NCBI GenBank assembly: GCA_043228905.1
Contig: JBHGNT010000001.1
Span: 24,118,001-24,182,000 of the forward strand
DNA from: Azolla caroliniana
Lineage: Eukaryota > Plantae > Polypodiophyta
Direction of reading: 5' to 3'
Length of the DNA: 64,000 nucleotides
Position numbers and translations under genes: made by a program. Below, piece by piece: positions 1 to 64,000 of the stretch. Under the pieces are notes generated by a model. It saw only the letters and a list, made by a program, of their open reading frames with translations. It had not been told where the DNA came from and did not search any database. Every line of letters begins with the position of its first letter. Positions within the stretch are counted from its first letter, which is position 1.

Positions 1-1391
1 TCTGCAAGCCTCTTCATCCCCTTCTCACTCATGTGGCACAGTCTTTTGTGCCACAGCTCACCGGCAGTGTCGGCTGCCACATTCAACTCTTCCGGACATA
101 ACCGGGCATTCATCAGGTACAGTGTGTTGTCTTTCCGGGCCCGAGCCACTATCAGGCTCCCTTTGCTGAACTTCATTACGCCGTTCCGGATGCTACCTGT
201 GTAGCCTTCATCGTCTAGCCTCCCGACCGAAATCAGGTTCAATCGAACCTCCGGAACGTGTCGGACATCCTTCAGCAGCATTTTGCATCCGGTTGGGGTT
301 GTCAACCACACGTCTCCTATGCCGGCAATCCGGCACGTACCTTCATTTCCCATCCGAACACAGCCATGCTCACCGGCTGTGTAGGATGAGAAGTATCTTC
401 TCTCCGGGGTCAGGTGGAACGATGCTCCGGAATCGACCACCCAGGTCGTCTCATCGCCGGCAATGTTTAGTTCACCTTCTTCGGTGATGAGCATGATTTC
501 TTCCTCACTTGCCGCGAGTGCCGTTGTTCCTTTCCGGTCCTGCCCTCGCCGATCCGAACCTCTCCGGTCCGTGGCTCCCCGGTATGCACCGTTTCTCTCC
601 GGTGACTTCTTCGAATCGGTGTCGTCGGCTCCGTTGTCTTTTCGGTAATGCCGACAATTCTTTCGGAAATGCCCCGGCTTCCCACAGTGGAAGCATGTGG
701 GCCTTCCTCTTGACTGCGACCGGGTCCCCGACTTCTCCCGTCTTTGCGGACTCCGGTTCCAGTGTCTTCCCCGATCCGATTCGGTAAGCAGCGCCTTCGA
801 GTCGGAGGCCGGTTCTTTATCTCTCCGACGCGCTTCTTCGTTCAAAATACTTGTCTTTACCGTTTGTAAGGACATGTTGTCTTCGGTGCAGGAGGTGCTG
901 AGAGTCACCACCAAGTTCTCCCAGCTTTCCGGCAATGTACACATCAGGATGATGGCTTGCATTGCATCCTCCAACGGGAACTTGATCGCCGCAAGCTGAT
1001 TCACGAATCCCATGAACGTGCTAACGTGTTCCACCATACTCTCGCCGTCCCGGTACTTGAGATTCACTATCTTCCTCATCAGGGAGGTCCGGTTCAACGC
1101 ATTCTTCCTCTCATAGAGGCCCGACAGCTTCCGCCACATCTCATATGCGTTGGTGTCGTTCGCCACATGTTGTAGAACGCTCACGTCGACGTATTGCCGA
1201 ATGGTTGCAACGGCTTTCCGGTTCAGAAGCCTCCATTCCGACTCAAGTACCCCTTTCGGTATTTCCGACCTGTCAATCGGTTCGTACAGGTCCCGAACAA
1301 TCAGAATATCCTCCATCTTGATCTTCCAGTCGGCGTAATTCTGCGCATTCAGCACCATCATCCCCGGCTGCCCGCTGCCGCCGCCTTCCAT
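1..1391 (-). CDS. copia gag-pol polyprotein, N-terminal part (gag, zinc knuckle, protease, GAG-pre-integrase), apparently open to the window edge
   Basis: Starts MEGGGSGQPGMMVLNAQNYADWKIKMEDIL at 1391. The same frame reads ELWHKRLCHMSEKGMKRLA at 3-59 and includes CFHCGKPGH and WVVDSGASFH motifs. No terminated ORF in this frame appears in the ORF track. Confidence 0.82.
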   Translation of the reverse strand, partial: MEGGGSGQPGMMVLNAQNYADWKIKMEDILIVRDLYEPIDRSEIPKGVLESEWRLLNRKAVATIRQYVDVSVLQHVANDTNAYEMWRKLSGLYERKNALNRTSLMRKIVNLKYRDGESMVEHVSTFMGFVNQLAAIKFPLEDAMQAIILMCTLPESWENLVVTLSTSCTEDNMSLQTVKTSILNEEARRRDKEPASDSKALLTESDRGRHWNRSPQRREKSGTRSQSRGRPTCFHCGKPGHFRKNCRHYRKDNGADDTDSKKSPERNGAYRGATDRRGSDRRGQDRKGTTALAASEEEIMLITEEGELNIAGDETTWVVDSGASFHLTPERRYFSSYTAGEHGCVRMGNEGTCRIAGIGDVWLTTPTGCKMLLKDVRHVPEVRLNLISVGRLDDEGYTGSIRNGVMKFSKGSLIVARARKDNTLYLMNARLCPEELNVAADTAGELWHKRLCHMSEKGMKRLA

Positions 1392-2030
1392 TTTCTGCAG
1401 CAACCCGCTCTGATACCAGTTTGTTGGGAATCGTCGCTTCGATTCACCTTCACCACTCGGCCACAACCGAGTAATCGCGAATCAATGCAGCAGAAAATAG
1501 GAACCACAGAGAGAAACACACGTATACACAGGGATTAACGTGGAAAACCCTAGATGGGAAAAACCACGGGAGTACAAGACTCCAAACCAACACTATACAA
1601 AGAGAAGTATACAATGGCGAGCTGCAAGGCGACGACCTTGAGCTCGCTGTCCTCGCCACAGGCGGCGGAAATACACAGAGGCGTCGTCCTCTTCCTCTCT
1701 CGCGCTCTATCTCTCTCTCTCTCTCACGGCTGCTCTCTCTTCACTCCTCTAGAGTGGAAAAACAGAAAAATGAATAGCAACATTAAAACAGTTTGCCCTA
1801 AGTCATATTTATACATATATGACTTTGGGGCTATTTACAACTATAGCCTCAGGGGCCCGTAGCAAACATATTCACGGATATGTCCCTGCATCCGGATCGC
1901 TCTCCGGGTACATTCGTCATCCGGCTCCGAAGCCGGGGTCTTCATCATCCGGTTCCGAAACCGAAACCGGGCTCGTCGGCATTCATCTCCGACATCCGAC
2001 CATCCCATCCGAAGGGACCGTAATCCAACA
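1..2030 (-). mobile_element. Ty1/copia LTR retrotransposon, 5' part (element A): 5' LTR 1422-2030, PBS 1407-1418, gag-pol running off the window
   Basis: LTR termini TGTTGG...CCAACA. PBS TGGTATCAGAGC (tRNA-iMet) on the minus strand. The element interrupts the gypsy integrase C-terminus (HNVFHVSLL|) at 2031. Confidence 0.93.
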
Positions 2031-5000
2031 GAAGGGAGACATGGAATACATTATGAATACAGAAGTGGGATGGTAGCTCTAAGCGGACAGCCATGGAACC
2101 AATTTTCTCGATGATTCGGAAAGGGCCTAACTTCTTGTAATCAAGCTTCAGACAAGGACGAGTGGTGGCAATATTGTGACAAAGAAGCCAAACAAAGTCA
2201 TCTACCTCAAACCGGGGAGCATCTAAGTGAAGGCGGTCAACTTGCTCCTTGTAGCGTTCGCCAACGAGGGTGAGCTCCAAGGAAAGATCGCAATGTACAT
2301 CCTCCAATAGATGTGCTCGGTCCTCCGCAGAAGGATTGACAGAGTCCAAGGGAAGCGAAATGTTGAAGTGGGGGTGGAGACCGTAGTTTGCGAAAAATGG
2401 AGTAACTCCCGTAGATGCATGCAAAGAGTTGTTGTAGGTGAACTCGGTAAGTGGGAGAAGGTCAACCCGGTTGTCTTGTTGGTAGCCAAGAGAGCAACGC
2501 AAGCATTGTTCCAAGATTTGGTTCAGTTTGCGGATGATAGGCGGAAGACAAATTCACAGTACAACCGAAGGTTTGCAGAAGGTGCCGCCAGAAATTGGAA
2601 ACAAGTCCATGTAGTCGAACCACGTTTATGAAAAACAAATCGGTTGTCTCCTCTATGGTAATGGTTTTGGCACATGGAGCAAAATTAGCCATCTTGGTGA
2701 AGCAATAGACCATGACGAATACCTAGTCATAGTCACCAACAAAAGGAAGGCCAATTATGAAATCCATGGAAAGAGAGGCCCAAGGCCGTTTGGGGATGGG
2801 AGAGGGTGAAGGAGACCATATGGTTGATGATGAGATGCTTTAGAGCGAGCACAAACGTCGCATGATTTAACAAACTCCTTGACCAATTTCCATGGTTGTG
2901 GCCACCAATACCCCCAAGATATCAACTCCAAGGTTTTCGCAACGCCAAAATGACCAACAAGTGGATCTCGTGACACTCGTGAAGCACCATGGTCCGACAA
3001 GGACCTTCTGGGACATACAAAAGATTATCTTGAAACAAAAGATTATCCTGAATTGTAAAACGAGCTAAATCGGTCCTTTTGGGTTCGTGGGAGGAGTTTG
3101 TGATACTTGCCTTGACCTCTATGGTGAATTTGTCAGTCGTAGTGGCTTTTACTATTTGCTTGAGCAAAGAGTCATCCCGGTGCAAGCAAGTCGCGAAGTT
3201 GTAGAATTGGTCACGCTTTAACAAACTCTGGGCCTGCTGAACATAGGCTTCATCCTCCGGAGTGAGCTCGAACTCAGACTGGCGGGATAAGACATCAATC
3301 GTTGTGTGTTGAGTGTCAGGTTGAAAGATTATCTCAAAATCATAGTCTGCCAAGAAGGTTGATCATCGCACTTGTCTACGATTTAAGGTTCGTGTAGTAG
3401 AAAAGTATATTAGATTTTTGTGATCAGTAATCACTTGGATACGGTGTTGTGCCCCGACTAAATAGGCTCTCCATTCTTCAAAAGAAGTAATAATAGCGAG
3501 AAACTCCTTGTCGTATATGGGGTAGTTGATTTCTGGGGCCGTGAATTTGTGGGAGTAGTACGCCACCGGGTGAAGCACACCGACCTCATCTAATTGGGAG
3601 AGAATCACCCCAATGGCGAAATCGGAAGCATCCATTTCGACTTGAAAAGGCTTAGTGGGGTCAGGATGTAAGGGGACTGGTGCCATAGTAATGGTTTGTT
3701 TCAGCAAGTCGAACGCATTTTGTGCAGTTGTTGTCCATTCGAAAGTAGCATCCTTGCGGGTAAGATCAATGAGAGGTTGTGCAACCACTGAGAATCCTTT
3801 GATGAAGCGACGATAAAAATTGGCAAAACTAAGGAATGATTGCACATCTCATACCCACGTTGGGACAACCCACTCTTGGATAGTCTTGACTTTTTGTGTG
3901 TCCATTGTGATTCCCTGTGTTGAAATGACATACCCAAGAAACTCTACAGAAGTACGATCAAATTCACATTTTTCACTTTTAGCATAGAGTCCATGCTTGT
4001 GAAGTTTGGCGCAGACTAACCTGACATGTCGAGTATGCTCTTTGATGTTCAAAGAGAAGACCAAGATATCATCTAGATAGATCACAACAAAGTGATCTAG
4101 ATATTCTCGGAAGATGTCATCATATGTTGAAATACTGCAAGAGCATTACTGAGGCTGAAAGGCATTACCTTATACTCGAAATGACCGTAGCATGTTCTAA
4201 AGGCAGTTTTCCATTCATCTCTAGGTTTGATCCGTACCATATTGTATGCTCCCCCCCGTAGGTCAATCTTAGAGAAGATCCGCCCAATTCGGAGTCGATC
4301 CAACAACTATGGGATGAGAGGTAGTGGGTAGTGGTTGCGAATAGTAATCTTGTTTAGACCTCGATAGTCGACGCAAAGGCGTAAGGAGCCATCTTTCTTT
4401 TTCACGAACAAAATAGGAGCTCCTGCTGGTGATTTTGAGGGTTGAATAAAACCCTTTTCAAGGTTCTCGTCGAGATAAGTTCGGAGTGCTTGGAGTTTTG
4501 GTTCTGACAACCCATAAATTGGGCCAAAGGGAGGACTGGCACCTTCTTGTAGATCAATCGGACAGTCCTAGCGTCCATGCTTAGGCAAGTGATCAACATT
4601 CTTTTTCTCAAACACATCCATGAATTCTTCATACTTGGATGGTAGTGAGTCAGTACCTATCCTCATTGGATTGCTCGACTCAAAGGCACTATGCACTATT
4701 TTCCTTGTTGTGACTGGGATGTGAGCATCCGCCTTGGAGTTAACTACTACTTTAATGGGAGGGCGAGCGCTTGCTGCAACATGAGATACTGCTTGCACCT
4801 CTGAGCTGGTTTGGGAGAAAGTAATTGAGTGATTGCGCCAATCAACAAGTGGATTCTATGCCTTCAGCTAAGACAAACCAAGGATGGCCGGATGTCACGG
4901 TGAAGTGATAACATAAGATGTTAAGGCCTCCTGGTGGTCCCCGAGCTATAAAATAAGTGGGACAGTGGCTTCAGTGATTGCTCTCGGAGAAAGCATGCGT

Positions 5001-6423
5001 CCATCAATAGCTTCCACTGGGATTGTCTTGGACAATCGGACAACCAAAAATTGGTGTTTATGAACGAACCTTTCGTCCATAAAACACGTTGTTGCCCCGG
5101 AATTGAGAAGTGCTAAGGACCTAATTGAAATCGACTTGAAATGGATGCTTATTGGAAAGGAGAAATCTTCTGTCTATGTAGTCGAACTATGGGAGTGACA
5201 TGAATGCAGATTGTCCAACCACATGGCTCCTATTGTAGTTGGACACCGTCGTTTTCCGGTTGTTGGGGCCATCTTGTCATATTGTTTGTAGATATTTGTC
5301 GTTGAATATTCTTGATTGGGCAAAAACGAATTAGATGGGTGGATGCACCACAATATAAACATAGTCTGTTGGTTTGGCGATACCTCCGTTCAGCCTCGGT
5401 GAGTGGCGGGGTGCGAGCTCGATCAATTTCCATTGGCACGGGGTCATCGTACGATGACGATGGAGAAGATCTCGAAGAGGGTCGCCACCTTGAAGTTGCT
5501 CATTCCTCTTGACAAAGCTCAAACAACAAATTGCTTGTGTGATGGCTTGCGACAATGACGTAGGCTCCGGAAAGTTGAGTAGTAAATTTTTAATCTCGCT
5601 TCAAAGGCCCCAATGAAAATGGTCGCAGAGCGCTTGGCCATCCCACTGAACATAACATGCTAATTGTCTAAATTCAGATGCATAAACAGATACTGGATGC
5701 ATACCTTGATGTAATGAATAGAGTTTGGTAATGGCAGTTCGGCGTCGGTTCGTATCCCCAAATGTTGCCTCAAACTCTGCCAGAAAGGTAGGAAAATTTT
5801 GTAGAAGTGGTGATGAAGTTTCGACCAACGATGCAAACCAGGCATGTGCAGCTCCTGACAGAAGGGTTCCGATGAGACCAACTTGACGAAAATCATCCAC
5901 ATACCGTTGAGGTTGTAGTTGGATAATAAGCTTGATCTTATCTATGAACCCTCAAAAGTGTAGTGGGATGGCATCGAACTTGTCAGGTAAACTAATCTTG
6001 GGCTCCATACTTGTAGTGGGATGGCAAGGAGTTGGAGAAAGCCTAGATGAGGAACCATGCTATGTAGGTAGGACATTTGTTGATGCAGGAGGAGAGTTGT
6101 TTTTTTCTTCGAGTTCCATTGGTGTTCCAACATGAAGCTTCCGTAACGATTCCCGAAGGTTGTCATTCTCAAGTTGAAGTGGATGCATGGCTTCCATGAG
6201 CTGATTTATTCTCTCGGTAAGATCCAACATGGTGAGGCTTAGAAGATGCACTCTCTAGAAGGTTATTGAAAGTTCTAGTGATCAATCCATAATGAAATAA
6301 GTTGAATCTTATACAATAGAATAATGCATAGATGGATGTAGCTCAACTGGTAAGGTTTCCCAATTAGACTAGAAGGTCATGGGTTCAACCCCCACCATTC
6401 CATGTTGCATCCTGTCTATGACA
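2031..6423 (-). mobile_element. Degenerate Ty3/gypsy chromovirus-like (Tcn1-like) retrotransposon (element B)
   Basis: Fragmented gag (PMEID, CLYCGASTH), protease (ALLNSGAT), RT ([30 protein letters not shown]), RNase H (DASDFAIG) and integrase (GHFGVAKT, GPFRI), with many stops and frameshifts. The 5' terminus TGTCATAG at 6423 abuts copia integrase. Confidence 0.92.
6332..6403 (+). other. tRNA-like Pol III cassette inside the 5' LTR of gypsy element B (antisense to the element)
   Basis: A-box TAGCTCAACTGG 6339-6350. T-arm ATGGG-TTCAACC-CCCAC 6379-6395. Partial acceptor stem (TGGATG/CATTCCA). No intact anticodon arm. Confidence 0.72.
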
Positions 6424-6960
6424 GGTTGTTCGATTCATCCTCTCTGCAAGCCCATTAAACTCAGGGGTCTTAGGCACTAGGTATATTCGAGTCGAATACC
6501 TTGGGACTTGCAATACTCTTTGAACTGACCTCTATACTCGCTAGCATTGGCGGTTTGGACAACCTTCAGCTTCCGACTCGACTCTCTTTCAACTCTGACA
6601 TGGAAGCAAGCCCATTAAACTCAGGGGTCTTAGGCACTAGGTATATTCGAGTCGAATACCTTGGGACTTGCAATACTCTTTGAACTGACCTCTATACTCG
6701 CTAGCATTGGCGGTTTGGACAACCTTCAGCTTCCGACTCGACTCTCTTTCAACTCTGACATGGAAAGCTTTGAAGAACGATAGTACTTTATCCTTCGACT
6801 TTAGTACGAAAGCCGACAACTTTCGACTATAGTTGTCAATGAACGTTACAAAGTATTGTCCGCCATGATGTGATGGAGCATCCACATAGCACACGTCTGT
6901 GTGTACTAGTTTCAATGCAACTTCTCTTCTATTTGGTGGTCTCGAGTGGAATGCAACTTC
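6424..6960 (-). mobile_element. copia integrase fragment (element C), host of gypsy element B
   Basis: LVHTDVC, YFVTFID and PEFNGLAERMNRT motifs on the minus strand. Confidence 0.85.
6446..6765. repeat. Tandem duplication, 2 x 160 bp, in copia integrase
   Basis: 6446-6605 and 6606-6765 look identical (GCAAGCCCATTAAAC...CATGGAA). Confidence 0.93.
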
Positions 6961-7379
6961 TCTTTGGCTTTGTCCGAATCAGCTCTTTTCTTCCAACACT
7001 CGCTTTCTTTGTGGCCCTTCCAGCCACAATACCAACATTCTGTGTCGACTTTTCCTTGTCGACTTCCAGCGCTGCTTTGACTCCCCCTATTTCCGAAGTG
7101 TCCAGAATTGCTGTTGGCACCATCTTTGTGCCTTCGATTTTGCTCTTGTCAGCCGCCTACATTGCGCGTCGATCCGCCTCATCCACGGGGCCTCTCTGCC
7201 TTCGTGGATAGCATCTTGTTGTCGGTGTGTGTGCTTGTCCACACACCCGCGTGGTTCTCCTCTACAAGGAGCATCGATTGTAAGTCGAAAAACGAGGGAA
7301 AATTCTCCCTTGTACATACTGCAATCTGGAATGCTCCGAACTTCGACGCCATGCTCCCGAGATAGACCTACACCATCTT

Positions 7380-10300
7380 ATCTTCCTCGATGATCACGTA
7401 GATGGAGGCAGGTGAATCACAGATGTCTTTAATCCGGGCCGTATTGTCAGCCACCAACATGTCCTTCTGTTGGACATTGCTCAACTCCTGTCAGAGTTGT
7501 AGCTTTCGGGCCGTGTTGCTTGCGGCGAAAACCTTTTTCAAGTTTCCCCAAGCTTCCTTTGGTGTCTTGGCATCCCAGATATGGATGAGCAGTTGATCAC
7601 CGACCCTAGACAAGAAGTAGTACATTACCCTACTTGCCACTTGTTCCCAAGCTGGAAAGTCCCTGTGTGCCACATCAGGTGCCGTATCATTAGCTCAGTC
7701 AACATAACTCCAGTAGCCATGTCAAAGCAGGTGCTGGTGCATCTTGTACGACCAAGATGCATAGTTGGATCTGTCGAGCTTCTCAGTCGGTAGTGAGCTA
7801 GCTATTCCTCGGTCCATTCTCTCTGTCATGTTCTTTATCGGGTGTTAGGGCTTGTCTGTGCCAAAGGAAGGAACTAGACCGGATGGATCTGGAAGATATC
7901 AAGAAACCGGATCAAATGGATCCGGTTGGCATCCGACCAGGCATTAGTTTATGTATATGTTCCAATGTGACTGTTGAGGTCACATTTGTAAATAACCCTA
8001 AAGTTATAATAGTATAAATATAACTTGGGCAATATTGTTAGATGTGTGTTATTATCATTATTGTTTTATTGAGTGAGAGAGATAGAGAGAGAGAAACAAC
8101 AAGTTTTCTGTTGTAACCGCCGATAGGCGAAGAAAGATTAGAGGTTGTTGCCTATGTGTCTCCCATTTATCCTTCCTCTCTCATAGTGATAGTTGGATTT
8201 TGTGGGCTCCCGTGGTTTTTCTCGATCAGGGCTTTCCACATTAATACTTTGTCTCATCTCATTTTCTATTTCCTGTTTCTTCCATTGAGTGATTGAGACT
8301 CGGTTTTGGCCGAGCACTATTCCGCACGATTTGGTATCAGAGCATGGAAGATCCATTCGACGCCATGTTCCAGCTAACCAGCTCCAACTACCCAGTTTGG
8401 AAGTCGAAGATAAGGGACATGTTAGTGGTCAAAGATCTATGGCTGCCAGTACAGTTTGGAGACAAAAGGCCAGATAAAATGGATGTTGCAACCTGGGAGG
8501 TGATGCATATGAAGATGAAGACATACATAAGATACTTCATCGACATGAGCCTGTACAACAACTTCAACGAAGAAAGTAAGGCTCATGTGCTCTAGGAGAA
8601 AATCGGTACTATGCTGGAGAATAAGACTCTTGTGAATTGGGTCTTAGTATTCCGGAGGTTAGTGAGACTTTGATACCAAGACATATCCAGTATGGTGGAG
8701 CACATGAATGCCTTTCAGGGGCTGATAAATCAAACAACCTCGTTGGAAGTACCTCTAGCCGACGAGGTACTCGCATTGCTGCTGCTCGGTTCCCTCCCGG
8801 ATAGTTGGGGGACGCTAGTTGTCACTTTAGGCAACATCGGGCCGGAAGGACCAGGAATCGGAACCGATCCGAAGGCCTTGGTTACGGAAGACAAGAATAA
8901 CCGGGGAAGAAGCCGGAATTGGAGTCCCCAGAACCGGGACAAATCGGGGACGAGGTCGAAGTCAAGGGGAGGCCCACGTGCTTCTATTGTGGGAAGCTTG
9001 GGCATTTCCAGAAGAATTGTTGACACTTCTGGAAGGAGAAAGGAACCGACAATGCCGACTCGAAGAAGGGTCCGGACTGGAGAAGTTCGGATCGGAAAGG
9101 AATGTTGGCAATCACAACAAACGAAGAAGAACTATTGCTCATCACCGAGGAAAACAAGTTGGACCTTGTTAGTGATGAGACAACATGGGTGGTTGTCTCC
9201 GGAGCGTCGTTCCATCTAACCCTCGACCAAAAGTGCTTCTCATGTTATAGAGCCGGAGATCACGGTTCTGTCCGGATGGGAAATGAAGGTGCATGCTGAA
9301 TTGTCGGCATAGGAGATGTGTGGTTGACGACGTCAACCGTGTGCAAACTGTTGTTGAAAGATGTCTGACACATTCTGGAGGTTCGGTTGAACCTGATATC
9401 AGTCGGTCGGCTGGATGATAAAGGCTACATGGGTAGCATCCGGAACAGAGTCATGAAGTTCAGCAAAGGAAGCTTGATCGTGGCCCGAGCTCGGAAGATC
9501 AACGCCCTGTATCTGATGCATGCCTGGATTTGACAGGGAAGAAGTGAACGTGGTATCCGACACTTCTAGTGAGTTGTGGCACAAGAGGTTGTGCCACATG
9601 AGCGAGAAAGGGATGCGAAGCCTTGCCGAGGACAACCTCATTCCAGAGGTGAAAGACGTGCAGCTTGAGAAGTGCACTGGCAGTTTGGCCGACAAACAAA
9701 ACCAAACCTCTTTCTGAACCCGACCACCGACGAGACAGAAAGAACCACTAGAACTTGTGCATACTGATGTATGCCAAGTGGACACGAAGTCACATGCCGA
9801 ATCGCAGTACTTCATGACGTTCATAGGTGACCACAACTGGAAGATATGGGTCTCACTATTGGAGACAAAGGACCAAGTATTATCTGTCTTCAAGGATTCC
9901 CACGTGAGAGTGGAAAGGGAAACCGGCTGGAAGCTGAAGGCGGTTCGAGGGGACAATGGAGTCGAATACCAGGGGCAATTTGAGGAGTACTGCCAGTCAA
10001 AGGTAATCTGGCTCGAATTTACCGTGCCGAAGACACAAGAACTGAATGGACTAGCTGAAAGAATGAACCGGATTGTGATGGAGAGAGTCCTGGAGCATGC
10101 TTGCTGATGCCAAGTTGTCCAAGACGTTTTGGGCTGAGGCGTTGATGACGACGGTGTACGTGATAAATAGATCACCCTCAGCACCCTAGGACAGAAACAC
10201 ACCACAAAGAGTATTGACCGGTAAAGACGTGTCTTACCAACATCTGAAGGTGTTTGGTTGTCTCCCCTACATGCATGTAGCAAAGGACAAGAGAGGAAAA

Positions 10301-13172
10301 TTGGATCTGAAGTCCCGACCATGCATATTCCTTGGATACGGCGATGATGAGTTCGGCTACAGAGTGTGGGACTTGGTCGACAAAAAGGTTTTCCGGAGTC
10401 GAGACATAGTCTTCATGGAAGACAAGACCATTGCCGACTAGGAGTCGGAGAAGAAGATAGTGGACTCCAAGTCGACCGATAGAAATTTGTTGGAAGATGC
10501 TAGGACACATCTAGTCATAAGCCGGATGTCAACCGAAGACCATGATGAACCGACCGGATGCGGACAGAGAACCGAATCGACTGAAGAAGAAGAATCAGAC
10601 ACCGGAACCGAACAAGACCCCAAACCGGATTCGGATGAAGAACAGACAGAGGAACCGGTGGTCAAAAACCAAGGACGTAGATACCGTCTAAGAGAGAGAA
10701 GGCCCCCCAGAGATTTCCTGATGCAGAGCATGTCTTATTGACCAACAAGGGGGACCCATAAAGCTTTGAAGAAGGAAAGTAAGACACCCATAGCCGCACG
10801 TGATTAAGTGCCATGCAGGACGAGATGGATTCCCTACATGAGAACCACACATATGAATTGACTGAGCTGCAAAAAGGAAAGAGAGCGCTCCAGAAGAAGT
10901 GGGTGTACAAGCTAAAACCAGGATTGAGATACAAAGCCCGGATCGTGGCGAAAGGGTTCCAACAGAAGAAGGGAGTGCATTTCAACAAGATCTTTGCCTC
11001 GGTAGTAAAAATGACATCCATCCGGACTGTGTTGAGCATAACGGCAAGCATGGACCTCGAGGTCGAGCAACAAGACGTCAAGACAACATTCTTACACGTT
11101 GACCTCGAAGAAGAGATCTACATGCAACAACCGGACGGATTGTCAAGAACGGGAAGGAGCACCTATTGTGCCGGTTGAAGAAGCGCTTATACGGATTGAA
11201 GCAAGCTCCCCGACAATGGTACCGGAAGTTTGACTCTTTCATGAGCGATCAAGGATACCACAAGATGTAGGCTGAGCACTACATGTTTGTGAAGAAATTT
11301 GACAAAGGCGACTTCCTAATACTCCTGTTATATGTGGACGACATGTTGATCGTCGGACCGGACCAAATCAAAATCAAGATTGTGAAGAAGGCCTTGAACC
11401 AGACCTTCTCAATGAAAGTTCTAGGTCCAGCGAGGCAGGTCCAATGAATGCATATAATCCAAAATCGATCAAAGAAACGGTTGTGGTTGTCACAAGAGAA
11501 GTACGTAACAAAGGTACTCCAATGATTCATCATGTTAGATGCTAAGCCAGTCGGGTCGACACTTCCGGGAAACTGCAAGCTATTCGAGAAACAAAGCTTG
11601 AGAAGTCGGAGATGATGCAGATACCGTATGCCTTTGTAGTTGGAAGCCTCATGTACACAATGGTGTGTACATGACAGGATATCGGATATGCAGTTAGAGT
11701 GGTCAGCCCATTCATGAGCAATCCGAGAAGAGAACATTGGGTCGCTGTCAAGTGGATACTCCAGTTTTTGAAAGGCACCTCAAGCATGTGTCTCCGGTTC
11801 GGCTCTAGTAAACCCCTATTGGAAGGCTTTACGGATTCAGACATGTCGGCTGATGTAGACACCATCAAGTCCATGTTCGGATACATCATGACCTATGTAG
11901 GGGGAGCAGTATCATGGCAATCAAGATTGCAGAAATTGGTGACATTGTCAACAACGGAAGCGGAATACATGGCGGTTGTAGAAGTCGGCAAGGAAGTAAT
12001 CTAGATGAAGGACTTCATCGGAGAGTTAAGGATCCGGTAGGAAGAATTCTAGCTCTACTGCGACAGTCAAACCACCATCCACCTTTCAAAGAATGCAACC
12101 TACCACTCCCGGACCAAGCACATCCAGAGGAGATATCACTGGCTCCGGGAGAAAGTAGAAGATAAAGAGTTTTCACTAACGAAAATCCACACTGAGGAGA
12201 ACGGGTTGGACATGCTAATCAAGATGTTGTCACCTCAGAAGTTGGACGTGTGTCAGAAACTAATTGGATTGAAAATACATCCCATGCCAGAGTGAAGGGG
12301 GAGTTTGTTGGGAATTCGGTCCCTCTGGATGGGATCCATATGAGAACCAGTGAGCCGGATAGGACGCGCCGAAGGAAGGAACCGGACCGAATGGATTCGA
12401 AAGATATCAGAAAACCAGATCGGATGGATCCGGTTGGCATCCGACCAAACATTAGTTTATGTATATGTTCCTATGCGAATGTTGAGGTCACATCTGTAAA
12501 TAACCCTAAAGTTATATGAGTATAAATATAACTAGGGAAATACTGGTAGATGTGTGTTATCATCATTATTGTTGTATAGAGTGGGAGAGAGAGAGAGAAA
12601 CAACGAGTTCTTTGTTGTAACCGCCGGTAGGCGAAGAAAGAGTTAAAGGTCGTTGCCTCTGTGTCTCCCATTGTATCCTTCCTCTCTCATAGTGATAGTT
12701 GGAGTCTGTGGGCTCCCGTGGTTTTTCCTAATCAGGGCTTTCCACATTAATACTCTGTGTCGTCTCATTTCTATTTCCTATTTCTTCCATTGAGTGTTTG
12801 AGACTCGGTTGTGGCCGAGCATTATTCCGCACAAAGAATATAACTCAATTCAACAATAATAATACTCTGTACATACAAATGTCCTACAAAACAATTTTTA
12901 TACAAGTCCTTTAAAGGACTAACAAAAGTACTGACATGTACTTCAATGCTCATATGAGTGACTAACACTAACTCCAAGAAATATGCCTACATACTAGGCT
13001 CGGACCGTAGGCTTGGACCGTAGGCTCCAACAGCCTACCGGTTCTCACTATTCCGAAGTACGATCCGGTTCTCTGGTCCGGCTCTAGGTTCCGGATACCG
13101 ATCTATTTGGACACCGATCCGACTCTAGCTTATTCAATCGATTTGGATTCGGTTGAGCTTGCATGCACAACA
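7380..13172 (-). mobile_element. copia-derived element E, related to the 18983-21013 family: gag fragment about 7400-7816 and 5' LTR remnant 12834-13172, split by element D
   Basis: The gag MDRGIASSLPTEKLDRSNYASWSYKMHQ matches the gag at 19500. The LTR end TGTTGTGCATGCAAGCTCAACCG (minus) resembles TGTTGAGCGGCAAGCTCAACCGG at 18983. Confidence 0.7.
7864..12833 (+). mobile_element. Near full-length degenerate Ty1/copia element D: 5'-truncated 5' LTR to 8328, PBS 8332-8343, gag-pol pseudogene about 8344-12290, PPT, 3' LTR 12306-12833
   Basis: Paired LTRs, PBS TGGTATCAGAGC and PPT AGTGAAGGGGGAG. Domain order gag-PR-INT-RT-RH (YKARIVAKG, LYVDDML, LSTTEAEY) with many stops. Confidence 0.93.
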
Positions 13173-13439
13173 ACTTTGAAAAGATGAATATGTCGAAGCT
13201 AAATAGATCTTACCGGCTCAGTCATATAGCAACAGAAACCACAGAGAATGGAATACGTAGAGTAGGTGAGAGAGAGACAAAGACAGAGAGAGCAGGACAA
13301 CGAATCTCTATTTCAAAAAGCTTTGTAAAAACTTTGTACATACAAATGTGCATCATAGCACTTTTTATACCATTCCTTAAAAGGATTGACAGAATTACGT
13401 ACAAGTACTTCAATGCGCGTATTGAGCGACAGACACTAA

Positions 13440-15639
13440 TATTACCGTACGAGATGTATGGAGAGTCAAGTATGATGAGCAAGGGTGGAATGCTATAATG
13501 TTGTTGATGTGTATGTGTAAATGTAAGTGTAATTGTGAGTGTGAGTCAATACGTATGTGAACACCTGCACACGTGTGTGCATGTGGACATATACGAAGAG
13601 GTGTGAATGAGTGATTAGTGTGAATGGACAAAGGGGCTTGTACCCCTGTGTATCTACCCTTTTGTAACTATTTAACCCCTTATGGGGAATGAATGAAGAA
13701 GGAATAGTTCTTTCTCAATCTTTCTCTCTTGACACCTCTCTTTCTCTCTCTCTCTCTCTCTTCCTTCTCCTTTATGTTGAACCCCTTGGGAGAGGGGTGG
13801 AGCTATTCTAGGCGCCACTCCCCACCCCGAAATGCCTATCAATCTCCATCACCATCAACCCCATAACATTCATTTCCATCGTCATCACACATACCATTAC
13901 CATTCATCATCATCATCGCTAACCCTATTCCTATCTTTACCATTATTATCATCCCTAACCCTAAAACCTACAACACTATTTTGGCACGCCCTACGGCCGA
14001 CCCCCCTTGGAGAAGAAGTTAAAGAATGATCCGTAGTGGCAATATGTGCGGGAAATGGGAGCGGGAATTGGCAGATTGATTGTTGCATGATTTTACTATG
14101 AATGAAGGTCTATTCAGGTATTTTTTGTTGGTATGTGTTGAGTTTGTTTGGCACAGATCTTATAAAAAAGTAGCAGAGAAAGAAAAGAGACGACGGTGCC
14201 AACAACAATGAATGTATCTCCAAGAAGAAGAAGATGTTCCATATCCATTTGGCGCATATTTGATTGCAAAGAAATCTGAAGACAACGTATGTGTGGGAGT
14301 GCCAGAAATGATGACGTTGTGTGAGGGTGTGGTTAGCGATAATGTGCGTGTTTTCGAAACCATGGTGAAAGATGCACGGCCAGACAAACAACGATGGAGA
14401 AGGAACTAGCAAAGAAACTCCGAATACAAGTAACATAGAGGGAACCAGTGCCAACATGACCAGAAAGAGAAGCCCACCAGCAAACTGCGGAGGAAGAAGC
14501 AATGTGTGGAGCAGATGTCGGCCGGATGTGTTGAGAATGCATGAGAAATGGTTCCAGAAGAAATAACGCGGAGACAACTGGAACTGGAACCGGCAAAAGA
14601 AAGCCATTAGGTTAACATAGAAGGGCCGAAGCAAATGGAGAAGGAGACGTAGACGTAGACGCAGACCGACATACATCGACGACCAGAAAAATGAACAACG
14701 CCAAAAAAACACAACCTGGACACATCGAATAGTTGGACCGCACAAACACACATATACAGACACCGCTACACTAAACAGAGAACGTTGGCCTAATAGTGGC
14801 TGGAGCGATGATGGCGGCTCGACAACCAATGGCAAGAACGATGATGACACCGATACAAGACTGGAGAGACACAACCGGAAAGACACCGGTCGGAGACAGG
14901 GTCAGACAAACAGTGGAAAGCGGCAAACAAGCAACGACGACCAAAGTGGTAGCCAACGAAAATGGTCGGAGATGGGAGCAACGAAACAACAGCCAAACCG
15001 ACTGCCGGATGGAAGACACGGACAACACCGAATGATGTCGAACCAACAAAGACTAAGACAGAGATGGTCGGAATGGCCAAACAACCAATGGCCAAGAGCA
15101 ACAAGGGATGATGGCCGAGACAATTACGAAGAGCGACAGAACCGGGCTGATAGACGGAGCCGGCCGGACTGGACGAGCCAGACAAACAGAGACGTCAGAC
15201 ATTGGTGGAGACAGAAATATCAAACGAAGACCGAAATGGGCCGGACAGACACGACCAAAAAGAGATGAGCCTAACAAAGACAGATCGATGGCCAGCCATG
15301 CGTCGAACAACAGACGGTCCGGATCAGTCGAACACAACCGGATCGAACAACGAAGAGCAACCGAAGTGGCCAAACAACAACCAAAGAGTGGTCGGATTGG
15401 CTGGAGTGACCGGAGAACGACCGACGAGCTGCCAAAGCGGCTTGAATGGTAGAACATCGGTCGGAGTGGCCGAACGACACCGGAATGGAGGCGGCCATAC
15501 TAGACAAACGGACGACGACCGGACGACCAATGTTCAGACAACATTGGAAACGACGACAGAGACCAACGTGTTATGTAAACATAACGTAGGTGAGGGTAGG
15601 TGACTAATATTTTACATAAGTGAAGGGTATGCTCACTAA
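13440..15639 (+). mobile_element. Probable gypsy (Tat/Athila-type) LTR at about 13440-13975 with PBS TGGCACGCC and unidentified internal sequence
   Basis: The start TATTACCGTACG...TGTATGG and its PBS resemble the element at 40068 (TATTACTCGTATAGGTGTATGG; PBS TGGCACAGCC). No recognisable pol. Confidence 0.5.
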
Positions 15640-18600
15640 TGTTAAAAAGGGGACTAATGTGATTGGATAGAAGGAATGATAGATGCATGCACTATCATGA
15701 TTTGGACAACCAATGAATGGAGAGCCTTTTAGAAAGGCACATCTATTCAAGGGGCCTAGGAAAAGGTATAAATATGAGGCTTAACTACCCTCATAAGCAC
15801 ATTACGTCGAAAGGTTGCTGTCTTAGACACTGGTGGTGCGGGCTAGGCTTTCATCTCGGCAATCGTGTAATCTCTTCCAAGGTATTAGTCATCCTAATAT
15901 CTAGCGATATGGGACATCAGTGGTAGGTTGCCTATGTCTAGATTATAGCTCGGGGGTGGAACGAGTTCTTCTATCCAATCTATTTTCCTTCTTTTTACTT
16001 TATTTTGGTCTATTGATTTGTAATAGACTCTTAACAGTGGTATCAGAGCATTTACTAACATTTTTGTTGTTGTTGTTTTGATGTTTTTTGCGTGTGAGCG
16101 ATGGGGATCTAACAAGGCTCGTCATGCTCTTCACAGGATCAAAACAACGTTCTTAACCCGGTATTCTTCTTTCTCGATCTCTTTTTTTTTCTATGATGCT
16201 TTCTTCTTGGTCATATGAAAGTGGTATTACATTTTCTTTTCTTTTCTTTCTTCTTTCTACCATGATACGATGTTAATCTACTTACACTTCGGGTCGAGCG
16301 TGTTTGCATTAATTGCACACGCTCAACTCATGGTCCTTTTGCATATTGTGATGTATCTCCCACTCTCCCTTCTCTTGAGCCATCTCTTACAGTAATAATT
16401 ATTCTTGTGCATCAGGTAAAGTGTGTTTGCCCTAATCGCACATGCTCACCTTATGGCCCTTTTGCATATGACGTTGAGTATGGCACCCTTCCCTTTATTG
16501 AGCTATCACTTGGCCGATTCTATGGGATGTTGTGGTCTTGACGAGGTATATGTCTATTACCTATGCCACTCTACTCTCTATTGAGCCATCACTTGGCCGA
16601 TTCTATGGGATGTGGTGGTCTTGAGGAGGTGCATGTCAACTACCCTAGGGTTTCTTACCTTATGGCATGCTTAATGTTTCATACACCTAATTGATTATTA
16701 ATCTACCTATTTTCTAATTACACAAGTTATCTTCTCCCTTTCTTAAGATTTTCTTATGATTTTCATCTACCCACCCACACTTCACTGTTTTTTTAACCTA
16801 AAATTTTATGTGCATCTACACTATTTATGTGTGTTTCCCTATTGGGTAACGATTTTGTGTAGTCTATTTTTTTCGTATTGAGTGGGCATCATGCCACTTT
16901 TTTAATATTTTTGTGTCCTTTAGGTTTAACTCATGTAATTGAGCCTTAGAACTCGATTAAAAACACATGAGTTCCCTTATTGATGTTTAAATACTCATAA
17001 ATTTGAGTAGTACATCTTTGTGCACAACACCACCACCATTTGTATCAACTTGTGGCTTATGTCACAATTGTGCACATTACAATCGCCATATTGGGATGGA
17101 TATGTGCATACCTCGCACCATCCATTTATTGGTGGTATTTTGGTTTAGTAGACAACGCATGGTTTTTGAACCTTGTTTTCGTCACTTCTGGACTCTTATA
17201 GATAGCGATTTCTTTTTCTTTTTTTTCATAACATTTGCTTGCTACTCCCAAGACTAGAATATATACTTGCAAGTGCACTTGTTTTTGCATGTAATACACT
17301 TTCTCGACCATATCAATACATGTTGAGTTGACATTTTAATATAAGGCTAACTAGGAAATTACATTGATGCTAGAACCATCGTTCAGCCTCGGGGAGCTGC
17401 CATGATTATTCAAGATAGAGATCCAAGAAAGACATATTTGCTATGTTTTCCCCCATGGTTTTTAAAACACCATAGCGTTACCATAGTTATCGGATCTCGA
17501 ATCACATCTCATATGTCTAGAGGGGTAAAGACGTGAGATGCTTCTTGGATAAAGTTCTTCCAATCCAAGTTTCAAGCGTCCATTTTGCTTGTGTATTTTC
17601 TGAACCTCCTTATGTATATTGCGTACACACAACTTGCATCATGGAACAAGTTTTGAACACGGTTGGAGTGATCTCTCCGACTGAGACCTCTCAACTCCAA
17701 TCCGCATCTCACACACAAGCTGAGATCACTATTGAACAATTGCTCACTACTACCTTGAATCAATTGGCCGAAATGAGGCAAGCCAATATGGCTTTGGAAA
17801 AGAAATTCCAAGAATTGACTATTGAGTCCAAGAAAGATGGTGAACCTTCTTTCTTAGTCACACCATTCAAGGGAGATAAGAAAGAAAGAACCGAGAAGGC
17901 CATTAACACTTGCTTTGGTCGTTGAGAGTCTCACTTTGAACTCCATCCCAAGCCTAATGCTATAAAAATCGGTTATATCGGTCGTGAGTTAAGTGGCCAA
18001 GCTGCTGCTTAGTGGCGCGGCCAAAGGACCGCAAAGAACTTAACCACAACTTGGGAAGGTTTCATCGATGTTTTTAAGAAACGGTTCTTGCAGCCACCTT
18101 CTCAAACCGAACAAGCACAAAACTTGCTTGTCGAGCAAGACATTTACCTCTCTCGAGGATTAAGTGCATCATGCTCGAACCCAGATCCAAAAATCAAGAC
18201 TTACAGGTGAGAAATGGTTTGTCGTTTGTTTTTTGAATGGTATTCCCATGGGGATTACCATTGGATTGTCCATGACAATGACCCCACAACTTTCGAGGAA
18301 GCCGTCAACACTATACTTTGGTACCATAGGACTTCCAAGAAAGACCACAATAAACCTGAGTTCGCCAAAACTCCGAATGTCAAGTTCATTGGGAAACGTA
18401 AGCAATCCAATGACATTCTTGATTGCGACTCAAAGAAACCGAACCTCTTTTGTGCATATTCCAAGAAGCCGGGCCACACAAAGGATACATGTCGTCGTCT
18501 TGAGAGGAATTCAATGAACACCCCTCCTCAAGATAAATCTACTAGTCACACAAATGAGTCTTTTGATGTTATTGAAGTTCATACCAACCACTTAAGTGCA

Positions 18601-20023
18601 TGTGAATGCACTTTTCCTTCACATTTACTAGGACCTAATGATTTACTCCAAGCAGTCGGGTATATCAATGGAACACAAACACATTTCTTGTTTGATTTTG
18701 GTAGTTCTCACAATTTTCTTAATGATCACTTGGTGCCACAAATGCAACTCCACATAAACGCAAGTCATCATATCTATCAAGTTCACATGGCAAATGGAGG
18801 CGTTCAATACATTAGTGGCATTGTTTGTCAACTGCCAATTCAAATAGATACCTATCTGGAGAAGCTTGACTTTCATGTTATGAAACTACAATCCGCATAT
18901 ATTATTTTAGGATGTAACCCTTGGTTTTTTAATAAAACCCCTTTTTTGTCCATTGATTGGGATTAATTACTCAATGACATTTTGTTGAGCGGCAAGCTCA
19001 ACCGGAGCTGGATTGGCTAAATAAGCCTGAGCCGGTAAGCGAGATGAATCGGTATGCCGGTGAGCAATCGAGCTGGTAAGCAGTAAGGACCGGTGAGCTG
19101 GGGAGCCGGTATGCCAGATCCAATCCATAACCGGAAGCCTAGTATAGGTTAGACTACTAGGCAGTTATAGTCTCGTAGTTAGTGTCAAATGCTCGTGTGA
19201 GCATTGAAGTACACCGTACTTCTAACAGTCCCATGTGGACTTGTATAAATAGCGTTGATGAGCGCGTTGTAGATACAGAGCACAGAGTATTCATATAATT
19301 TTGGAAAATAGTGTGTCTTGCTCTCTCTCTCTCTCTCTCCCGCGTACTCTCTGTCTCTCTTTGTGTATTGTTCTTTCTAATGCTTCCGTAAGCAATCTTT
19401 AACATGGTATCAGAGTGCGTGGGTTGAGAACCTCTGCTGCAGACATCTACGCTTGTGAAGGAAACCCTAATAGATCGGAAAGTAGACACAAAAGGAGAAA
19501 TGGACAGAGGTATGGCTACGTCACTCCCAATGGAGAAGCTCGACAGAACCAACTACGCATCTTGGTCATACAAGATGCACCAGTACCTGCTTGGGCATGG
19601 CTATTGGAGTTATGTCGACGGAGTGAATGACTCAACACCGGAGACGACACACAAGGACTTCCCAGTGTGGGAACAGGCGGCAAGCAGGGTGATGTACTGC
19701 TTCGTGTCTAGTGTCGGTGACTAGCTGCTCAGCCATATCCGTGACGCCAAGACACCGAAGGATGCTTGGGGAAACTTGGAAAAGGTTTTCGCCGCAAGCA
19801 CCACTACCCGGAAGTTGCAACTCAGACAGGAGTTGAGCAATGTTCGACAGAATAACATGTCGGTGGCAGATTACACAGCCCGGATCAACTGCGTATCTCT
19901 GTCAGAAGGGACAAGGAATAAAGCGATTTGATTAGGGATGGGAACTATAAAAAGGAAAGGAGAGAAGGGAGAGAGGTATCGTGCGTTGGCGAGGACGAAG
20001 GGTTGCTGCAGAACTGAGTGTCG

Positions 20024-20070
<47 letters not shown>

Positions 20071-20333
20071 AGAATCGTCGTTCTCTGCGGGTGTCGGGAA
20101 TTCGCTGCCCATGCTTCGTGGACAGCCCGTGTGCTTCCAGCAGAGGCTCTGCCCTCTACATTTTTGGGGTCTAGTGTGTTCCGTCTGTGTGCATGAGTAG
20201 GGTTCCCGTGTCGAGTCCATCGCCGGCTCGCCAGTTGTAACCGTCAGAGTTTGTAATCTCTTGATATTGTAATCGACTGTTATTGTAATCCAGGGTTCCG
20301 TTCGTTCTCTTCCTTCTCGCTTCCGCGTATTTG

Positions 20334-20389
<56 letters not shown>

Positions 20390-22190
20390 TGCATCTCTCT
20401 CTCTCTCGCTCCTCGGTTCAAGGCCCCCGTGGTCCCGCCTCTTTCTCCACGCACGCGCGTAACAACGTGACACCGGACCGGACAAGGAGCGCGAGCAAGG
20501 CGAAGCGACGCCAGGAGAAGTCGGTTGGAAGAACCGGCTGCCACAAAGGTTGACACTACGACCCTACCTCAAGTTGAGCTTGAGGGGGAGTGTTGAGCGG
20601 CAAGCTCAACCGGAGCCGGATCGGCTGAATAAGCCTGAGCTAGTAAGCGAGATGAATCGGTATGCCAGTGAGCAACCGAGCCAGTAAGTAGTAAGATCGG
20701 TGAGGTGGGGAGCCGGTATGCCGGATCCAATCCGTAATCGGAAGCCTAGTATAGGTTAGACTACTAGGCAATTATAGTCTTGTAGTTAGTGTCAGATGCT
20801 CGTGTGAGCATTGAAGTACACCGTACTTCTAACAGTCCCGTGTGGACTTGTATAAATAGCACTGATGAGCGCGTTGTAGATACAGAGCACAGAATATTCA
20901 TATAATTTTGGAAAATAGTGTGTCTTGCTCTCTCTCTCTCTCTCTCTTCCGCGTACTCTCTCTCTCTCTTTGTGTATTGTTCTTTCTAACGCTTCCGCAA
21001 GCAATCTTTAACACATTTGAAGTTAATAATTGTAAACATTTTATTCAATGTTCCAAACTTCCTTCTCGTTCACTTGTGTCTTCTAAATCTTTAAGTGAGG
21101 ATTCTAGTTCATCAATTTATTCGTGTGTAATTGATCCTGTGCTTCAATTTTATGATTTTAATATTGATGCCACACAATTACCACATTATGAACGACAATG
21201 ACTCGACTCTATTTTAAACGATTTTCAAGATGTGTTTCCTAACGAATTGCCGCTTACTTTACCACCAAAACGTAATGTGGACCATCAGATTGAACTCTCC
21301 CTAGTGTTGTGCCTGTGAGCATTCCACCTTACCAACTTAGTTTATTACAAGAGGATGAGATCGCTAAAAAACTTAAGAAATACTTGAGTATGGGCCACAT
21401 TAGGTATAGTAAATCACCTTGGGGTGCGCCAGTTCTGTTAGTTACGAAGAAGGAAGGTTCATGGCTAATGTGTATCAATTATCGCCGTTTGAATAAAATG
21501 ACAATTAAAAATGCATATCCATTACCTCATGCCAATGATTTGATTGATCGTTTGCATGGAGCCCGATATTTTACGAAAATTGACTTACGAACAAGTTATC
21601 ATCAAATTTGCATTGTGGAGGATGATATTCCTAAAACCGCTTTCTGTACGCGCTATAGCCATTATGAGTTTTTAGTCATGCCTTTCGGGTACACTAATGC
21701 TCCAGTCACATTCCAACAAGCGATGAATGACGTTTTCTAAGATCAACTCGGTGATTTTGTTGTCGTCTTCTTGGATGATATTCTGATATATAGTTGTACC
21801 TTGCAAGATCATGTTCAACATGTTCAATTTGTTTTGGAAAAGTTGCATGACAACTCTTTCTATGCAAAACATTCAAAATGTGATTTTTTCCAAAAATCTA
21901 TTTTGTACCTAGTTCATTTAATTATAGAAAATGGCATTGAAATTGAACCTTCTCATATTGAAAAGTTAAACTTTGGCCCATTCCTCGTAATATTTGTGAA
22001 CTTCAATCATTCTTAGGATTTGTTGGATTTTTACAAAAATCAATTTGTAATTATTCTAAATTGACTACGCTATTAACTGACCTTTTAAAAGGTCATCCAC
22101 GTAAGTCTGTCAAACCAATTTCATGGAATGAACAACTTGACAAATCATTTGAGACACTCAAAGCGCATGTGTGCCAGGCTCCAACTCTTC
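15640..22190 (+). mobile_element. Degenerate Ty3/gypsy (chromovirus-like) element F: 5' LTR about 15640-16036, PBS 16038-16049, long leader, gag-PR 17641-18966, RT about 21200-22190, 3' truncated
   Basis: TGTTAA...TTAACA followed by TGGTATCAGAGC. Zinc knuckle remnant CAYSKKPGHTKDTC, protease LFDFGSSHNF, and RT motifs [10 protein letters not shown]...INYRRLN, FLVMPFG, LDDILIY. Confidence 0.85.
18983..21013 (+). mobile_element. Non-autonomous copia-derived LTR element G (2031 bp): LTRs 18983-19404 and 20591-21013, PBS 19405, partial gag, PPT 20581-20590
   Basis: Highly similar LTRs (TG...CA). Perfect 5-bp TSD CATTT at 18978-18982 and 21014-21018. No pol. Inserted in gypsy element F. Confidence 0.96.
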
Positions 22191-22558
22191 TAAAAGACTC
22201 AAGGAGGCTTTTAGTAGGATTGAATAAACTTGAAGTAGAAAAACGCAACTGAAACTACGCACAAAGGAAGAAAACATGAAGAAATTTGTTTTGCAGCAAC
22301 AGAAAAACACCACCACAGGTGGCGCACACGAACTGCGGATGGGGGGCATCACCTTGTTGTTCACTCGTTGCATTGCTACTCAAATGTTGTTTAGTTGCTC
22401 TGATACCATTGTTGGGTTCTTGTTTTGAATCACAAACTACCCCACTTTAGGATTATGAGAGTATTTATAGACAGGGGGAAAAAACCTCCTAAAGAGGGTA
22501 AAAATGCCCCTATAGTCCTAAGTGTGTTCACACACATTACTACTGAAATATATCAACA
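22191..22558 (-). mobile_element. Truncated LTR element fragment with a short LTR (about 22410-22558) and PBS 22397-22408
   Basis: GCTCTGATACCA followed by TGTTG...CAACA about 150 bp apart. Confidence 0.6.
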
Positions 22559-24444
22559 GTATATTGTCTTATGCTATACCTTAGAAATCGAGACAAATGG
22601 ACTAAAAAGGGAGAGCTTTGTCCCACATACGGAGTCTCAACGGTTCTAATATAATTGGTTTCCCCCTCACTTATCCCCAAACCATTAAAATTCATTTTTG
22701 AATTTGTCATCGACGTTAACATAATGGGAAAATTTGTTGGTGGTGAAGTGCCTTTGTTAATGTCGAACATGCTACTGATGGTGTAGTGCGAATGGAGAAA
22801 AGCAAAGAAAATACAACTTTTATAATATGTAAAATTTTGATTGAAGTGATCATTGGAAGAAAATGTGAAAAGAATAATCTTAAAATAATAACGAAGTATA
22901 CCTTAAATGGTAAGAGTTAAGTCATCGGTGATTCGGTAACAAAAGAGCAAGGATTTAAAACTCACGAAAAAGCTATAATGCATAAATGATGACATGGAAA
23001 CATAACTCGACATTCATCTTGTCAAAGTGGTTGTTATGGGCATAACATAACTTATCTCATGGTATTTTTTACCTTAGTTTTCTACCTGCATGGATAAAAA
23101 TATGAGGGACAATTGAGAATCTTAAGAAAAGAGGATTACTTTTAATCCTAAGGGTTCAAACAACCCTTAAGTGCCAAGTGTGAACTTGATTGTGGGCCTT
23201 GGGTCTAGTTGTAAATATGGGGCCTAACTAACCTCATCCGAGGATCATTCGATTATATCGAGAATGTAATATTATTGTGAGCTTGCATTCGTACCAAGTA
23301 TGTTTTGAAGCCCACAATGTAATTTTCAAGGCTCGGGTCCATCTTAATCCCTTCGCTTGAGGGTGTTTGGATGATCAACACCCTTCTTTTTTGTATCTTT
23401 ATTTTCTTACATATTTCCTTATCTTCATGCTTACATTAGACTATGCCTATCAATGGTGGTGCATGTTAACTGGAATATACCATTTTTATAAGGCGAGAGA
23501 GCTTCTGGAAAGCTATATAATGAACACAATAGCTCATTGCCGGGTTCACAAGCATTGGGATTCAAATGCCCATGCATCCACATCAAACCGAAACATGAAT
23601 TGCAAACCAAGGAAACATGCCCATTGATTTTGGACATGCCAAGTTAAAACTCAAGGATATCCCCCCAATTCTCTCGTAGTTTTTGACTTTTCTCATTGGA
23701 TGTAAAAATACCCTCATATTATAAAATCTCATGTAAAATTTTATCCAGTTTGTCAAAAGCATAATTGTAGTTCTGCAAGTATTTTATTCCGAACCAATTA
23801 AAAATCAATTGAATATGTTTGTATATACCTATGTAATAGTCTCAATCAAGATGTATGCAACTCTCGAAGAGAGAAGTTACAAAAAAGGCAAGTGGTGAAA
23901 CCCCTTGCAAGGTGAATTAGTTAGTCTTTTGATCCTCCCACTTTGCTCAATAGGAATGTGTTATTGGCATGATTGTCCACAAATAAAAACATTTGTTTTC
24001 CTATGGATTCTAGAGAGACATTATTTTGTATAAACCAAGCGGGCCATTCGTTGTCCACTAATGATAGGCACAATACGAAAGAAGTGAGTGGGAAGTTATC
24101 CTCAAGAGAACAACACGTCCATGTCCTTGCGGGGCATGTGGATATGTTCCTTTGTGAGGGGCCGGATCAAACTACCCCCCCATCTCTTACTACTCAGAAT
24201 TCATGTCGAGTAAAAAGTCGCGGATTCATAATTTTTTTTTGATGATCTACTTTGGCGTTTTCCCGCAAGCTAGCCACATCTCGGAACCTCGTGATTTGAT
24301 GCTCATCTAGTTGGGCCATATCATATGCTCAAGGTGAGCCACTCCACTCTTCTAAGTAAAAAGCTTGCTCTATATTTGTATGTAGGCGTGCATAAAAACC
24401 TTGCTCTATCTATATACATACATATATATGTGCATGCATGTATC

Positions 24445-24523
24445 ATGTATGTATGTATGTATGTATGTATGTATGTATGTATGTATGTAGAGGTAGAGAG
24501 AGTGAGAGTGAGAGTGAGAGTGA
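24445..24523. repeat. (TATG)n and (GAGAGT)n microsatellites upstream of BIO3-BIO1
   Basis: Read directly from the sequence. Confidence 0.9.
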
Positions 24524-24678
24524 AAGCAACACCAGCACCATCCATACCATCATCATCATGCATATGCATAATATGCAGGCGGCAGAACGAATACAGAGAA
24601 GAGAGGCTGCTTCGTCAGTCTAATAAGCCATCACCACATATTCCTCCAATCCAAGACGACATCCAGCACGAAAGAAAC

Positions 24679-24963
24679 ATGCCTGCTCAATTCAGACGCT
24701 TCTCCAAAAGGCTAATTCTGTCTGCTTCAGCTCACGGTCTATGGCGCCCAAGGTCTCTCTGCTCTTCCTGTATTGATCTCCCCCCTCTCGAAGCTTCCAC
24801 TCCATCCATCACAGTGTGGGGAGCAAACACAAACGTCGGGAAAACGCTTATCTCTGCAGGTCTCTCCCTATCGCTCCTATCATCTGGATCAAGTGTCTGC
24901 TACATAAAACCTGTTCAGACTGGTTTTCCAAAAGACTCTGATTCAGGTTTCGTCTTTAACAAG
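24679..24963 (+). CDS. BIO3-BIO1: BIO3-BIO1 exon 1 (presequence and DTBS P-loop)
   Basis: MPAQFRRFSKRL...VWGANTNVGKT...KPVQTGFPKDSDSGFVFNK|GT. Confidence 0.88.
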
Positions 24964-27900
24964 GTAATTCATATCATACCTTATGCATTCAGAGAAGAGG
25001 AGAGCGTACGCATCACATTTTGGAATCATTAAATGCAAAAATATAATTTGAATGACCACCAAAGTTCTTCATTTGAATTAAGAAGATTATATGTATATAT
25101 CTCACGTCGTGGAATAATTCCAAAAGAGTATATGTACGCATCACATTGCGTAATTCTAAGTTGAAGAGAGCATGCGTATACACCACTCACCAGTCTAAGA
25201 AGATGAGGAGAGCATGCGTATGCACCATTCACCACTCTCCAATGAAGAGGAGAGCATGTGTATGCACCACTCACCACTCTCTGATGAAGAGGAGAGCATA
25301 TGTATGCACCACTCACCGCTCTCCGATGAAGAGGAGAGCATGCATATGCACCACTCACCGCTCTCCAATGAAGAGGAGAGCATTCGTATGCACTATTCAC
25401 CACTCTGCAATGAAGAGTAGAGCATTCGAATGCACCACTCACCACTCTCAAATGAAGAGGAGAGCATGCATGAGCACCACTCTTAGAAGAAGAGGAGAGC
25501 ATGTATATATCACAATATATACTAGTTCTGAGGCGAAGAGAAGATAACTCGTTCTAAGAAGAAGAGGAGTGTTTATGTATCACATTGTATCCTCACTTTA
25601 TCTGTTATGATTATCACATTGCAAAAGACTCTGATTCTTGTTTCGTCTTTGACAAGGTACGGCATATCCTAATGCATTTAAAAAGCGATTGCAATCGGAG
25701 AGTATATGCGTCACATTGCATCCACAATGTGTCTCCTATGGTTGTCAACTGTCAGGAACATTCAAGGATCCATGGAGAGGTGCCTTTTAGCACTAGGAAG
25801 TTGATTGACATTCGGAATGGTCTCTATAGTTCTGAAAAATGCAAAGTACCTTTCCACATCAAGAATGACTTATATAGTTTTGAAGAAGGCCTTTTTGAAA
25901 GTAATCTTGATGTTCATAATGGGAACTGGTCGACTAGATCGATGCTCAGCCATGAAACTCCTCATGATGCGTCTTCTTGTTTCATATCGAGTACTGAATG
26001 GAGTTGGTTCCGGCCTGTTTCGCCTCATGTGGCAGCGGCTGAGGAAGGGCTTATTGTGGATGATTCTGTCCTTTTAGATAGAGTAGCAAATTCACTGGCA
26101 TGTTTTCAGAAAGGGTGTATTCACTCGGAGCATAGAAGTCAAGGCTTCCCAACATGGGCTATTATTGAAACTGCAGGCGGTATTGCTAGCCCTGGTCCAT
26201 CTGGAACTTTACAATGTGATCTCTACAGGTAGGTAAGATTCTCATTTAAACTCCTCCAATGGAAAACATTAAACCTCTCCCGCTCAAGGTCTTATAATTG
26301 TGTCTTGTGGTTGAGAATTGTATGGATCCTTGTAATTGCGGTCAAGTTATTGGCAATTTATTTTCTAGTTTGCGTGGATCCTTGAAGAGAATGCAATAAG
26401 CAATGTGTTTTGTTCTGAGATATACATGTTATACTTTTTAGACATAGTTTTAACTGAACTTGCAGGCCTTTGAGGTTGCCCGGTATTCTTGTTGGAGATG
26501 GAAAATTAGGTGGCATTTCAAGTACGATTGCGGCATATGAAAGCTTATCAAGTCGTGGCTATGATGTAGATGCAATCATTTTGCTGGACCATCAACTTGG
26601 GAATGAATATCAATTACGAGATTATTTACAACATAGGTTGTACATTGTTTTCTGTTGTCCTTCTAAAGAAACTCATTAGCTAGAAGCTTCATCATTAAAC
26701 CACTAGCTTTGATGTTAACATTGGTCCACCCCAAGCCGTTCGGCTAAAATGAAGTGGAGGTAATGTTTGATATCTTTTATGGAAAGCATAAGATTTCCTT
26801 GTTAACTTAGAACAACATAGAATCCAAAGTGTATTTGCATGCATCACTGCATCACTCTTGAATTATGCTTTGGCCTTTCTAAAGTGGGGGGAATTTCTTT
26901 GGAGCATCTCTAGGGGAATTGAGTTCTATTGCAATGCTCTCATGTTGGTTTGGTGTTATATATTTTGGGTAAAGCTTTGCAATTTGGGTATGAACTTGTG
27001 GATTCAGTAGAACTACCTCGACAATGTTTATAAATGATGTCCTATTGAAGTGAAAATTAGTATTCATCCCTTTTTATTTCTATTTGTTTGCCTTGTTAAG
27101 TTCTACTTGAGGGTTTGTTTTTGATTTAGGTATGGTTTAGAATAAGATTCAGCAGAACTTTGACCTGATCAATTAACTTTCTTAATGAAAAGACTATAGA
27201 TGTGGGAAGGAAGATCCTGGTCTCAGGATATACAGCAGAGGGGACGTGGCCTTTTGTATTGTGCATTGCATATGCATAGCGAGGGCATCCTGCATGGGAG
27301 TCCAATGTCTTTTCTTTAGAGATATTTGGTCTAACAATCGGCAACGGTTCGGTTAAGTTTGAGAGTGTCAAAACCAAACTGTTTAAAAATTTTGAAACTT
27401 GAACTGAACTGAACCGTTAAAAAATTGCAAACCGTTAAACCGTGGTTTCGTGGTTCGGTTTCAGTTTTCAACTAAGGTCAAAATTCAAATTTTAAACTAT
27501 AAAAATTTAAAAAATTTCATTAAATTTCAGAATTTTAAAGATTTTCCTAAAATGTGAGAATAAGGCTTGAAACTGAAAAGATTCTTTAAAATTAATTTTT
27601 TCTTTTACAAAAATAAATAAATAAAAAATAAATCAAAACCGTTCAACCGTTTAAACAGCGGTTTCTAACTGTTGAAACCGAACTGAACTGTTTAAAAAAA
27701 CCTGAACCTGAACCTGAACAGAACTGAACCGATTAAACTGTTAAGCTGCGGTTCGGTTCGGTTCGGTTCAAACCGAACCATTGCCTGCTGTTAATTTGGT
27801 CTACATAAATGACTCAAATCCCTCCTATGGGGTAACCAATTTGATGTGGATGATTGTATGTACTTGGCTACGTTTGCATCTTTGGAGTTGAGCTTTGAGC

Positions 27901-30900
27901 ATTGGCCATGATCCTACTTTTGATAGTAGCTTGGAAGTGGTTGAATCTCTCAACCATTGATTTTGATCATTTATACTGTCCAGTTGGTTTTAAGTGCTAT
28001 CTGTTTGTTAATAGGGCTACATGTGACTTTTTTCTTTATCTGGAAACTCCTCATATCCACTTTTGCTTTGATAAGAAAATTCTCTGATGAAGCCAGATAT
28101 CAAAAGGACATGTTTCATACCTGACTCAGGAACTCAACCTGCAACTTTGCATGCATATATTCTATATATCATTGACTGTGTTCCTTTCTTATGTTTACAG
28201 GCTCCCTGTCCTAGTTCTTCCATCTCTCCCTCATGATGTGAATGATGAACTTATTCAATGGTTTATACAATCTGGCAAAAATTTTTCTCAGCTTCAGCAG
28301 CATTTAGAGGCAACACATACACAAAAGCTAAGTAGATTGCGTGATATGAAAAAGAAAGCAGATCAATTACTTTGGTGGCCTTTCACACAACATTCTCTTG
28401 TTCCTGAAGAGAAGATAACTGTTATTGATGCTCGTGCTGGTGACACATTCACAATTTACAAGGTTTGTATTTCCACTTGATGATAAGGCTGCATTCATGA
28501 AATTTTGAATTTAAAGTAGACTATAATGCTACACTTATGGATTTGTGAATAAGCAGAATATAGTTTTGCAACATCAAATTTTGGAAAAGATAATCTTGTG
28601 CTTGCTGGTCCTATGTATCACAGAATTGATGACAGCAACAGGCATTATCATCATGCACGTCTATTCATGTTGGTACCAGATTGCCCTTCTCCGCTATTAA
28701 GCAGTTCACTAAGTTATCTCCTCTTGGCTATTGTGTTATGTAATATCCTCTCTTTTAGGCCAACTATGGTTGTTTTGAGATAATAAGCTGGCATGTCCCT
28801 TAGTCATTTATTCATGCAAGTTATTGTGGCTATGCTAGTCAACCTCATATCTTCTGCTCACTAACCCGAAACCCTCTTGAAAGAGGATTGTTCTGTTTCT
28901 TGCCTATCCCTTCTTTGTACATGATTGATGGCCGGTAAGCAAACCTTTGAAAGCAGATGGAGAGATGATGTTAGCACCACACATGCAGATCCAACTTAAT
29001 ATTTTCCTTGACTACTCAATATTACATAAACTTTGTATATCTATCCACAGACCCTAAAGATCAGGCCGCCTGGACACGTGGGGCCCTATGATACATTGGC
29101 TTACTATAACACTCATGCATAATCTACTTATAAGGGTTTCTTCAAGGAAGGGTCGTTTATGGAACCGTCAAGTACATTGCTCTCTTGGGCAGGATGGTCT
29201 TGCTGGAAAGTAGTTTAGGATAAATAATAATCAATTGCTAAATATTGAATAATAGGGATACCACATACATGATTTAGGTAATATGATGAATGACTGCTTT
29301 AGACAACTGCTACTAGGAATTCTGCTTTAGACAACTGCATTTTGCTAATTCATTTATTTTGTTCTTTAATCAGGATGTTAGGAATTCTGAAGTCATGATG
29401 CAACAATTTGATGGTTGTGCAAGTTGGTGGACCCAAGGACCAGATATTAAATTACAGGTGATATATGGCTATGCGATTCATGATGTGATAAAACCATTTA
29501 CTTTTCTATTGGGTTTTAGAATTTAAATATGTTTTGTCAAGCCCTCTTATTAATTAAAGTATATTATGCAGTTGGAGATTTCAAGGCAAATTGGCTATGC
29601 TGCTGGAAGGTTTGGACATGTGATGCTTCCTGAAAATGTTTATGAACCTGCACTGCAGTGCGCAGAACTCTTGATTAACCTCATTGGGAAAGGTGAAACC
29701 TACTTTCGTATGTGCTTAAAAGTTTATTTTGCATGTCAAACCAAATTATAAATGATCTTTTAGTGACTAGATGTTGAACTTTGTTCACATGCTCTTAGAA
29801 AGCAAAATACTGCGTCCATATCACTATCTGATGTGTTGCCTCATATTTGTGAATTTATGCATGAATTATGAATAGAGCGTGGGAAAGAGAGAGATTAAAT
29901 TAAAATAGAACATCACAATAAAAATATCCAGTCATTCTACATGTGTACAGGTTGGGCGGACAGGGTATATTATTCAGACAATGGCTCTACAGCTGTTGAG
30001 ATTGCCATAAAGATGGCATTCCGCAAATACCTTCATGATAAAAATCTCCTTGCAATTTGCAACTCTGAGAAGGAATCTCACAACTTGAAGGTACAGTTAT
30101 AATCATACATTGTCAGATTTCAAACCATTTTGCTGCTAATAAGCGTTACTGTATTTTTGATGTTCCTTATTTGTTGTTTTACATTCCTGAGAATACAAGA
30201 ACACATGATTCATAGAAAGGGGAGGGGGTATCTCACCCAAAAACTACGAGAAAGTCCTCTCTCCAATTAGAATGCATGAATCATAGTGTTCCCTATCAAC
30301 TTTTAGGAAAGACTTTCCTAACAGGGTGGCTATGTGCTACCTAAGATATTCTTGTTTTGGGTTTTCAAGATTAGAAAAACAGATATTCCTTAAAAGGGAT
30401 GCACTTTATCAAAAATCTAGGGAAGTACAAATTATATGCACTTCCCGTTGTCATCAGGAGAGAAGTTTGAGACATCTAAAGCTCATCATAAATATGGGAT
30501 GAGAGCTCAGGATAAAGAAAAGGATACTGTCCTTGTCTGTGGTTATTCTTCTAATCTGTTGTCATTCACAATAATTATGATTGCATCATTAATTCATACT
30601 CATATATAAATTTTAAGGATTAGATAGATTTTTACTCCCTCTTGCTACACAAGCAATGGTTAAACTCCCGTGATCATGAGAACATTTTTCCTCTGTACAA
30701 TGTCTTGAGGTGTACTACATACACTCTTCTTGAACAAATTAGAAAGAGTCGATGTACCAGGGGGAGATTCTGAATATGGACTGGTGGGGAAATGACGCCA
30801 CACGTGTACTATTAGCAAATACACACTTGTTTAACAGCCTAGAAAGAGTCGACGTCCCAGGGGAAGCTTCTGGAAATGGACAGATTGAGAAATGTATTAG

Positions 30901-33900
30901 TGGGTATCTATCACCACAATAATTTAATGAGTAGTGTATTAGTTGTGTGCATATGGTTTGCAGAATTTTCAGCATCCTATAAATTCCAGTGTGGCTACAA
31001 TTATAAGTGATGATTACACCTGCCTCATCGGTTGTGAATAACTCAGAAGTTAATAGTTTGAAGTGATTCCAAGAATTAATCTATCCACTCACGGTTTTGT
31101 GCTTGTCTGTCTTCGCCCAGATTTGCTCATTTCTCGTTATTGGCATGATACAGACTTGAAATTGAGATAAAGCAAAATGTTTATGGAAGAGATTATGTAG
31201 ATTGAAGATTGTAGATCTGGTCATCATATTTATTTCAAAGTATTGATTCAAATTGAAATATGCTTACAATGCGCATGATATTTTTGGCACCGCAGGTGAT
31301 TGCCCTGAAAGGTTCTTATCATGGTGATACACTGGGTGCACAAGATGCACAATCTCCATCTCCATACACGGGTTTTCTTCAGCAACCCTGGTAATGTATT
31401 CCATATTGATATTGTGGTCAGCTAGACAGTAGCCTTTTTGCTTACTTTCTGTAAACAGGTACAAAGGGAGAGGACTGTTTTTGGATGCCCCCCAAATTTT
31501 TATGCTTAATGGGAAGTGGCAAGTCCTTCTTCCAGAAAGCTTCCATGCTTTGCAACCAGGATCAATTTTAAATGGTAAGGCATTCTCTGGCATGAAATAA
31601 TAGGAAATGAGCACGTCATAACCATTTAGTATGATTGTGCATGGAACTATACTAAGTAATATTTTTTCGATACAATGATTTACATAAACATATAAATATG
31701 AAAATGTGTTTTTATGGAGAGAACCCTGTTTCTGGTAAGTAAAAGAGCAATTCATCAGTTCATTTGCATGTGAAACAGAAAATAGTAGGACTTGGCTATC
31801 ATGCATTTTATGGCTTAATGCGTGGATATGCTACCACGGTTTACTTTCAACAGAAATATTCTTTGAATCAAGAGATGATTTGTTTGACAAACAACGGGAT
31901 CAATCAAAATTTGCTGATGTATACAAGAACTACGTGAAAGATTGTCTCTCCTCTTGCATGGACGCTTTACCAGCAGCATTGATAATTGAGCCAGGTATGC
32001 ACTTTGATCTAGAAAGCATTGGTTTGAGTAAATTAGGAAGCTTTAATATATTTTGGCAAGGATTATTGAGTTAGATTTTTGTATTTGAAATAATTATCTC
32101 AAAGAATTATGTCTTACAAGGTCAATGCTAAGATTGGGTTGAAACATTAAGAGTGGAATATTGCATGCAGATCACTCAAGCACATCCAAAGAACACATAG
32201 TTATGAGTTATCATGTTACAATCTCATAGTGCCTTGTGAGTGGCTCACTAAGGATAGACACAACTTAATGTCGTAAAGAAGAAGTCGCACCTTGTATAAT
32301 TCCCACATACCACCATAAGTTGTCGTAGAGAGGTACTGTTTTTTGTCCAGCAATAGTGCTGTTAGATACTGTAAAATATTCCCTATCTGGTATGTTTCGC
32401 TTGATCACACATGGGCATATCTTTCACTTGTTATCAAGGTCTCGCACATAGATTAAGAAAATAATATTTTGACTTAGTGTTACAGTGCTCTAATGTATAG
32501 TGATGTGCTACAACTTTTTAGATATGTAAATATTGCATACATGTATACGTCATCTATATTAATTTGAAACAATAGTGCAATGTTTCACTAAGTTTCCAAG
32601 AGCTTGATCATGCATGGGCATATGTTTCACTTGTTATCAAGGTCACACATAAAATTGGTTCGTAAGAAAAAAAAAGTTTTAGTGTTATAGTGCTGCTCGA
32701 ATATGTTACGCTTAGAGAGCTCGGCTTCAATCTTAAATATATGTAAATATTACATATATATGTTGGCATGTATGTATCTATCAATCAATATTGACTTGGA
32801 AAGAACAGTGCACTGCTCTATGCTACTGTAAATTGAAAAGAATGGGCATGCAGACCCACCGTGACTTGCTTTGTTACTGGCTGAATGCTATGATTGAACC
32901 AAAACAAGTAATGGCCACCCAGCTTCAGAGTTATTGTTCATAGTTCTTTGTCTTTGGTAACCTTGTCTCTCACGCATACATATACTTATAGTACACACAA
33001 TCAAGTTGATCTTTGCTGCACTACTTAACACCTTGATAGAATGACTTGTCTTGTTCTTTGCATCCACAAACAACTGCACTGGTCTTGCAGATTTGCCTTG
33101 TCAGCAAGCATAACCATACAAACAATGCCACTTCTAAAGCACTCCTAATTCTCATGACCACGAAGGTCTGTTCAGGTAATTGAATGTATGAACATTATAT
33201 GTATGACTACTATATGGTTATACATATGTAAAAAACGTTTGGCATTATCCCTACTAAACAGGCTGGGGTGGCAACTATGAGCTATTTCTGCCCGGTCTGT
33301 TTACAACTCAACCTCTATCAAATGCTGCTATTCCTCAAATTGGGCAAGAGAATCCCATTGCAGTTACAGCCTGATGCTTCTTTCCCTGCACCCAGAAATA
33401 GTTTTCTAATGCCAGATCCTGCTGTTCCATCCCCCCATGCTTTTTGCAATTTTCTAATACTATACAGAGGATGTTAAATGATTCAGATGGACACAACAAT
33501 TACAACATGTGTTTGATTATTTGAAGAAGGTATTAGATGAACTTTTTTATTCATCTCTTTTGAAGTTTCTATTTTGCAGTTATTCATGGAGCAGGTGGGA
33601 TGATGTTGGTGGACCCATTGTTCCAACGAATATTGATTGCAGAATGCAGAGAGAGGAAGATACCTGTGATTTTTGATGAAGTGTTTGCTGGATGTTGGAG
33701 ACTTGGTGTGCAGGTGTGAAAAATGTCAGAACAATATGCCTCATAGGAGTTATAAATGTGATACAAATTTATTTTTATCATAGAACAGTTGTGCTTCTGT
33801 CTTTCCCACATCATCAATTTATGCTGTCCTCATCTGCCATGGAACTAGAATACCAAGAATGTAGCACTTTTCAATTTTTTTCTCTCGTTAGCAATGCCTT

Positions 33901-36900
33901 ATACATACATACATACATGTTTGCATGCATGTATATGTGCATACACACATACCCACATATACAGCGGGATTCCTGACATTTTTACTGTTATTGTTCAATA
34001 GAAAACCAAAGTTCTAATTCTCCTGATATATACGGATCACAGCTCCTGATATTACTTTCATTGTTCATGGGCGATCAAAGTTCTGATTCTCCTTGCTACT
34101 TTTTATCGGCAGGCTTGATTCTGTTGACTCTCTATGGCTCTAGCTGCCTGTTTGTTGCCTCTTCAGTTTCGCCAGTCCTCCTGGATACAGTCTCACTTTG
34201 CTTCATTGGCTGTTGAGTTTTCCTGAAACAAGGTTTCGTCCCTGGTGTTTCTTAGAATTTTGTCTGTGCTGTGTGTTCTAATTATGTTTGGAGAGTCTTA
34301 TGTCTCCTATCTCATGCTGCTGGTCTTTCTTTCTTTCTTCTTTTCATTTCGGCTAGTTTTGCTAAGTTTGGAGAGGGAAAGTCTGGTTCCCTCTGCTGAG
34401 TGTCCCCTCCTTTCCATGTAGGGTGATTGCCACTCTACTGGGATCAGCAGGTACATTATTTCGAGTATGTTGAAAGATTTGCTGTTATAAGATTTCCATA
34501 TTTTAAACATTTACTGGATATTTGCTTTATGAACCATTTAGTAACTCAAACCTCTGTGCTGCTATTTATGGTTTGATACATCAGTTGACATGACATTTAT
34601 CTTGACTAGGTTTGTTCTATCACTGCTGATGCAACATGTACTTAATGTTCCTCACTTTATAGATTATTGGAAAATCTGGTTCTTGATATTGTGTACCATT
34701 CCTGTGATGGAATATTTACAATTTTGTTTTGAATGTGGTGATAAATTGGTTATCAATTTGGGTTCCAAAAATCTTGCATCATGAATTATACTAGTTTGTT
34801 CTAAAGAGGTTGAAATATACTTGTTGCAGTCATGTGCCAAATATCTTCATTCTACACCAGATATAGCATGCTATTCTAAACTTCTGACTGGTGGCAGTAT
34901 CCCTCTCGCGGTAACACTTGCGTCTGCTTCTGTGTTTGAAGCATTCAAGGGGTCTTCAAAGGTATGGATGTGATGCAGTCAATGTATTTGTGATAAGTGG
35001 GATATACTAGTAGCCATTTTGAGATGGGGAACTTTGAAATGCAGAGGTAGCTAAACTGATAAGATGTATGGTTTCAATACGGGAAAGGGGTTCAAAGAGA
35101 GAGTTATGAATGGACAAAAAAAGTTGTGCACGAGTTCAAATCTTACTAGTGCCTCTTTTAAGGTTGCAGCAGTATGGAAGGACTTAATGGGGCTATTGCA
35201 TCTTCTAGCTGTGTTTTGTCAAACCAATCTGTATGCATGCATATATGAGAAATGGAGAACACATTGATGAAGTCACTAGTATACATGGTTCCACCTTCAT
35301 CTCCACTTGAGATGGGGGAAATGGCACAGCTAACAATTTGCATTATTCTTCGAAAATTAGATTATCAGTCATGACTATTACTGCAAATCATAGTGTTTTT
35401 CTAATGCAGATGTATAATCTAATGTTCATGGCTAATAATCAATCGTAGAAGAAGAATGCAGATTGTTAGATGTATGCTTGTGCATATTGTTATCCTGTGC
35501 TAGAAAATGATTGAAACTCATGTGTATTCGAGATTGGAGGGTTTTTTTAAGTTTTTGCATCAGTTTACATAATGCATAAATAAAAAATTTATTTCCATTT
35601 CTATATCCCGTTTCCACTCCCCTTGTTTGCTCCCTGCTGTAGGTTCCAGCTGTCCCGAGGTTACCTGTCAACCATTTCCTCTGACCACCTCTGTCTTCTC
35701 ATTCAACCCCAATATTCTTAATGGCCCAAACAAGTTCCAATTTCCAAGCTCCTGTTTTTTGGATCTCCATCACATCAATATAGTTTAGAGCATATTTGTT
35801 AATCCATTTCGTATCAAGAGACCCATGGTTATTGTAGGAAGAAACTGCTAGATAGGGTGTATTGCCACTGATGCATCCTTATGTTAATGAGGGTTGTCCC
35901 GATTTATTCTGAACACATTCCAATAACGTGATGTTACAGTGGCAGTAAGGGATAGGCAATGCTATTTAAATCTATAACACTGAGAAACATACCCTTTGAG
36001 AGAGGTATGCTGATGGAGACCAAAGTTGAGCACTTAGCTGTAATATTGTAACAGCTGTAAAATGAAGACAAGAATAATAAATATTTTGTAAACTGTATAA
36101 ATGTTATTTTTTTATATGCAGTTACAAGCTCTTCTTCATGGACATTCATATTCAGGGCATGCAATAGGTTGTCAGGCTGCAATCACTTCATTAAAATGGT
36201 TTAGCAATCGTGAAACCAATAAAAATCTGCTACCTTGTGGGACACGTTTAGTGGAGGTGAGCATAGCTTTAATATGGTATGATTTTTTATTACTAAATCT
36301 AATTAATCACACGTTCATCTCCAGCTATGGGAACCAAAGATTGTGAATGAACTCTCCATGCATCCAGCACTACAACGAGTTATCTCACTTGGGACAGTGT
36401 TTGCAGTAGAACTCAAAAGTGATGCTTCTGATAGTGGGTAAGTGTTTATAAAGTAGCATTAAAGGCATATCTGCTTATAGTTTTTGTTCTGATGATAAGC
36501 GAAATTATAAACCCGTTGGAAAATAAATAAGCAAGTGACTGTATATGTCTATCAAGTTTGAGGGATTCTTAATCAATAATTGGACGTTTCTAGTCATATG
36601 AAGCCAATTGCCCTCAGAGCCCGATTGGAGAAACAAAACACTTTTGTTATTAGCAATGGGCCCGGTTTCGGCTCAAACCGAACTGAACCGTTAAGCCATG
36701 TTGTGTCGTTAATATACATGCAAGTTTAATGGCACAGGCATAATAACTAGTAGGCATAGTGTTTGTAGGAATATTTTTGGAAACTGATAAAATTAGGCTT
36801 TCCTGTGTTTTATCATCAACTTTTGTGAATATGCAGATATGCATCAATGTCCTCTCAGAGGATTGTACAAGCTCTAAGGGAAGAGGGTATTTACAATCGA

Positions 36901-37047
36901 CCTTTGGGTAATGTTATTTATCTAATGTGCGGCCCGATGACATCACCTACAAAATGTTCAAAGCTTTTGTGCAAATTATCTCAACAGCTCGATTCATTCA
37001 TGGATAGCAATGGCTTCTCTAAAAGCTGTCCTGTCATGGCTTGCTAG
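24679..37047 (+). CDS. BIO3-BIO1: Bifunctional dethiobiotin synthetase / 7,8-diaminopelargonic acid aminotransferase, 15 exons, about 903 aa, probable mitochondrial presequence
   Basis: Exons 24679-24963, 25657-26228, 26466-26636, 28201-28462, 29374-29457, 29572-29692, 29951-30090, 31296-31390, 31459-31574, 31854-31994, 33580-33713, 34830-34961, 36122-36256, 36325-36437, 36837-37047. All introns are GT-AG with consistent phases, 2712 nt in total. Motifs: P-loop GANTNVGKT, ETAGG, WWPFTQH, ASWWTQG, SDNGSTA, SYHGDTLGA, IFDEV, PLP lysine YSKLLTGG, HGHSY, RPLGNVIY. Confidence 0.95.
25160..25505. repeat. About 42-bp minisatellite (GAAGAGGAGAGCATGCGTATGCACCACTCACCACTCTCCAAT-like), about 8 copies, in intron 1
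   Basis: Direct reading. The 14-aa periodicity in the overlapping ORFs (MHHSPLSNEEESIC) matches. Degenerate copies extend from about 24990 to 25590. Confidence 0.92.
25657..26228 (+). CDS. BIO3-BIO1: BIO3-BIO1 exon 2
   Basis: AG|VRHILM...VSPHVAA...ETAGGIASPGPSGTLQCDLYR. Confidence 0.85.
26466..26636 (+). CDS. BIO3-BIO1: BIO3-BIO1 exon 3
   Basis: PLRLPGILVGDGKLGGISSTIAAYESL. Confidence 0.92.
27332..27793. mobile_element. hAT-type MITE (462 bp) in intron 3
   Basis: Imperfect TIRs TAACAATCGGCAACGGTTCGGTT / AACCGAACCATTGCCTGCTGTTA. 8-bp TSD ATTTGGTC at 27324-27331 and 27794-27801. Subterminal AACCG/CGGTT motifs around an AT-rich core. Confidence 0.9.
28201..28462 (+). CDS. BIO3-BIO1: BIO3-BIO1 exon 4
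   Basis: LPVLVLP...WWPFTQH...FTIYK. Confidence 0.92.
29374..29457 (+). CDS. BIO3-BIO1: BIO3-BIO1 exon 5
   Basis: QQFDGCASWWTQGPD. Confidence 0.9.
29572..29692 (+). CDS. BIO3-BIO1: BIO3-BIO1 exon 6
   Basis: GRFGHVMLPENVYEPAL. Confidence 0.92.
29951..30090 (+). CDS. BIO3-BIO1: BIO3-BIO1 exon 7
   Basis: WADRVYYSDNGSTAVEIAIKMAFRK. Confidence 0.92.
31296..31390 (+). CDS. BIO3-BIO1: BIO3-BIO1 exon 8
   Basis: VIALKGSYHGDTLGA...GFLQQP. Confidence 0.92.
31459..31574 (+). CDS. BIO3-BIO1: BIO3-BIO1 exon 9
   Basis: YKGRGLFLDAP. Confidence 0.9.
31854..31994 (+). CDS. BIO3-BIO1: BIO3-BIO1 exon 10
   Basis: SRDDLFDKQRD...AALIIEP. Confidence 0.88.
33580..33713 (+). CDS. BIO3-BIO1: BIO3-BIO1 exon 11
   Basis: IHGAGGM...IPVIFDEVF. 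Confidence 0.92.
34830..34961 (+). CDS. BIO3-BIO1: BIO3-BIO1 exon 12 (PLP-binding lysine)
   Basis: PDIACYSKLLTGG. Confidence 0.92.
36122..36256 (+). CDS. BIO3-BIO1: BIO3-BIO1 exon 13
   Basis: ALLHGHSYSGHAIGC. Confidence 0.92.
36325..36437 (+). CDS. BIO3-BIO1: BIO3-BIO1 exon 14
   Basis: LWEPK...LGTVFAVEL. Confidence 0.9.
36837..37047 (+). CDS. BIO3-BIO1: BIO3-BIO1 exon 15 (terminal)
   Basis: YAS...GIYNRPLGNVIYLMCGP...TAG. Confidence 0.92.
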
Positions 37048-37770
37048 CTAGAAAATATAAAACAGCTTTTTTTCAAACTGGAGGTGCTGGATATGAATGT
37101 TAATGAAGATACTGTCAGAGAGAGAGAGAGTTCACTATGGAGAGACAGGGTTTACAACTAACTTTCAATTGGTCAAGTAAACAGATTCCAGGTTGATTTT
37201 TGTAACTTTTCTCGATTTTTCATGTTTGGGATAGATCTATTTCATGAACGTTTCGCACCCTAACTTCATAAATAATGATCATTGAAAATCGTGGGGTAGG
37301 TTATTGACATCGAGTAACTGTGCATTCAGAATAATTACAATAGTGAAGGCAATAAGTTGATTATATTTTAATTCCCCCAATGAGCATAGTAGCAAGCCCC
37401 CTCCTTTCAACATTCACAATTTCATATTGGATTGTCTTTCATATCTCAACGTTCTATGCGAAGTATAATTAACTAGCTCATTAATCATCATCAAACTCTT
37501 GTAAACTGCATCCACCTACTTTGTTATGTGCAGACTCTCATGAGTTCCTTTGCTCTCAACAGCTTGTCTAGCCTGAGTCTAACCACTCACCGAATTGGAC
37601 GTAGCTAGAGTCACTACTTCTGTAGTCCCCAAATTGCAGCACATTCATTTCTATGCTCCTGTGAACTCAATCCATTTCGCAGCAATTATGCCTGTGGGTG
37701 AACACATCCTTGATTTTGATTTGTATCTCTAAATTTTTGCTAGCTTTTTTATGGGGCGTTTTTGGTTCTT

Positions 37771-38090
37771 GTTTTGAAATTCTCTTGCTTGATTTGGATA
37801 TGCTTGGTTACCATCTTCCTTGTTTGTGAAATACATACAACTGTTGTAGTCAATGCTTGCTTTCCATTCTTGGATACTGGGTGATGTTGCACATTATATT
37901 TTCTTTCTTCTAGGAACTTTGAGACGTTATGTGTTTTGAGATTCTCTTGCTTGATTTGGATATGCTTGATTACCATCTTCCTTGTGTGTGAAATACATAC
38001 GACTCATGTAGTCAATGCTTGCTTTCCATTCTTGGATACTAAGTGATGTTGCACATCATATTTTCTTTCTTCTAGAAACTTGGGACGTGC
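37771..38090. repeat. Diverged tandem duplication, 2 x about 162 bp, downstream of BIO3-BIO1
   Basis: Units start at 37771 and 37933 (GTTTTGAR ATTCTCTTGCTTGATTTGGATATGC). Confidence 0.88.
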
Positions 38091-39245
38091 TATTGCACAT
38101 TACGTCCCGATAATCTTGGAAGACTTTATTTGAAACCAAAATAAAAAAGTATGGCACTACTACAATACTTGTGGTTTGGAGAATAAGATATATAGGGGTG
38201 AACAATATATTGATAGAATATTTAATAGCTGTCCGATCATTGATCCACTCAAGGTGACAATACTGCAAAGATTTCCCCATAGTAACCAAAGCTCTTACAC
38301 ATAGAATTTGGAAAAATCCAACGGTAATGTTCTGAGTAAGCCGTTTTTACTAAGGTAAGAGGAATGATGCTTGAAAGAGGGCTAACTCTTGTAGAATATG
38401 ATGAAAGGTTGAACTTGGAGATGCTAACGGTTTTGACCTATTCGTTCAGGGACACCTAATTTCATAGTTGTGTACGATTCATCAAATCCTTCAACACATG
38501 TCCTTGAGTTTATGCATTTTTAGAATTGGTAAAGAGAGAATTAACAATATGTTCAAGTTTAGATAGATCTTTGGCTTACCAATAATATATTGAGATTGAG
38601 ATGTTGAAGTTCATCTTCACAATAACAATTACCCTCATGCTTGAAGTTGTGATTTGTGAAGGTTTGTAGAGAATGACTTTGCACTTTGTATATAATGAAA
38701 CAAATGATGCAATGTATGCAATGTATGTACAATTGGAAGGAGCCCTATGCCCATGTATGTATTTAGATTAACATTAAACATTCGGAGGTGTGGCCATACT
38801 AGATTTTATTTATAGCTCACAAGAGAAGGGAGGTATTAGAAGTATATGGTTCTCCCATGTATTTAATAAAATCAAAAGAAAATGGCTCGAGTTTTGGTGA
38901 TGTGTGAGTACTGTCAATTTTTATCTAAATGATTGAAAGTAGTGGTATTAAGGGGCCACAAAAGCCATGTACATAATGAATTTAGACGCAATGGTTTCGA
39001 GTCTTTCTTAGATGCAAGAATTTCTCAATCTATTTAGTGGGGAGGGACAAAATAAGTAGGAGAAATAGTGCGGGCAGAAATACTAATAATCTATTTGCTT
39101 GTAGACTTTAGATCGAAGTAGAACCCTCGTTAACACCAGGTGCAACGGGTTCTCAATGGCAATTTAACATTTGTAAGTCATTTTAGTCATTGTTGACGTC
39201 ATCGCTCTATCTCTCTATTACCATTATTGCAAATTTCAACTAACA

Positions 39246-39317
39246 ATCAAAGTGGTGCAATGGAGGCTGAGGGGGCCCATAACCCACAGGTCCCACGATC
39301 GAAACCTGGTTTTGATA
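39246..39317 (+). pseudogene. Degenerate initiator tRNA-Met (CAT) gene copy
   Basis: 72 nt, colinear with plant tRNA-iMet as I recall it (about 12 substitutions). Diagnostic GGGCCCATAACCC anticodon arm and GATCGAAA T-loop. The acceptor stem ATCAAAG/TTTTGAT still pairs, but the D-arm and T-stem are damaged. Upstream CAA present. Confidence 0.85.
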
Positions 39318-39341
39318 TCCAATGGTTTAGGTGTTAGGGTT

Positions 39342-40067
39342 TGTTGGGAAAACAGGTCCCTCTGGATGGGAAGAAGTACGAGCCGGATGGAATGGAGTTG
39401 ATAAGTAAACTCGGTCGAGGCCGAAAATTGATTTTTGACAATCATTTGATAATCGATTCGGTCATTAGCCGAATCGGTCGAAGGCGATTCAAAGGCTATA
39501 TTTGTAAATAGCCCATATTGTATATAAGTATAAATATACTTAGGGCAAGTAGTTAGTAAGTAGTTGATCATTGTCAAAAAGTTGTAGCAGGTCGTTACAT
39601 CCGGAACTAGCTACAATGAGAGAGAGTTACTGAGAGTCTACTCTGTAACAGTCTGTCTGTGAGAGGAAGAAGAACTCAAGGTAGTTGCCTTGAGATTCTT
39701 ATCTTGTGCATTTTCTTCTTGATATAGTATAATAGTTTGGAGTCTGTGGGCTCCTGTGGTTTTTCCCATTTCGGGTTTTCCACATTAAAAATATCTCGTG
39801 TCTCTATAGTTGTGTACTATCTTCTTGATCTTTGCACTCTCATGAGGAAGTGTATAAACCGGTTGTGGCCGGTAGTATCCCATTTACAACAATCTAGTAT
39901 CAGAGCAAAGGTTTATAACCTTCAAGCAAAGGAAGACAATGGAAGACTCATTTGGTGGCATGTTCAAACTCATTGGCTCCAACTATCCAGTGTGGAAGTT
40001 GAAGATGAGGGACATGTTGGTATGCAAAGATCTTTGGCTGCCGGTACAATTCGGAAATAAAAGGCCA
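39342..40067 (+). mobile_element. copia 5' LTR (39342-39891), mutated PBS (TAGTATCAGAGC) and gag start, truncated by the next element
   Basis: TGTTGGGAA start like the element D LTRs. The gag MEDSFGGMFKLIGSNYPVWK is homologous to the gag at 8344. Confidence 0.87.
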
Positions 40068-41737
40068 TATTACTCGTATAGGTGTATGGGAGGGTTAACG
40101 GTGTAATGTGTAAGGTGTAATGTATAAATGTTAATGTGTGTGTGAGGTGGGGTAAGTAGGTGCAACTACCCCCATTCGGCTTTTTGTAATGTTTGATCAA
40201 ATCTTGTACTATTTAAACCCCACCCATGGGGCATGAAAGAAAGAAGGAGAAATATATTGAAGTTACCCCTCAACGGTCTCTGTCTCAATCCCCTCTCTCT
40301 CATTCTTTGTGCATCTCTCTCTCCCTCTTTCTCACATTTGAACCCCCTTTGGAGGGGGTTGGAGCTGATCTTGGTTCCACCCCCCACCCATCAACATTTG
40401 GCACAGCCAGTTCACTCTGTGAGGTCACAACAAACAACGTAGGAGGAAACCTCAGCCGCCATTACGACGCCCACTCGTAGCATGCGATCTCGGCTACCAT
40501 CTTGCCGCGCTGAGCTAGTCGAGGGCACTTCCAACTCCATGCTCACGCAACAATCGTTGCCGGAGCCACTCTCCACCGCCAACATCAAACACTCAGTTGA
40601 ACTTGGGTTCTCACCCCGTTTTGCCTCACCGCCCCCTTGAAGTCAACCAAGATGAATACAACCCATTCCTGACGCTACCCGAGTATCCAGACTTCGACCC
40701 CATGCCATATCTGTATTAGTGGTACACGGATGGCCCCGATGCACCTTCTTATCGACATGGCAAGCCAACCACTCAACACATCGTCTGGCCGTTGTTGAGG
40801 CGGACTCATCCAAAATCGTGGAGTTCACATTGTCTCTTGATGGACTCGCAACAAGATGGTATTCCCGCCACGATCTCGGGGAATTTGCGATGTTTCTGAA
40901 CGTCTGCACTCGCTTCCTCGAAATTTTCCATTGAGAGATACCCAAGCGAGAACTCCTCCGCCAGTTCTATGCAATCACACAAGAGCCGAATGAAACGGTC
41001 TCCTAGTTCACGATCTGCTTCCAGGATCTTTATCGTAAGCTTGCTCAAGATGTGTCCGCAAATCATCTCAAGGACACATTCCTCACAAGATTACAGGAGC
41101 CTCTTCGCACGACTCTCACCTTAACCAACATCTCCCAACAAACAATCGAACAGGTGATCGCTCACGTCCTTGCATTGGACGGAGCTCAAACTAGTACAAC
41201 TTTATCAATGGGCTCACTCCAAAACACCTTGCCAACACATGAAGAAACCCAATTTCGGCAGGCAATCCAATGAACGACATGCTCGAATTTCGGCCATTCA
41301 GCCGTGGATTGCGCTCTTTGACTGTAGTGCCCGATCTGCCACTCCCGCATGCATACGATGGAGAAATGTGAATATAATATGCTCAATCGCACAACCACTG
41401 ATCCAGTACGCCAAATCGAGCCCCGCCATAATCGCCCATGACAGGAGGATCGTGATCGTCCACCACCTAGATTTCGGGAAGCTGAGGAACCCCGATACGA
41501 TGATCAATACCGATGTGACGATAGGTATCGGCCCTAGGAGGATCGCTATCGGCAAGACAATCGGTACTAGCCCGAGGGGGATCGTTATCGGCCAGACATT
41601 CAATACCAGCCTGAGGAAGATCGTTATCAGCCTAGGGAGGACTGATATCGACCAGTGGATGACTACTACGGATACGATCGGAACGACGATTACGATGCAA
41701 GAAATCGTTTCGACCGGGTAGGGAGTGAAAGGAATAG
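40068..41737 (+). mobile_element. gypsy (Tat/Athila-type) LTR 40068-40395, PBS TGGCACAGCC and degenerate gag
   Basis: LTR end ATCAACA followed by TTTGGC. Retrotrans-gag-like text (FTLSLDGLATRWY, ITQEPNETV), Cys/His knuckle remnants and an Arg/Asp-rich repetitive tail. Confidence 0.7.
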
Positions 41738-44700
41738 TGATTGGCCACAACCGAGTCTCAAACACACGATGGAAGAAATAAACAGAAAGTAGCAATGCAC
41801 TTGACAAGATAGAAAAAATGACACCAAATGTTAACGTGGAAAACCCTAACCAGGAAAAAACCACGGGAGCCCACAGACTCCAACTATCACTATGAGAAAG
41901 GAAGGATACAATGGTATGAGACTCAGAGGCAACGACCTCGAGCTCTACCTTCGCCAACCGGTGGTTATAACAAAAAATGTTTTCTGTTTCTCCCTCCCTC
42001 CCTCCCTCCCTCCCTCCCTCTCTCTGTACAACAACAACTATAATGATGATCTACTACACATAATAATATTGCCCTAGTTATATTTATACTTATATAAATT
42101 TGGGGCTATGTACAAATATGACCTCAATGGTCACGTCTGAACATATTTACCAATATATTCCTATTCGTTGGTTCATACTTGAACCGACCGGACTCATTCC
42201 AGATCCATCTGATCTGGTATCCAGATACCTTCTGGATCCATCCAGTTTGGTTCCTTCATCTCGTCCAATCCAACTCATCCAGTTCTCATCAGGATCCCAA
42301 TCGGAGGGACCGAATTCCCAACAAACTCCCCCTTCACTCTGGCATGGGATGTCTTGTCAACCTGATTCGTCTTCGACACACGTCCAACTTCTCGGCTGAC
42401 AGCACCTTGGTTAGCATGTTCGACCCGTTCTCCTCCGTATGGATTTTCATCAGCAAAAACTCTTTATCTTCTACCTTCTCCCGGAGCCAGTGATATCTCC
42501 TCTGGATGTGCTTGGTTTGGGAATGGTCGGCCGCGTTCTTTGCCAGGTGGATGGCACTTTGAGTGTCACAATAGAGCTAGAATTCATCCTGCCGGATCCA
42601 TAGCTCTTCGATGAAGTCCTTCATCTAGATTACCTCTTTGCCGACTTCTACAACCGGCATGTACTCTGCTTCCATTGTCGACAATGCAACGAACTTCTGC
42701 AACCTCGATTTCCACGATACAACTCCCCTTGCATATGTCATGACATATCCGGATGTAGACCGTCTGGTATTTGCATCAATCGACATGTCCAAATTCGTAA
42801 AGCCTTCCAATAGCGGTTTACTAGACTCGAACTAGAGGCACATGTTTGAGGTGCCATTCAAGTATTGGAGTATCCACTTGACTGTAGCCTAGTGCTCTCT
42901 TCCCGGATTGTTCATGAACCGGCTAACCACTCCGACTACATATCCGATATCCGGGCAGGGACACACCATAGTGTACATGAGGCTTCCGACTGCGGAGGCA
43001 TACGGTATCTTCATCATTTCCAACTTCTCTGCCTTTGTCTCAGAATCTGTCTTCCAGACAGTTTGCAATTTGTTGGAAGTGTCGATCTGACCGGCTTCAC
43101 ATCCGTCATGCTGAATCGTTGGAGCATCTTCGTCACGTACTTCTCTCGTGACAGCCACATAGCTTCTTTGTCCAGTCTCGGACTATGTGCATCCCCAATA
43201 TCTGTCTCGCTGAACCCAAATCTTTCATCGAGAAGGTCCGGTTCAAGGCCTTCTTCATATTCCTGATTTTTATTCAGTCCGGTCTGATGATCAACATGTC
43301 ATCCACATACATCAAGAGCATTAGGAAGTCGCCTCCATCAAAATTCTTCATGAACATGCAGTGGTCGGCCTACATCTTGTGGTATCCTTGGTTGGTCATG
43401 AAGGAGTCGAAATTTCGCTATCATTGCCGGAGAGCTTGCTTCAGTCTGTATAAGCTCTTCTTCAACTGGCACACCACATGCTCCTTCCCTTTCTTGACAA
43501 ATCCCTCCGGCTGTTGCATATAGATTTCTTCCTCGAGGTCGCTGTGCAGGAACGCTGTCTTGACCTCGAGGTCCATGCTTGAGTCAATGCTCAACACACT
43601 CCGGATGGATGTCATCTTGACTACCGGGGCAAAGATCTCATCGAAGTCCACTCCCTTTTTTTGCTGGAAACCCTTCACCACAATGCGGGCTTTGTATCTT
43701 GGTGGATTTCCGGTGTCTCCTGGTTTTAGCTTGTACACCCACTTGTTCTAGAGCGCTCTCTTCCCTTTTGGTAGCTCCGTCAATTCGTATGTGTGGTTCC
43801 CATGCAAGGAATCTATCTCATCCTGCATGACACTTAACCACTTGCGGTTGTGGGTGTCCCTCTTTGCTTCTTCGAAGCTTTCTAGCTCCCACTCGTCGGT
43901 CAGTAGAACATGCTCTGCATCCGAAAATCCCCGAGGGGCCTTTCTCTCTCTTAGAGGATATCTCCATCCTTGGTTTTCTACTACCGGTTCGTCCATCAAT
44001 TCTTCATCTAATCCAATTCGGGGTCTTGTCCGGTTCCGGTGTCCAATTCTTCTTCTTCAGTTGATTTGGTTTCTTGTCCGAATCCAACCGGTTCTTCGAG
44101 TGTCATCCGGCTTCCAGCTAGATGGGTCCTTGTATCTTTCGACCGATCTCTGTCAGTCGACCTAGAGTCCGCTATCTTCTTCTCCCACTCCCAGTTGAAA
44201 ACAGTTTTGTCTCCCATGAAGACTATGTCTTGAGTTTGGAAGACCTTCTTGTCGACCAAGTCCCACACTTGGTAGCCGAACTCATCATCACCATATACCA
44301 TGATTATGCATGGTCGGGATTTTGGGTCCCATTTCCCTCTCTGGTCCTTTGCCACATGCACGTAAGCGAGACAACCGAATACCTTTACATGCCGGTAAGA
44401 CATGTCTGTAAACGATTACTTGCGGAAGCGTTAGAAAACGGAGAAAGCAGAGAATACATAGAGTACACGGGAGAGATAGAGAGAGCAGAACGTAAAAGCT
44501 ATATTCAAAAAAACAATATAAAACACTCTATTCTTACAACTATGCTCAGTAGCACTATTTATACAAGTCCTCGTGGGACTAACAAAAGTACTACGTACTT
44601 CAATGCTCACACGAGCATCTGACACTTACTATGACGCTATAACTACCTAGTAGTCTAAACTAATACTCGGCTTCCGGTTACCGATTGGATCCAGCTAACC

Positions 44701-46910
44701 AGCTCCCGAGCTCACCGGCTCTGTTGCTTACTGGCTCGGTTGCTCACCGGCTTACCGATCCGTCTCGCTGACCGGCTCAGGCTTATCCAGCCAATCCGGC
44801 TCCAGTTGAGCTTGCCGCTCAACACTCCCCCTGAAGCTCAACTTGAGGTTGGATCCTAGTGTTAGCCTCTGTGGCAGTCGGTTCTTCCAACCGACTTCTC
44901 ATGGCGTCGCTCCGCCTTGCTCACGCTCCTCGTCCGGTCCGGTCCGGTTTGCCGCGACCCTTCTGGTTCTGCGCGCCTCGACCTTCTCGGTCGGCATGTT
45001 TGCTCAATAGGCCCCTCTCAGCTCCTTCGCTGCTATGACTCCGGCACTTGCCGATCCGTCGGTTCCTCCACGATGGCATCAACTTCCACGATGGCATCAA
45101 CGCTATATTTAGAAAAACAATATAAAACACTCTGTTCTTACAATTATGCTCAGCAACACTATTTATACAAGTCCTCGTGGGACTGACAAAAGTACCGCGT
45201 ACTTCCATGCTCACACGAGCATCTGACACTTACTACGAGACTATAACTGCCTAGTAGTCTAAACTAATACTAGGCTTCCGGTTACCGATTGGATCCGGCT
45301 AACCGGCTCCCCAGCTCACCGACTCTATTGCTTGCCGGCTCGGTTGCTCACCGGCTTACCGATCCGTCTCGCTCACCGGCTCAAGCTTATCCAGTTGATC
45401 CGGCTCGAGTTGAGCTTGCCGCTCAACAATGTCTTTACTGGTCCATACTCTTTGTGGTGTGTCTCCATCCAAGGGCGTTGAGGGTGATCTGTTTATCACA
45501 TAGGTTGTCGTCATCAGCGCTTTAGCCCAAAACCTCTTGGAAAACTTGGCTAACATGCTTCAGACCCTCTCTATCACAGTCCGGTTCATCCTTTCGGCCA
45601 ATCCGTTCAGCTCTTGTGCCTTCGGCACGCTAAATTCAAGCCAGATTCCCTTCGACCAACAATACTCCTCGAACTGCCCCCGGTTTCGCCTCTGTTGTCC
45701 GCTCGAACTGCCTTCAACTTCTGGCCAGTTTCTCTTTCCACTCTCACATGGAACTCCTTGAAGATAGTCAGTACCTGATCCGTCGTCTTCAGTGGTGAGA
45801 CCCACAACTTCTGGCTGTGGTCATCTATGAATGTCACGAAGTACTGTGATCCGGCATGTGACTTCATGTCCACTTGGCATACATCGGTATGCACAAGTTC
45901 CAATGGTGCATTCCATCTCATCGATGGTCTTGTCTAGAAAGAGGTTCGGTTTCGCTCGCCGGCCAAGCAATCGGTGCATTTCTCATGCTGAACGTCTTTC
46001 ACCTCCGGAATGAGGTTGTCCTTGGCAAGTCTACGCATCCCTTTCTGGCTCATATGAGACAACCTCTTGTGCCACAACTCACCGATAGTGTCGGATACTA
46101 CGTTCACTTCTTTCCAGCATATCCGGGCATGCATTAGGTACAAAGTGTTGATGTTCTGTGCTCAGGTCACGATTAGGCTCCCTTTGCTAAACTTCATGAT
46201 CGGCTGATATCAGGTTCAGTTGAACCTCTGGAACGTGTCAGACATCTTTCAGCAGCAGCTTGCACCCTGTTGATGTAGTCAAATAGAAATCTCCTATGCT
46301 GACTATTTGGCGTGATCCTTCATTCCCCATCCACACACAACTGAGATCTCTGACTTTGTAGGATGTGAAGCACTTCCGTTGGGGGGCTAGATGGAATGAC
46401 GCTCCGGAGTCGACCACCTATGTCATCTCGTCGCTGACAAGGTGGAGCTCATTTTCTTCGGTGATGAGCAACAGTTCTTCTTCACTTGTCACGATTGTCG
46501 ACATTCCTTTCTGATCCGAACTCTTCAGGTCCGAACTTCGAGGTGACATTGTTGGCCCCTTTCTCTTTCCGGAAGTGTCGGCAATTCTTCTGAAAGTGCC
46601 CCGACTTCCCACGATAGAAGCACATGGGCCTCCCCCTTGACTTCTACCTCGTCCCCGATTTGTCTAATTTTGGGGATTCTTATTCTGGCCTCTTCCCCGG
46701 TTATTGCCGTCTTCCGTAACCAAGCCCTTTGAATTGGTTCAGGATTCCCAGTCCTTCCGCCGAACTTCTTCATCTAGCAAGCTTGATTTTACCCTTGCTA
46801 GGGACAAGTGTTTTCCTTCCGACCCGGTGTTGCCCAGAGTGACAACTAGTGTCTCCCAACTATCCGGGAGGGAACCGAGCAACAACAACGCGAGTACCTC
46901 GTCGGCTAGA
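41738..46910 (-). mobile_element. Degenerate copia element I (element D family): 3' LTR about 41738-42323, PPT, RH-RT-INT-PR and partial gag; 5' end lost
   Basis: LTR homologous to 12306-12833. Motifs YKARIVVKG, LSTMEAEY, LVHTDVC, LLLGSLPDSWE. Confidence 0.92.
44407..45428 (-). mobile_element. TRIM-like deletion derivative J of family G (1022 bp): LTR 44407-44824, PPT, short internal region, partial 5' LTR about 45100-45428
   Basis: LTRs homologous to 18983-19404. Perfect TSD ATGTC at 44402-44406 and 45429-45433. Confidence 0.94.
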
Positions 46911-47817
46911 GTAAGGAACGATCGCAACAGTGATAGTTGTAGAGGAAATAAGGAAAAATTGCCATGGAGATACTTATAGAGGTAGTAAGAGTGATTGCAT
47001 CGGCTATACTTGCAGAGGTAGACTAGAAATTGAGGCAATGGTGAGCTATTGCAACGCAATACAAACAAAGCCGGTAAGGAGAGATTGCAATAGAAATACT
47101 TGCAAAAGCAGTAAGAGCTATTGCAATAGAAATTCTTGTAGAAGTAGTAAGGCTATTGCCACGATGATAATTGCAGGCACGGAGTACAGACAAAGCTAGT
47201 AATGAGTGATTGCAGTAGGGGTACAAACAAAGCTGGCAAGAAGTGATTGCAGTAACAGTACATGGAGAGGTGGTAAGGAGTGATTCCAACACTAGGACTT
47301 AAAAAGATGGTAAGGAGCATTGACAAGAATATCATCTACAAATGCACAAAGGACTTATCGCAGACTTGGTGTAAGCCGGGGTTCTAGTTTAATTTTTAAA
47401 TGCCACCATTTCTTGACATCACCGCCTCCATCACAAGCCACATCTTGTGAGTCTTTCGTGGTCTTTCTTGCCTTGCTAGTTTGGTTTAAGTTATTAGAGG
47501 AAATCTTACTTTACTCTTTAAACACATACAAATGTTAAACATGAATATAAAAAGATCCTTATTGATTGGGAATCATAAACCTTAACACATAAACCAACTC
47601 ATATCAAAACCAAGTTCGATCTTGGGACCTATGGATTATTGGCCCACCACGTTTCCATTGCGCCACTCTGATCGTTAGTTGAAACTTGCATGGGACATCC
47701 ATATGTAACTAGGATTAATACAATATGAAAAGTGTCACACTTATAAGAATCTACATATGTTTGAAGGGGGGCGGGAAACCATATTTTTGTTATAGAATCT
47801 AATAGAACTTCAAGGAC

Positions 47818-48612
47818 TAATGGGAACTGAACGCTCCTTATGCACAACGCAAGGCCACAACCGAGCTTAGAATGATACACAAAAAAAACGGGAAATAAAA
47901 CACGACACAAAGAGGAGGAAGATACACAGGAGGTTTATGTGGAAAACCCCAAACTAGGGGAAAAACCATGGCAGCCCACAGGCTGCAAACTGTCACTATG
48001 TAAGAATGTACAACAGTGAGTTCACTGAGGCAACGACCTCGTGCTCACAGATCTTCGCCACAGGCGGCGGTTACAACAAAGGCAACAACCTCTTTCTCTC
48101 TCTCTCTCTCTGTACACAGTTACGCGCTCTCGCTATACTTTTACCAACAAGAATGACAACAACACCAACTAAAGTTTGCCCTAAGTCATATTTATACTAA
48201 TATGACTTTTCGGCTATTTACAAATATAGCCTCTGTGGACTATCAGAAAACATATTTACGAATATGTCTCTTCATCCGGTTCTCCGTAGCCGGGTACTCC
48301 TCATCTGGTTCACACCGGGTCTGCACCATCCGGCTCTCTATAGCCGGGTACTCCTCATCCGGTTCATACCGGGTCTGCACCATTCGGCTCTCCGTAGCCG
48401 GGTACTCCTCATCCAGTTCACACCGGGTCTGCACCATCCGGCTCTCCATAGCCGGGTACTCCTCATCCGGTTCATACCGGGTCTGCACCATCCGGCTCTC
48501 CGTAGCCGGGTCCTCCTCATCCGGTTTCGGCCTCGGCCTATCGGCCTCGGCCGAGTTTGTTCATCGGCACTGTTCTTATCCCTTCCCATTCTGAGGGACC
48601 TGTCTCCCAACA
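47818..48612 (-). mobile_element. copia solo LTR (related to the element A LTR) containing a 54-bp tandem array
   Basis: TSD AGGAC at 47813-47817 and 48613-48617. Shares GTGGAAAACCC, GGCAACGACC and GTTTGCCCTAAGTCATATTTATAC blocks with 1422-2030. Confidence 0.88.
48273..48526. repeat. 54-bp tandem repeat, about 4.7 copies, in LTR U3
   Basis: Unit CATCCGGYTCTCYRTAGCCGGGTACTCCTCATCCGGTTCAYACCGGGTCTGCAC. Confidence 0.95.
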
Positions 48613-48715
48613 AGGACCTCACACATTGTTTCTTGCCCTTCTCCATCAATGCTTCTAAGTATATTGATTAAAGGTCACCATTTCTAGACATGGCCACCTC
48701 CATCACTAACTACGT

Positions 48716-49638
48716 TGTCGTGAAGATTCCGGGCCATGGTGAGAAACCGGGGAATATCAGAAGAATCGGCGGGGTGGAGCATGTGCATTGACCCTTGTAC
48801 AAATGGTGTAGGGGATAAGGGTGCCTTTATGGCGCCAAGTAGGAGTTAAGTCGGGACAGAGAATCCCATGTAAATCGGGATTTATCCCACATTGTAACGC
48901 ATCCCTCTCCTTGTTCTATAAAAGGAAGGGAGGGTCCCTTGTAGAGGGGTTGCCCATTTTGAGTTAGGAGGGTACACCGTTAGATTTAGGGTTTGGTAGT
49001 TCTTGGTCTTCATCTTTCTCCTATTCCCGTAGGGTTTGTACTTTGGTTTTTTCACCCTATTTCGTTTAGGGTTTCATCTTGACAACTTTCTTCTTCTTCT
49101 TCTTACTTTCTTGTTTTCGGTTAGGGTTCTTTGACTTCTTCTTCTCCTTCGTGTCTATTTAGGGTTTAGTCTGGTGAAGAGCTTGTATGTTCAGTGGGGT
49201 TTGCTTTTGCTCGGTCTCCTGTGCAAGACCCCGCTCAGCGCGACGAGCCTGAGAGCTCCCCGATCGGCGGCTTGGCAGTATAACCTAACCTACCTTGGTC
49301 CGGCTCAAATCCAGAGTTGTATCTTGCTCTTGTAATTATATATATAAAAGGTTGTGCATATTTGTGTTTCTGTTGGTGTCGGGTGCATTGCTTTCCCTTT
49401 GTTTCCTGTACATAAGAGGCGTGTGTTGAGTCAGTGTTGCGCGCGTGGTCTCTCTCTCTCTCTCTCTCCCTCTCTCATGTTCGGTAGCCACCAGTACGCA
49501 TCCGGAATTGCACCAGTTTTCGCCACAACCAGTGCAGCCGAGACCGGAGAGAGTCAGCTTCTCGACATCCATCTCTTCCTCGTTCGAGATCCTTGGGGTT
49601 CCGCCCCTTTGGACACGTACCTGCGGAAAACCGCGACA
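48716..49638 (+). mobile_element. Solo LTR (TGTCG...CGACA) with a 4-bp TSD ACGT
   Basis: TATA-like CTATAAAAGG at about 48917. The TSD at 48712-48715 and 49639-49642 is consistent with the empty-site paralog at about 47400-47500. Confidence 0.8.
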
Positions 49639-49911
49639 ACGTGTTGTGAATCTTTTGTGGGTTTGATTTGCCTTGTTAGTTTGGGTTTAAGTTATTAAGC
49701 AAAATTTTACTTTCATGGAACGAAGAAACACAGATGTTGCACTCATACTTACACATCTTGTCCATCCATATACTCGGTTACTACATGTGACACTTTATAG
49801 ATTTCATGCCTATCATATCAAATGGTATGCCTATTAGTTCACCAAAGTTCCTTCTCGATTCAGAATCCTAAAACCTAACACCTAAACCAACTATTATCAG
49901 AACTAGTTTTT

Positions 49912-52900
49912 TGTTAGGAATATGTCCTTCCTATGGGAGGAGCTGACTGTTCGATTGAAAGAGGGTCGATAGTTGAAGACAAGGAGTTGACTGGTCGAAC
50001 TGAGAGCCAACAATTGAAGACATGGAACAGTCAATTGAGAGAGTCGACATGGTGATAGTCAATTGGGAAGGGTGGACAGTAGATGATCCATGTCGAAGAC
50101 AAGACCGACTAGTCAGGGTGGCCAGATGGTCGACTAACCAGGCCGACTTGAACAGTCGACATAAGAGCTGGCTAGTTGAATCGACTAGTCAACCAGTCGG
50201 CTGATTAACTAGTATCGTTGTTACTATAATAATAGTATTATTAGTAATAAGGAATATATTTGTAAAATAGCCCATAATGTGTATAAGTATAAATACACTT
50301 AGGGCAAACAAGACTTGAATAGAACAGAACAAGAGAAGTGCTGAACAGAGAGTGTTGGTGAACGACGCCATAGCTGAGTGAGCTTAGACGTCAAGCACCC
50401 TGCGCTATTGGTGTGCTCTATTATAAGAGTGTTGTAATCTATTTTATCTCTGTGTATTCTCTAATATAGTGGATCTCTATTCCCGTGGTTTTCCCCATTT
50501 AGGGTTTCCATGTTAAACATTGTGTATTTGTTGTTTTTTTCTGTTCCATGTTGTGTATTTTTCGACACAGTGTTCTCACAGATCTTCGGCCCCATCTGTA
50601 CGAACTGGTATCAGAGCATTGAGGTGAAAGATGGAGAGAGGTGTGAGTTGCTTCCCAAGAATGATGGTCCTAAACTCTAAAAACTATGCAGGCTGGAAGA
50701 TCAAGATGGAAGATCTTCTCATTGTCAAAGACTTGTATGAGCCCATCGACAGAGCAGAAATACCCATGGGGGTGTTAGAGTCTAAATGGAAGCTTCTGAA
50801 TAGAAAGGCGGTGGTCACCATCTGACAATGCGTCGATGTGAGTGTCCTTCAACATGTGACCAATGACACAAATGCCAATGAGATGTGGCAGAAGTTGTAA
50901 GGTCTATATGAGAGGAAGAACACCCTCAACAAAACATCTTTGATGAGAAAGATAGTAAGACTAAAATACAGAGATGGAGAAAATATAGTCAAGCACATAA
51001 AAAAATTCATGGGGTATGTGAACCAACTGCGGCAACCAAGTTTCCCTTGGATGATGCTATGCAAGCAATACTACTGTTGTGTACCCTGCCAAATAGTTGG
51101 GAGAATCTGGTGGTGACTCTCAGCACCTCATGTCAAGAAGAAAACTTGTCCTTGCAAGTGGTAAAAACAAGCATCTTGAACGAGGAAACTAGAAGGAAGG
51201 ACAAGGGTGTCCTATCCCAGTTAAAGTCAAATATGGCTCAACATCTTGGCAGAGGAAGGAGCAGACAGAGAAGCCCACAAAAGAGGGATAAATCCCAAGC
51301 CAAATCCAGGTCCAGAGGTAAGCTCACATGTTTCTATTGTTGAAAGCCTGGACACTTCCAGAAGGACTGTCGACACCTTAAGAAGAGCAAAGGTGCTTCA
51401 AAGGATGTCGAACCCTGAAAGATTTTTGAGGAAAAGGACACATCGGCCATAACCACAACTAAAGAAGAGATCTTGTTCATTTGTGAGCAGGCAACTGCAA
51501 ATCTTGCAAGTGAAGAGACCGCCTAGGTGCATCCTTCCATATAATTCCCTTGAGAGAGTGTTTCTCGACTTACATAGCCAGAGACCATGGCTATGTGAAG
51601 ATGGGGGATAATGGGGAATGCAAGATAATCGGAGTCGGAAATGTATGCCTAACAATGTCGACAGGTTGTCGGCTGATCCTAAAGGATGTCTGACACGTGC
51701 CTGATATCAGGCTAAATCTGATATTGACTAGAAGGATGGACGACGAAGGCTATAATGGTAGTTTTTGAAATGGCAAGTGGATGTTATGCCAAGGAAACCT
51801 CATAATGGCCCGAGCACACAAACAAGGCACATTGTATATGATGCAGACAAAGCTATGCAAGTCGGAAGCAAATGTGGCAGTCGACTCGAGTGGAGAGTTA
51901 TGGCATAAGAGTCTTGGCCAGATGAGTGAAAAAGGAATGCATATCTTAGCCGACTAGGAACTTCTCCCATAAGTGAAAGGAGTACACTTGGAGAAGTGTG
52001 TCGACTGCTTAGTCAGAAAGCAGAACAGAGTTGCATTCCACTCAAGACCACTAAGGAGAAGAGAAGCCGCACTGGAACTAGTACACACTAATGTGTGTTA
52101 AGAATCAACCGGCCACAACCAGTTTCACGTTCGTATTCGGGTGCAAAGAATCGGTATAGACAATACATAGACAGATAAATGAGGGAGTAGAAAAAACGAA
52201 GAAAAATAGAGACACAGAGTTTAACGTGGAAAACCCAAAAGGGAAAAACCGTGGGGGTCCACAAACCCCAAGAAACAGATCACGATAATAGAGGATAAGT
52301 ACAAATAAGAATCTCGGAGGCAATGACCTTGAGTTCTCCTTCGTTTGATAGACGGCTATAGAGTTACACTCTCACTCTCTCACTCTCGCTCACAGTTACA
52401 GAAGCAACTACCTTATTCTAACTTTACAACAATGATCAACTACACATTCATAAAGTTTGCCCTAGCTGCTTATATACTAAAACAACCTTCAGGCTATTTA
52501 CAATATAGCCCACAAGGGGCACGTTCAGACTATTTACAATTACAGTCTTCTGAATCGGCTCTTGAATCAATTTCGGTTCTTGATTTCGATCTCGGTTCCG
52601 AAATACTCATTCACTCCATCCGATTTGGTTCCTTCTCTTCCCATCCGGGAGGAACCTATTTCCCAACAAACTCCCCCTTTACTCCGGTATGGGGTACTTA
52701 TCCAATCCGACTCTTTGTTGGCACAAATTCAGCTTCTCGGCCGACAACACCTTCGTAAGCATGTCTGACCCATTGTCGTTTGTGTGGATCTTTACAAGAG
52801 CAAAATCCTTTTCTTCTATTGGCTCTCATAGCCAATGGTATCTTCTTTGGATGTGCTTGGTTCTCGAGTGGTAGGCATCATCTTTTGCAAGCTGGATGAC

Positions 52901-53777
52901 ACTCTGGTTATCGCAATCGAGTTGGAATTCCTCTTGCCGAATTCCCAACTCTCCGATGAACTCCCTCATCCAAATCACTTCCTTGCGAGTTTCCGCTGCG
53001 GCCATATACTCAGCTTCTGTGGTCGACAATGCCACCACCTTCTGGAACCTCGACTACCACGAAACAACTCCCCCTGCATAAGTCATCATGTATCTGGACG
53101 TGGACCGGCTGGTATCCACATCAGTTGACATGTCCGAATCCGTATAACCTTCTTGTGTGGGGTTACCTGAGCCGAATCGAAGACACATGCTCAAGGTGCC
53201 TCTGAGGTACTGAAATATCCATTTGACTGCTGCCCAATGCCCTCTTCTAGGATTGCTCATATATCAGCTAACCACTCCGATTGCATACGCGATGTCTTGC
53301 CTTGTACACACCATCCTATTCGGATCCTTCTCTTCCCATCCAGAGGGAGTTGTTTCCCAACATGTTCATTGACGTCTACAGTGGAAAAGGTGTGGGTGTT
53401 TGTACTAAAGTCTAAGGACCACGTAGTATCGTTCTTTAAGAAGTTCTAGGCAAGAGCTGAAAGAGAGTCGGGTCTGAAGCTAAAGGCTATCCGAACCAAC
53501 ACTGGTGGCAGTTCGAGGAATACTCGAAGGCCCAAGGTATTCGAACTGAATACACAGTGCTGAAGACCCCTGAGTTGAACAAGCTTGTAGAGAAGATGAA
53601 TCGAACAATCATGGAGAGAGTAAGGAGCATGTTGTCGCATGCTAAATTACCGAAATCATACTAGGCTGGGGCGATGTATACAACAGTTTATCTGATCAAT
53701 AGGTCTCCCTCAATGCCATTGAAAGGTGATGTCCCATAGAGGGTGTGGACAAGAAGAGATATCTCCTACCGACACCT
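49912..53777 (+). mobile_element. Degenerate copia element K: 5' LTR about 49912-50602, PBS 50606-50617, gag-PR-INT, interrupted by L and truncated by M
   Basis: The gag MMVLNSKNYAGWKIKMEDLL is homologous to element A. Integrase resumes at 53363. Confidence 0.9.
52096..53362 (-). mobile_element. Internally deleted copia element L: 3' LTR 52096-52668, PPT, RNase H, 5' LTR stub about 53315-53362
   Basis: CCCAACA followed by AACTCCCCC. ALSTTEAEY motif. The LTR end TCCTTCTCTTCCCATCC...TTTCCCAACA is repeated. Confidence 0.85.
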
Positions 53778-55045
53778 TGTTGAGAATCAAATTGTTGATC
53801 CACAAGAACGGATACACTGAAATACACAACTCAGAAATGCAAGAAAACTATGCACACAGATTTAACGTGGAAACCCTAAAATGGGAGAAAAAACCACGGG
53901 AACAGAGCTTCATTATACAACGGATATACAGTAAAGAAGATTACAACACTCTATGTGTGGAGTATATCAGCCTCATAGGCTCTTGGCGTATGCTGTTACA
54001 AACACGGCTATGGTGCCACTCATTCTCACCTCTCACACCCTCACTCTCTGTCACACTTATCTGTTTGCCTTAGGTGTATTTATACTAATACACAGTATGG
54101 GCTATTTACAAACATGACCATTATTATTATCTAATAATAATAATAGTCTTACTAATTAGCCCACTCATCTGTCAACTGTTGGGCCGATTCGACTAGTCGG
54201 CTTGGTCATCGACAATCTAGTCAACGCGACTAGCAAGTTGTGTCTGTGACCTTGATCACTTCTTCTCGACTCTCCTAGTCGACTCCTTATGTCAATTCTT
54301 CGACTATTTGCCCTCTGGCCAATTAGTCAGATACTCCTTGTCTTCAACTGTTGGCTCTTCTCGACCCGAATTGTCGGCTCCTCATCTTCGATTCCTCCTT
54401 ATGTCAAGTCTTCGACTGTATGCCCTTTGGCCAATTAGTCGGATACTCCTTGTCTTCGACTGTTGGCTCTTCTCGACCCGAACAATCAGCTCCTCCCACT
54501 AGAGGGACATATTCCCAACAAACTCCCCCTTCACTCCTATGGGAGGGAATCGGTCAGTCTTGTCGTCTGTCGACAAATTCTGAGTGTGTCCATTGGTAGG
54601 TTCTTCATGAGCATGTCGGATCCATTGTCGTCAGTATGAATCTTCATGAAGGTAAACTCTCCTTCATCCACCTTCTCCCGCAACTAGTGGTACCTCCTCT
54701 GTATATGCTTTCTTGGCTAGATGTATGGCTCTTTTGCTGTCACAATGAAGCAAGTACTCCCTTTGCATCATTCCCAACTCACTAAGAAAATTTCTCATCC
54801 AAATAAGCTAATTTCCGGCCTCTACCGTTGCCATATACTCCGCCTTTGTAGTTGACAAGGCTACAGATTTCCGTAGTCGTGACTACCACGACATTGTTCC
54901 CCCTGCATACATCATCACGTAACCTGATGTGGATCGACTTGAGTCTACATCCTCTGACATGTCTGAGTCGGTAAACCCTTCGAGCATAGGTTTCCTAACA
55001 CCATACCTAAGGCATACTCTCGAGGTGCCTTTCAAGTACCCTGCA
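53778..55045 (-). mobile_element. copia element M (K family): 3' LTR 53778-54520 with an internal duplication of about 112 bp, PPT and RNase H fragment
   Basis: The LTR start TGTTGGGAATATGTCCCTCTAGTGGGAGGAGCTGA matches 49912. Confidence 0.87.
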
Positions 55046-58000
55046 GTAAGAAAACCCCACAATTCTCGTTTAACTTGTGCATAATTTCTTTGTCTGTCAT
55101 TTAATTATCTTTGCTCCAAATCTGATAGCATATCGATGTTGGTCTTCATCTTATTGGTTGATAACCCAACCAATCCCAATTGGGCTAGTATCAACTGTCA
55201 CTATAATTGGTCTTTCACCTTTGTAGTCTGGTTGACGAAGAACTGGAGCTTTCAATAATGCTTCTTTCAATTGTTGCACAACTTGTGTATGTTCATCAGT
55301 CCAAATAAACTTCTTCCCTTTTTATAAAATTTGGTAGAGAGAATCTGATACATGTGGAAAGCGTGGTCACCAAATATGATAAAACACACATGCACCTAAA
55401 AATCTTCTCACCTCTGTTACCGATTAGCAAACCTCCTTCATATTTTGTATTGCGTTAATTTTGATCGGTGAAGGATTCCTCCCATACCAGCCACACATAT
55501 GACCAACTATCAGAACTTCGTTTTGCCCAAAGCTTGACTTTGTTCCTGATAGTGTCAAATGTACTTGCTTAAGCTTATTTATAATACTTTCACAATCATT
55601 AATGTGATCCATCACAAACTTTCTGCAACCATTTCCAACCATAGTCTCATCTTTCTCTCTTTCTAAGCATCCTTTAACAGTAATATCATCTAAAAATGGC
55701 ATAGTTACCTTTGGGATGTATTAATGTAGAAGTTTGTTCATTGCATTCATCATATGAGTAATTGAATTTGTCGCACCTTGAGGTAGGGTGCACTTTCGAA
55801 CCAACCCAATTGGTGTTTTCATTGTTGTGATATTGCGACTATCAATTGCTAGTTGAAATTGGTCGTATCTTGAGTATAGGTCTCCCACAGAGTAAATTGC
55901 TCTCCCAGCAAAAGCTTCCGTAAATTCATCAATGATCGGCTTGATTCCTGCATTTCGGATTTTGACTTTGTTGACTAGTTGTAAATCTTGAATGAATCTT
56001 AGAGAACCATCTTTCTTTGGAACTGTGAACCATCTATTGGAGTATGGTGCATTTGAAGGCTCTAAAATCTTAATCTTGTCAACTTTATCCTTTAGCAGCT
56101 CCAACAATTGAGGTAATCGAGCTCTCGGTACTGCAATAGGTTTAAAATTCCAAGGAATATGAGGGATAGTAAATATTACCATTGGTGTCACCACCTTTGG
56201 ATCTACACAACCAATCTCCTCAAGTTTGATTGCGAACGCTTTCCCATGCCTAAAGATCATTTCATTGAAAGTCGCGATCTCTGATTGTAGAAGAAATTCA
56301 CCCCCTCCGATTCTCAAGTTATTTATTGTCTCCGAAGTGAACTGATGTCCGATCTTCTCTTAGATTGGTCGAAGCATAGACTCGGTTGCTGCTGTCTCCA
56401 TCTTCTCTTCACTACTAATAGGTAATGGTACTGCAACAAGTTTGACCTTTTTATCTATTGTTTTGTATTTTGTATTACATAAACTTTTTGCTTCTTCATA
56501 TTTACAATTATGCCTATCAATCTCATAATACATATCAATTGAGTTTACATGTATCTTTCTAACACTCTCATCATCTTCTTTCAAATACATTTCTAACTCT
56601 TCTATAGTATTTGCAAAAGAAATTTCTTCCATAACACTTTCAATGTGCTCTTCCATTTGAAGTACTCCATTATCCTTCAATGCATGTTGAAACAAATTAG
56701 CATTCTTTTTCAAGTTCATCTTGAATTCATACATCCTAGTCACACATATAGCTCCACTTTCAGAAACATGAAATGACTTATTCATATGTTGTAATGCCTT
56801 ACGTGAGGGTCTTTTAATAATGGGACTATTGCAACCAATAGTCCTAGTCAAAAACCTGATTATCAAAATCATGACATTCTTTTGGTATCAAATGATCACG
56901 AATCTCTTGCTTGTTCCTCTCATGATTTGGGTGAACTGTCATAAACTGTATAGTTCATCGTCCATCTTGGCTACGGATTTTTGCATAAGCAGAACCATTG
57001 TTGAGAACTTTGGTCTCTATCCGTACTGCTGTGATGTATGGTTGCCCCAAGATTATCGGATAGGTAGATCCTTCCTGCACAAATAAATCTTCAGTGATTG
57101 ATGTGGCCGCTTTTACGCGCCAACCATGCTAAGTATCAATTGGCCATCTACCTTTCCTGTAAAAATCAACACTCGTTATATTTATTTCAGAACCATGATC
57201 AATAAGTGCCATCACCGGGAATCTTCACATGATGCTTAGTAGTGGCTCTTGCCCAACATTTGTGAGAGTAGTGGCTTTTTGTATCTGTTGAACTTATCAT
57301 TGAGGTTGATGCATGTTGAGAGTCAACAATGATATTGTTCGACTCGTTGCTCACCACTTCATATGCCACCTTCGGATTTGTATCTTTCACCTGCTCATTT
57401 ACTTGCTTCTTTCTTCGCACAATATAAATTATTTCATCATGAAATTCCCTTTCTGCAATACCTAACACTTCTCTTAGTGTAAATTCTACACGACTATCTA
57501 GTATTCTTGTTTCTAAAGTTTTCTTTAAATCTGTATCCTTTTCAATATCAAACATTAATTTGAATGAAGGACCAGATTCACCTTTTTCGACTTTTGCATC
57601 CATCTCTTTTCTTTTGCTTTCTCTTGTTTCATGTTTGTTTGTCGAACCAATCTCATCATCCGGCCTTTTCCTTTTTCTTCCACTATCACCTCATGATCTT
57701 AGTGTTCTGCCATCTAAGCATAGACTATCATAGCACTACCAGAACATCCCATCCAATATTTCTCCTTACAAAATCTCCGGCAACACGAAGGTCTTCCATC
57801 TTCATCTTTTGCTTTTGTGCGAAACTTACAACCTTGTCCCAGAATGATGATCGACATGGCGTGTCATCAAGCACATGTTCACCATAAGGTATCTACAATA
57901 TCAATATGCATATTTTACTCTTGTAAAAACAGAGATTTTAGTACAATTCGAGTTCATGTAAACCCTAAACCTCTTTTATTTGAAAAGAAAGAAGATTTCT

Positions 58001-59586
58001 AAACATGAACTCCATACATTGTATCGAGTTGATGTAAAAAACAAAGTTTTCATCACAATTCCATACAATGTATCAAGTTGATGTTTAAAGTTTTTTCTTT
58101 AAAAATATCTCAGATTGAAGGCTAACAAGATTTAGTGCACATAGTTTGGAGACACCATTTGGTGAAGACAATGATTCGATTGGTACATTTGAAAATGAGG
58201 AGGAAGAGTCACAAATGTATATTAGCTATAGTTGTGATTCTCATGAAAGGAATGATGATAGTGATGCAAAAACTCCTAAATGTATTTTTTGAGCAACAAT
58301 ATGTAACAAATTTAGACAACATTTTATCGAATGAAATAAAAAAGTTGATTGTTTTGAAATCTTTCGCGTATGATTTCGTTAGGATCTAAAATACTACTAG
58401 TTGTAATTTTTCCTTAAAAATACACAAAGTTACTTTTTGTATTTGGCCAAAATTTGACATTTTTCAATTTTACCAAATGGTGAAAGTTTTAGCTTTTTCA
58501 TCAAGTTTTCGAGAACATGTGATACTGGTATCAAGGTGTTTTGTGAAATGGCTGAAAAAGCCACAAAATCAAACAGAATATTGCTTATCCTTCCATTTGT
58601 GCGCAATCCCTCCACTTGTGAACACGAACGTGTTTTGACATCATTCACACCAGACATTTCCATTTCATCATAATATATATTGACATACTTTGAAATATTT
58701 ATGCCATCAAACACACCAATCTTCTCTCAAACTTTTCGTAAGGCATGAAATAATTGATCTTCATTCAATTTTTTAATAAACAACCTTACCGGATCCATTG
58801 TACTCGTACTTGCCATGTTGATGTTGATCTTTACTTTAGATGTCTCTTCTACTTCCCCGTTGTCGTGAAGATGTGCGTGCGTGTGTTGCTCAAACGGGAC
58901 CACCGGGGTCTCTGACCAGGGAGGACGTTTACCAAGTTATCGAGAAACAATGTTACCCTTGACAAGATCAAAAGATTGATGATTATAAGAAGTACAATAA
59001 GAAGTATCAAAGATGAACAATAGAAGTATAATTATAAGAAGAATTTTATATTGATGATAATGATGACGATGGTGATTATCACCTATTGAGCCCCCCCCCT
59101 TTACACAAGCCGTACTAGGGGTTTTATAGGTTTGTCCATGCACAAAACCATGGGCTTGGAGCCATGGTTTCTTTGCACACAGTTTTGCTTTGTGACATGC
59201 AGAAAACCATGGGCTTGGAGCCATGGTTTCTTTGCACACAGTTTTGCTTTGTGACATGCAGAAAACCATGGGCTTAAAACCGTGGTTTTGTGTACACAGT
59301 TTTGTACATTTGTTTCCTACGGAATACTGAATATGAGAAAGAAATATAGAACATTTGAAGCACTTAGTAGTAGCTTTAATGGTAAGGTAATTGCCTCTTA
59401 TCTTAAAGGTGCAAGGTTCAAATCCTACTTGCAACCCTCTACATGCACTAAATGCCGTTGTGACGTAGGTTTATTTATTACTGATTTATTTTCATTTTTA
59501 CAAGTACTCGTGAAATGTGTGTGGATCCTCATTTTTTGACTTTTTCTCGCATTAAACACGCCACATCACGACAACGTTTCACGACA
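55046..59586 (-). mobile_element. Degenerate Ty3/gypsy element N: 5' LTR about 58938-59586, putative PBS TGGTAAACG, gag, PR, RT, partial RNase H
   Basis: RT motifs LEPSNAPYSNRWFTVPKKDGSLRFIQDL, LPQGATNS, PFLDDI. Protease ALIDHGSEIN. RNase H VTVDTSP. Confidence 0.88.
59364..59437 (+). other. tRNA-like Pol III cassette in the LTR of element N (antisense)
   Basis: A-box TAGCTTTAATGG 59371-59382 and B-box GGTTCAAATCC 59415-59425, with T8-to-T54 spacing of 46 nt. Confidence 0.72.
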
Positions 59587-60064
59587 GGTTCACCAAATTG
59601 TGTCGTGGCATGGCTCGCTCAGAAATGATTGTTGCACAAACAGAAGATAACATGAAAGTGAGGAGGGAATCGCCGGGATTATGGATGGAAGAGACGAAGG
59701 AGTAGAGATGGAGTAAGTAGAGATCAACAAGATATGACAAGATGGGATGTAAAATGATAATTGAGGGAATGTAAGAAATTCATAATTATTTGATGAAAGA
59801 GTTACGAGCGTCATTGAACCTTTGCACTTTGCCTCACAAGGTAATCGTTTTTCACTTTCTTGATAGTAGACCAAGATCCTCCCTTCTATCTTCCGATGAA
59901 CATAAGACTCGAACCTCCGCCCTTTCGTTGTGAGTTGAGCACCACCACCACCAAGTTAGAGCGTCTCTTGTATATTAAAGATTATTTATTACCTTCCTCT
60001 TCTTCTCTTCCTTTTTCTCTCTTATGATGGTTTTTACATTATAATTTTCTATTAATCCGATACA

Positions 60065-60591
60065 TGTTGGGAAATCGGTCCCTCCGGATGGGATCCGGTC
60101 ATGAATGGAGAGGACCCGGTGAGAACCGGAAGAGAAGACATAATTGTAAATATGTTTGGAGTAAGCCTATTGAGGCTATATTTGTAAATATCCCTAAGTT
60201 CATATCAATATAAATATGACTTAGGGCAATCACTTTATGTGTGTGAGAGAGTGTCGTAGTCATATTGTTGTTGAGATAACTGTTGTATATATATAGAGAG
60301 AGATACAGAGCGATACTCTGTTGTAACCGCCGGTTGGCGAAGATATAGAGCTCGAGGTCGTTGCCTCGAAGTCTCTGTTTTGTACCTTTCCTATATAATG
60401 ATAGTTTGGAGTCCGTGGGCTCCCATGGTTTTTCCCTATTAGGGTTTTTTCCACGTAAACACTCTGTGTATACTCTATTGTTCTTTGTGTGTGTGCAGTC
60501 ACTCCCTACTTCCCGTTTCTGTGTTTTGATTTCCATCCAAGTGATTCAAGACTCGACTGTGGCCGAGCAATATTCCACTATTTTCTTCACA
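60065..60591 (+). mobile_element. copia solo LTR (element D-like family)
   Basis: TGTTGGGAAATCGGTCCC...CACA with near-TSD ATACA/GTACA; homologous to 12306-12833. Confidence 0.87.
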
Positions 60592-60749
60592 GTACAATAT
60601 AATTCTATACCCATCTTTGTGACTACACCCCCTTCTCTTTTTATAGCAAAGGGTAGTCTTGCATGTGGGCCATGTAGGGATAGTCTTCCATGTGGCCCAC
60701 ATGCACAAAGGCTCTTGCATGTGTACTATATTATTATAATGTATGTATC

Positions 60750-60822
60750 ATGAATGTTTGCTAACGGTAAGATGTGAGGCTCATAATGTGGAGGTTATTA
60801 GTTCAAGTCCTCTATTGTCCTT
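60750..60822 (+). other. tRNA-like cassette in LTR P (antisense)
   Basis: CTAACGGTAAG, CTCATAA loop, GGAGGTT, GTTCAAGTCC, with G18-to-T54 spacing of 36 nt. Confidence 0.6.
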
Positions 60823-60985
60823 ATAATACAATGGTGTACTTTATTCACCTCTATATATAATGTATAATACTATTATAGTGTTTTTTTAATATAATATTTA
60901 TGTATAAAATAGTATCAAAATTCTTTTTAGTTATGTATTTATCTTATTGTAGACTTTTAATGCGAAGCTTTCCTACTTCACGACA

Positions 60986-63900
60986 ACGGGTACTTTGGTG
61001 GAAAAGATTGGATACGATACATTGAAGCTTACAAAATAGAAATGCTTAAAAGGGTATTTTCTATGGCAAGGCAACTTTCAAGTTTCGCAAGGGTTGGGAG
61101 TTCAAGCCTTTACACTTGAATCCTAGACGTGAAAGTTGAAGGAAGTTTACTCGAAGAATATAGATTTGATGACTCATCCAGGATGAGACAAAGAAGGATT
61201 TAATGGACTGGGTGGAGTCTGCAAACAAAAGGTTGAGTGCAAGTGCAACGCTTCATGAATTCGAGCAAAGGTTTGGTCGTCTACCTACACTTGACCAGAG
61301 AACTCTTGAATCCAGCAAGGTTTGTTTGTTCTTAAACGCAATAGACATAAAAGAATAGAGAGACCTTGAACTGCTATTGGAAAATGAGGAGTAATGAAGA
61401 CATGGAACCCCCTAAAAACCAACTTTGTTCAAGGAGTAATGAAGGATTTGTTAGGGGGTTTGGAGGAAGAAATGTGGGTAACACTACTCCTCATCTACTG
61501 GGATCTGAGTAAAGCATAAAACAAAAACCCAAGGACCACAAATAGGGGAGTTTTGGCCAACCATTCTTGCTCAAGTTGAAAAAGGGAAACTCCAGACGAA
61601 CAAGGCTTATGTAGTCGATCAAAGAATACAGCCAATGACAGGTTAGGAGGACCCTGTGGAAGAAAAGACTAGCTTTGTGGAGGTCGTGTGCTAAAACCAT
61701 TAGGTTCTTGTTGAAGAAATAAGTAAAAGAGTAGACGTACAAGGGGCTCCTTCAAAGAAACATGACTCAAGAGAAGTCGTTCGAAGAAGGGAGGAGTTGT
61801 CATCACCCCAAATGATGACCAAAAAAGGGAAGGAAAGAATCAAACCGGCAATAAAATTGCGGTCAAAGATAGAACAAACTACCAACGTCAAGCGTCTGAT
61901 GGAAGACAGGATTCTGGACAGTCAAGTAGAATTTACATTGAGAGAAATTCTTGGAATAACAAAGAAAGAATTACATGATGCCATCATAGATTTAATGAAG
62001 TGAAAACGACAATCTGTTACTGAAGAAGGACCGAGATCAATGAATGTTTTGACGAATGCTATCACAATGGAAGGGCTAGACATTGAGAAATAATATGCTG
62101 ATAGCCACTTCTCAAGACCTCATTGGGCTAGAGCCACTACCAAGACACCAGTCAAGATTGGTGACTTGAAGGATCCAGTGGTGGTGCTAATTGACCATGG
62201 TTCAGAGGTTAATCTTATGTCCCTTGACTTCTACTGAAAGGGATGATGGCCAATCAATACTAGGCATGGGTGGAAGATCCGAGCAACCAGGATTACGGAA
62301 GAGCTTCATGGGGCTGGCCCTAATGTGAAGGTGGTGATAGGCGATGTTGAACTAGACCAACACTTCTTCATGCAAGAGTCAGCATCTCCCTCCGTCATTC
62401 TTTAGGAACCCTATATCACAGCGGCTCGAATGGAGACGAAGGTGCTTCACAATTGTTTGGCATATGTTCAAGTACGAAGTCAAGATGGGTTGAACTCAGT
62501 CCAGTTTCTCACAATGAGGCCAAACCATGAGCGTTATAGAGATAGTCTAGAAAGAGGATCTAGAGAGGACTTTTAGTTCGGAATATTAGGGAGAGGGACA
62601 ATAATAGTCTGAAGCATCTACCTTTGTCCCCAAAGTGATGTAATAAAAGTTTTTCATCTCATTAATAAAAAGAATGTTATGTTTTCTGAAAATTGGATGT
62701 GCAAGTTAAAACTATAAAAAAAGATGTAAAGATAAAGAGTTTTGAAAAACAATTGAAAGAAAATGGGATTATTATGGAAGAATATGAGAAAATAATCGGA
62801 TCTATGGAGGTAATTTCTTTCGACGAAACTCTTGGGAAAATGGAGAGAGTCATTGACTCAAACCTACATGGGAATAAAGTGATTCCGACTATATACGTTG
62901 CCATTGACGAGTATGAGCAAGGTGTTGCGGCAAATAAGGTTGAAGTGAATACTAAGTATGTCAAGATTGTTGACAAGAAAGTGAAGCCTGTTGTTGCCCT
63001 CCCTGCCTAAAGACAATTGGCAGCGGATGAAGGAGGTGGTGACCAATTTGTCTCTTAGAGACCCGAGAGGGATAGGACACACCTTCACTGATGAAACCTT
63101 AATGAAGCTCAAGATCAGTGGGGGTGAGTTCCTACTTCTCGAAGAGGAGTAAAAATTCAAGGAAATGTTGGGGTGACATGGAAAATCCTTTGCTTTTTCC
63201 TTGCTAGAGATAGGATGTGTGGACCCGATAGGATTTGTGGACCCTACACTCGTGGAGCCGATGATTATTTTCACATACCTCGTCTTCCATGGAGCTTGAA
63301 ACCGATTCCGGTTCCCAGAGCATATATCTGTCACGGACACACCAACGCTAGATTATGACAAAGCACAGATGACAAGGCTATGACTGATAAGGTTACGAAT
63401 GTGGAACTCGACGTGATGAGGCTAGAAACTCAGGAGGTTGGGAGCGATGAGATGAGGAACTTAAAGACAAATACAAGAACATAAAGACAAAGATGTAAAT
63501 CAAGGAGAGAAGATGGGGCTAAACAAGAATACTAGATTGATGTGTCAATGACTGGTGTTGAATCCCTTGAAAGAGACTAGAATGGTTACAAGTTGAAGTA
63601 CATGCATTAGAATATTCTTGAACCTTCTAGAACCTTGGAACTTTCTAGAACTTTCTAGATGTCTAGAGAGTATACCTAGATCACGTACATCTTATACAAT
63701 AATGCTTATATCAAGATGGTTGAGCATAATGTATTGTTGATGTGAGGTTGCAAATTCAATCCTCATCAACTATATATTTTATGTTATTGTATTGTGACAA
63801 TATCCCAAAATTATTAGAATTATTGAAAGAGAAAGTCAGGGTGGGAATCCTAGAACCATCTAGTGCACCTTATTCAAATAGGCGGTTCACAATGCCGAAG

Positions 63901-64000
63901 AAAAATGGGACTCTTTGATTCATTTAGGATCTGCAACCGGTAAAAAAGGTTACCATTTGAAATGCAAGGGTTGGACCTAATGTTGATAAGTTCACTGAGG
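60986..64000 (+). mobile_element. Degenerate Ty3/gypsy element O (same lineage as N): gag, PR and RT running off the window
   Basis: DSQVEFTLREILGITKKELHD (N has DSRVEFTLREVLGIAEREFHD), VLIDHGSEVN, ILEPSSAPYSNR. Confidence 0.88.
63329..63799 (-). mobile_element. Solo LTR (471 bp) related to the element B LTR, inserted in the pol of O
   Basis: TGTCAC...GTGACA termini with perfect TSD ATATC at 63324-63328 and 63800-63804. Removing it restores VPRAYIPKLLE. Shares ATCTTATACAATA...TAATGC and CTAGAA motifs with 6250-6330. Orientation is inferred from that homology. Confidence 0.9.

What the first reader, a model, noticed from the sequence alone, without database searches (positions are those of the whole stretch)
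6332..63799. Recurrent tRNA-derived Pol III cassettes, antisense in the U3 of four gypsy LTRs
Seen: tRNA-like segments at 6332-6403 (element B 5' LTR), 59364-59437 (N LTR), 60750-60822 (LTR P) and about 63700-63770 (solo LTR, most decayed). Each has a D-loop-like GGT(A/T), an AGGT variable-loop-like motif and a TTCAA T-loop, with G18-to-T54 distances of 35, 36, 36 and 37 nt. All lie on the strand opposite the LTR and near its 5' end. T54 is 39 and 44 nt from the terminus in the TGTCA-type LTRs and about 170-180 nt in the TGTCGTG-type LTRs. Known precedent: small-RNA-derived LTRs in non-autonomous TRIMs (Cassandra, 5S; Helenus, tRNA-like). Inference: here two different gypsy lineages that carry gag-pol have the cassette, pointing outward. 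Conserved placement argues against random SINE insertion. It could serve as a TFIIIC-bound insulator against silencing, an outward Pol III promoter, or a source of small RNA.
Basis: partly seen in the sequence, partly recalled or inferred. Interest (0 to 1): 0.82.

Follow-up and report, generated by a model that had tools for sequence, protein, structure and literature searches.

The report
Backward tRNA promoter inside retrotransposon LTRs
Two unrelated groups of jumping genes in a plant, likely a fern, carry a backward-facing remnant of a tRNA gene near the outer edge of their end repeats, and in one group its promoter letters are kept across very distant relatives, which likely means it is a working landing site for the tRNA-gene transcription factor, although no function has been tested.

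Summary
The four segments exist, antisense in U3 of Tcn1-type (B, solo) and Phygy-type (N, P) gypsy LTRs of a probable fern. B and N are the best A/B-box matches in 870 kb. P and the solo copy are weak: they hold up only through position, and a blind profile misses them. None is a tRNA gene.

Contigs of other copies, from three organisms, carry B's cassette at the same distance from the LTR end. The two closest outside Tcn1 relatives that have LTR sequence both carry it, one with an uninterrupted 1198-aa pol. Their pol silent sites are near saturation (32-39% identical), yet 12-14 of 15 motif bases match pairwise while stems decay. That points to selection on promoter bases, not on a fold.

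Corrections: N is a solo LTR inserted at P's primer site, and a third Phygy LTR and Selaginella Tcn1 lack the cassette.

Likeliest role: a TFIIIC site bounding the LTR's Pol II promoter (untested). Rivals are an outward Pol III transcript or a tRNA-docking site on the genomic RNA. It differs from Helenus (sense, non-autonomous). The scan's earlier notes hold other tRNA mimics, not this one.

The parts
6332..6403 (+). tRNA-like cassette of element B (A box ~6339-6351, AGGTC 6374-6378, B box 6382-6392, T54 = 6384), antisense to the LTR
6242..6423 (-). U3 remnant of the 5' LTR of Tcn1-type element B; R, U5 and primer site missing in this copy
   Evidence: (loose ends at 6242/6246)
2030..6241 (-). 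broken gag-pol of element B (gag, RT, RNase H, integrase, SH3), cut off by a copia LTR at ~2030
58861..59573 (-). N: Phygy-type solo LTR with NCGN flanks, inserted behind the primer site of element P
   Evidence: (joint 58857->59575)
59364..59437 (+). tRNA-like cassette of N (T54 = 59417), antisense; first T4 run 72 nt after T54, inside the LTR
59578..59595 (-). primer-binding site of element P (tRNA-Trp type; isotype recalled, fits the Phygy rule)
59601..60985 (-). P: 5' LTR of a Phygy-type element, interrupted by a copia solo LTR at 60065-60591
60749..60822 (+). weak tRNA-like cassette of P (T54 = 60802), antisense, A box decayed
55030..58860 (-). broken gag-pol of element P (DUF4100 gag, RT), 89% identical to the 1152-aa pol P0241
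63329..63799 (-). Tcn1-type solo LTR with 5-bp target duplication ATATC; same LTR 3' end as the B family
63702..63774 (+). most decayed cassette (T54 = 63755), supported by register with B, L012 and L001
63609..63655 (-). array of 7 heat-shock-element-like units directly inside the cassette in the solo LTR
   Evidence: 0 of 500 shuffles reach 7
48716..49638 (+). Q: Phygy-type solo LTR (target duplication ACGT) without a cassette; negative control

Best explanation
These LTRs carry an inherited, backward-facing remnant of a tRNA gene whose promoter bases are kept while its stems decay, and it likely works on DNA as a binding site for the Pol III factor TFIIIC that would shield the LTR's own Pol II promoter at the element's outer edge. 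SHOWN: the sequence, its antisense U3 position, its presence in many family copies and in two distant Tcn1 relatives (one with uninterrupted pol), and retention of motif bases. INFERRED: origin by capture of a tRNA gene or tRNA-derived SINE, probably separately in Tcn1 and Phygy; copying into both LTRs by normal reverse transcription; purifying selection. UNTESTED: TFIIIC binding, and the boundary role next to the heat-shock-like enhancer and TATA box. The element's own RNA would still be made by Pol II. Odds: real inherited cassette 0.93; selected motif bases in the Tcn1 group 0.8; DNA-level TFIIIC site 0.6; boundary as its main use 0.4.
For: B and N rank 1 and 2 of 1.73 million positions. 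The six cassettes are the six best scores among 38 LTR starts tested on both strands (17.8-39.4; the other 32 reach at most 17.0). 16 of 32 listed contig pieces span LTR end and cassette in B's family, in organisms A, B and C; N-family contigs with 20-28 differences bridge the cassette to its flanks. L001 and L012 were picked by protein similarity alone, and 2 of 2 close relatives with LTR sequence have it. Four-fold sites in pol are 39% (B/L001), 32% (B/L012) and 34% (L001/L012) identical. Among the four Tcn1 copies 12-14 of 15 motif bases match pairwise, against 13-14 of 50 other cassette columns (31 of 50 for B/L012); T stems keep only 2-4 of 5 pairs. Family variants at >=30% miss the B box, and the one A-box site listed is private to the window copy. 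A CAA lies just upstream in B, L012 and solo, like the plant tRNA-gene start motif (PMC3082873, passages). tRNA-gene insulation depends on TFIIIC in yeast (PMC4370569, passages).
Against: No binding, chromatin or transcript data. The 5' half of the A box is decayed in P, solo and L001 (A scores 2.4-5.1). P, solo and L001 are not recovered blind. AGGT at tRNA positions 44-47 is kept in 6 of 6 but is not part of the canonical boxes (recalled), so TFIIIC does not explain it. The cassette is dispensable: absent from Phygy LTR Q, from SM-Tcn1 (read by eye) and from 21 more distant chromovirus LTRs, and single contigs lack its A-box half (table 5). Six of 64 control strand tests also beat all 40 shuffles. 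TFIIIC insulation is cited from yeast, not from plants.
Confidence: 0.42

Rival explanations
1. RNA-level tRNA docking site: because the cassette is antisense, the 3' end of the genomic RNA carries its complement, which would pair with the D, variable and T loops of host tRNAs or tRNA fragments, aiding packaging or strand transfer as in the Ty3 bipartite primer site.
For: It explains the antisense orientation and the U3 position directly. Ty3's primer tRNA pairs with U3 through its T and D arms (PMC5371799, passages). A tRNA-Lys3-like sequence in HIV-1 U3-R promotes strand transfer (title and one sentence seen in PMC6468702; original not held). It would also explain the kept AGGT. Earlier notes report other tRNA mimics in retrotransposons of this genome (unchecked).
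Against: The Tcn1 group appears to self-prime: in L012, 11 nt behind the LTR pair with the R region with one mismatch, and most Tcn1 lack a tRNA primer site (PMC6317226). Positions 49-52, between the kept blocks, differ in all six copies, so no long helix with one tRNA is conserved.
Confidence: 0.2
2. Outward Pol III promoter whose transcript matters: from the 3' LTR it would run antisense over the purine tract into the integrase/chromodomain end (Tcn1), or end at a T run inside the LTR (Phygy), giving a self-limiting antisense or small RNA.
For: No run of four T inside any cassette. In N and P the first T run lies 72 and 79 nt after T54, inside the LTR; in B, L012 and L001 it lies beyond the LTR edge. 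Upstream CAA in the Tcn1 copies. Cassandra is transcribed from its LTR 5S promoter (PMC10886601).
Against: A boxes are weak in three of six copies; no conserved RNA fold (folding z from -3.1 to +1.1, structures unlike each other); termination differs between the two lineages.
Confidence: 0.2
3. Neutral relic: a SINE head or tRNA pseudogene landed in ancestral LTRs and is copied passively; weaker copies are partly pattern-matching in AT-rich DNA.
For: Free tRNA-like repeats exist in this window (47602-47672 and 39247-39318) and in L004 outside any LTR. 17 contigs match from 6330 on with unrelated upstream sequence, and summed depth peaks on the A-box half. Several related LTRs lack the cassette.
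Against: Motif bases stay while silent sites in pol and the other cassette columns are near random. I saw no A-rich tail after any cassette (downstream letters). The distance to the LTR end is fixed at 36-44 nt in four Tcn1 families.
Confidence: 0.13

Closest known systems
Helenus / TRIMp3 (Kojima 2024, PMC10886601; parts 1-5 of 6 of the text and supplement passages read)
   Same: [quoted passage not shown]
   Different: Helenus is non-autonomous (311-1263 bp), and the cassette is in sense in the four Helenus LTRs shown, presumed to make the template RNA. Here it is antisense, near the U3 edge, in LTRs that keep a TATA box and are linked to gag-pol. The paper expects autonomous partners to use Pol II and not to share such LTR sequence. 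It notes that 'not a few LTRs' in Repbase resemble tRNA but analysed only TRIMs.
Cassandra and Ajax (5S-derived LTRs; as described in PMC10886601)
   Same: Small-RNA-gene promoter inherited inside LTRs over long times.
   Different: 5S (type 1) promoter, non-autonomous; for Cassandra the promoter makes the element's own RNA.
Tcn1 chromoviruses (PMC2864245 passages and supplement S3; PMC6317226 passages)
   Same: B, solo, L001 and L012: chromodomain in relatives, 5-bp target duplication, no tRNA primer site, fungal Tf2-like neighbours.
   Different: No tRNA-like U3 segment in the passages read; SM-Tcn1's LTR has none by eye. PMC2864245 did not recover Tcn1 from ferns by PCR.
Phygy non-chromoviruses (PMC6317226 passages and supplement row)
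   Same: 4-bp NCGN target, tRNA-Trp-type primer site, no chromodomain family among the listed relatives.
   Different: Defined there from Physcomitrella only; no LTR cassette in the passages read; here 2 of 3 window LTRs have one.
Ty3 bipartite primer site (PMC5371799, passages) and HIV-1 U3-R tRNA-Lys3-like sequence (cited in PMC6468702; original not seen)
   Same: Autonomous element with tRNA-complementary sequence in U3 of the genomic RNA.
   Different: Those match the element's own primer tRNA; here only short motifs shared by many tRNAs are kept, and one lineage appears to use no tRNA primer.
TFIIIC-dependent tRNA-gene insulators and extra-TFIIIC sites of yeast (PMC4370569, passages)
   Same: Box sequences acting on DNA without a functional tRNA product (proposed here).
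   Different: Host chromosomal sites; here carried by a mobile element; binding not tested.

Membership tests
Helenus (TRIMp3) | tRNA-like sequence with A and B boxes inside the LTR | tested here: met
   (clear for B, N, L012; weak for P, solo, L001)
Helenus (TRIMp3) | short non-autonomous element without coding capacity | tested here: not met
   B and P are linked to gag-pol; L001 has a 1198-aa pol frame. N's internal part is unknown.
Helenus (TRIMp3) | cassette in sense, able to make the template RNA | tested here: not met
   antisense in 6 of 6; sense in the Helenus LTRs seen
tRNA gene | cloverleaf passing ARAGORN or the Rfam gathering score | tested here: not met
   T stems 2-4 of 5 pairs
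stand-alone SINE insertion | own tail and insertion site independent of the LTR | tested here: not met
   no tail seen; fixed place in family copies; short old target duplications were not searched for
type 2 Pol III promoter | B box core G53 T54 T55 C56 R57 A58 C61 and G18 G19 at tRNA spacing | tested here: met
   14-15 of 15 motif bases in each of six copies, spacing 35-37; consensus recalled
type 2 Pol III promoter | TFIIIC binding or Pol III transcription | not testable with these tools
   only contigs were available, no raw or stranded RNA reads
Tcn1 chromovirus (B, solo) | chromodomain pol, no tRNA primer site, self-priming match, 5-bp duplication | tested here: met
   PF00385 in close relatives; 11-nt match in L012; ATATC. 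B's own chromodomain is cut off.
Tcn1 chromovirus (B, solo) | placement in the Tcn1 clade on an RT-RH-INT tree with reference elements | not tested
   reference proteins were not available as tool sequences
Phygy (N, P, Q) | 4-bp NCGN target and tRNA-Trp primer site | tested here: met
   flanks CCGT/ACGT (N), ACGT/ACGT (Q), ACGG (P); primer site (isotype recalled); rule
Phygy (N, P, Q) | placement in the Phygy clade on a tree | not tested
   named relatives are Riccia and Adiantum proteins at 65-70%; no tree built

The most novel reading that the evidence does not exclude
Protein-coding Ty3/gypsy retrotransposons of non-seed plants have, at least twice, domesticated an outward-facing tRNA-gene promoter in U3 and use it as a portable TFIIIC boundary that keeps their stress-responsive Pol II promoter open inside heterochromatin.
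Probability: 0.3. Interest if true: 0.82.

Novelty: new variant of a known kind. Interest (0 to 1): 0.62.

Why it matters
Small-RNA-derived LTRs are described for gene-less TRIMs, where the Pol III promoter is thought to make the element's own RNA. A backward cassette under selection in protein-coding elements cannot do that job, so it implies another use of the Pol III machinery by retrotransposons: a self-carried chromatin boundary, an antisense regulator or a tRNA dock. It would give a many-copy test of whether TFIIIC sites insulate in plants. It would also mean that many weak tRNA-pseudogene or SINE calls in fern genomes are LTR parts.

Tried and rejected
No whole genome is held, so no genome-wide copy survey was possible.

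ARAGORN and Rfam do not call the cassettes tRNAs. Folding gives no common cloverleaf.

Protein and pattern scans of viral contigs and genome contigs found nothing. The single metagenome scan went to Tcn1, so no outside Phygy LTR was seen.

No RNA holder listed. One guessed-RNA contig run barely touched the LTRs. Neither says anything about expression. Summed contig depth was not used as copy number.

Pairwise local alignment of whole LTRs is weak (B/solo z 2.9; N/P z 0.2). So B-solo kinship rests on the shared LTR end and the four-way alignment, and N and P are not shown to be homologous outside termini and cassette.

Rejected: N as the 5' LTR of the gag-pol beside it; P as a + strand LTR of the gag at 61000 (the gag frame resumes mid-gene after an NCGN site, and the TATA box is on the - strand); a W-box reading of the kept bases (the TGAC core, recalled, is only in B).

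Ten paper searches listed no paper that, by title or abstract start, describes an antisense tRNA cassette in autonomous plant LTRs. Subscription journals and Repbase entries were not searchable, and the .DOC supplements of PMC2864245 could not be read. PMC9317671 (one passage) was irrelevant.
Full report
Setting. The window is a nest of copia and gypsy elements around a BIO3-BIO1 gene whose best named relatives are ferns. No whole genome is held. Evidence beyond the window comes from contigs of public runs and 79 metagenome loci.

The segments. None is a tRNA gene. ARAGORN finds 0. Rfam gives B 15.3 bits and nothing for N, P or solo, and folds differ. On a hand-made A/B-box matrix (consensus recalled), B and N rank 1 and 2 of 1,732,576 positions; P ranks 63 and solo 449. 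Shuffled windows yield 3.3 sites at P's level and 21 at solo's. Leave-one-out profiles recover B, L012 and N but not P, solo or L001. So two window copies are solid alone and two depend on position.

Anatomy, corrected. The solo LTR is 63329-63799 with duplication ATATC. B's LTR starts at 6423 on the minus strand and joins gag after about 180 bp. Loose ends show that other copies have an LTR 3' end identical to the solo LTR's end, so B and solo are one lineage. Relatives carry a chromodomain. In L012 the sequence behind the LTR pairs over 11 nt (one mismatch) with the R region, as expected for self-priming Tcn1 (PMC6317226, passages). N is a solo LTR, 58861-59573, with NCGN flanks; contigs in three DNA runs skip it. 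It sits behind the primer site of P, whose LTR is 60985->59601 with a nested copia LTR and whose broken gag-pol follows at 58815->55030. NCGN targets and a tRNA-Trp primer define Phygy (supplement row; isotype of the site recalled). T54 is 39, 44, 156 and 183 nt from the LTR end.

Part of the LTR, not a stray SINE. Of 32 listed contig pieces on B, 16 run from the LTR end (6421-6426) across the whole cassette. They have 8-25 differences and come from organisms A, B and C; X1 may be the source sample, and some pieces may be one locus seen in several runs. For N, contigs with 20-28 differences bridge the cassette to its flanks, one up to the LTR end. Against this: 17 contigs match only from 6330 on with unrelated upstream letters, summed depth peaks on the A-box half, and single contigs skip that half. 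A similar segment lies outside an LTR in L004.

Outside relatives. Of the five closest loci (L001-L004, L012), two hold LTR sequence and both have the antisense cassette, T54 36 and 37 nt from the end. L012 shows purine tract, whole LTR, then gag. L001 has an uninterrupted 1198-aa pol followed by purine tract and LTR. I scored the first 280 nt of 38 LTR starts: 15 from the window, some placed only roughly, and 23 of the 79 loci (the list of LTR pairs was cut). The six cassettes scored 17.8-39.4 and the other 32 at most 17.0; six of 64 control strand tests also beat all 40 shuffles. Phygy LTR Q (48716-49638) and Selaginella SM-Tcn1 (read by eye) lack the cassette.

Selection. Four-fold degenerate sites in pol are 39%, 32% and 34% identical for B/L001, B/L012 and L001/L012. 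Each of the six cassettes keeps 14-15 of 15 motif bases. Pairwise, 12-14 of 15 match, against 10-22 of 50 other columns (31 of 50 for B/L012). T stems keep 2-4 of 5 pairs. The anchors were chosen by best score, which inflates the Fisher values, but the fixed distance to the LTR end limits that freedom (slot chance 1e-4 to 1e-3 for L001 and L012). In B's family, variants at 30% or more fall in the flanks, the anticodon region and the 3' end, none in the B box; that contrast alone is small. Selection is therefore inferred for the Tcn1 group. For Phygy it rests on N versus P only.

Mechanism. Bases kept without stems fit recognition of DNA. The kept set holds the B-box core and G18 G19 (recalled), and a CAA precedes the Tcn1 cassettes as in plant tRNA genes (PMC3082873, passages). 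A backward promoter cannot make the template RNA, and the LTRs keep TATA boxes; two have heat-shock-like arrays directly inside the cassette. I therefore favour a TFIIIC site at the element's edge that protects the Pol II promoter, by analogy with yeast tRNA-gene insulators (PMC4370569, passages), at 0.42. An outward transcript (0.2) fits the lack of T runs in the cassettes. A tRNA dock on the genomic RNA (0.2) has precedent in Ty3 (PMC5371799, passages) and HIV-1 (secondary passage) and would explain AGGT, but Tcn1 appears to self-prime and positions 49-52 vary. A neutral relic gets 0.13. No function was tested.

Comparison. Helenus has tRNA-like LTRs but is non-autonomous and in sense (PMC10886601), so this fails two defining features while resembling it in origin. 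Ten paper searches listed no description of this arrangement; Repbase and subscription journals were out of reach. Earlier scan notes concern a different tRNA mimic replacing the purine tract in this genome and Helenus-type or fungal cases elsewhere; sequence look-ups found no relevant match.

Verdict. A real, inherited and probably selected feature; a new variant of small-RNA-derived LTRs; function open. Interest 0.62.

Noticed in passing
window 47602-47672 (-) and 39247-39318 (+): Two copies of an initiator-tRNA-like repeat (isotype recalled), 81% alike over 115 nt including flanks; the first scores 39 bits on RF00005, the best tRNA match in the window. Probably a separate SINE-like family.
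   Followed up: partly
window 59893-59966 (-): A second tRNA-like segment inside LTR P, in sense and downstream of its TATA box (matrix score 18.2); a contig of another copy covers it.
   Followed up: partly
window 63609-63655; L001 ~4270-4340: Arrays of heat-shock-element-like units (7 and 6; 0 of 500 shuffles) between cassette and TATA region in two Tcn1 LTRs; absent in L012 and N.
   Followed up: partly
window ~24700-37000 (+): Intron-rich BIO3-BIO1 (dethiobiotin synthetase / DAPA aminotransferase) gene; best named relatives are Adiantum and Ceratopteris.
   Followed up: partly
window 6242-6246: B's LTR is joined directly to gag; loose ends suggest the break lies at an inverted repeat in the family's U3.
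   Followed up: partly
window 6446-6765: Perfect 160-bp tandem duplication in the copia integrase next to B's insertion; recent duplication or assembly artefact.
   Followed up: no
L004 77-142 (+): tRNA-like segment resembling the cassettes (E 0.001) in AT-rich DNA abutting a truncated gag, with no LTR end seen; a candidate free form.
   Followed up: partly
window, elements B and P: Tcn1-type and Phygy-type elements in a probable fern; the papers read list them only from mosses and club-mosses. L004 is 88% identical to B at DNA level.
   Followed up: no

Follow-up and report, generated by a model that had tools for sequence, protein, structure and literature searches.

An intron of the BIO3-BIO1 gene in the fern Azolla caroliniana with a probable origin in the tandem duplication of AG|GT-containing coding sequence

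The window, which is the whole 64,000-nt stretch of Azolla caroliniana DNA that was analysed, carries an intact BIO3-BIO1 gene (Table 1). Its start ATG lies at 24679, its stop codon ends at 37047 and it contains 14 introns. The product is a fusion of dethiobiotin synthetase and DAPA aminotransferase, the arrangement by which a plant BIO3-BIO1 is recognised. Exon 1 matches Pfam AAA_26 in a profile search (E 1.1e-7), and both exon 1 and exon 2 match the Arabidopsis structure (PDB entry 4a0g). The spliced translation is identical to the Pteridium protein at 567 of 848 positions. In a protein tree of 19 sequences it groups with the ferns (99/100), outside the clade of Pteridium, Ceratopteris and Adiantum (100/99). 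A conserved piece of exon 2 has one match in the genome search, a count that is a lower bound. In Arabidopsis, the bio1-1 mutant is described as embryo-lethal (PMC8518694). Direct repeats are also observed in intron 7 (30719-30894, 76 nt, spacing 100) and intron 10 (32399-32649, 48 nt, spacing 203), so local duplications are common in this gene.

Table 1. Features of the BIO3-BIO1 gene and of its first intron (positions of the window)
Feature	Positions	Strand	Remarks
BIO3-BIO1 gene (dethiobiotin synthetase + DAPA aminotransferase)	24679..37047	+	15 exons, 903 aa, intact
Exon 1	24679..24963	+	285 nt, last codon AAG (Lys)
Exonic source, 5' part of duplicated unit	24929..24963	+	codons for KDSDSGFVFNK
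Intron 1	24964..25656	+	GT-AG, phase 0, 693 nt; the exon frame meets 12 stops, the first at 25030
Intronic copy of exon 2 head (25657-25717), gives donor	24964..25019	+	L037 vs exon 2: 13 of the first 15 nt
Intron part without assigned source	25020..25081	+	62 nt
42-bp minisatellite region	25082..25565	+	regular core 25166-25482, 7.5 copies; degenerate units beyond core
Intronic copy of exon 2 25697-25747	25566..25616	+	38/51 identical, register 131
5-nt filler at duplication junction	25617..25621	+	same as motif 34 nt upstream
Intronic copy of exon 1 tail	25622..25656	+	32/35 identical; predicted branch point, pyrimidine tract, AAG acceptor
Exon 2	25657..26228	+	572 nt; followed by a phase-2 intron after CDLYR, common to angiosperm loci
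Exonic source, 3' part of duplicated unit (exon 2 start)	25657..25747	+	gapless against fern orthologues

A preliminary description of this DNA had noted that the junction of exon 1 with intron 1 is repeated at the junction of intron 1 with exon 2. This is borne out by the alignment of 24926-24978 with 25619-25671, which are 85% identical and lie 693 nt apart. This repeat has a local score of 60; the highest score among 1000 dinucleotide shuffles is 27, and among 177 background tiles of the window it is 24.5. Over its last 38 nt, intron 1 agrees with the last 38 nt of exon 1 at 34 positions; for the other 13 introns of the gene the figure is 10-15 of 38. AG|GT is present in both copies, and the GT of the first (24964) and the AG of the second (ending at 25656) are used, as in an intron of the Rogers type. 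Joining them, as had been proposed, removes a phase-0 intron of 693 nt and keeps the reading frame open through exon 2.

The size of the duplicated unit has to be revised. It had been put at about 55 nt, and we measure about 126-131 nt: 35 nt of exon 1 and about 91 nt of exon 2, placed around AAG|GT in a register of 131 nt. The intronic segment 25566-25616 aligns with 25697-25747 of exon 2 without gaps, and none of 1000 shuffles scored as high. Among the offsets from 120 to 140 that were tried, 131 alone gives this match, the others reaching 6-21. At the opposite end, intron positions 24964-25023 show a weaker likeness to the head of exon 2, which 2 of 1000 shuffles reached. In two close relatives, L037 and L106, the intron start is nearer to exon 2 than it is in the window (13 versus 11 of 15). 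Direct exon matches cover 147 of the 693 nt of intron 1, the minisatellite array 484 nt, and 62 nt are without a source. Two further candidates were dropped. A supposed third complete copy of the unit, at 25118, rested on a 10-nt match, which is missing from L037 and L106; retention of an ancestral Leu-Pro at the intron start is accounted for equally well by a 4-nt slip.

Both source segments are gapless against the fern orthologues, so the exons are the source and the intron holds the copy. These segments are contiguous only in the spliced gene, and the template therefore lacked an intron at the NK|V/L codon. The junction NK-V/L-RH aligns without gaps to five fern proteins, and the gain was precise, leaving the protein unchanged. 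An older intron-exon boundary is absent from the duplicated segment: both ends of the intron match coding sequence and the acceptor corresponds to a Lys codon. The copy on the acceptor side has diverged at 3 of 35 positions and the other copy at 13 of 51 (Fisher p 0.054). The lower divergence of the former would need constraint or conversion, and a comparison of the last 91 nt of intron 1 with its middle gave no significant extra constraint (p 0.28).

The splice signals of intron 1 have counterparts in the codons of exon 1. A branch-point-like CTGAT (25631-25635, A at -23) is found in both copies and is the predicted branch point. Of the 16 positions from -5 to -20, pyrimidines occupy 10 in the exon copy and 12 in the intronic one. 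The acceptor is AAG, a former Lys codon, and the other 13 introns of the gene end in CAG. Judged from the aligned copies, both CTGAT and the atypical AAG acceptor appear to be inherited from codons. The unit of 126-131 nt exceeds the minimum intron length and includes the predicted branch point and the pyrimidine tract. It had further been suggested that an upstream AG in the second copy became TT, removing a competing acceptor. The difference itself is real (AG at 24945-24946, TT at 25638-25639), 4 nt past the predicted branch point. A change of AG into TT is only one possible reading, since an ancestral CGN changing separately in exon and intron takes an equal number of changes; Arg stands at this codon in four of the six orthologues shown. 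An AG at -14 to -23 is found in five other introns of BIO3-BIO1.

Most of the length of intron 1 lies in its minisatellite region, which is about 40 nt shorter in L037 than in the window. Its sole genomic match is intron 1 itself, in a genome search that skips very common words and so gives a lower bound. The regular 42-mer alone resembles exon 2 at chance level (85 of 1000 shuffles, and 308 of 1000 in a second test). It matches the flanking intronic units, a likeness reached by 0-1 of 1000 shuffles. These flanking units resemble each other, and the 5' unit also resembles exon 2 (0 of 1000 shuffles). On these alignments, the tie of the minisatellite to the exon would run through the flanking units only, and we infer that intron 1 grew by local slippage.

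Sixteen sequencing runs were listed, none of which is on record as RNA, the RNA label being the guess of the tool; eight were compared with the window, all as contigs. The predicted joint between 24963 and 25657, with GT..AG at the intron ends, is present in four of the eight (X1, X15, X12 and X3), which come from four studies and three organism codes. In X1 the joint contains no other letters. The X15 contig also omits intron 2 and continues into exon 4, and loose ends of X1 reach exons 3 and 4. Both contig patterns are transcript-like. X13, which is probably DNA and shares its organism code and study with X12, has no joint and carries intron sequence across both boundaries. The longest exact word common to the two copies is 16 nt, too short for the assembler to have jumped between them, and this explanation of the joint is excluded. 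Two more runs, X14 and X2, have no listed joint and were left out of the count; their contigs end at 24966 and resume at 25630, a pattern consistent with a spliced path that was interrupted at an allele fork. Alternative splice sites for intron 1, which the preliminary description had named as a finding that would speak against the proposal, are not listed among these contigs; such contigs drop rare forms. If intron 1 were retained, translation would hit the stop at 25030. To be noted, the AG of exon 1 at 24946-24952 makes a second AG|GT, an in-frame cryptic donor 18 nt upstream, whose use was not seen.

The preliminary description took the intron for a lineage-specific gain in a core metabolic gene. 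The gain stands. It is not confined to one species: close relatives have the same intron, which places the gain at the level of a clade. L037 contains it whole (653 nt, with the same TT, CTGAT and AAG) and L106 contains its 5' part. In exon 1, the relatives that share the gain (L037, L106 and organism E) have diverged by 7-8%. The intron has diverged by 8-10% between the relatives, and the two copies differ at 13 of 51 positions. As a rough estimate from these sequences, this suggests that the duplication may be a few times older than the split of the relatives.

A motif scan of metagenome data gave at least 120 loci, 22 of which were chosen as land plant by eye. The cDNA L009, the broken copies L036 and L105 and both relatives of the fern were set aside, which leaves 17 loci with 12 distinct sequences: Arabidopsis, Populus, a grass-like locus, other angiosperms and two Sphagnum loci. 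All 17 of these non-fern loci, among the matches listed, read through the codon at which intron 1 lies. Fifteen are shown to be genomic, because 13 have GT after CDLYR, as in intron 2 of the window, and the Sphagnum loci have other introns. An ancestral intron shared at this codon across plants, which had been named as the finding that would speak against a gain, was thus not found in the seed-plant or moss genomic loci. Seed plants and moss are the nearest outgroups seen without the intron. Other fern families are not represented among the at least 120 metagenome loci. Pattern scans of genome_contigs and viral_contigs likewise yielded no other fern, which is to be expected of those collections, and other ferns were compared as proteins. 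About 20 alga-like loci among the matches listed have GTG|GT just after DSDxxLV, 9 nt (three codons) upstream of the fern site; they include L004, L008, L015, L017, L018, L050, L051, L057, L060 and L104. On the letters, this GTG|GT is a probable phase-0 intron at a different position, so introns arose close to the fern site before. Two side observations come from the same scan. The broken Populus-like copies L036 and L105 carry small expansions in the DSDSH codons, within the segment that is duplicated in the fern. In their BIO3 part, the Sphagnum-like loci L011 and L065 have two more introns, one on either side of the studied codon, at places where fern and angiosperm loci read on.

Splicing at the predicted sites, absence from seed plants and moss, and exon-derived ends support a gain by AG|GT duplication. 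Intron 1 very probably arose by tandem duplication of the exon segment around AAG|GT, according to the tandem-duplication model of Rogers. In the course of events that we propose, a stretch of about 126-131 bases within an exon not yet interrupted would have been duplicated in tandem, the first copy becoming the donor and the second the acceptor. The 5-nt templated filler hints faintly at break repair with template switching. CTGAT (-23), the pyrimidine tract and the AAG acceptor would already have been encoded by the codons for D-S-D, F-V-F and N-K, respectively. With these signals ready-made, the duplicate would have been spliced from the outset, probably weakly and in part, and splicing would have been strengthened afterwards. 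As soon as there were stops or a frameshift, unspliced copies would have been eliminated. The intron would then have lengthened from about 131 bases to its present 693 by slippage on a single motif within the copy of exon 2. If the filler is original, the fresh duplicate was out of frame (131 nt); if it is not, the duplicate was in frame (126 nt).

This last point also matters for a slower path, which we regard as unlikely. On this path, an in-frame duplication of 126 nt would at first have added a translated repeat of 42 residues to a variable loop, and a constitutive intron would have come later, after filler, stops and better signals. Without the 5-nt filler, the unit would indeed be 126 nt and its joining in frame. 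The length after DSDSxFV differs among plants, and the filler motif is amplified repeatedly in intron 1, so it may stem from later slippage. A fresh duplicate was spliced at 6-16% in human cells (PMC3265369). Against this, the measured register is 131 nt, no multiple of three, a filler-free version needs three of the five bases as substitutions, and the tail of exon 1 itself seems to have all the signals.

It is improbable that an older fern intron at this codon was overwritten or replaced, for example in that it was lost through cDNA and created anew, or converted by spliced sequence. K-V, a pair that fits AG|GT, stands here in several ferns, the alga-like loci have an intron nearby, and the absence of the intron is covered by seed plants and moss rather than by fern outgroup genomes. 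In grasses, loss outnumbers gain by about 7 to 1 and apparent gains are often losses (PMC4256211). However, an old intron would not yield exon copies at both ends in one register, and duplication of an intron-bearing segment would leave two introns and a middle exon. Moss and seed plants are without an intron at this site, and the algal position is three codons off.

A mobile element inserted at AGGT, with splice sites taken from its target-site duplication, is a very improbable source. Such insertion is a recognised route (PMC3443670), and the interior of the intron is repetitive. However, this interior matches the genome once (search skipping very common words, a lower bound), its repeat unit is tied to exon-derived flanks, and no terminal inverted repeat at the intron ends is found among the 25 longest listed. 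The direct repeat of about 126 nt is also far over the usual target duplications. These are usually 2-20 nt. An assembly error as the source of the second copy, or a broken gene, can practically be dismissed: we found no point in its support, the independent contigs of relatives (L037, X13) show the same structure, the copies differ from each other, and the spliced product is an intact protein of 903 aa.

Duplication of AG|GT-containing sequence thus remains the preferred origin, and it can be compared with known cases. For intron 8 of ATP2A1 in vertebrates, more than 420 million years old, the gain was deduced by phylogeny and reproduced in cells (Hellsten et al. 2011, PMC3265369). With that case and with the model of Rogers (1989), the fern intron has in common a duplicated, purely coding AG|GT, a precise gain, a codon-borne pyrimidine tract and branch point (predicted in the fern), and a unit above the minimum of about 60 nt. 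It agrees with the Rogers model (PMC3265369, PMC3443670) in all features that could be examined. In the fern, unlike in ATP2A1 as described there, both intron ends still show their source, a single-copy gene of a land plant is concerned, and AAG serves as acceptor. The potato RdRp intron (Ma, Lan and Niu 2016, PMC4974935) is likewise reported from a land plant, with a tandem duplication, an identified source, RNA support and a close relative that shares it. The potato duplication, as reported, runs across a boundary between intron and exon that was already there, takes over its 3' signals and brings in additional exon sequence (PMC4974935), whereas the fern case involved no earlier intron and left the protein unchanged. 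In the Drosophila (PMC2891723) and fission-yeast (PMC4974935) cases, as in the fern, a proto-splice site is reported as duplicated and the intron contains premature stops. The Drosophila cases are argued from short-sequence scores around the splice sites (PMC2891723), and those of fission yeast involve multi-copy short 24-bp AGGT repeats (PMC4974935); the fern, in contrast, has one traceable unit of about 126 nt and visible minisatellite growth. Features of transposons or introners (short target duplication, terminal repeats, genomic copies) were not found, with the genome search giving a lower bound.

Introns from internal duplication are reported as 188 events in seven taxa including Arabidopsis and rice (Gao and Lynch 2009, as tabulated in PMC3443670), and many of them are described as imprecise and as using latent sites (PMC3443670). 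Like those of Arabidopsis and rice, the fern intron is a plant intron born within a duplicated gene segment (PMC3443670, PMC4974935). As of 2014, in vivo support in plants was described for the transposon route only (PMC4256211). A literature search by listings found no prior report of BIO3-BIO1 intron 1; supplements may list plant cases. The Rogers-type mechanism is already known, and the fern intron is a clean natural example of it. Natural cases of this long-proposed route to an intron are rarely caught. Intron origins are still an open question, as the source of most gained introns is described as not findable (PMC4974935, PMC3443670). The fern intron combines the two usual marks of a gain, absence from outgroups and an identified source, with RNA support at the level of contigs, and without an older intron or a transposon. 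It also shows a route by which a small newborn intron enlarges by internal slippage and loses the trace of its birth.

A wider claim is advanced only tentatively. The intron would be precise and purely exon-born, would lie in an essential, single-copy enzyme gene of a land plant and would have its full history legible: one repair-type duplication with templated filler, signals from conserved codons, immediate rescue of the frameshift by splicing, and fivefold growth by a minisatellite derived from the intron's own sequence. It might then be the first fully traced gain of the strict Rogers type in a land plant. As the ancestral unit is still readable, the birth of the intron can be re-enacted in a plant minigene.

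The assembled runs contain further observations on this gene. Over 24682-24966, X14 and X2 each have two alleles; the exon 1 sequence of one equals that of the window, the other has diverged by about 6%, and the sources of these runs are possibly hybrids or polyploids. Intron 3 holds an alternative AAG acceptor (27193), to which loose ends of X2 and X14 connect either exon 3 (26636) or a donor at 26759. Contigs of X2, X14 and X15 also extend over the first part of intron 3 (26610-26920). A back-joint from 26920 to 26732 with 8 letters between, seen in X14 and X2, could stem from a segment duplicated locally in the allele of a relative, or else mark an alternative 3' end. An alternative BIO3-only transcript exists in Arabidopsis, and in the fern the joint 26636-27193 closes the frame at residue 344, giving a BIO3-only short form.
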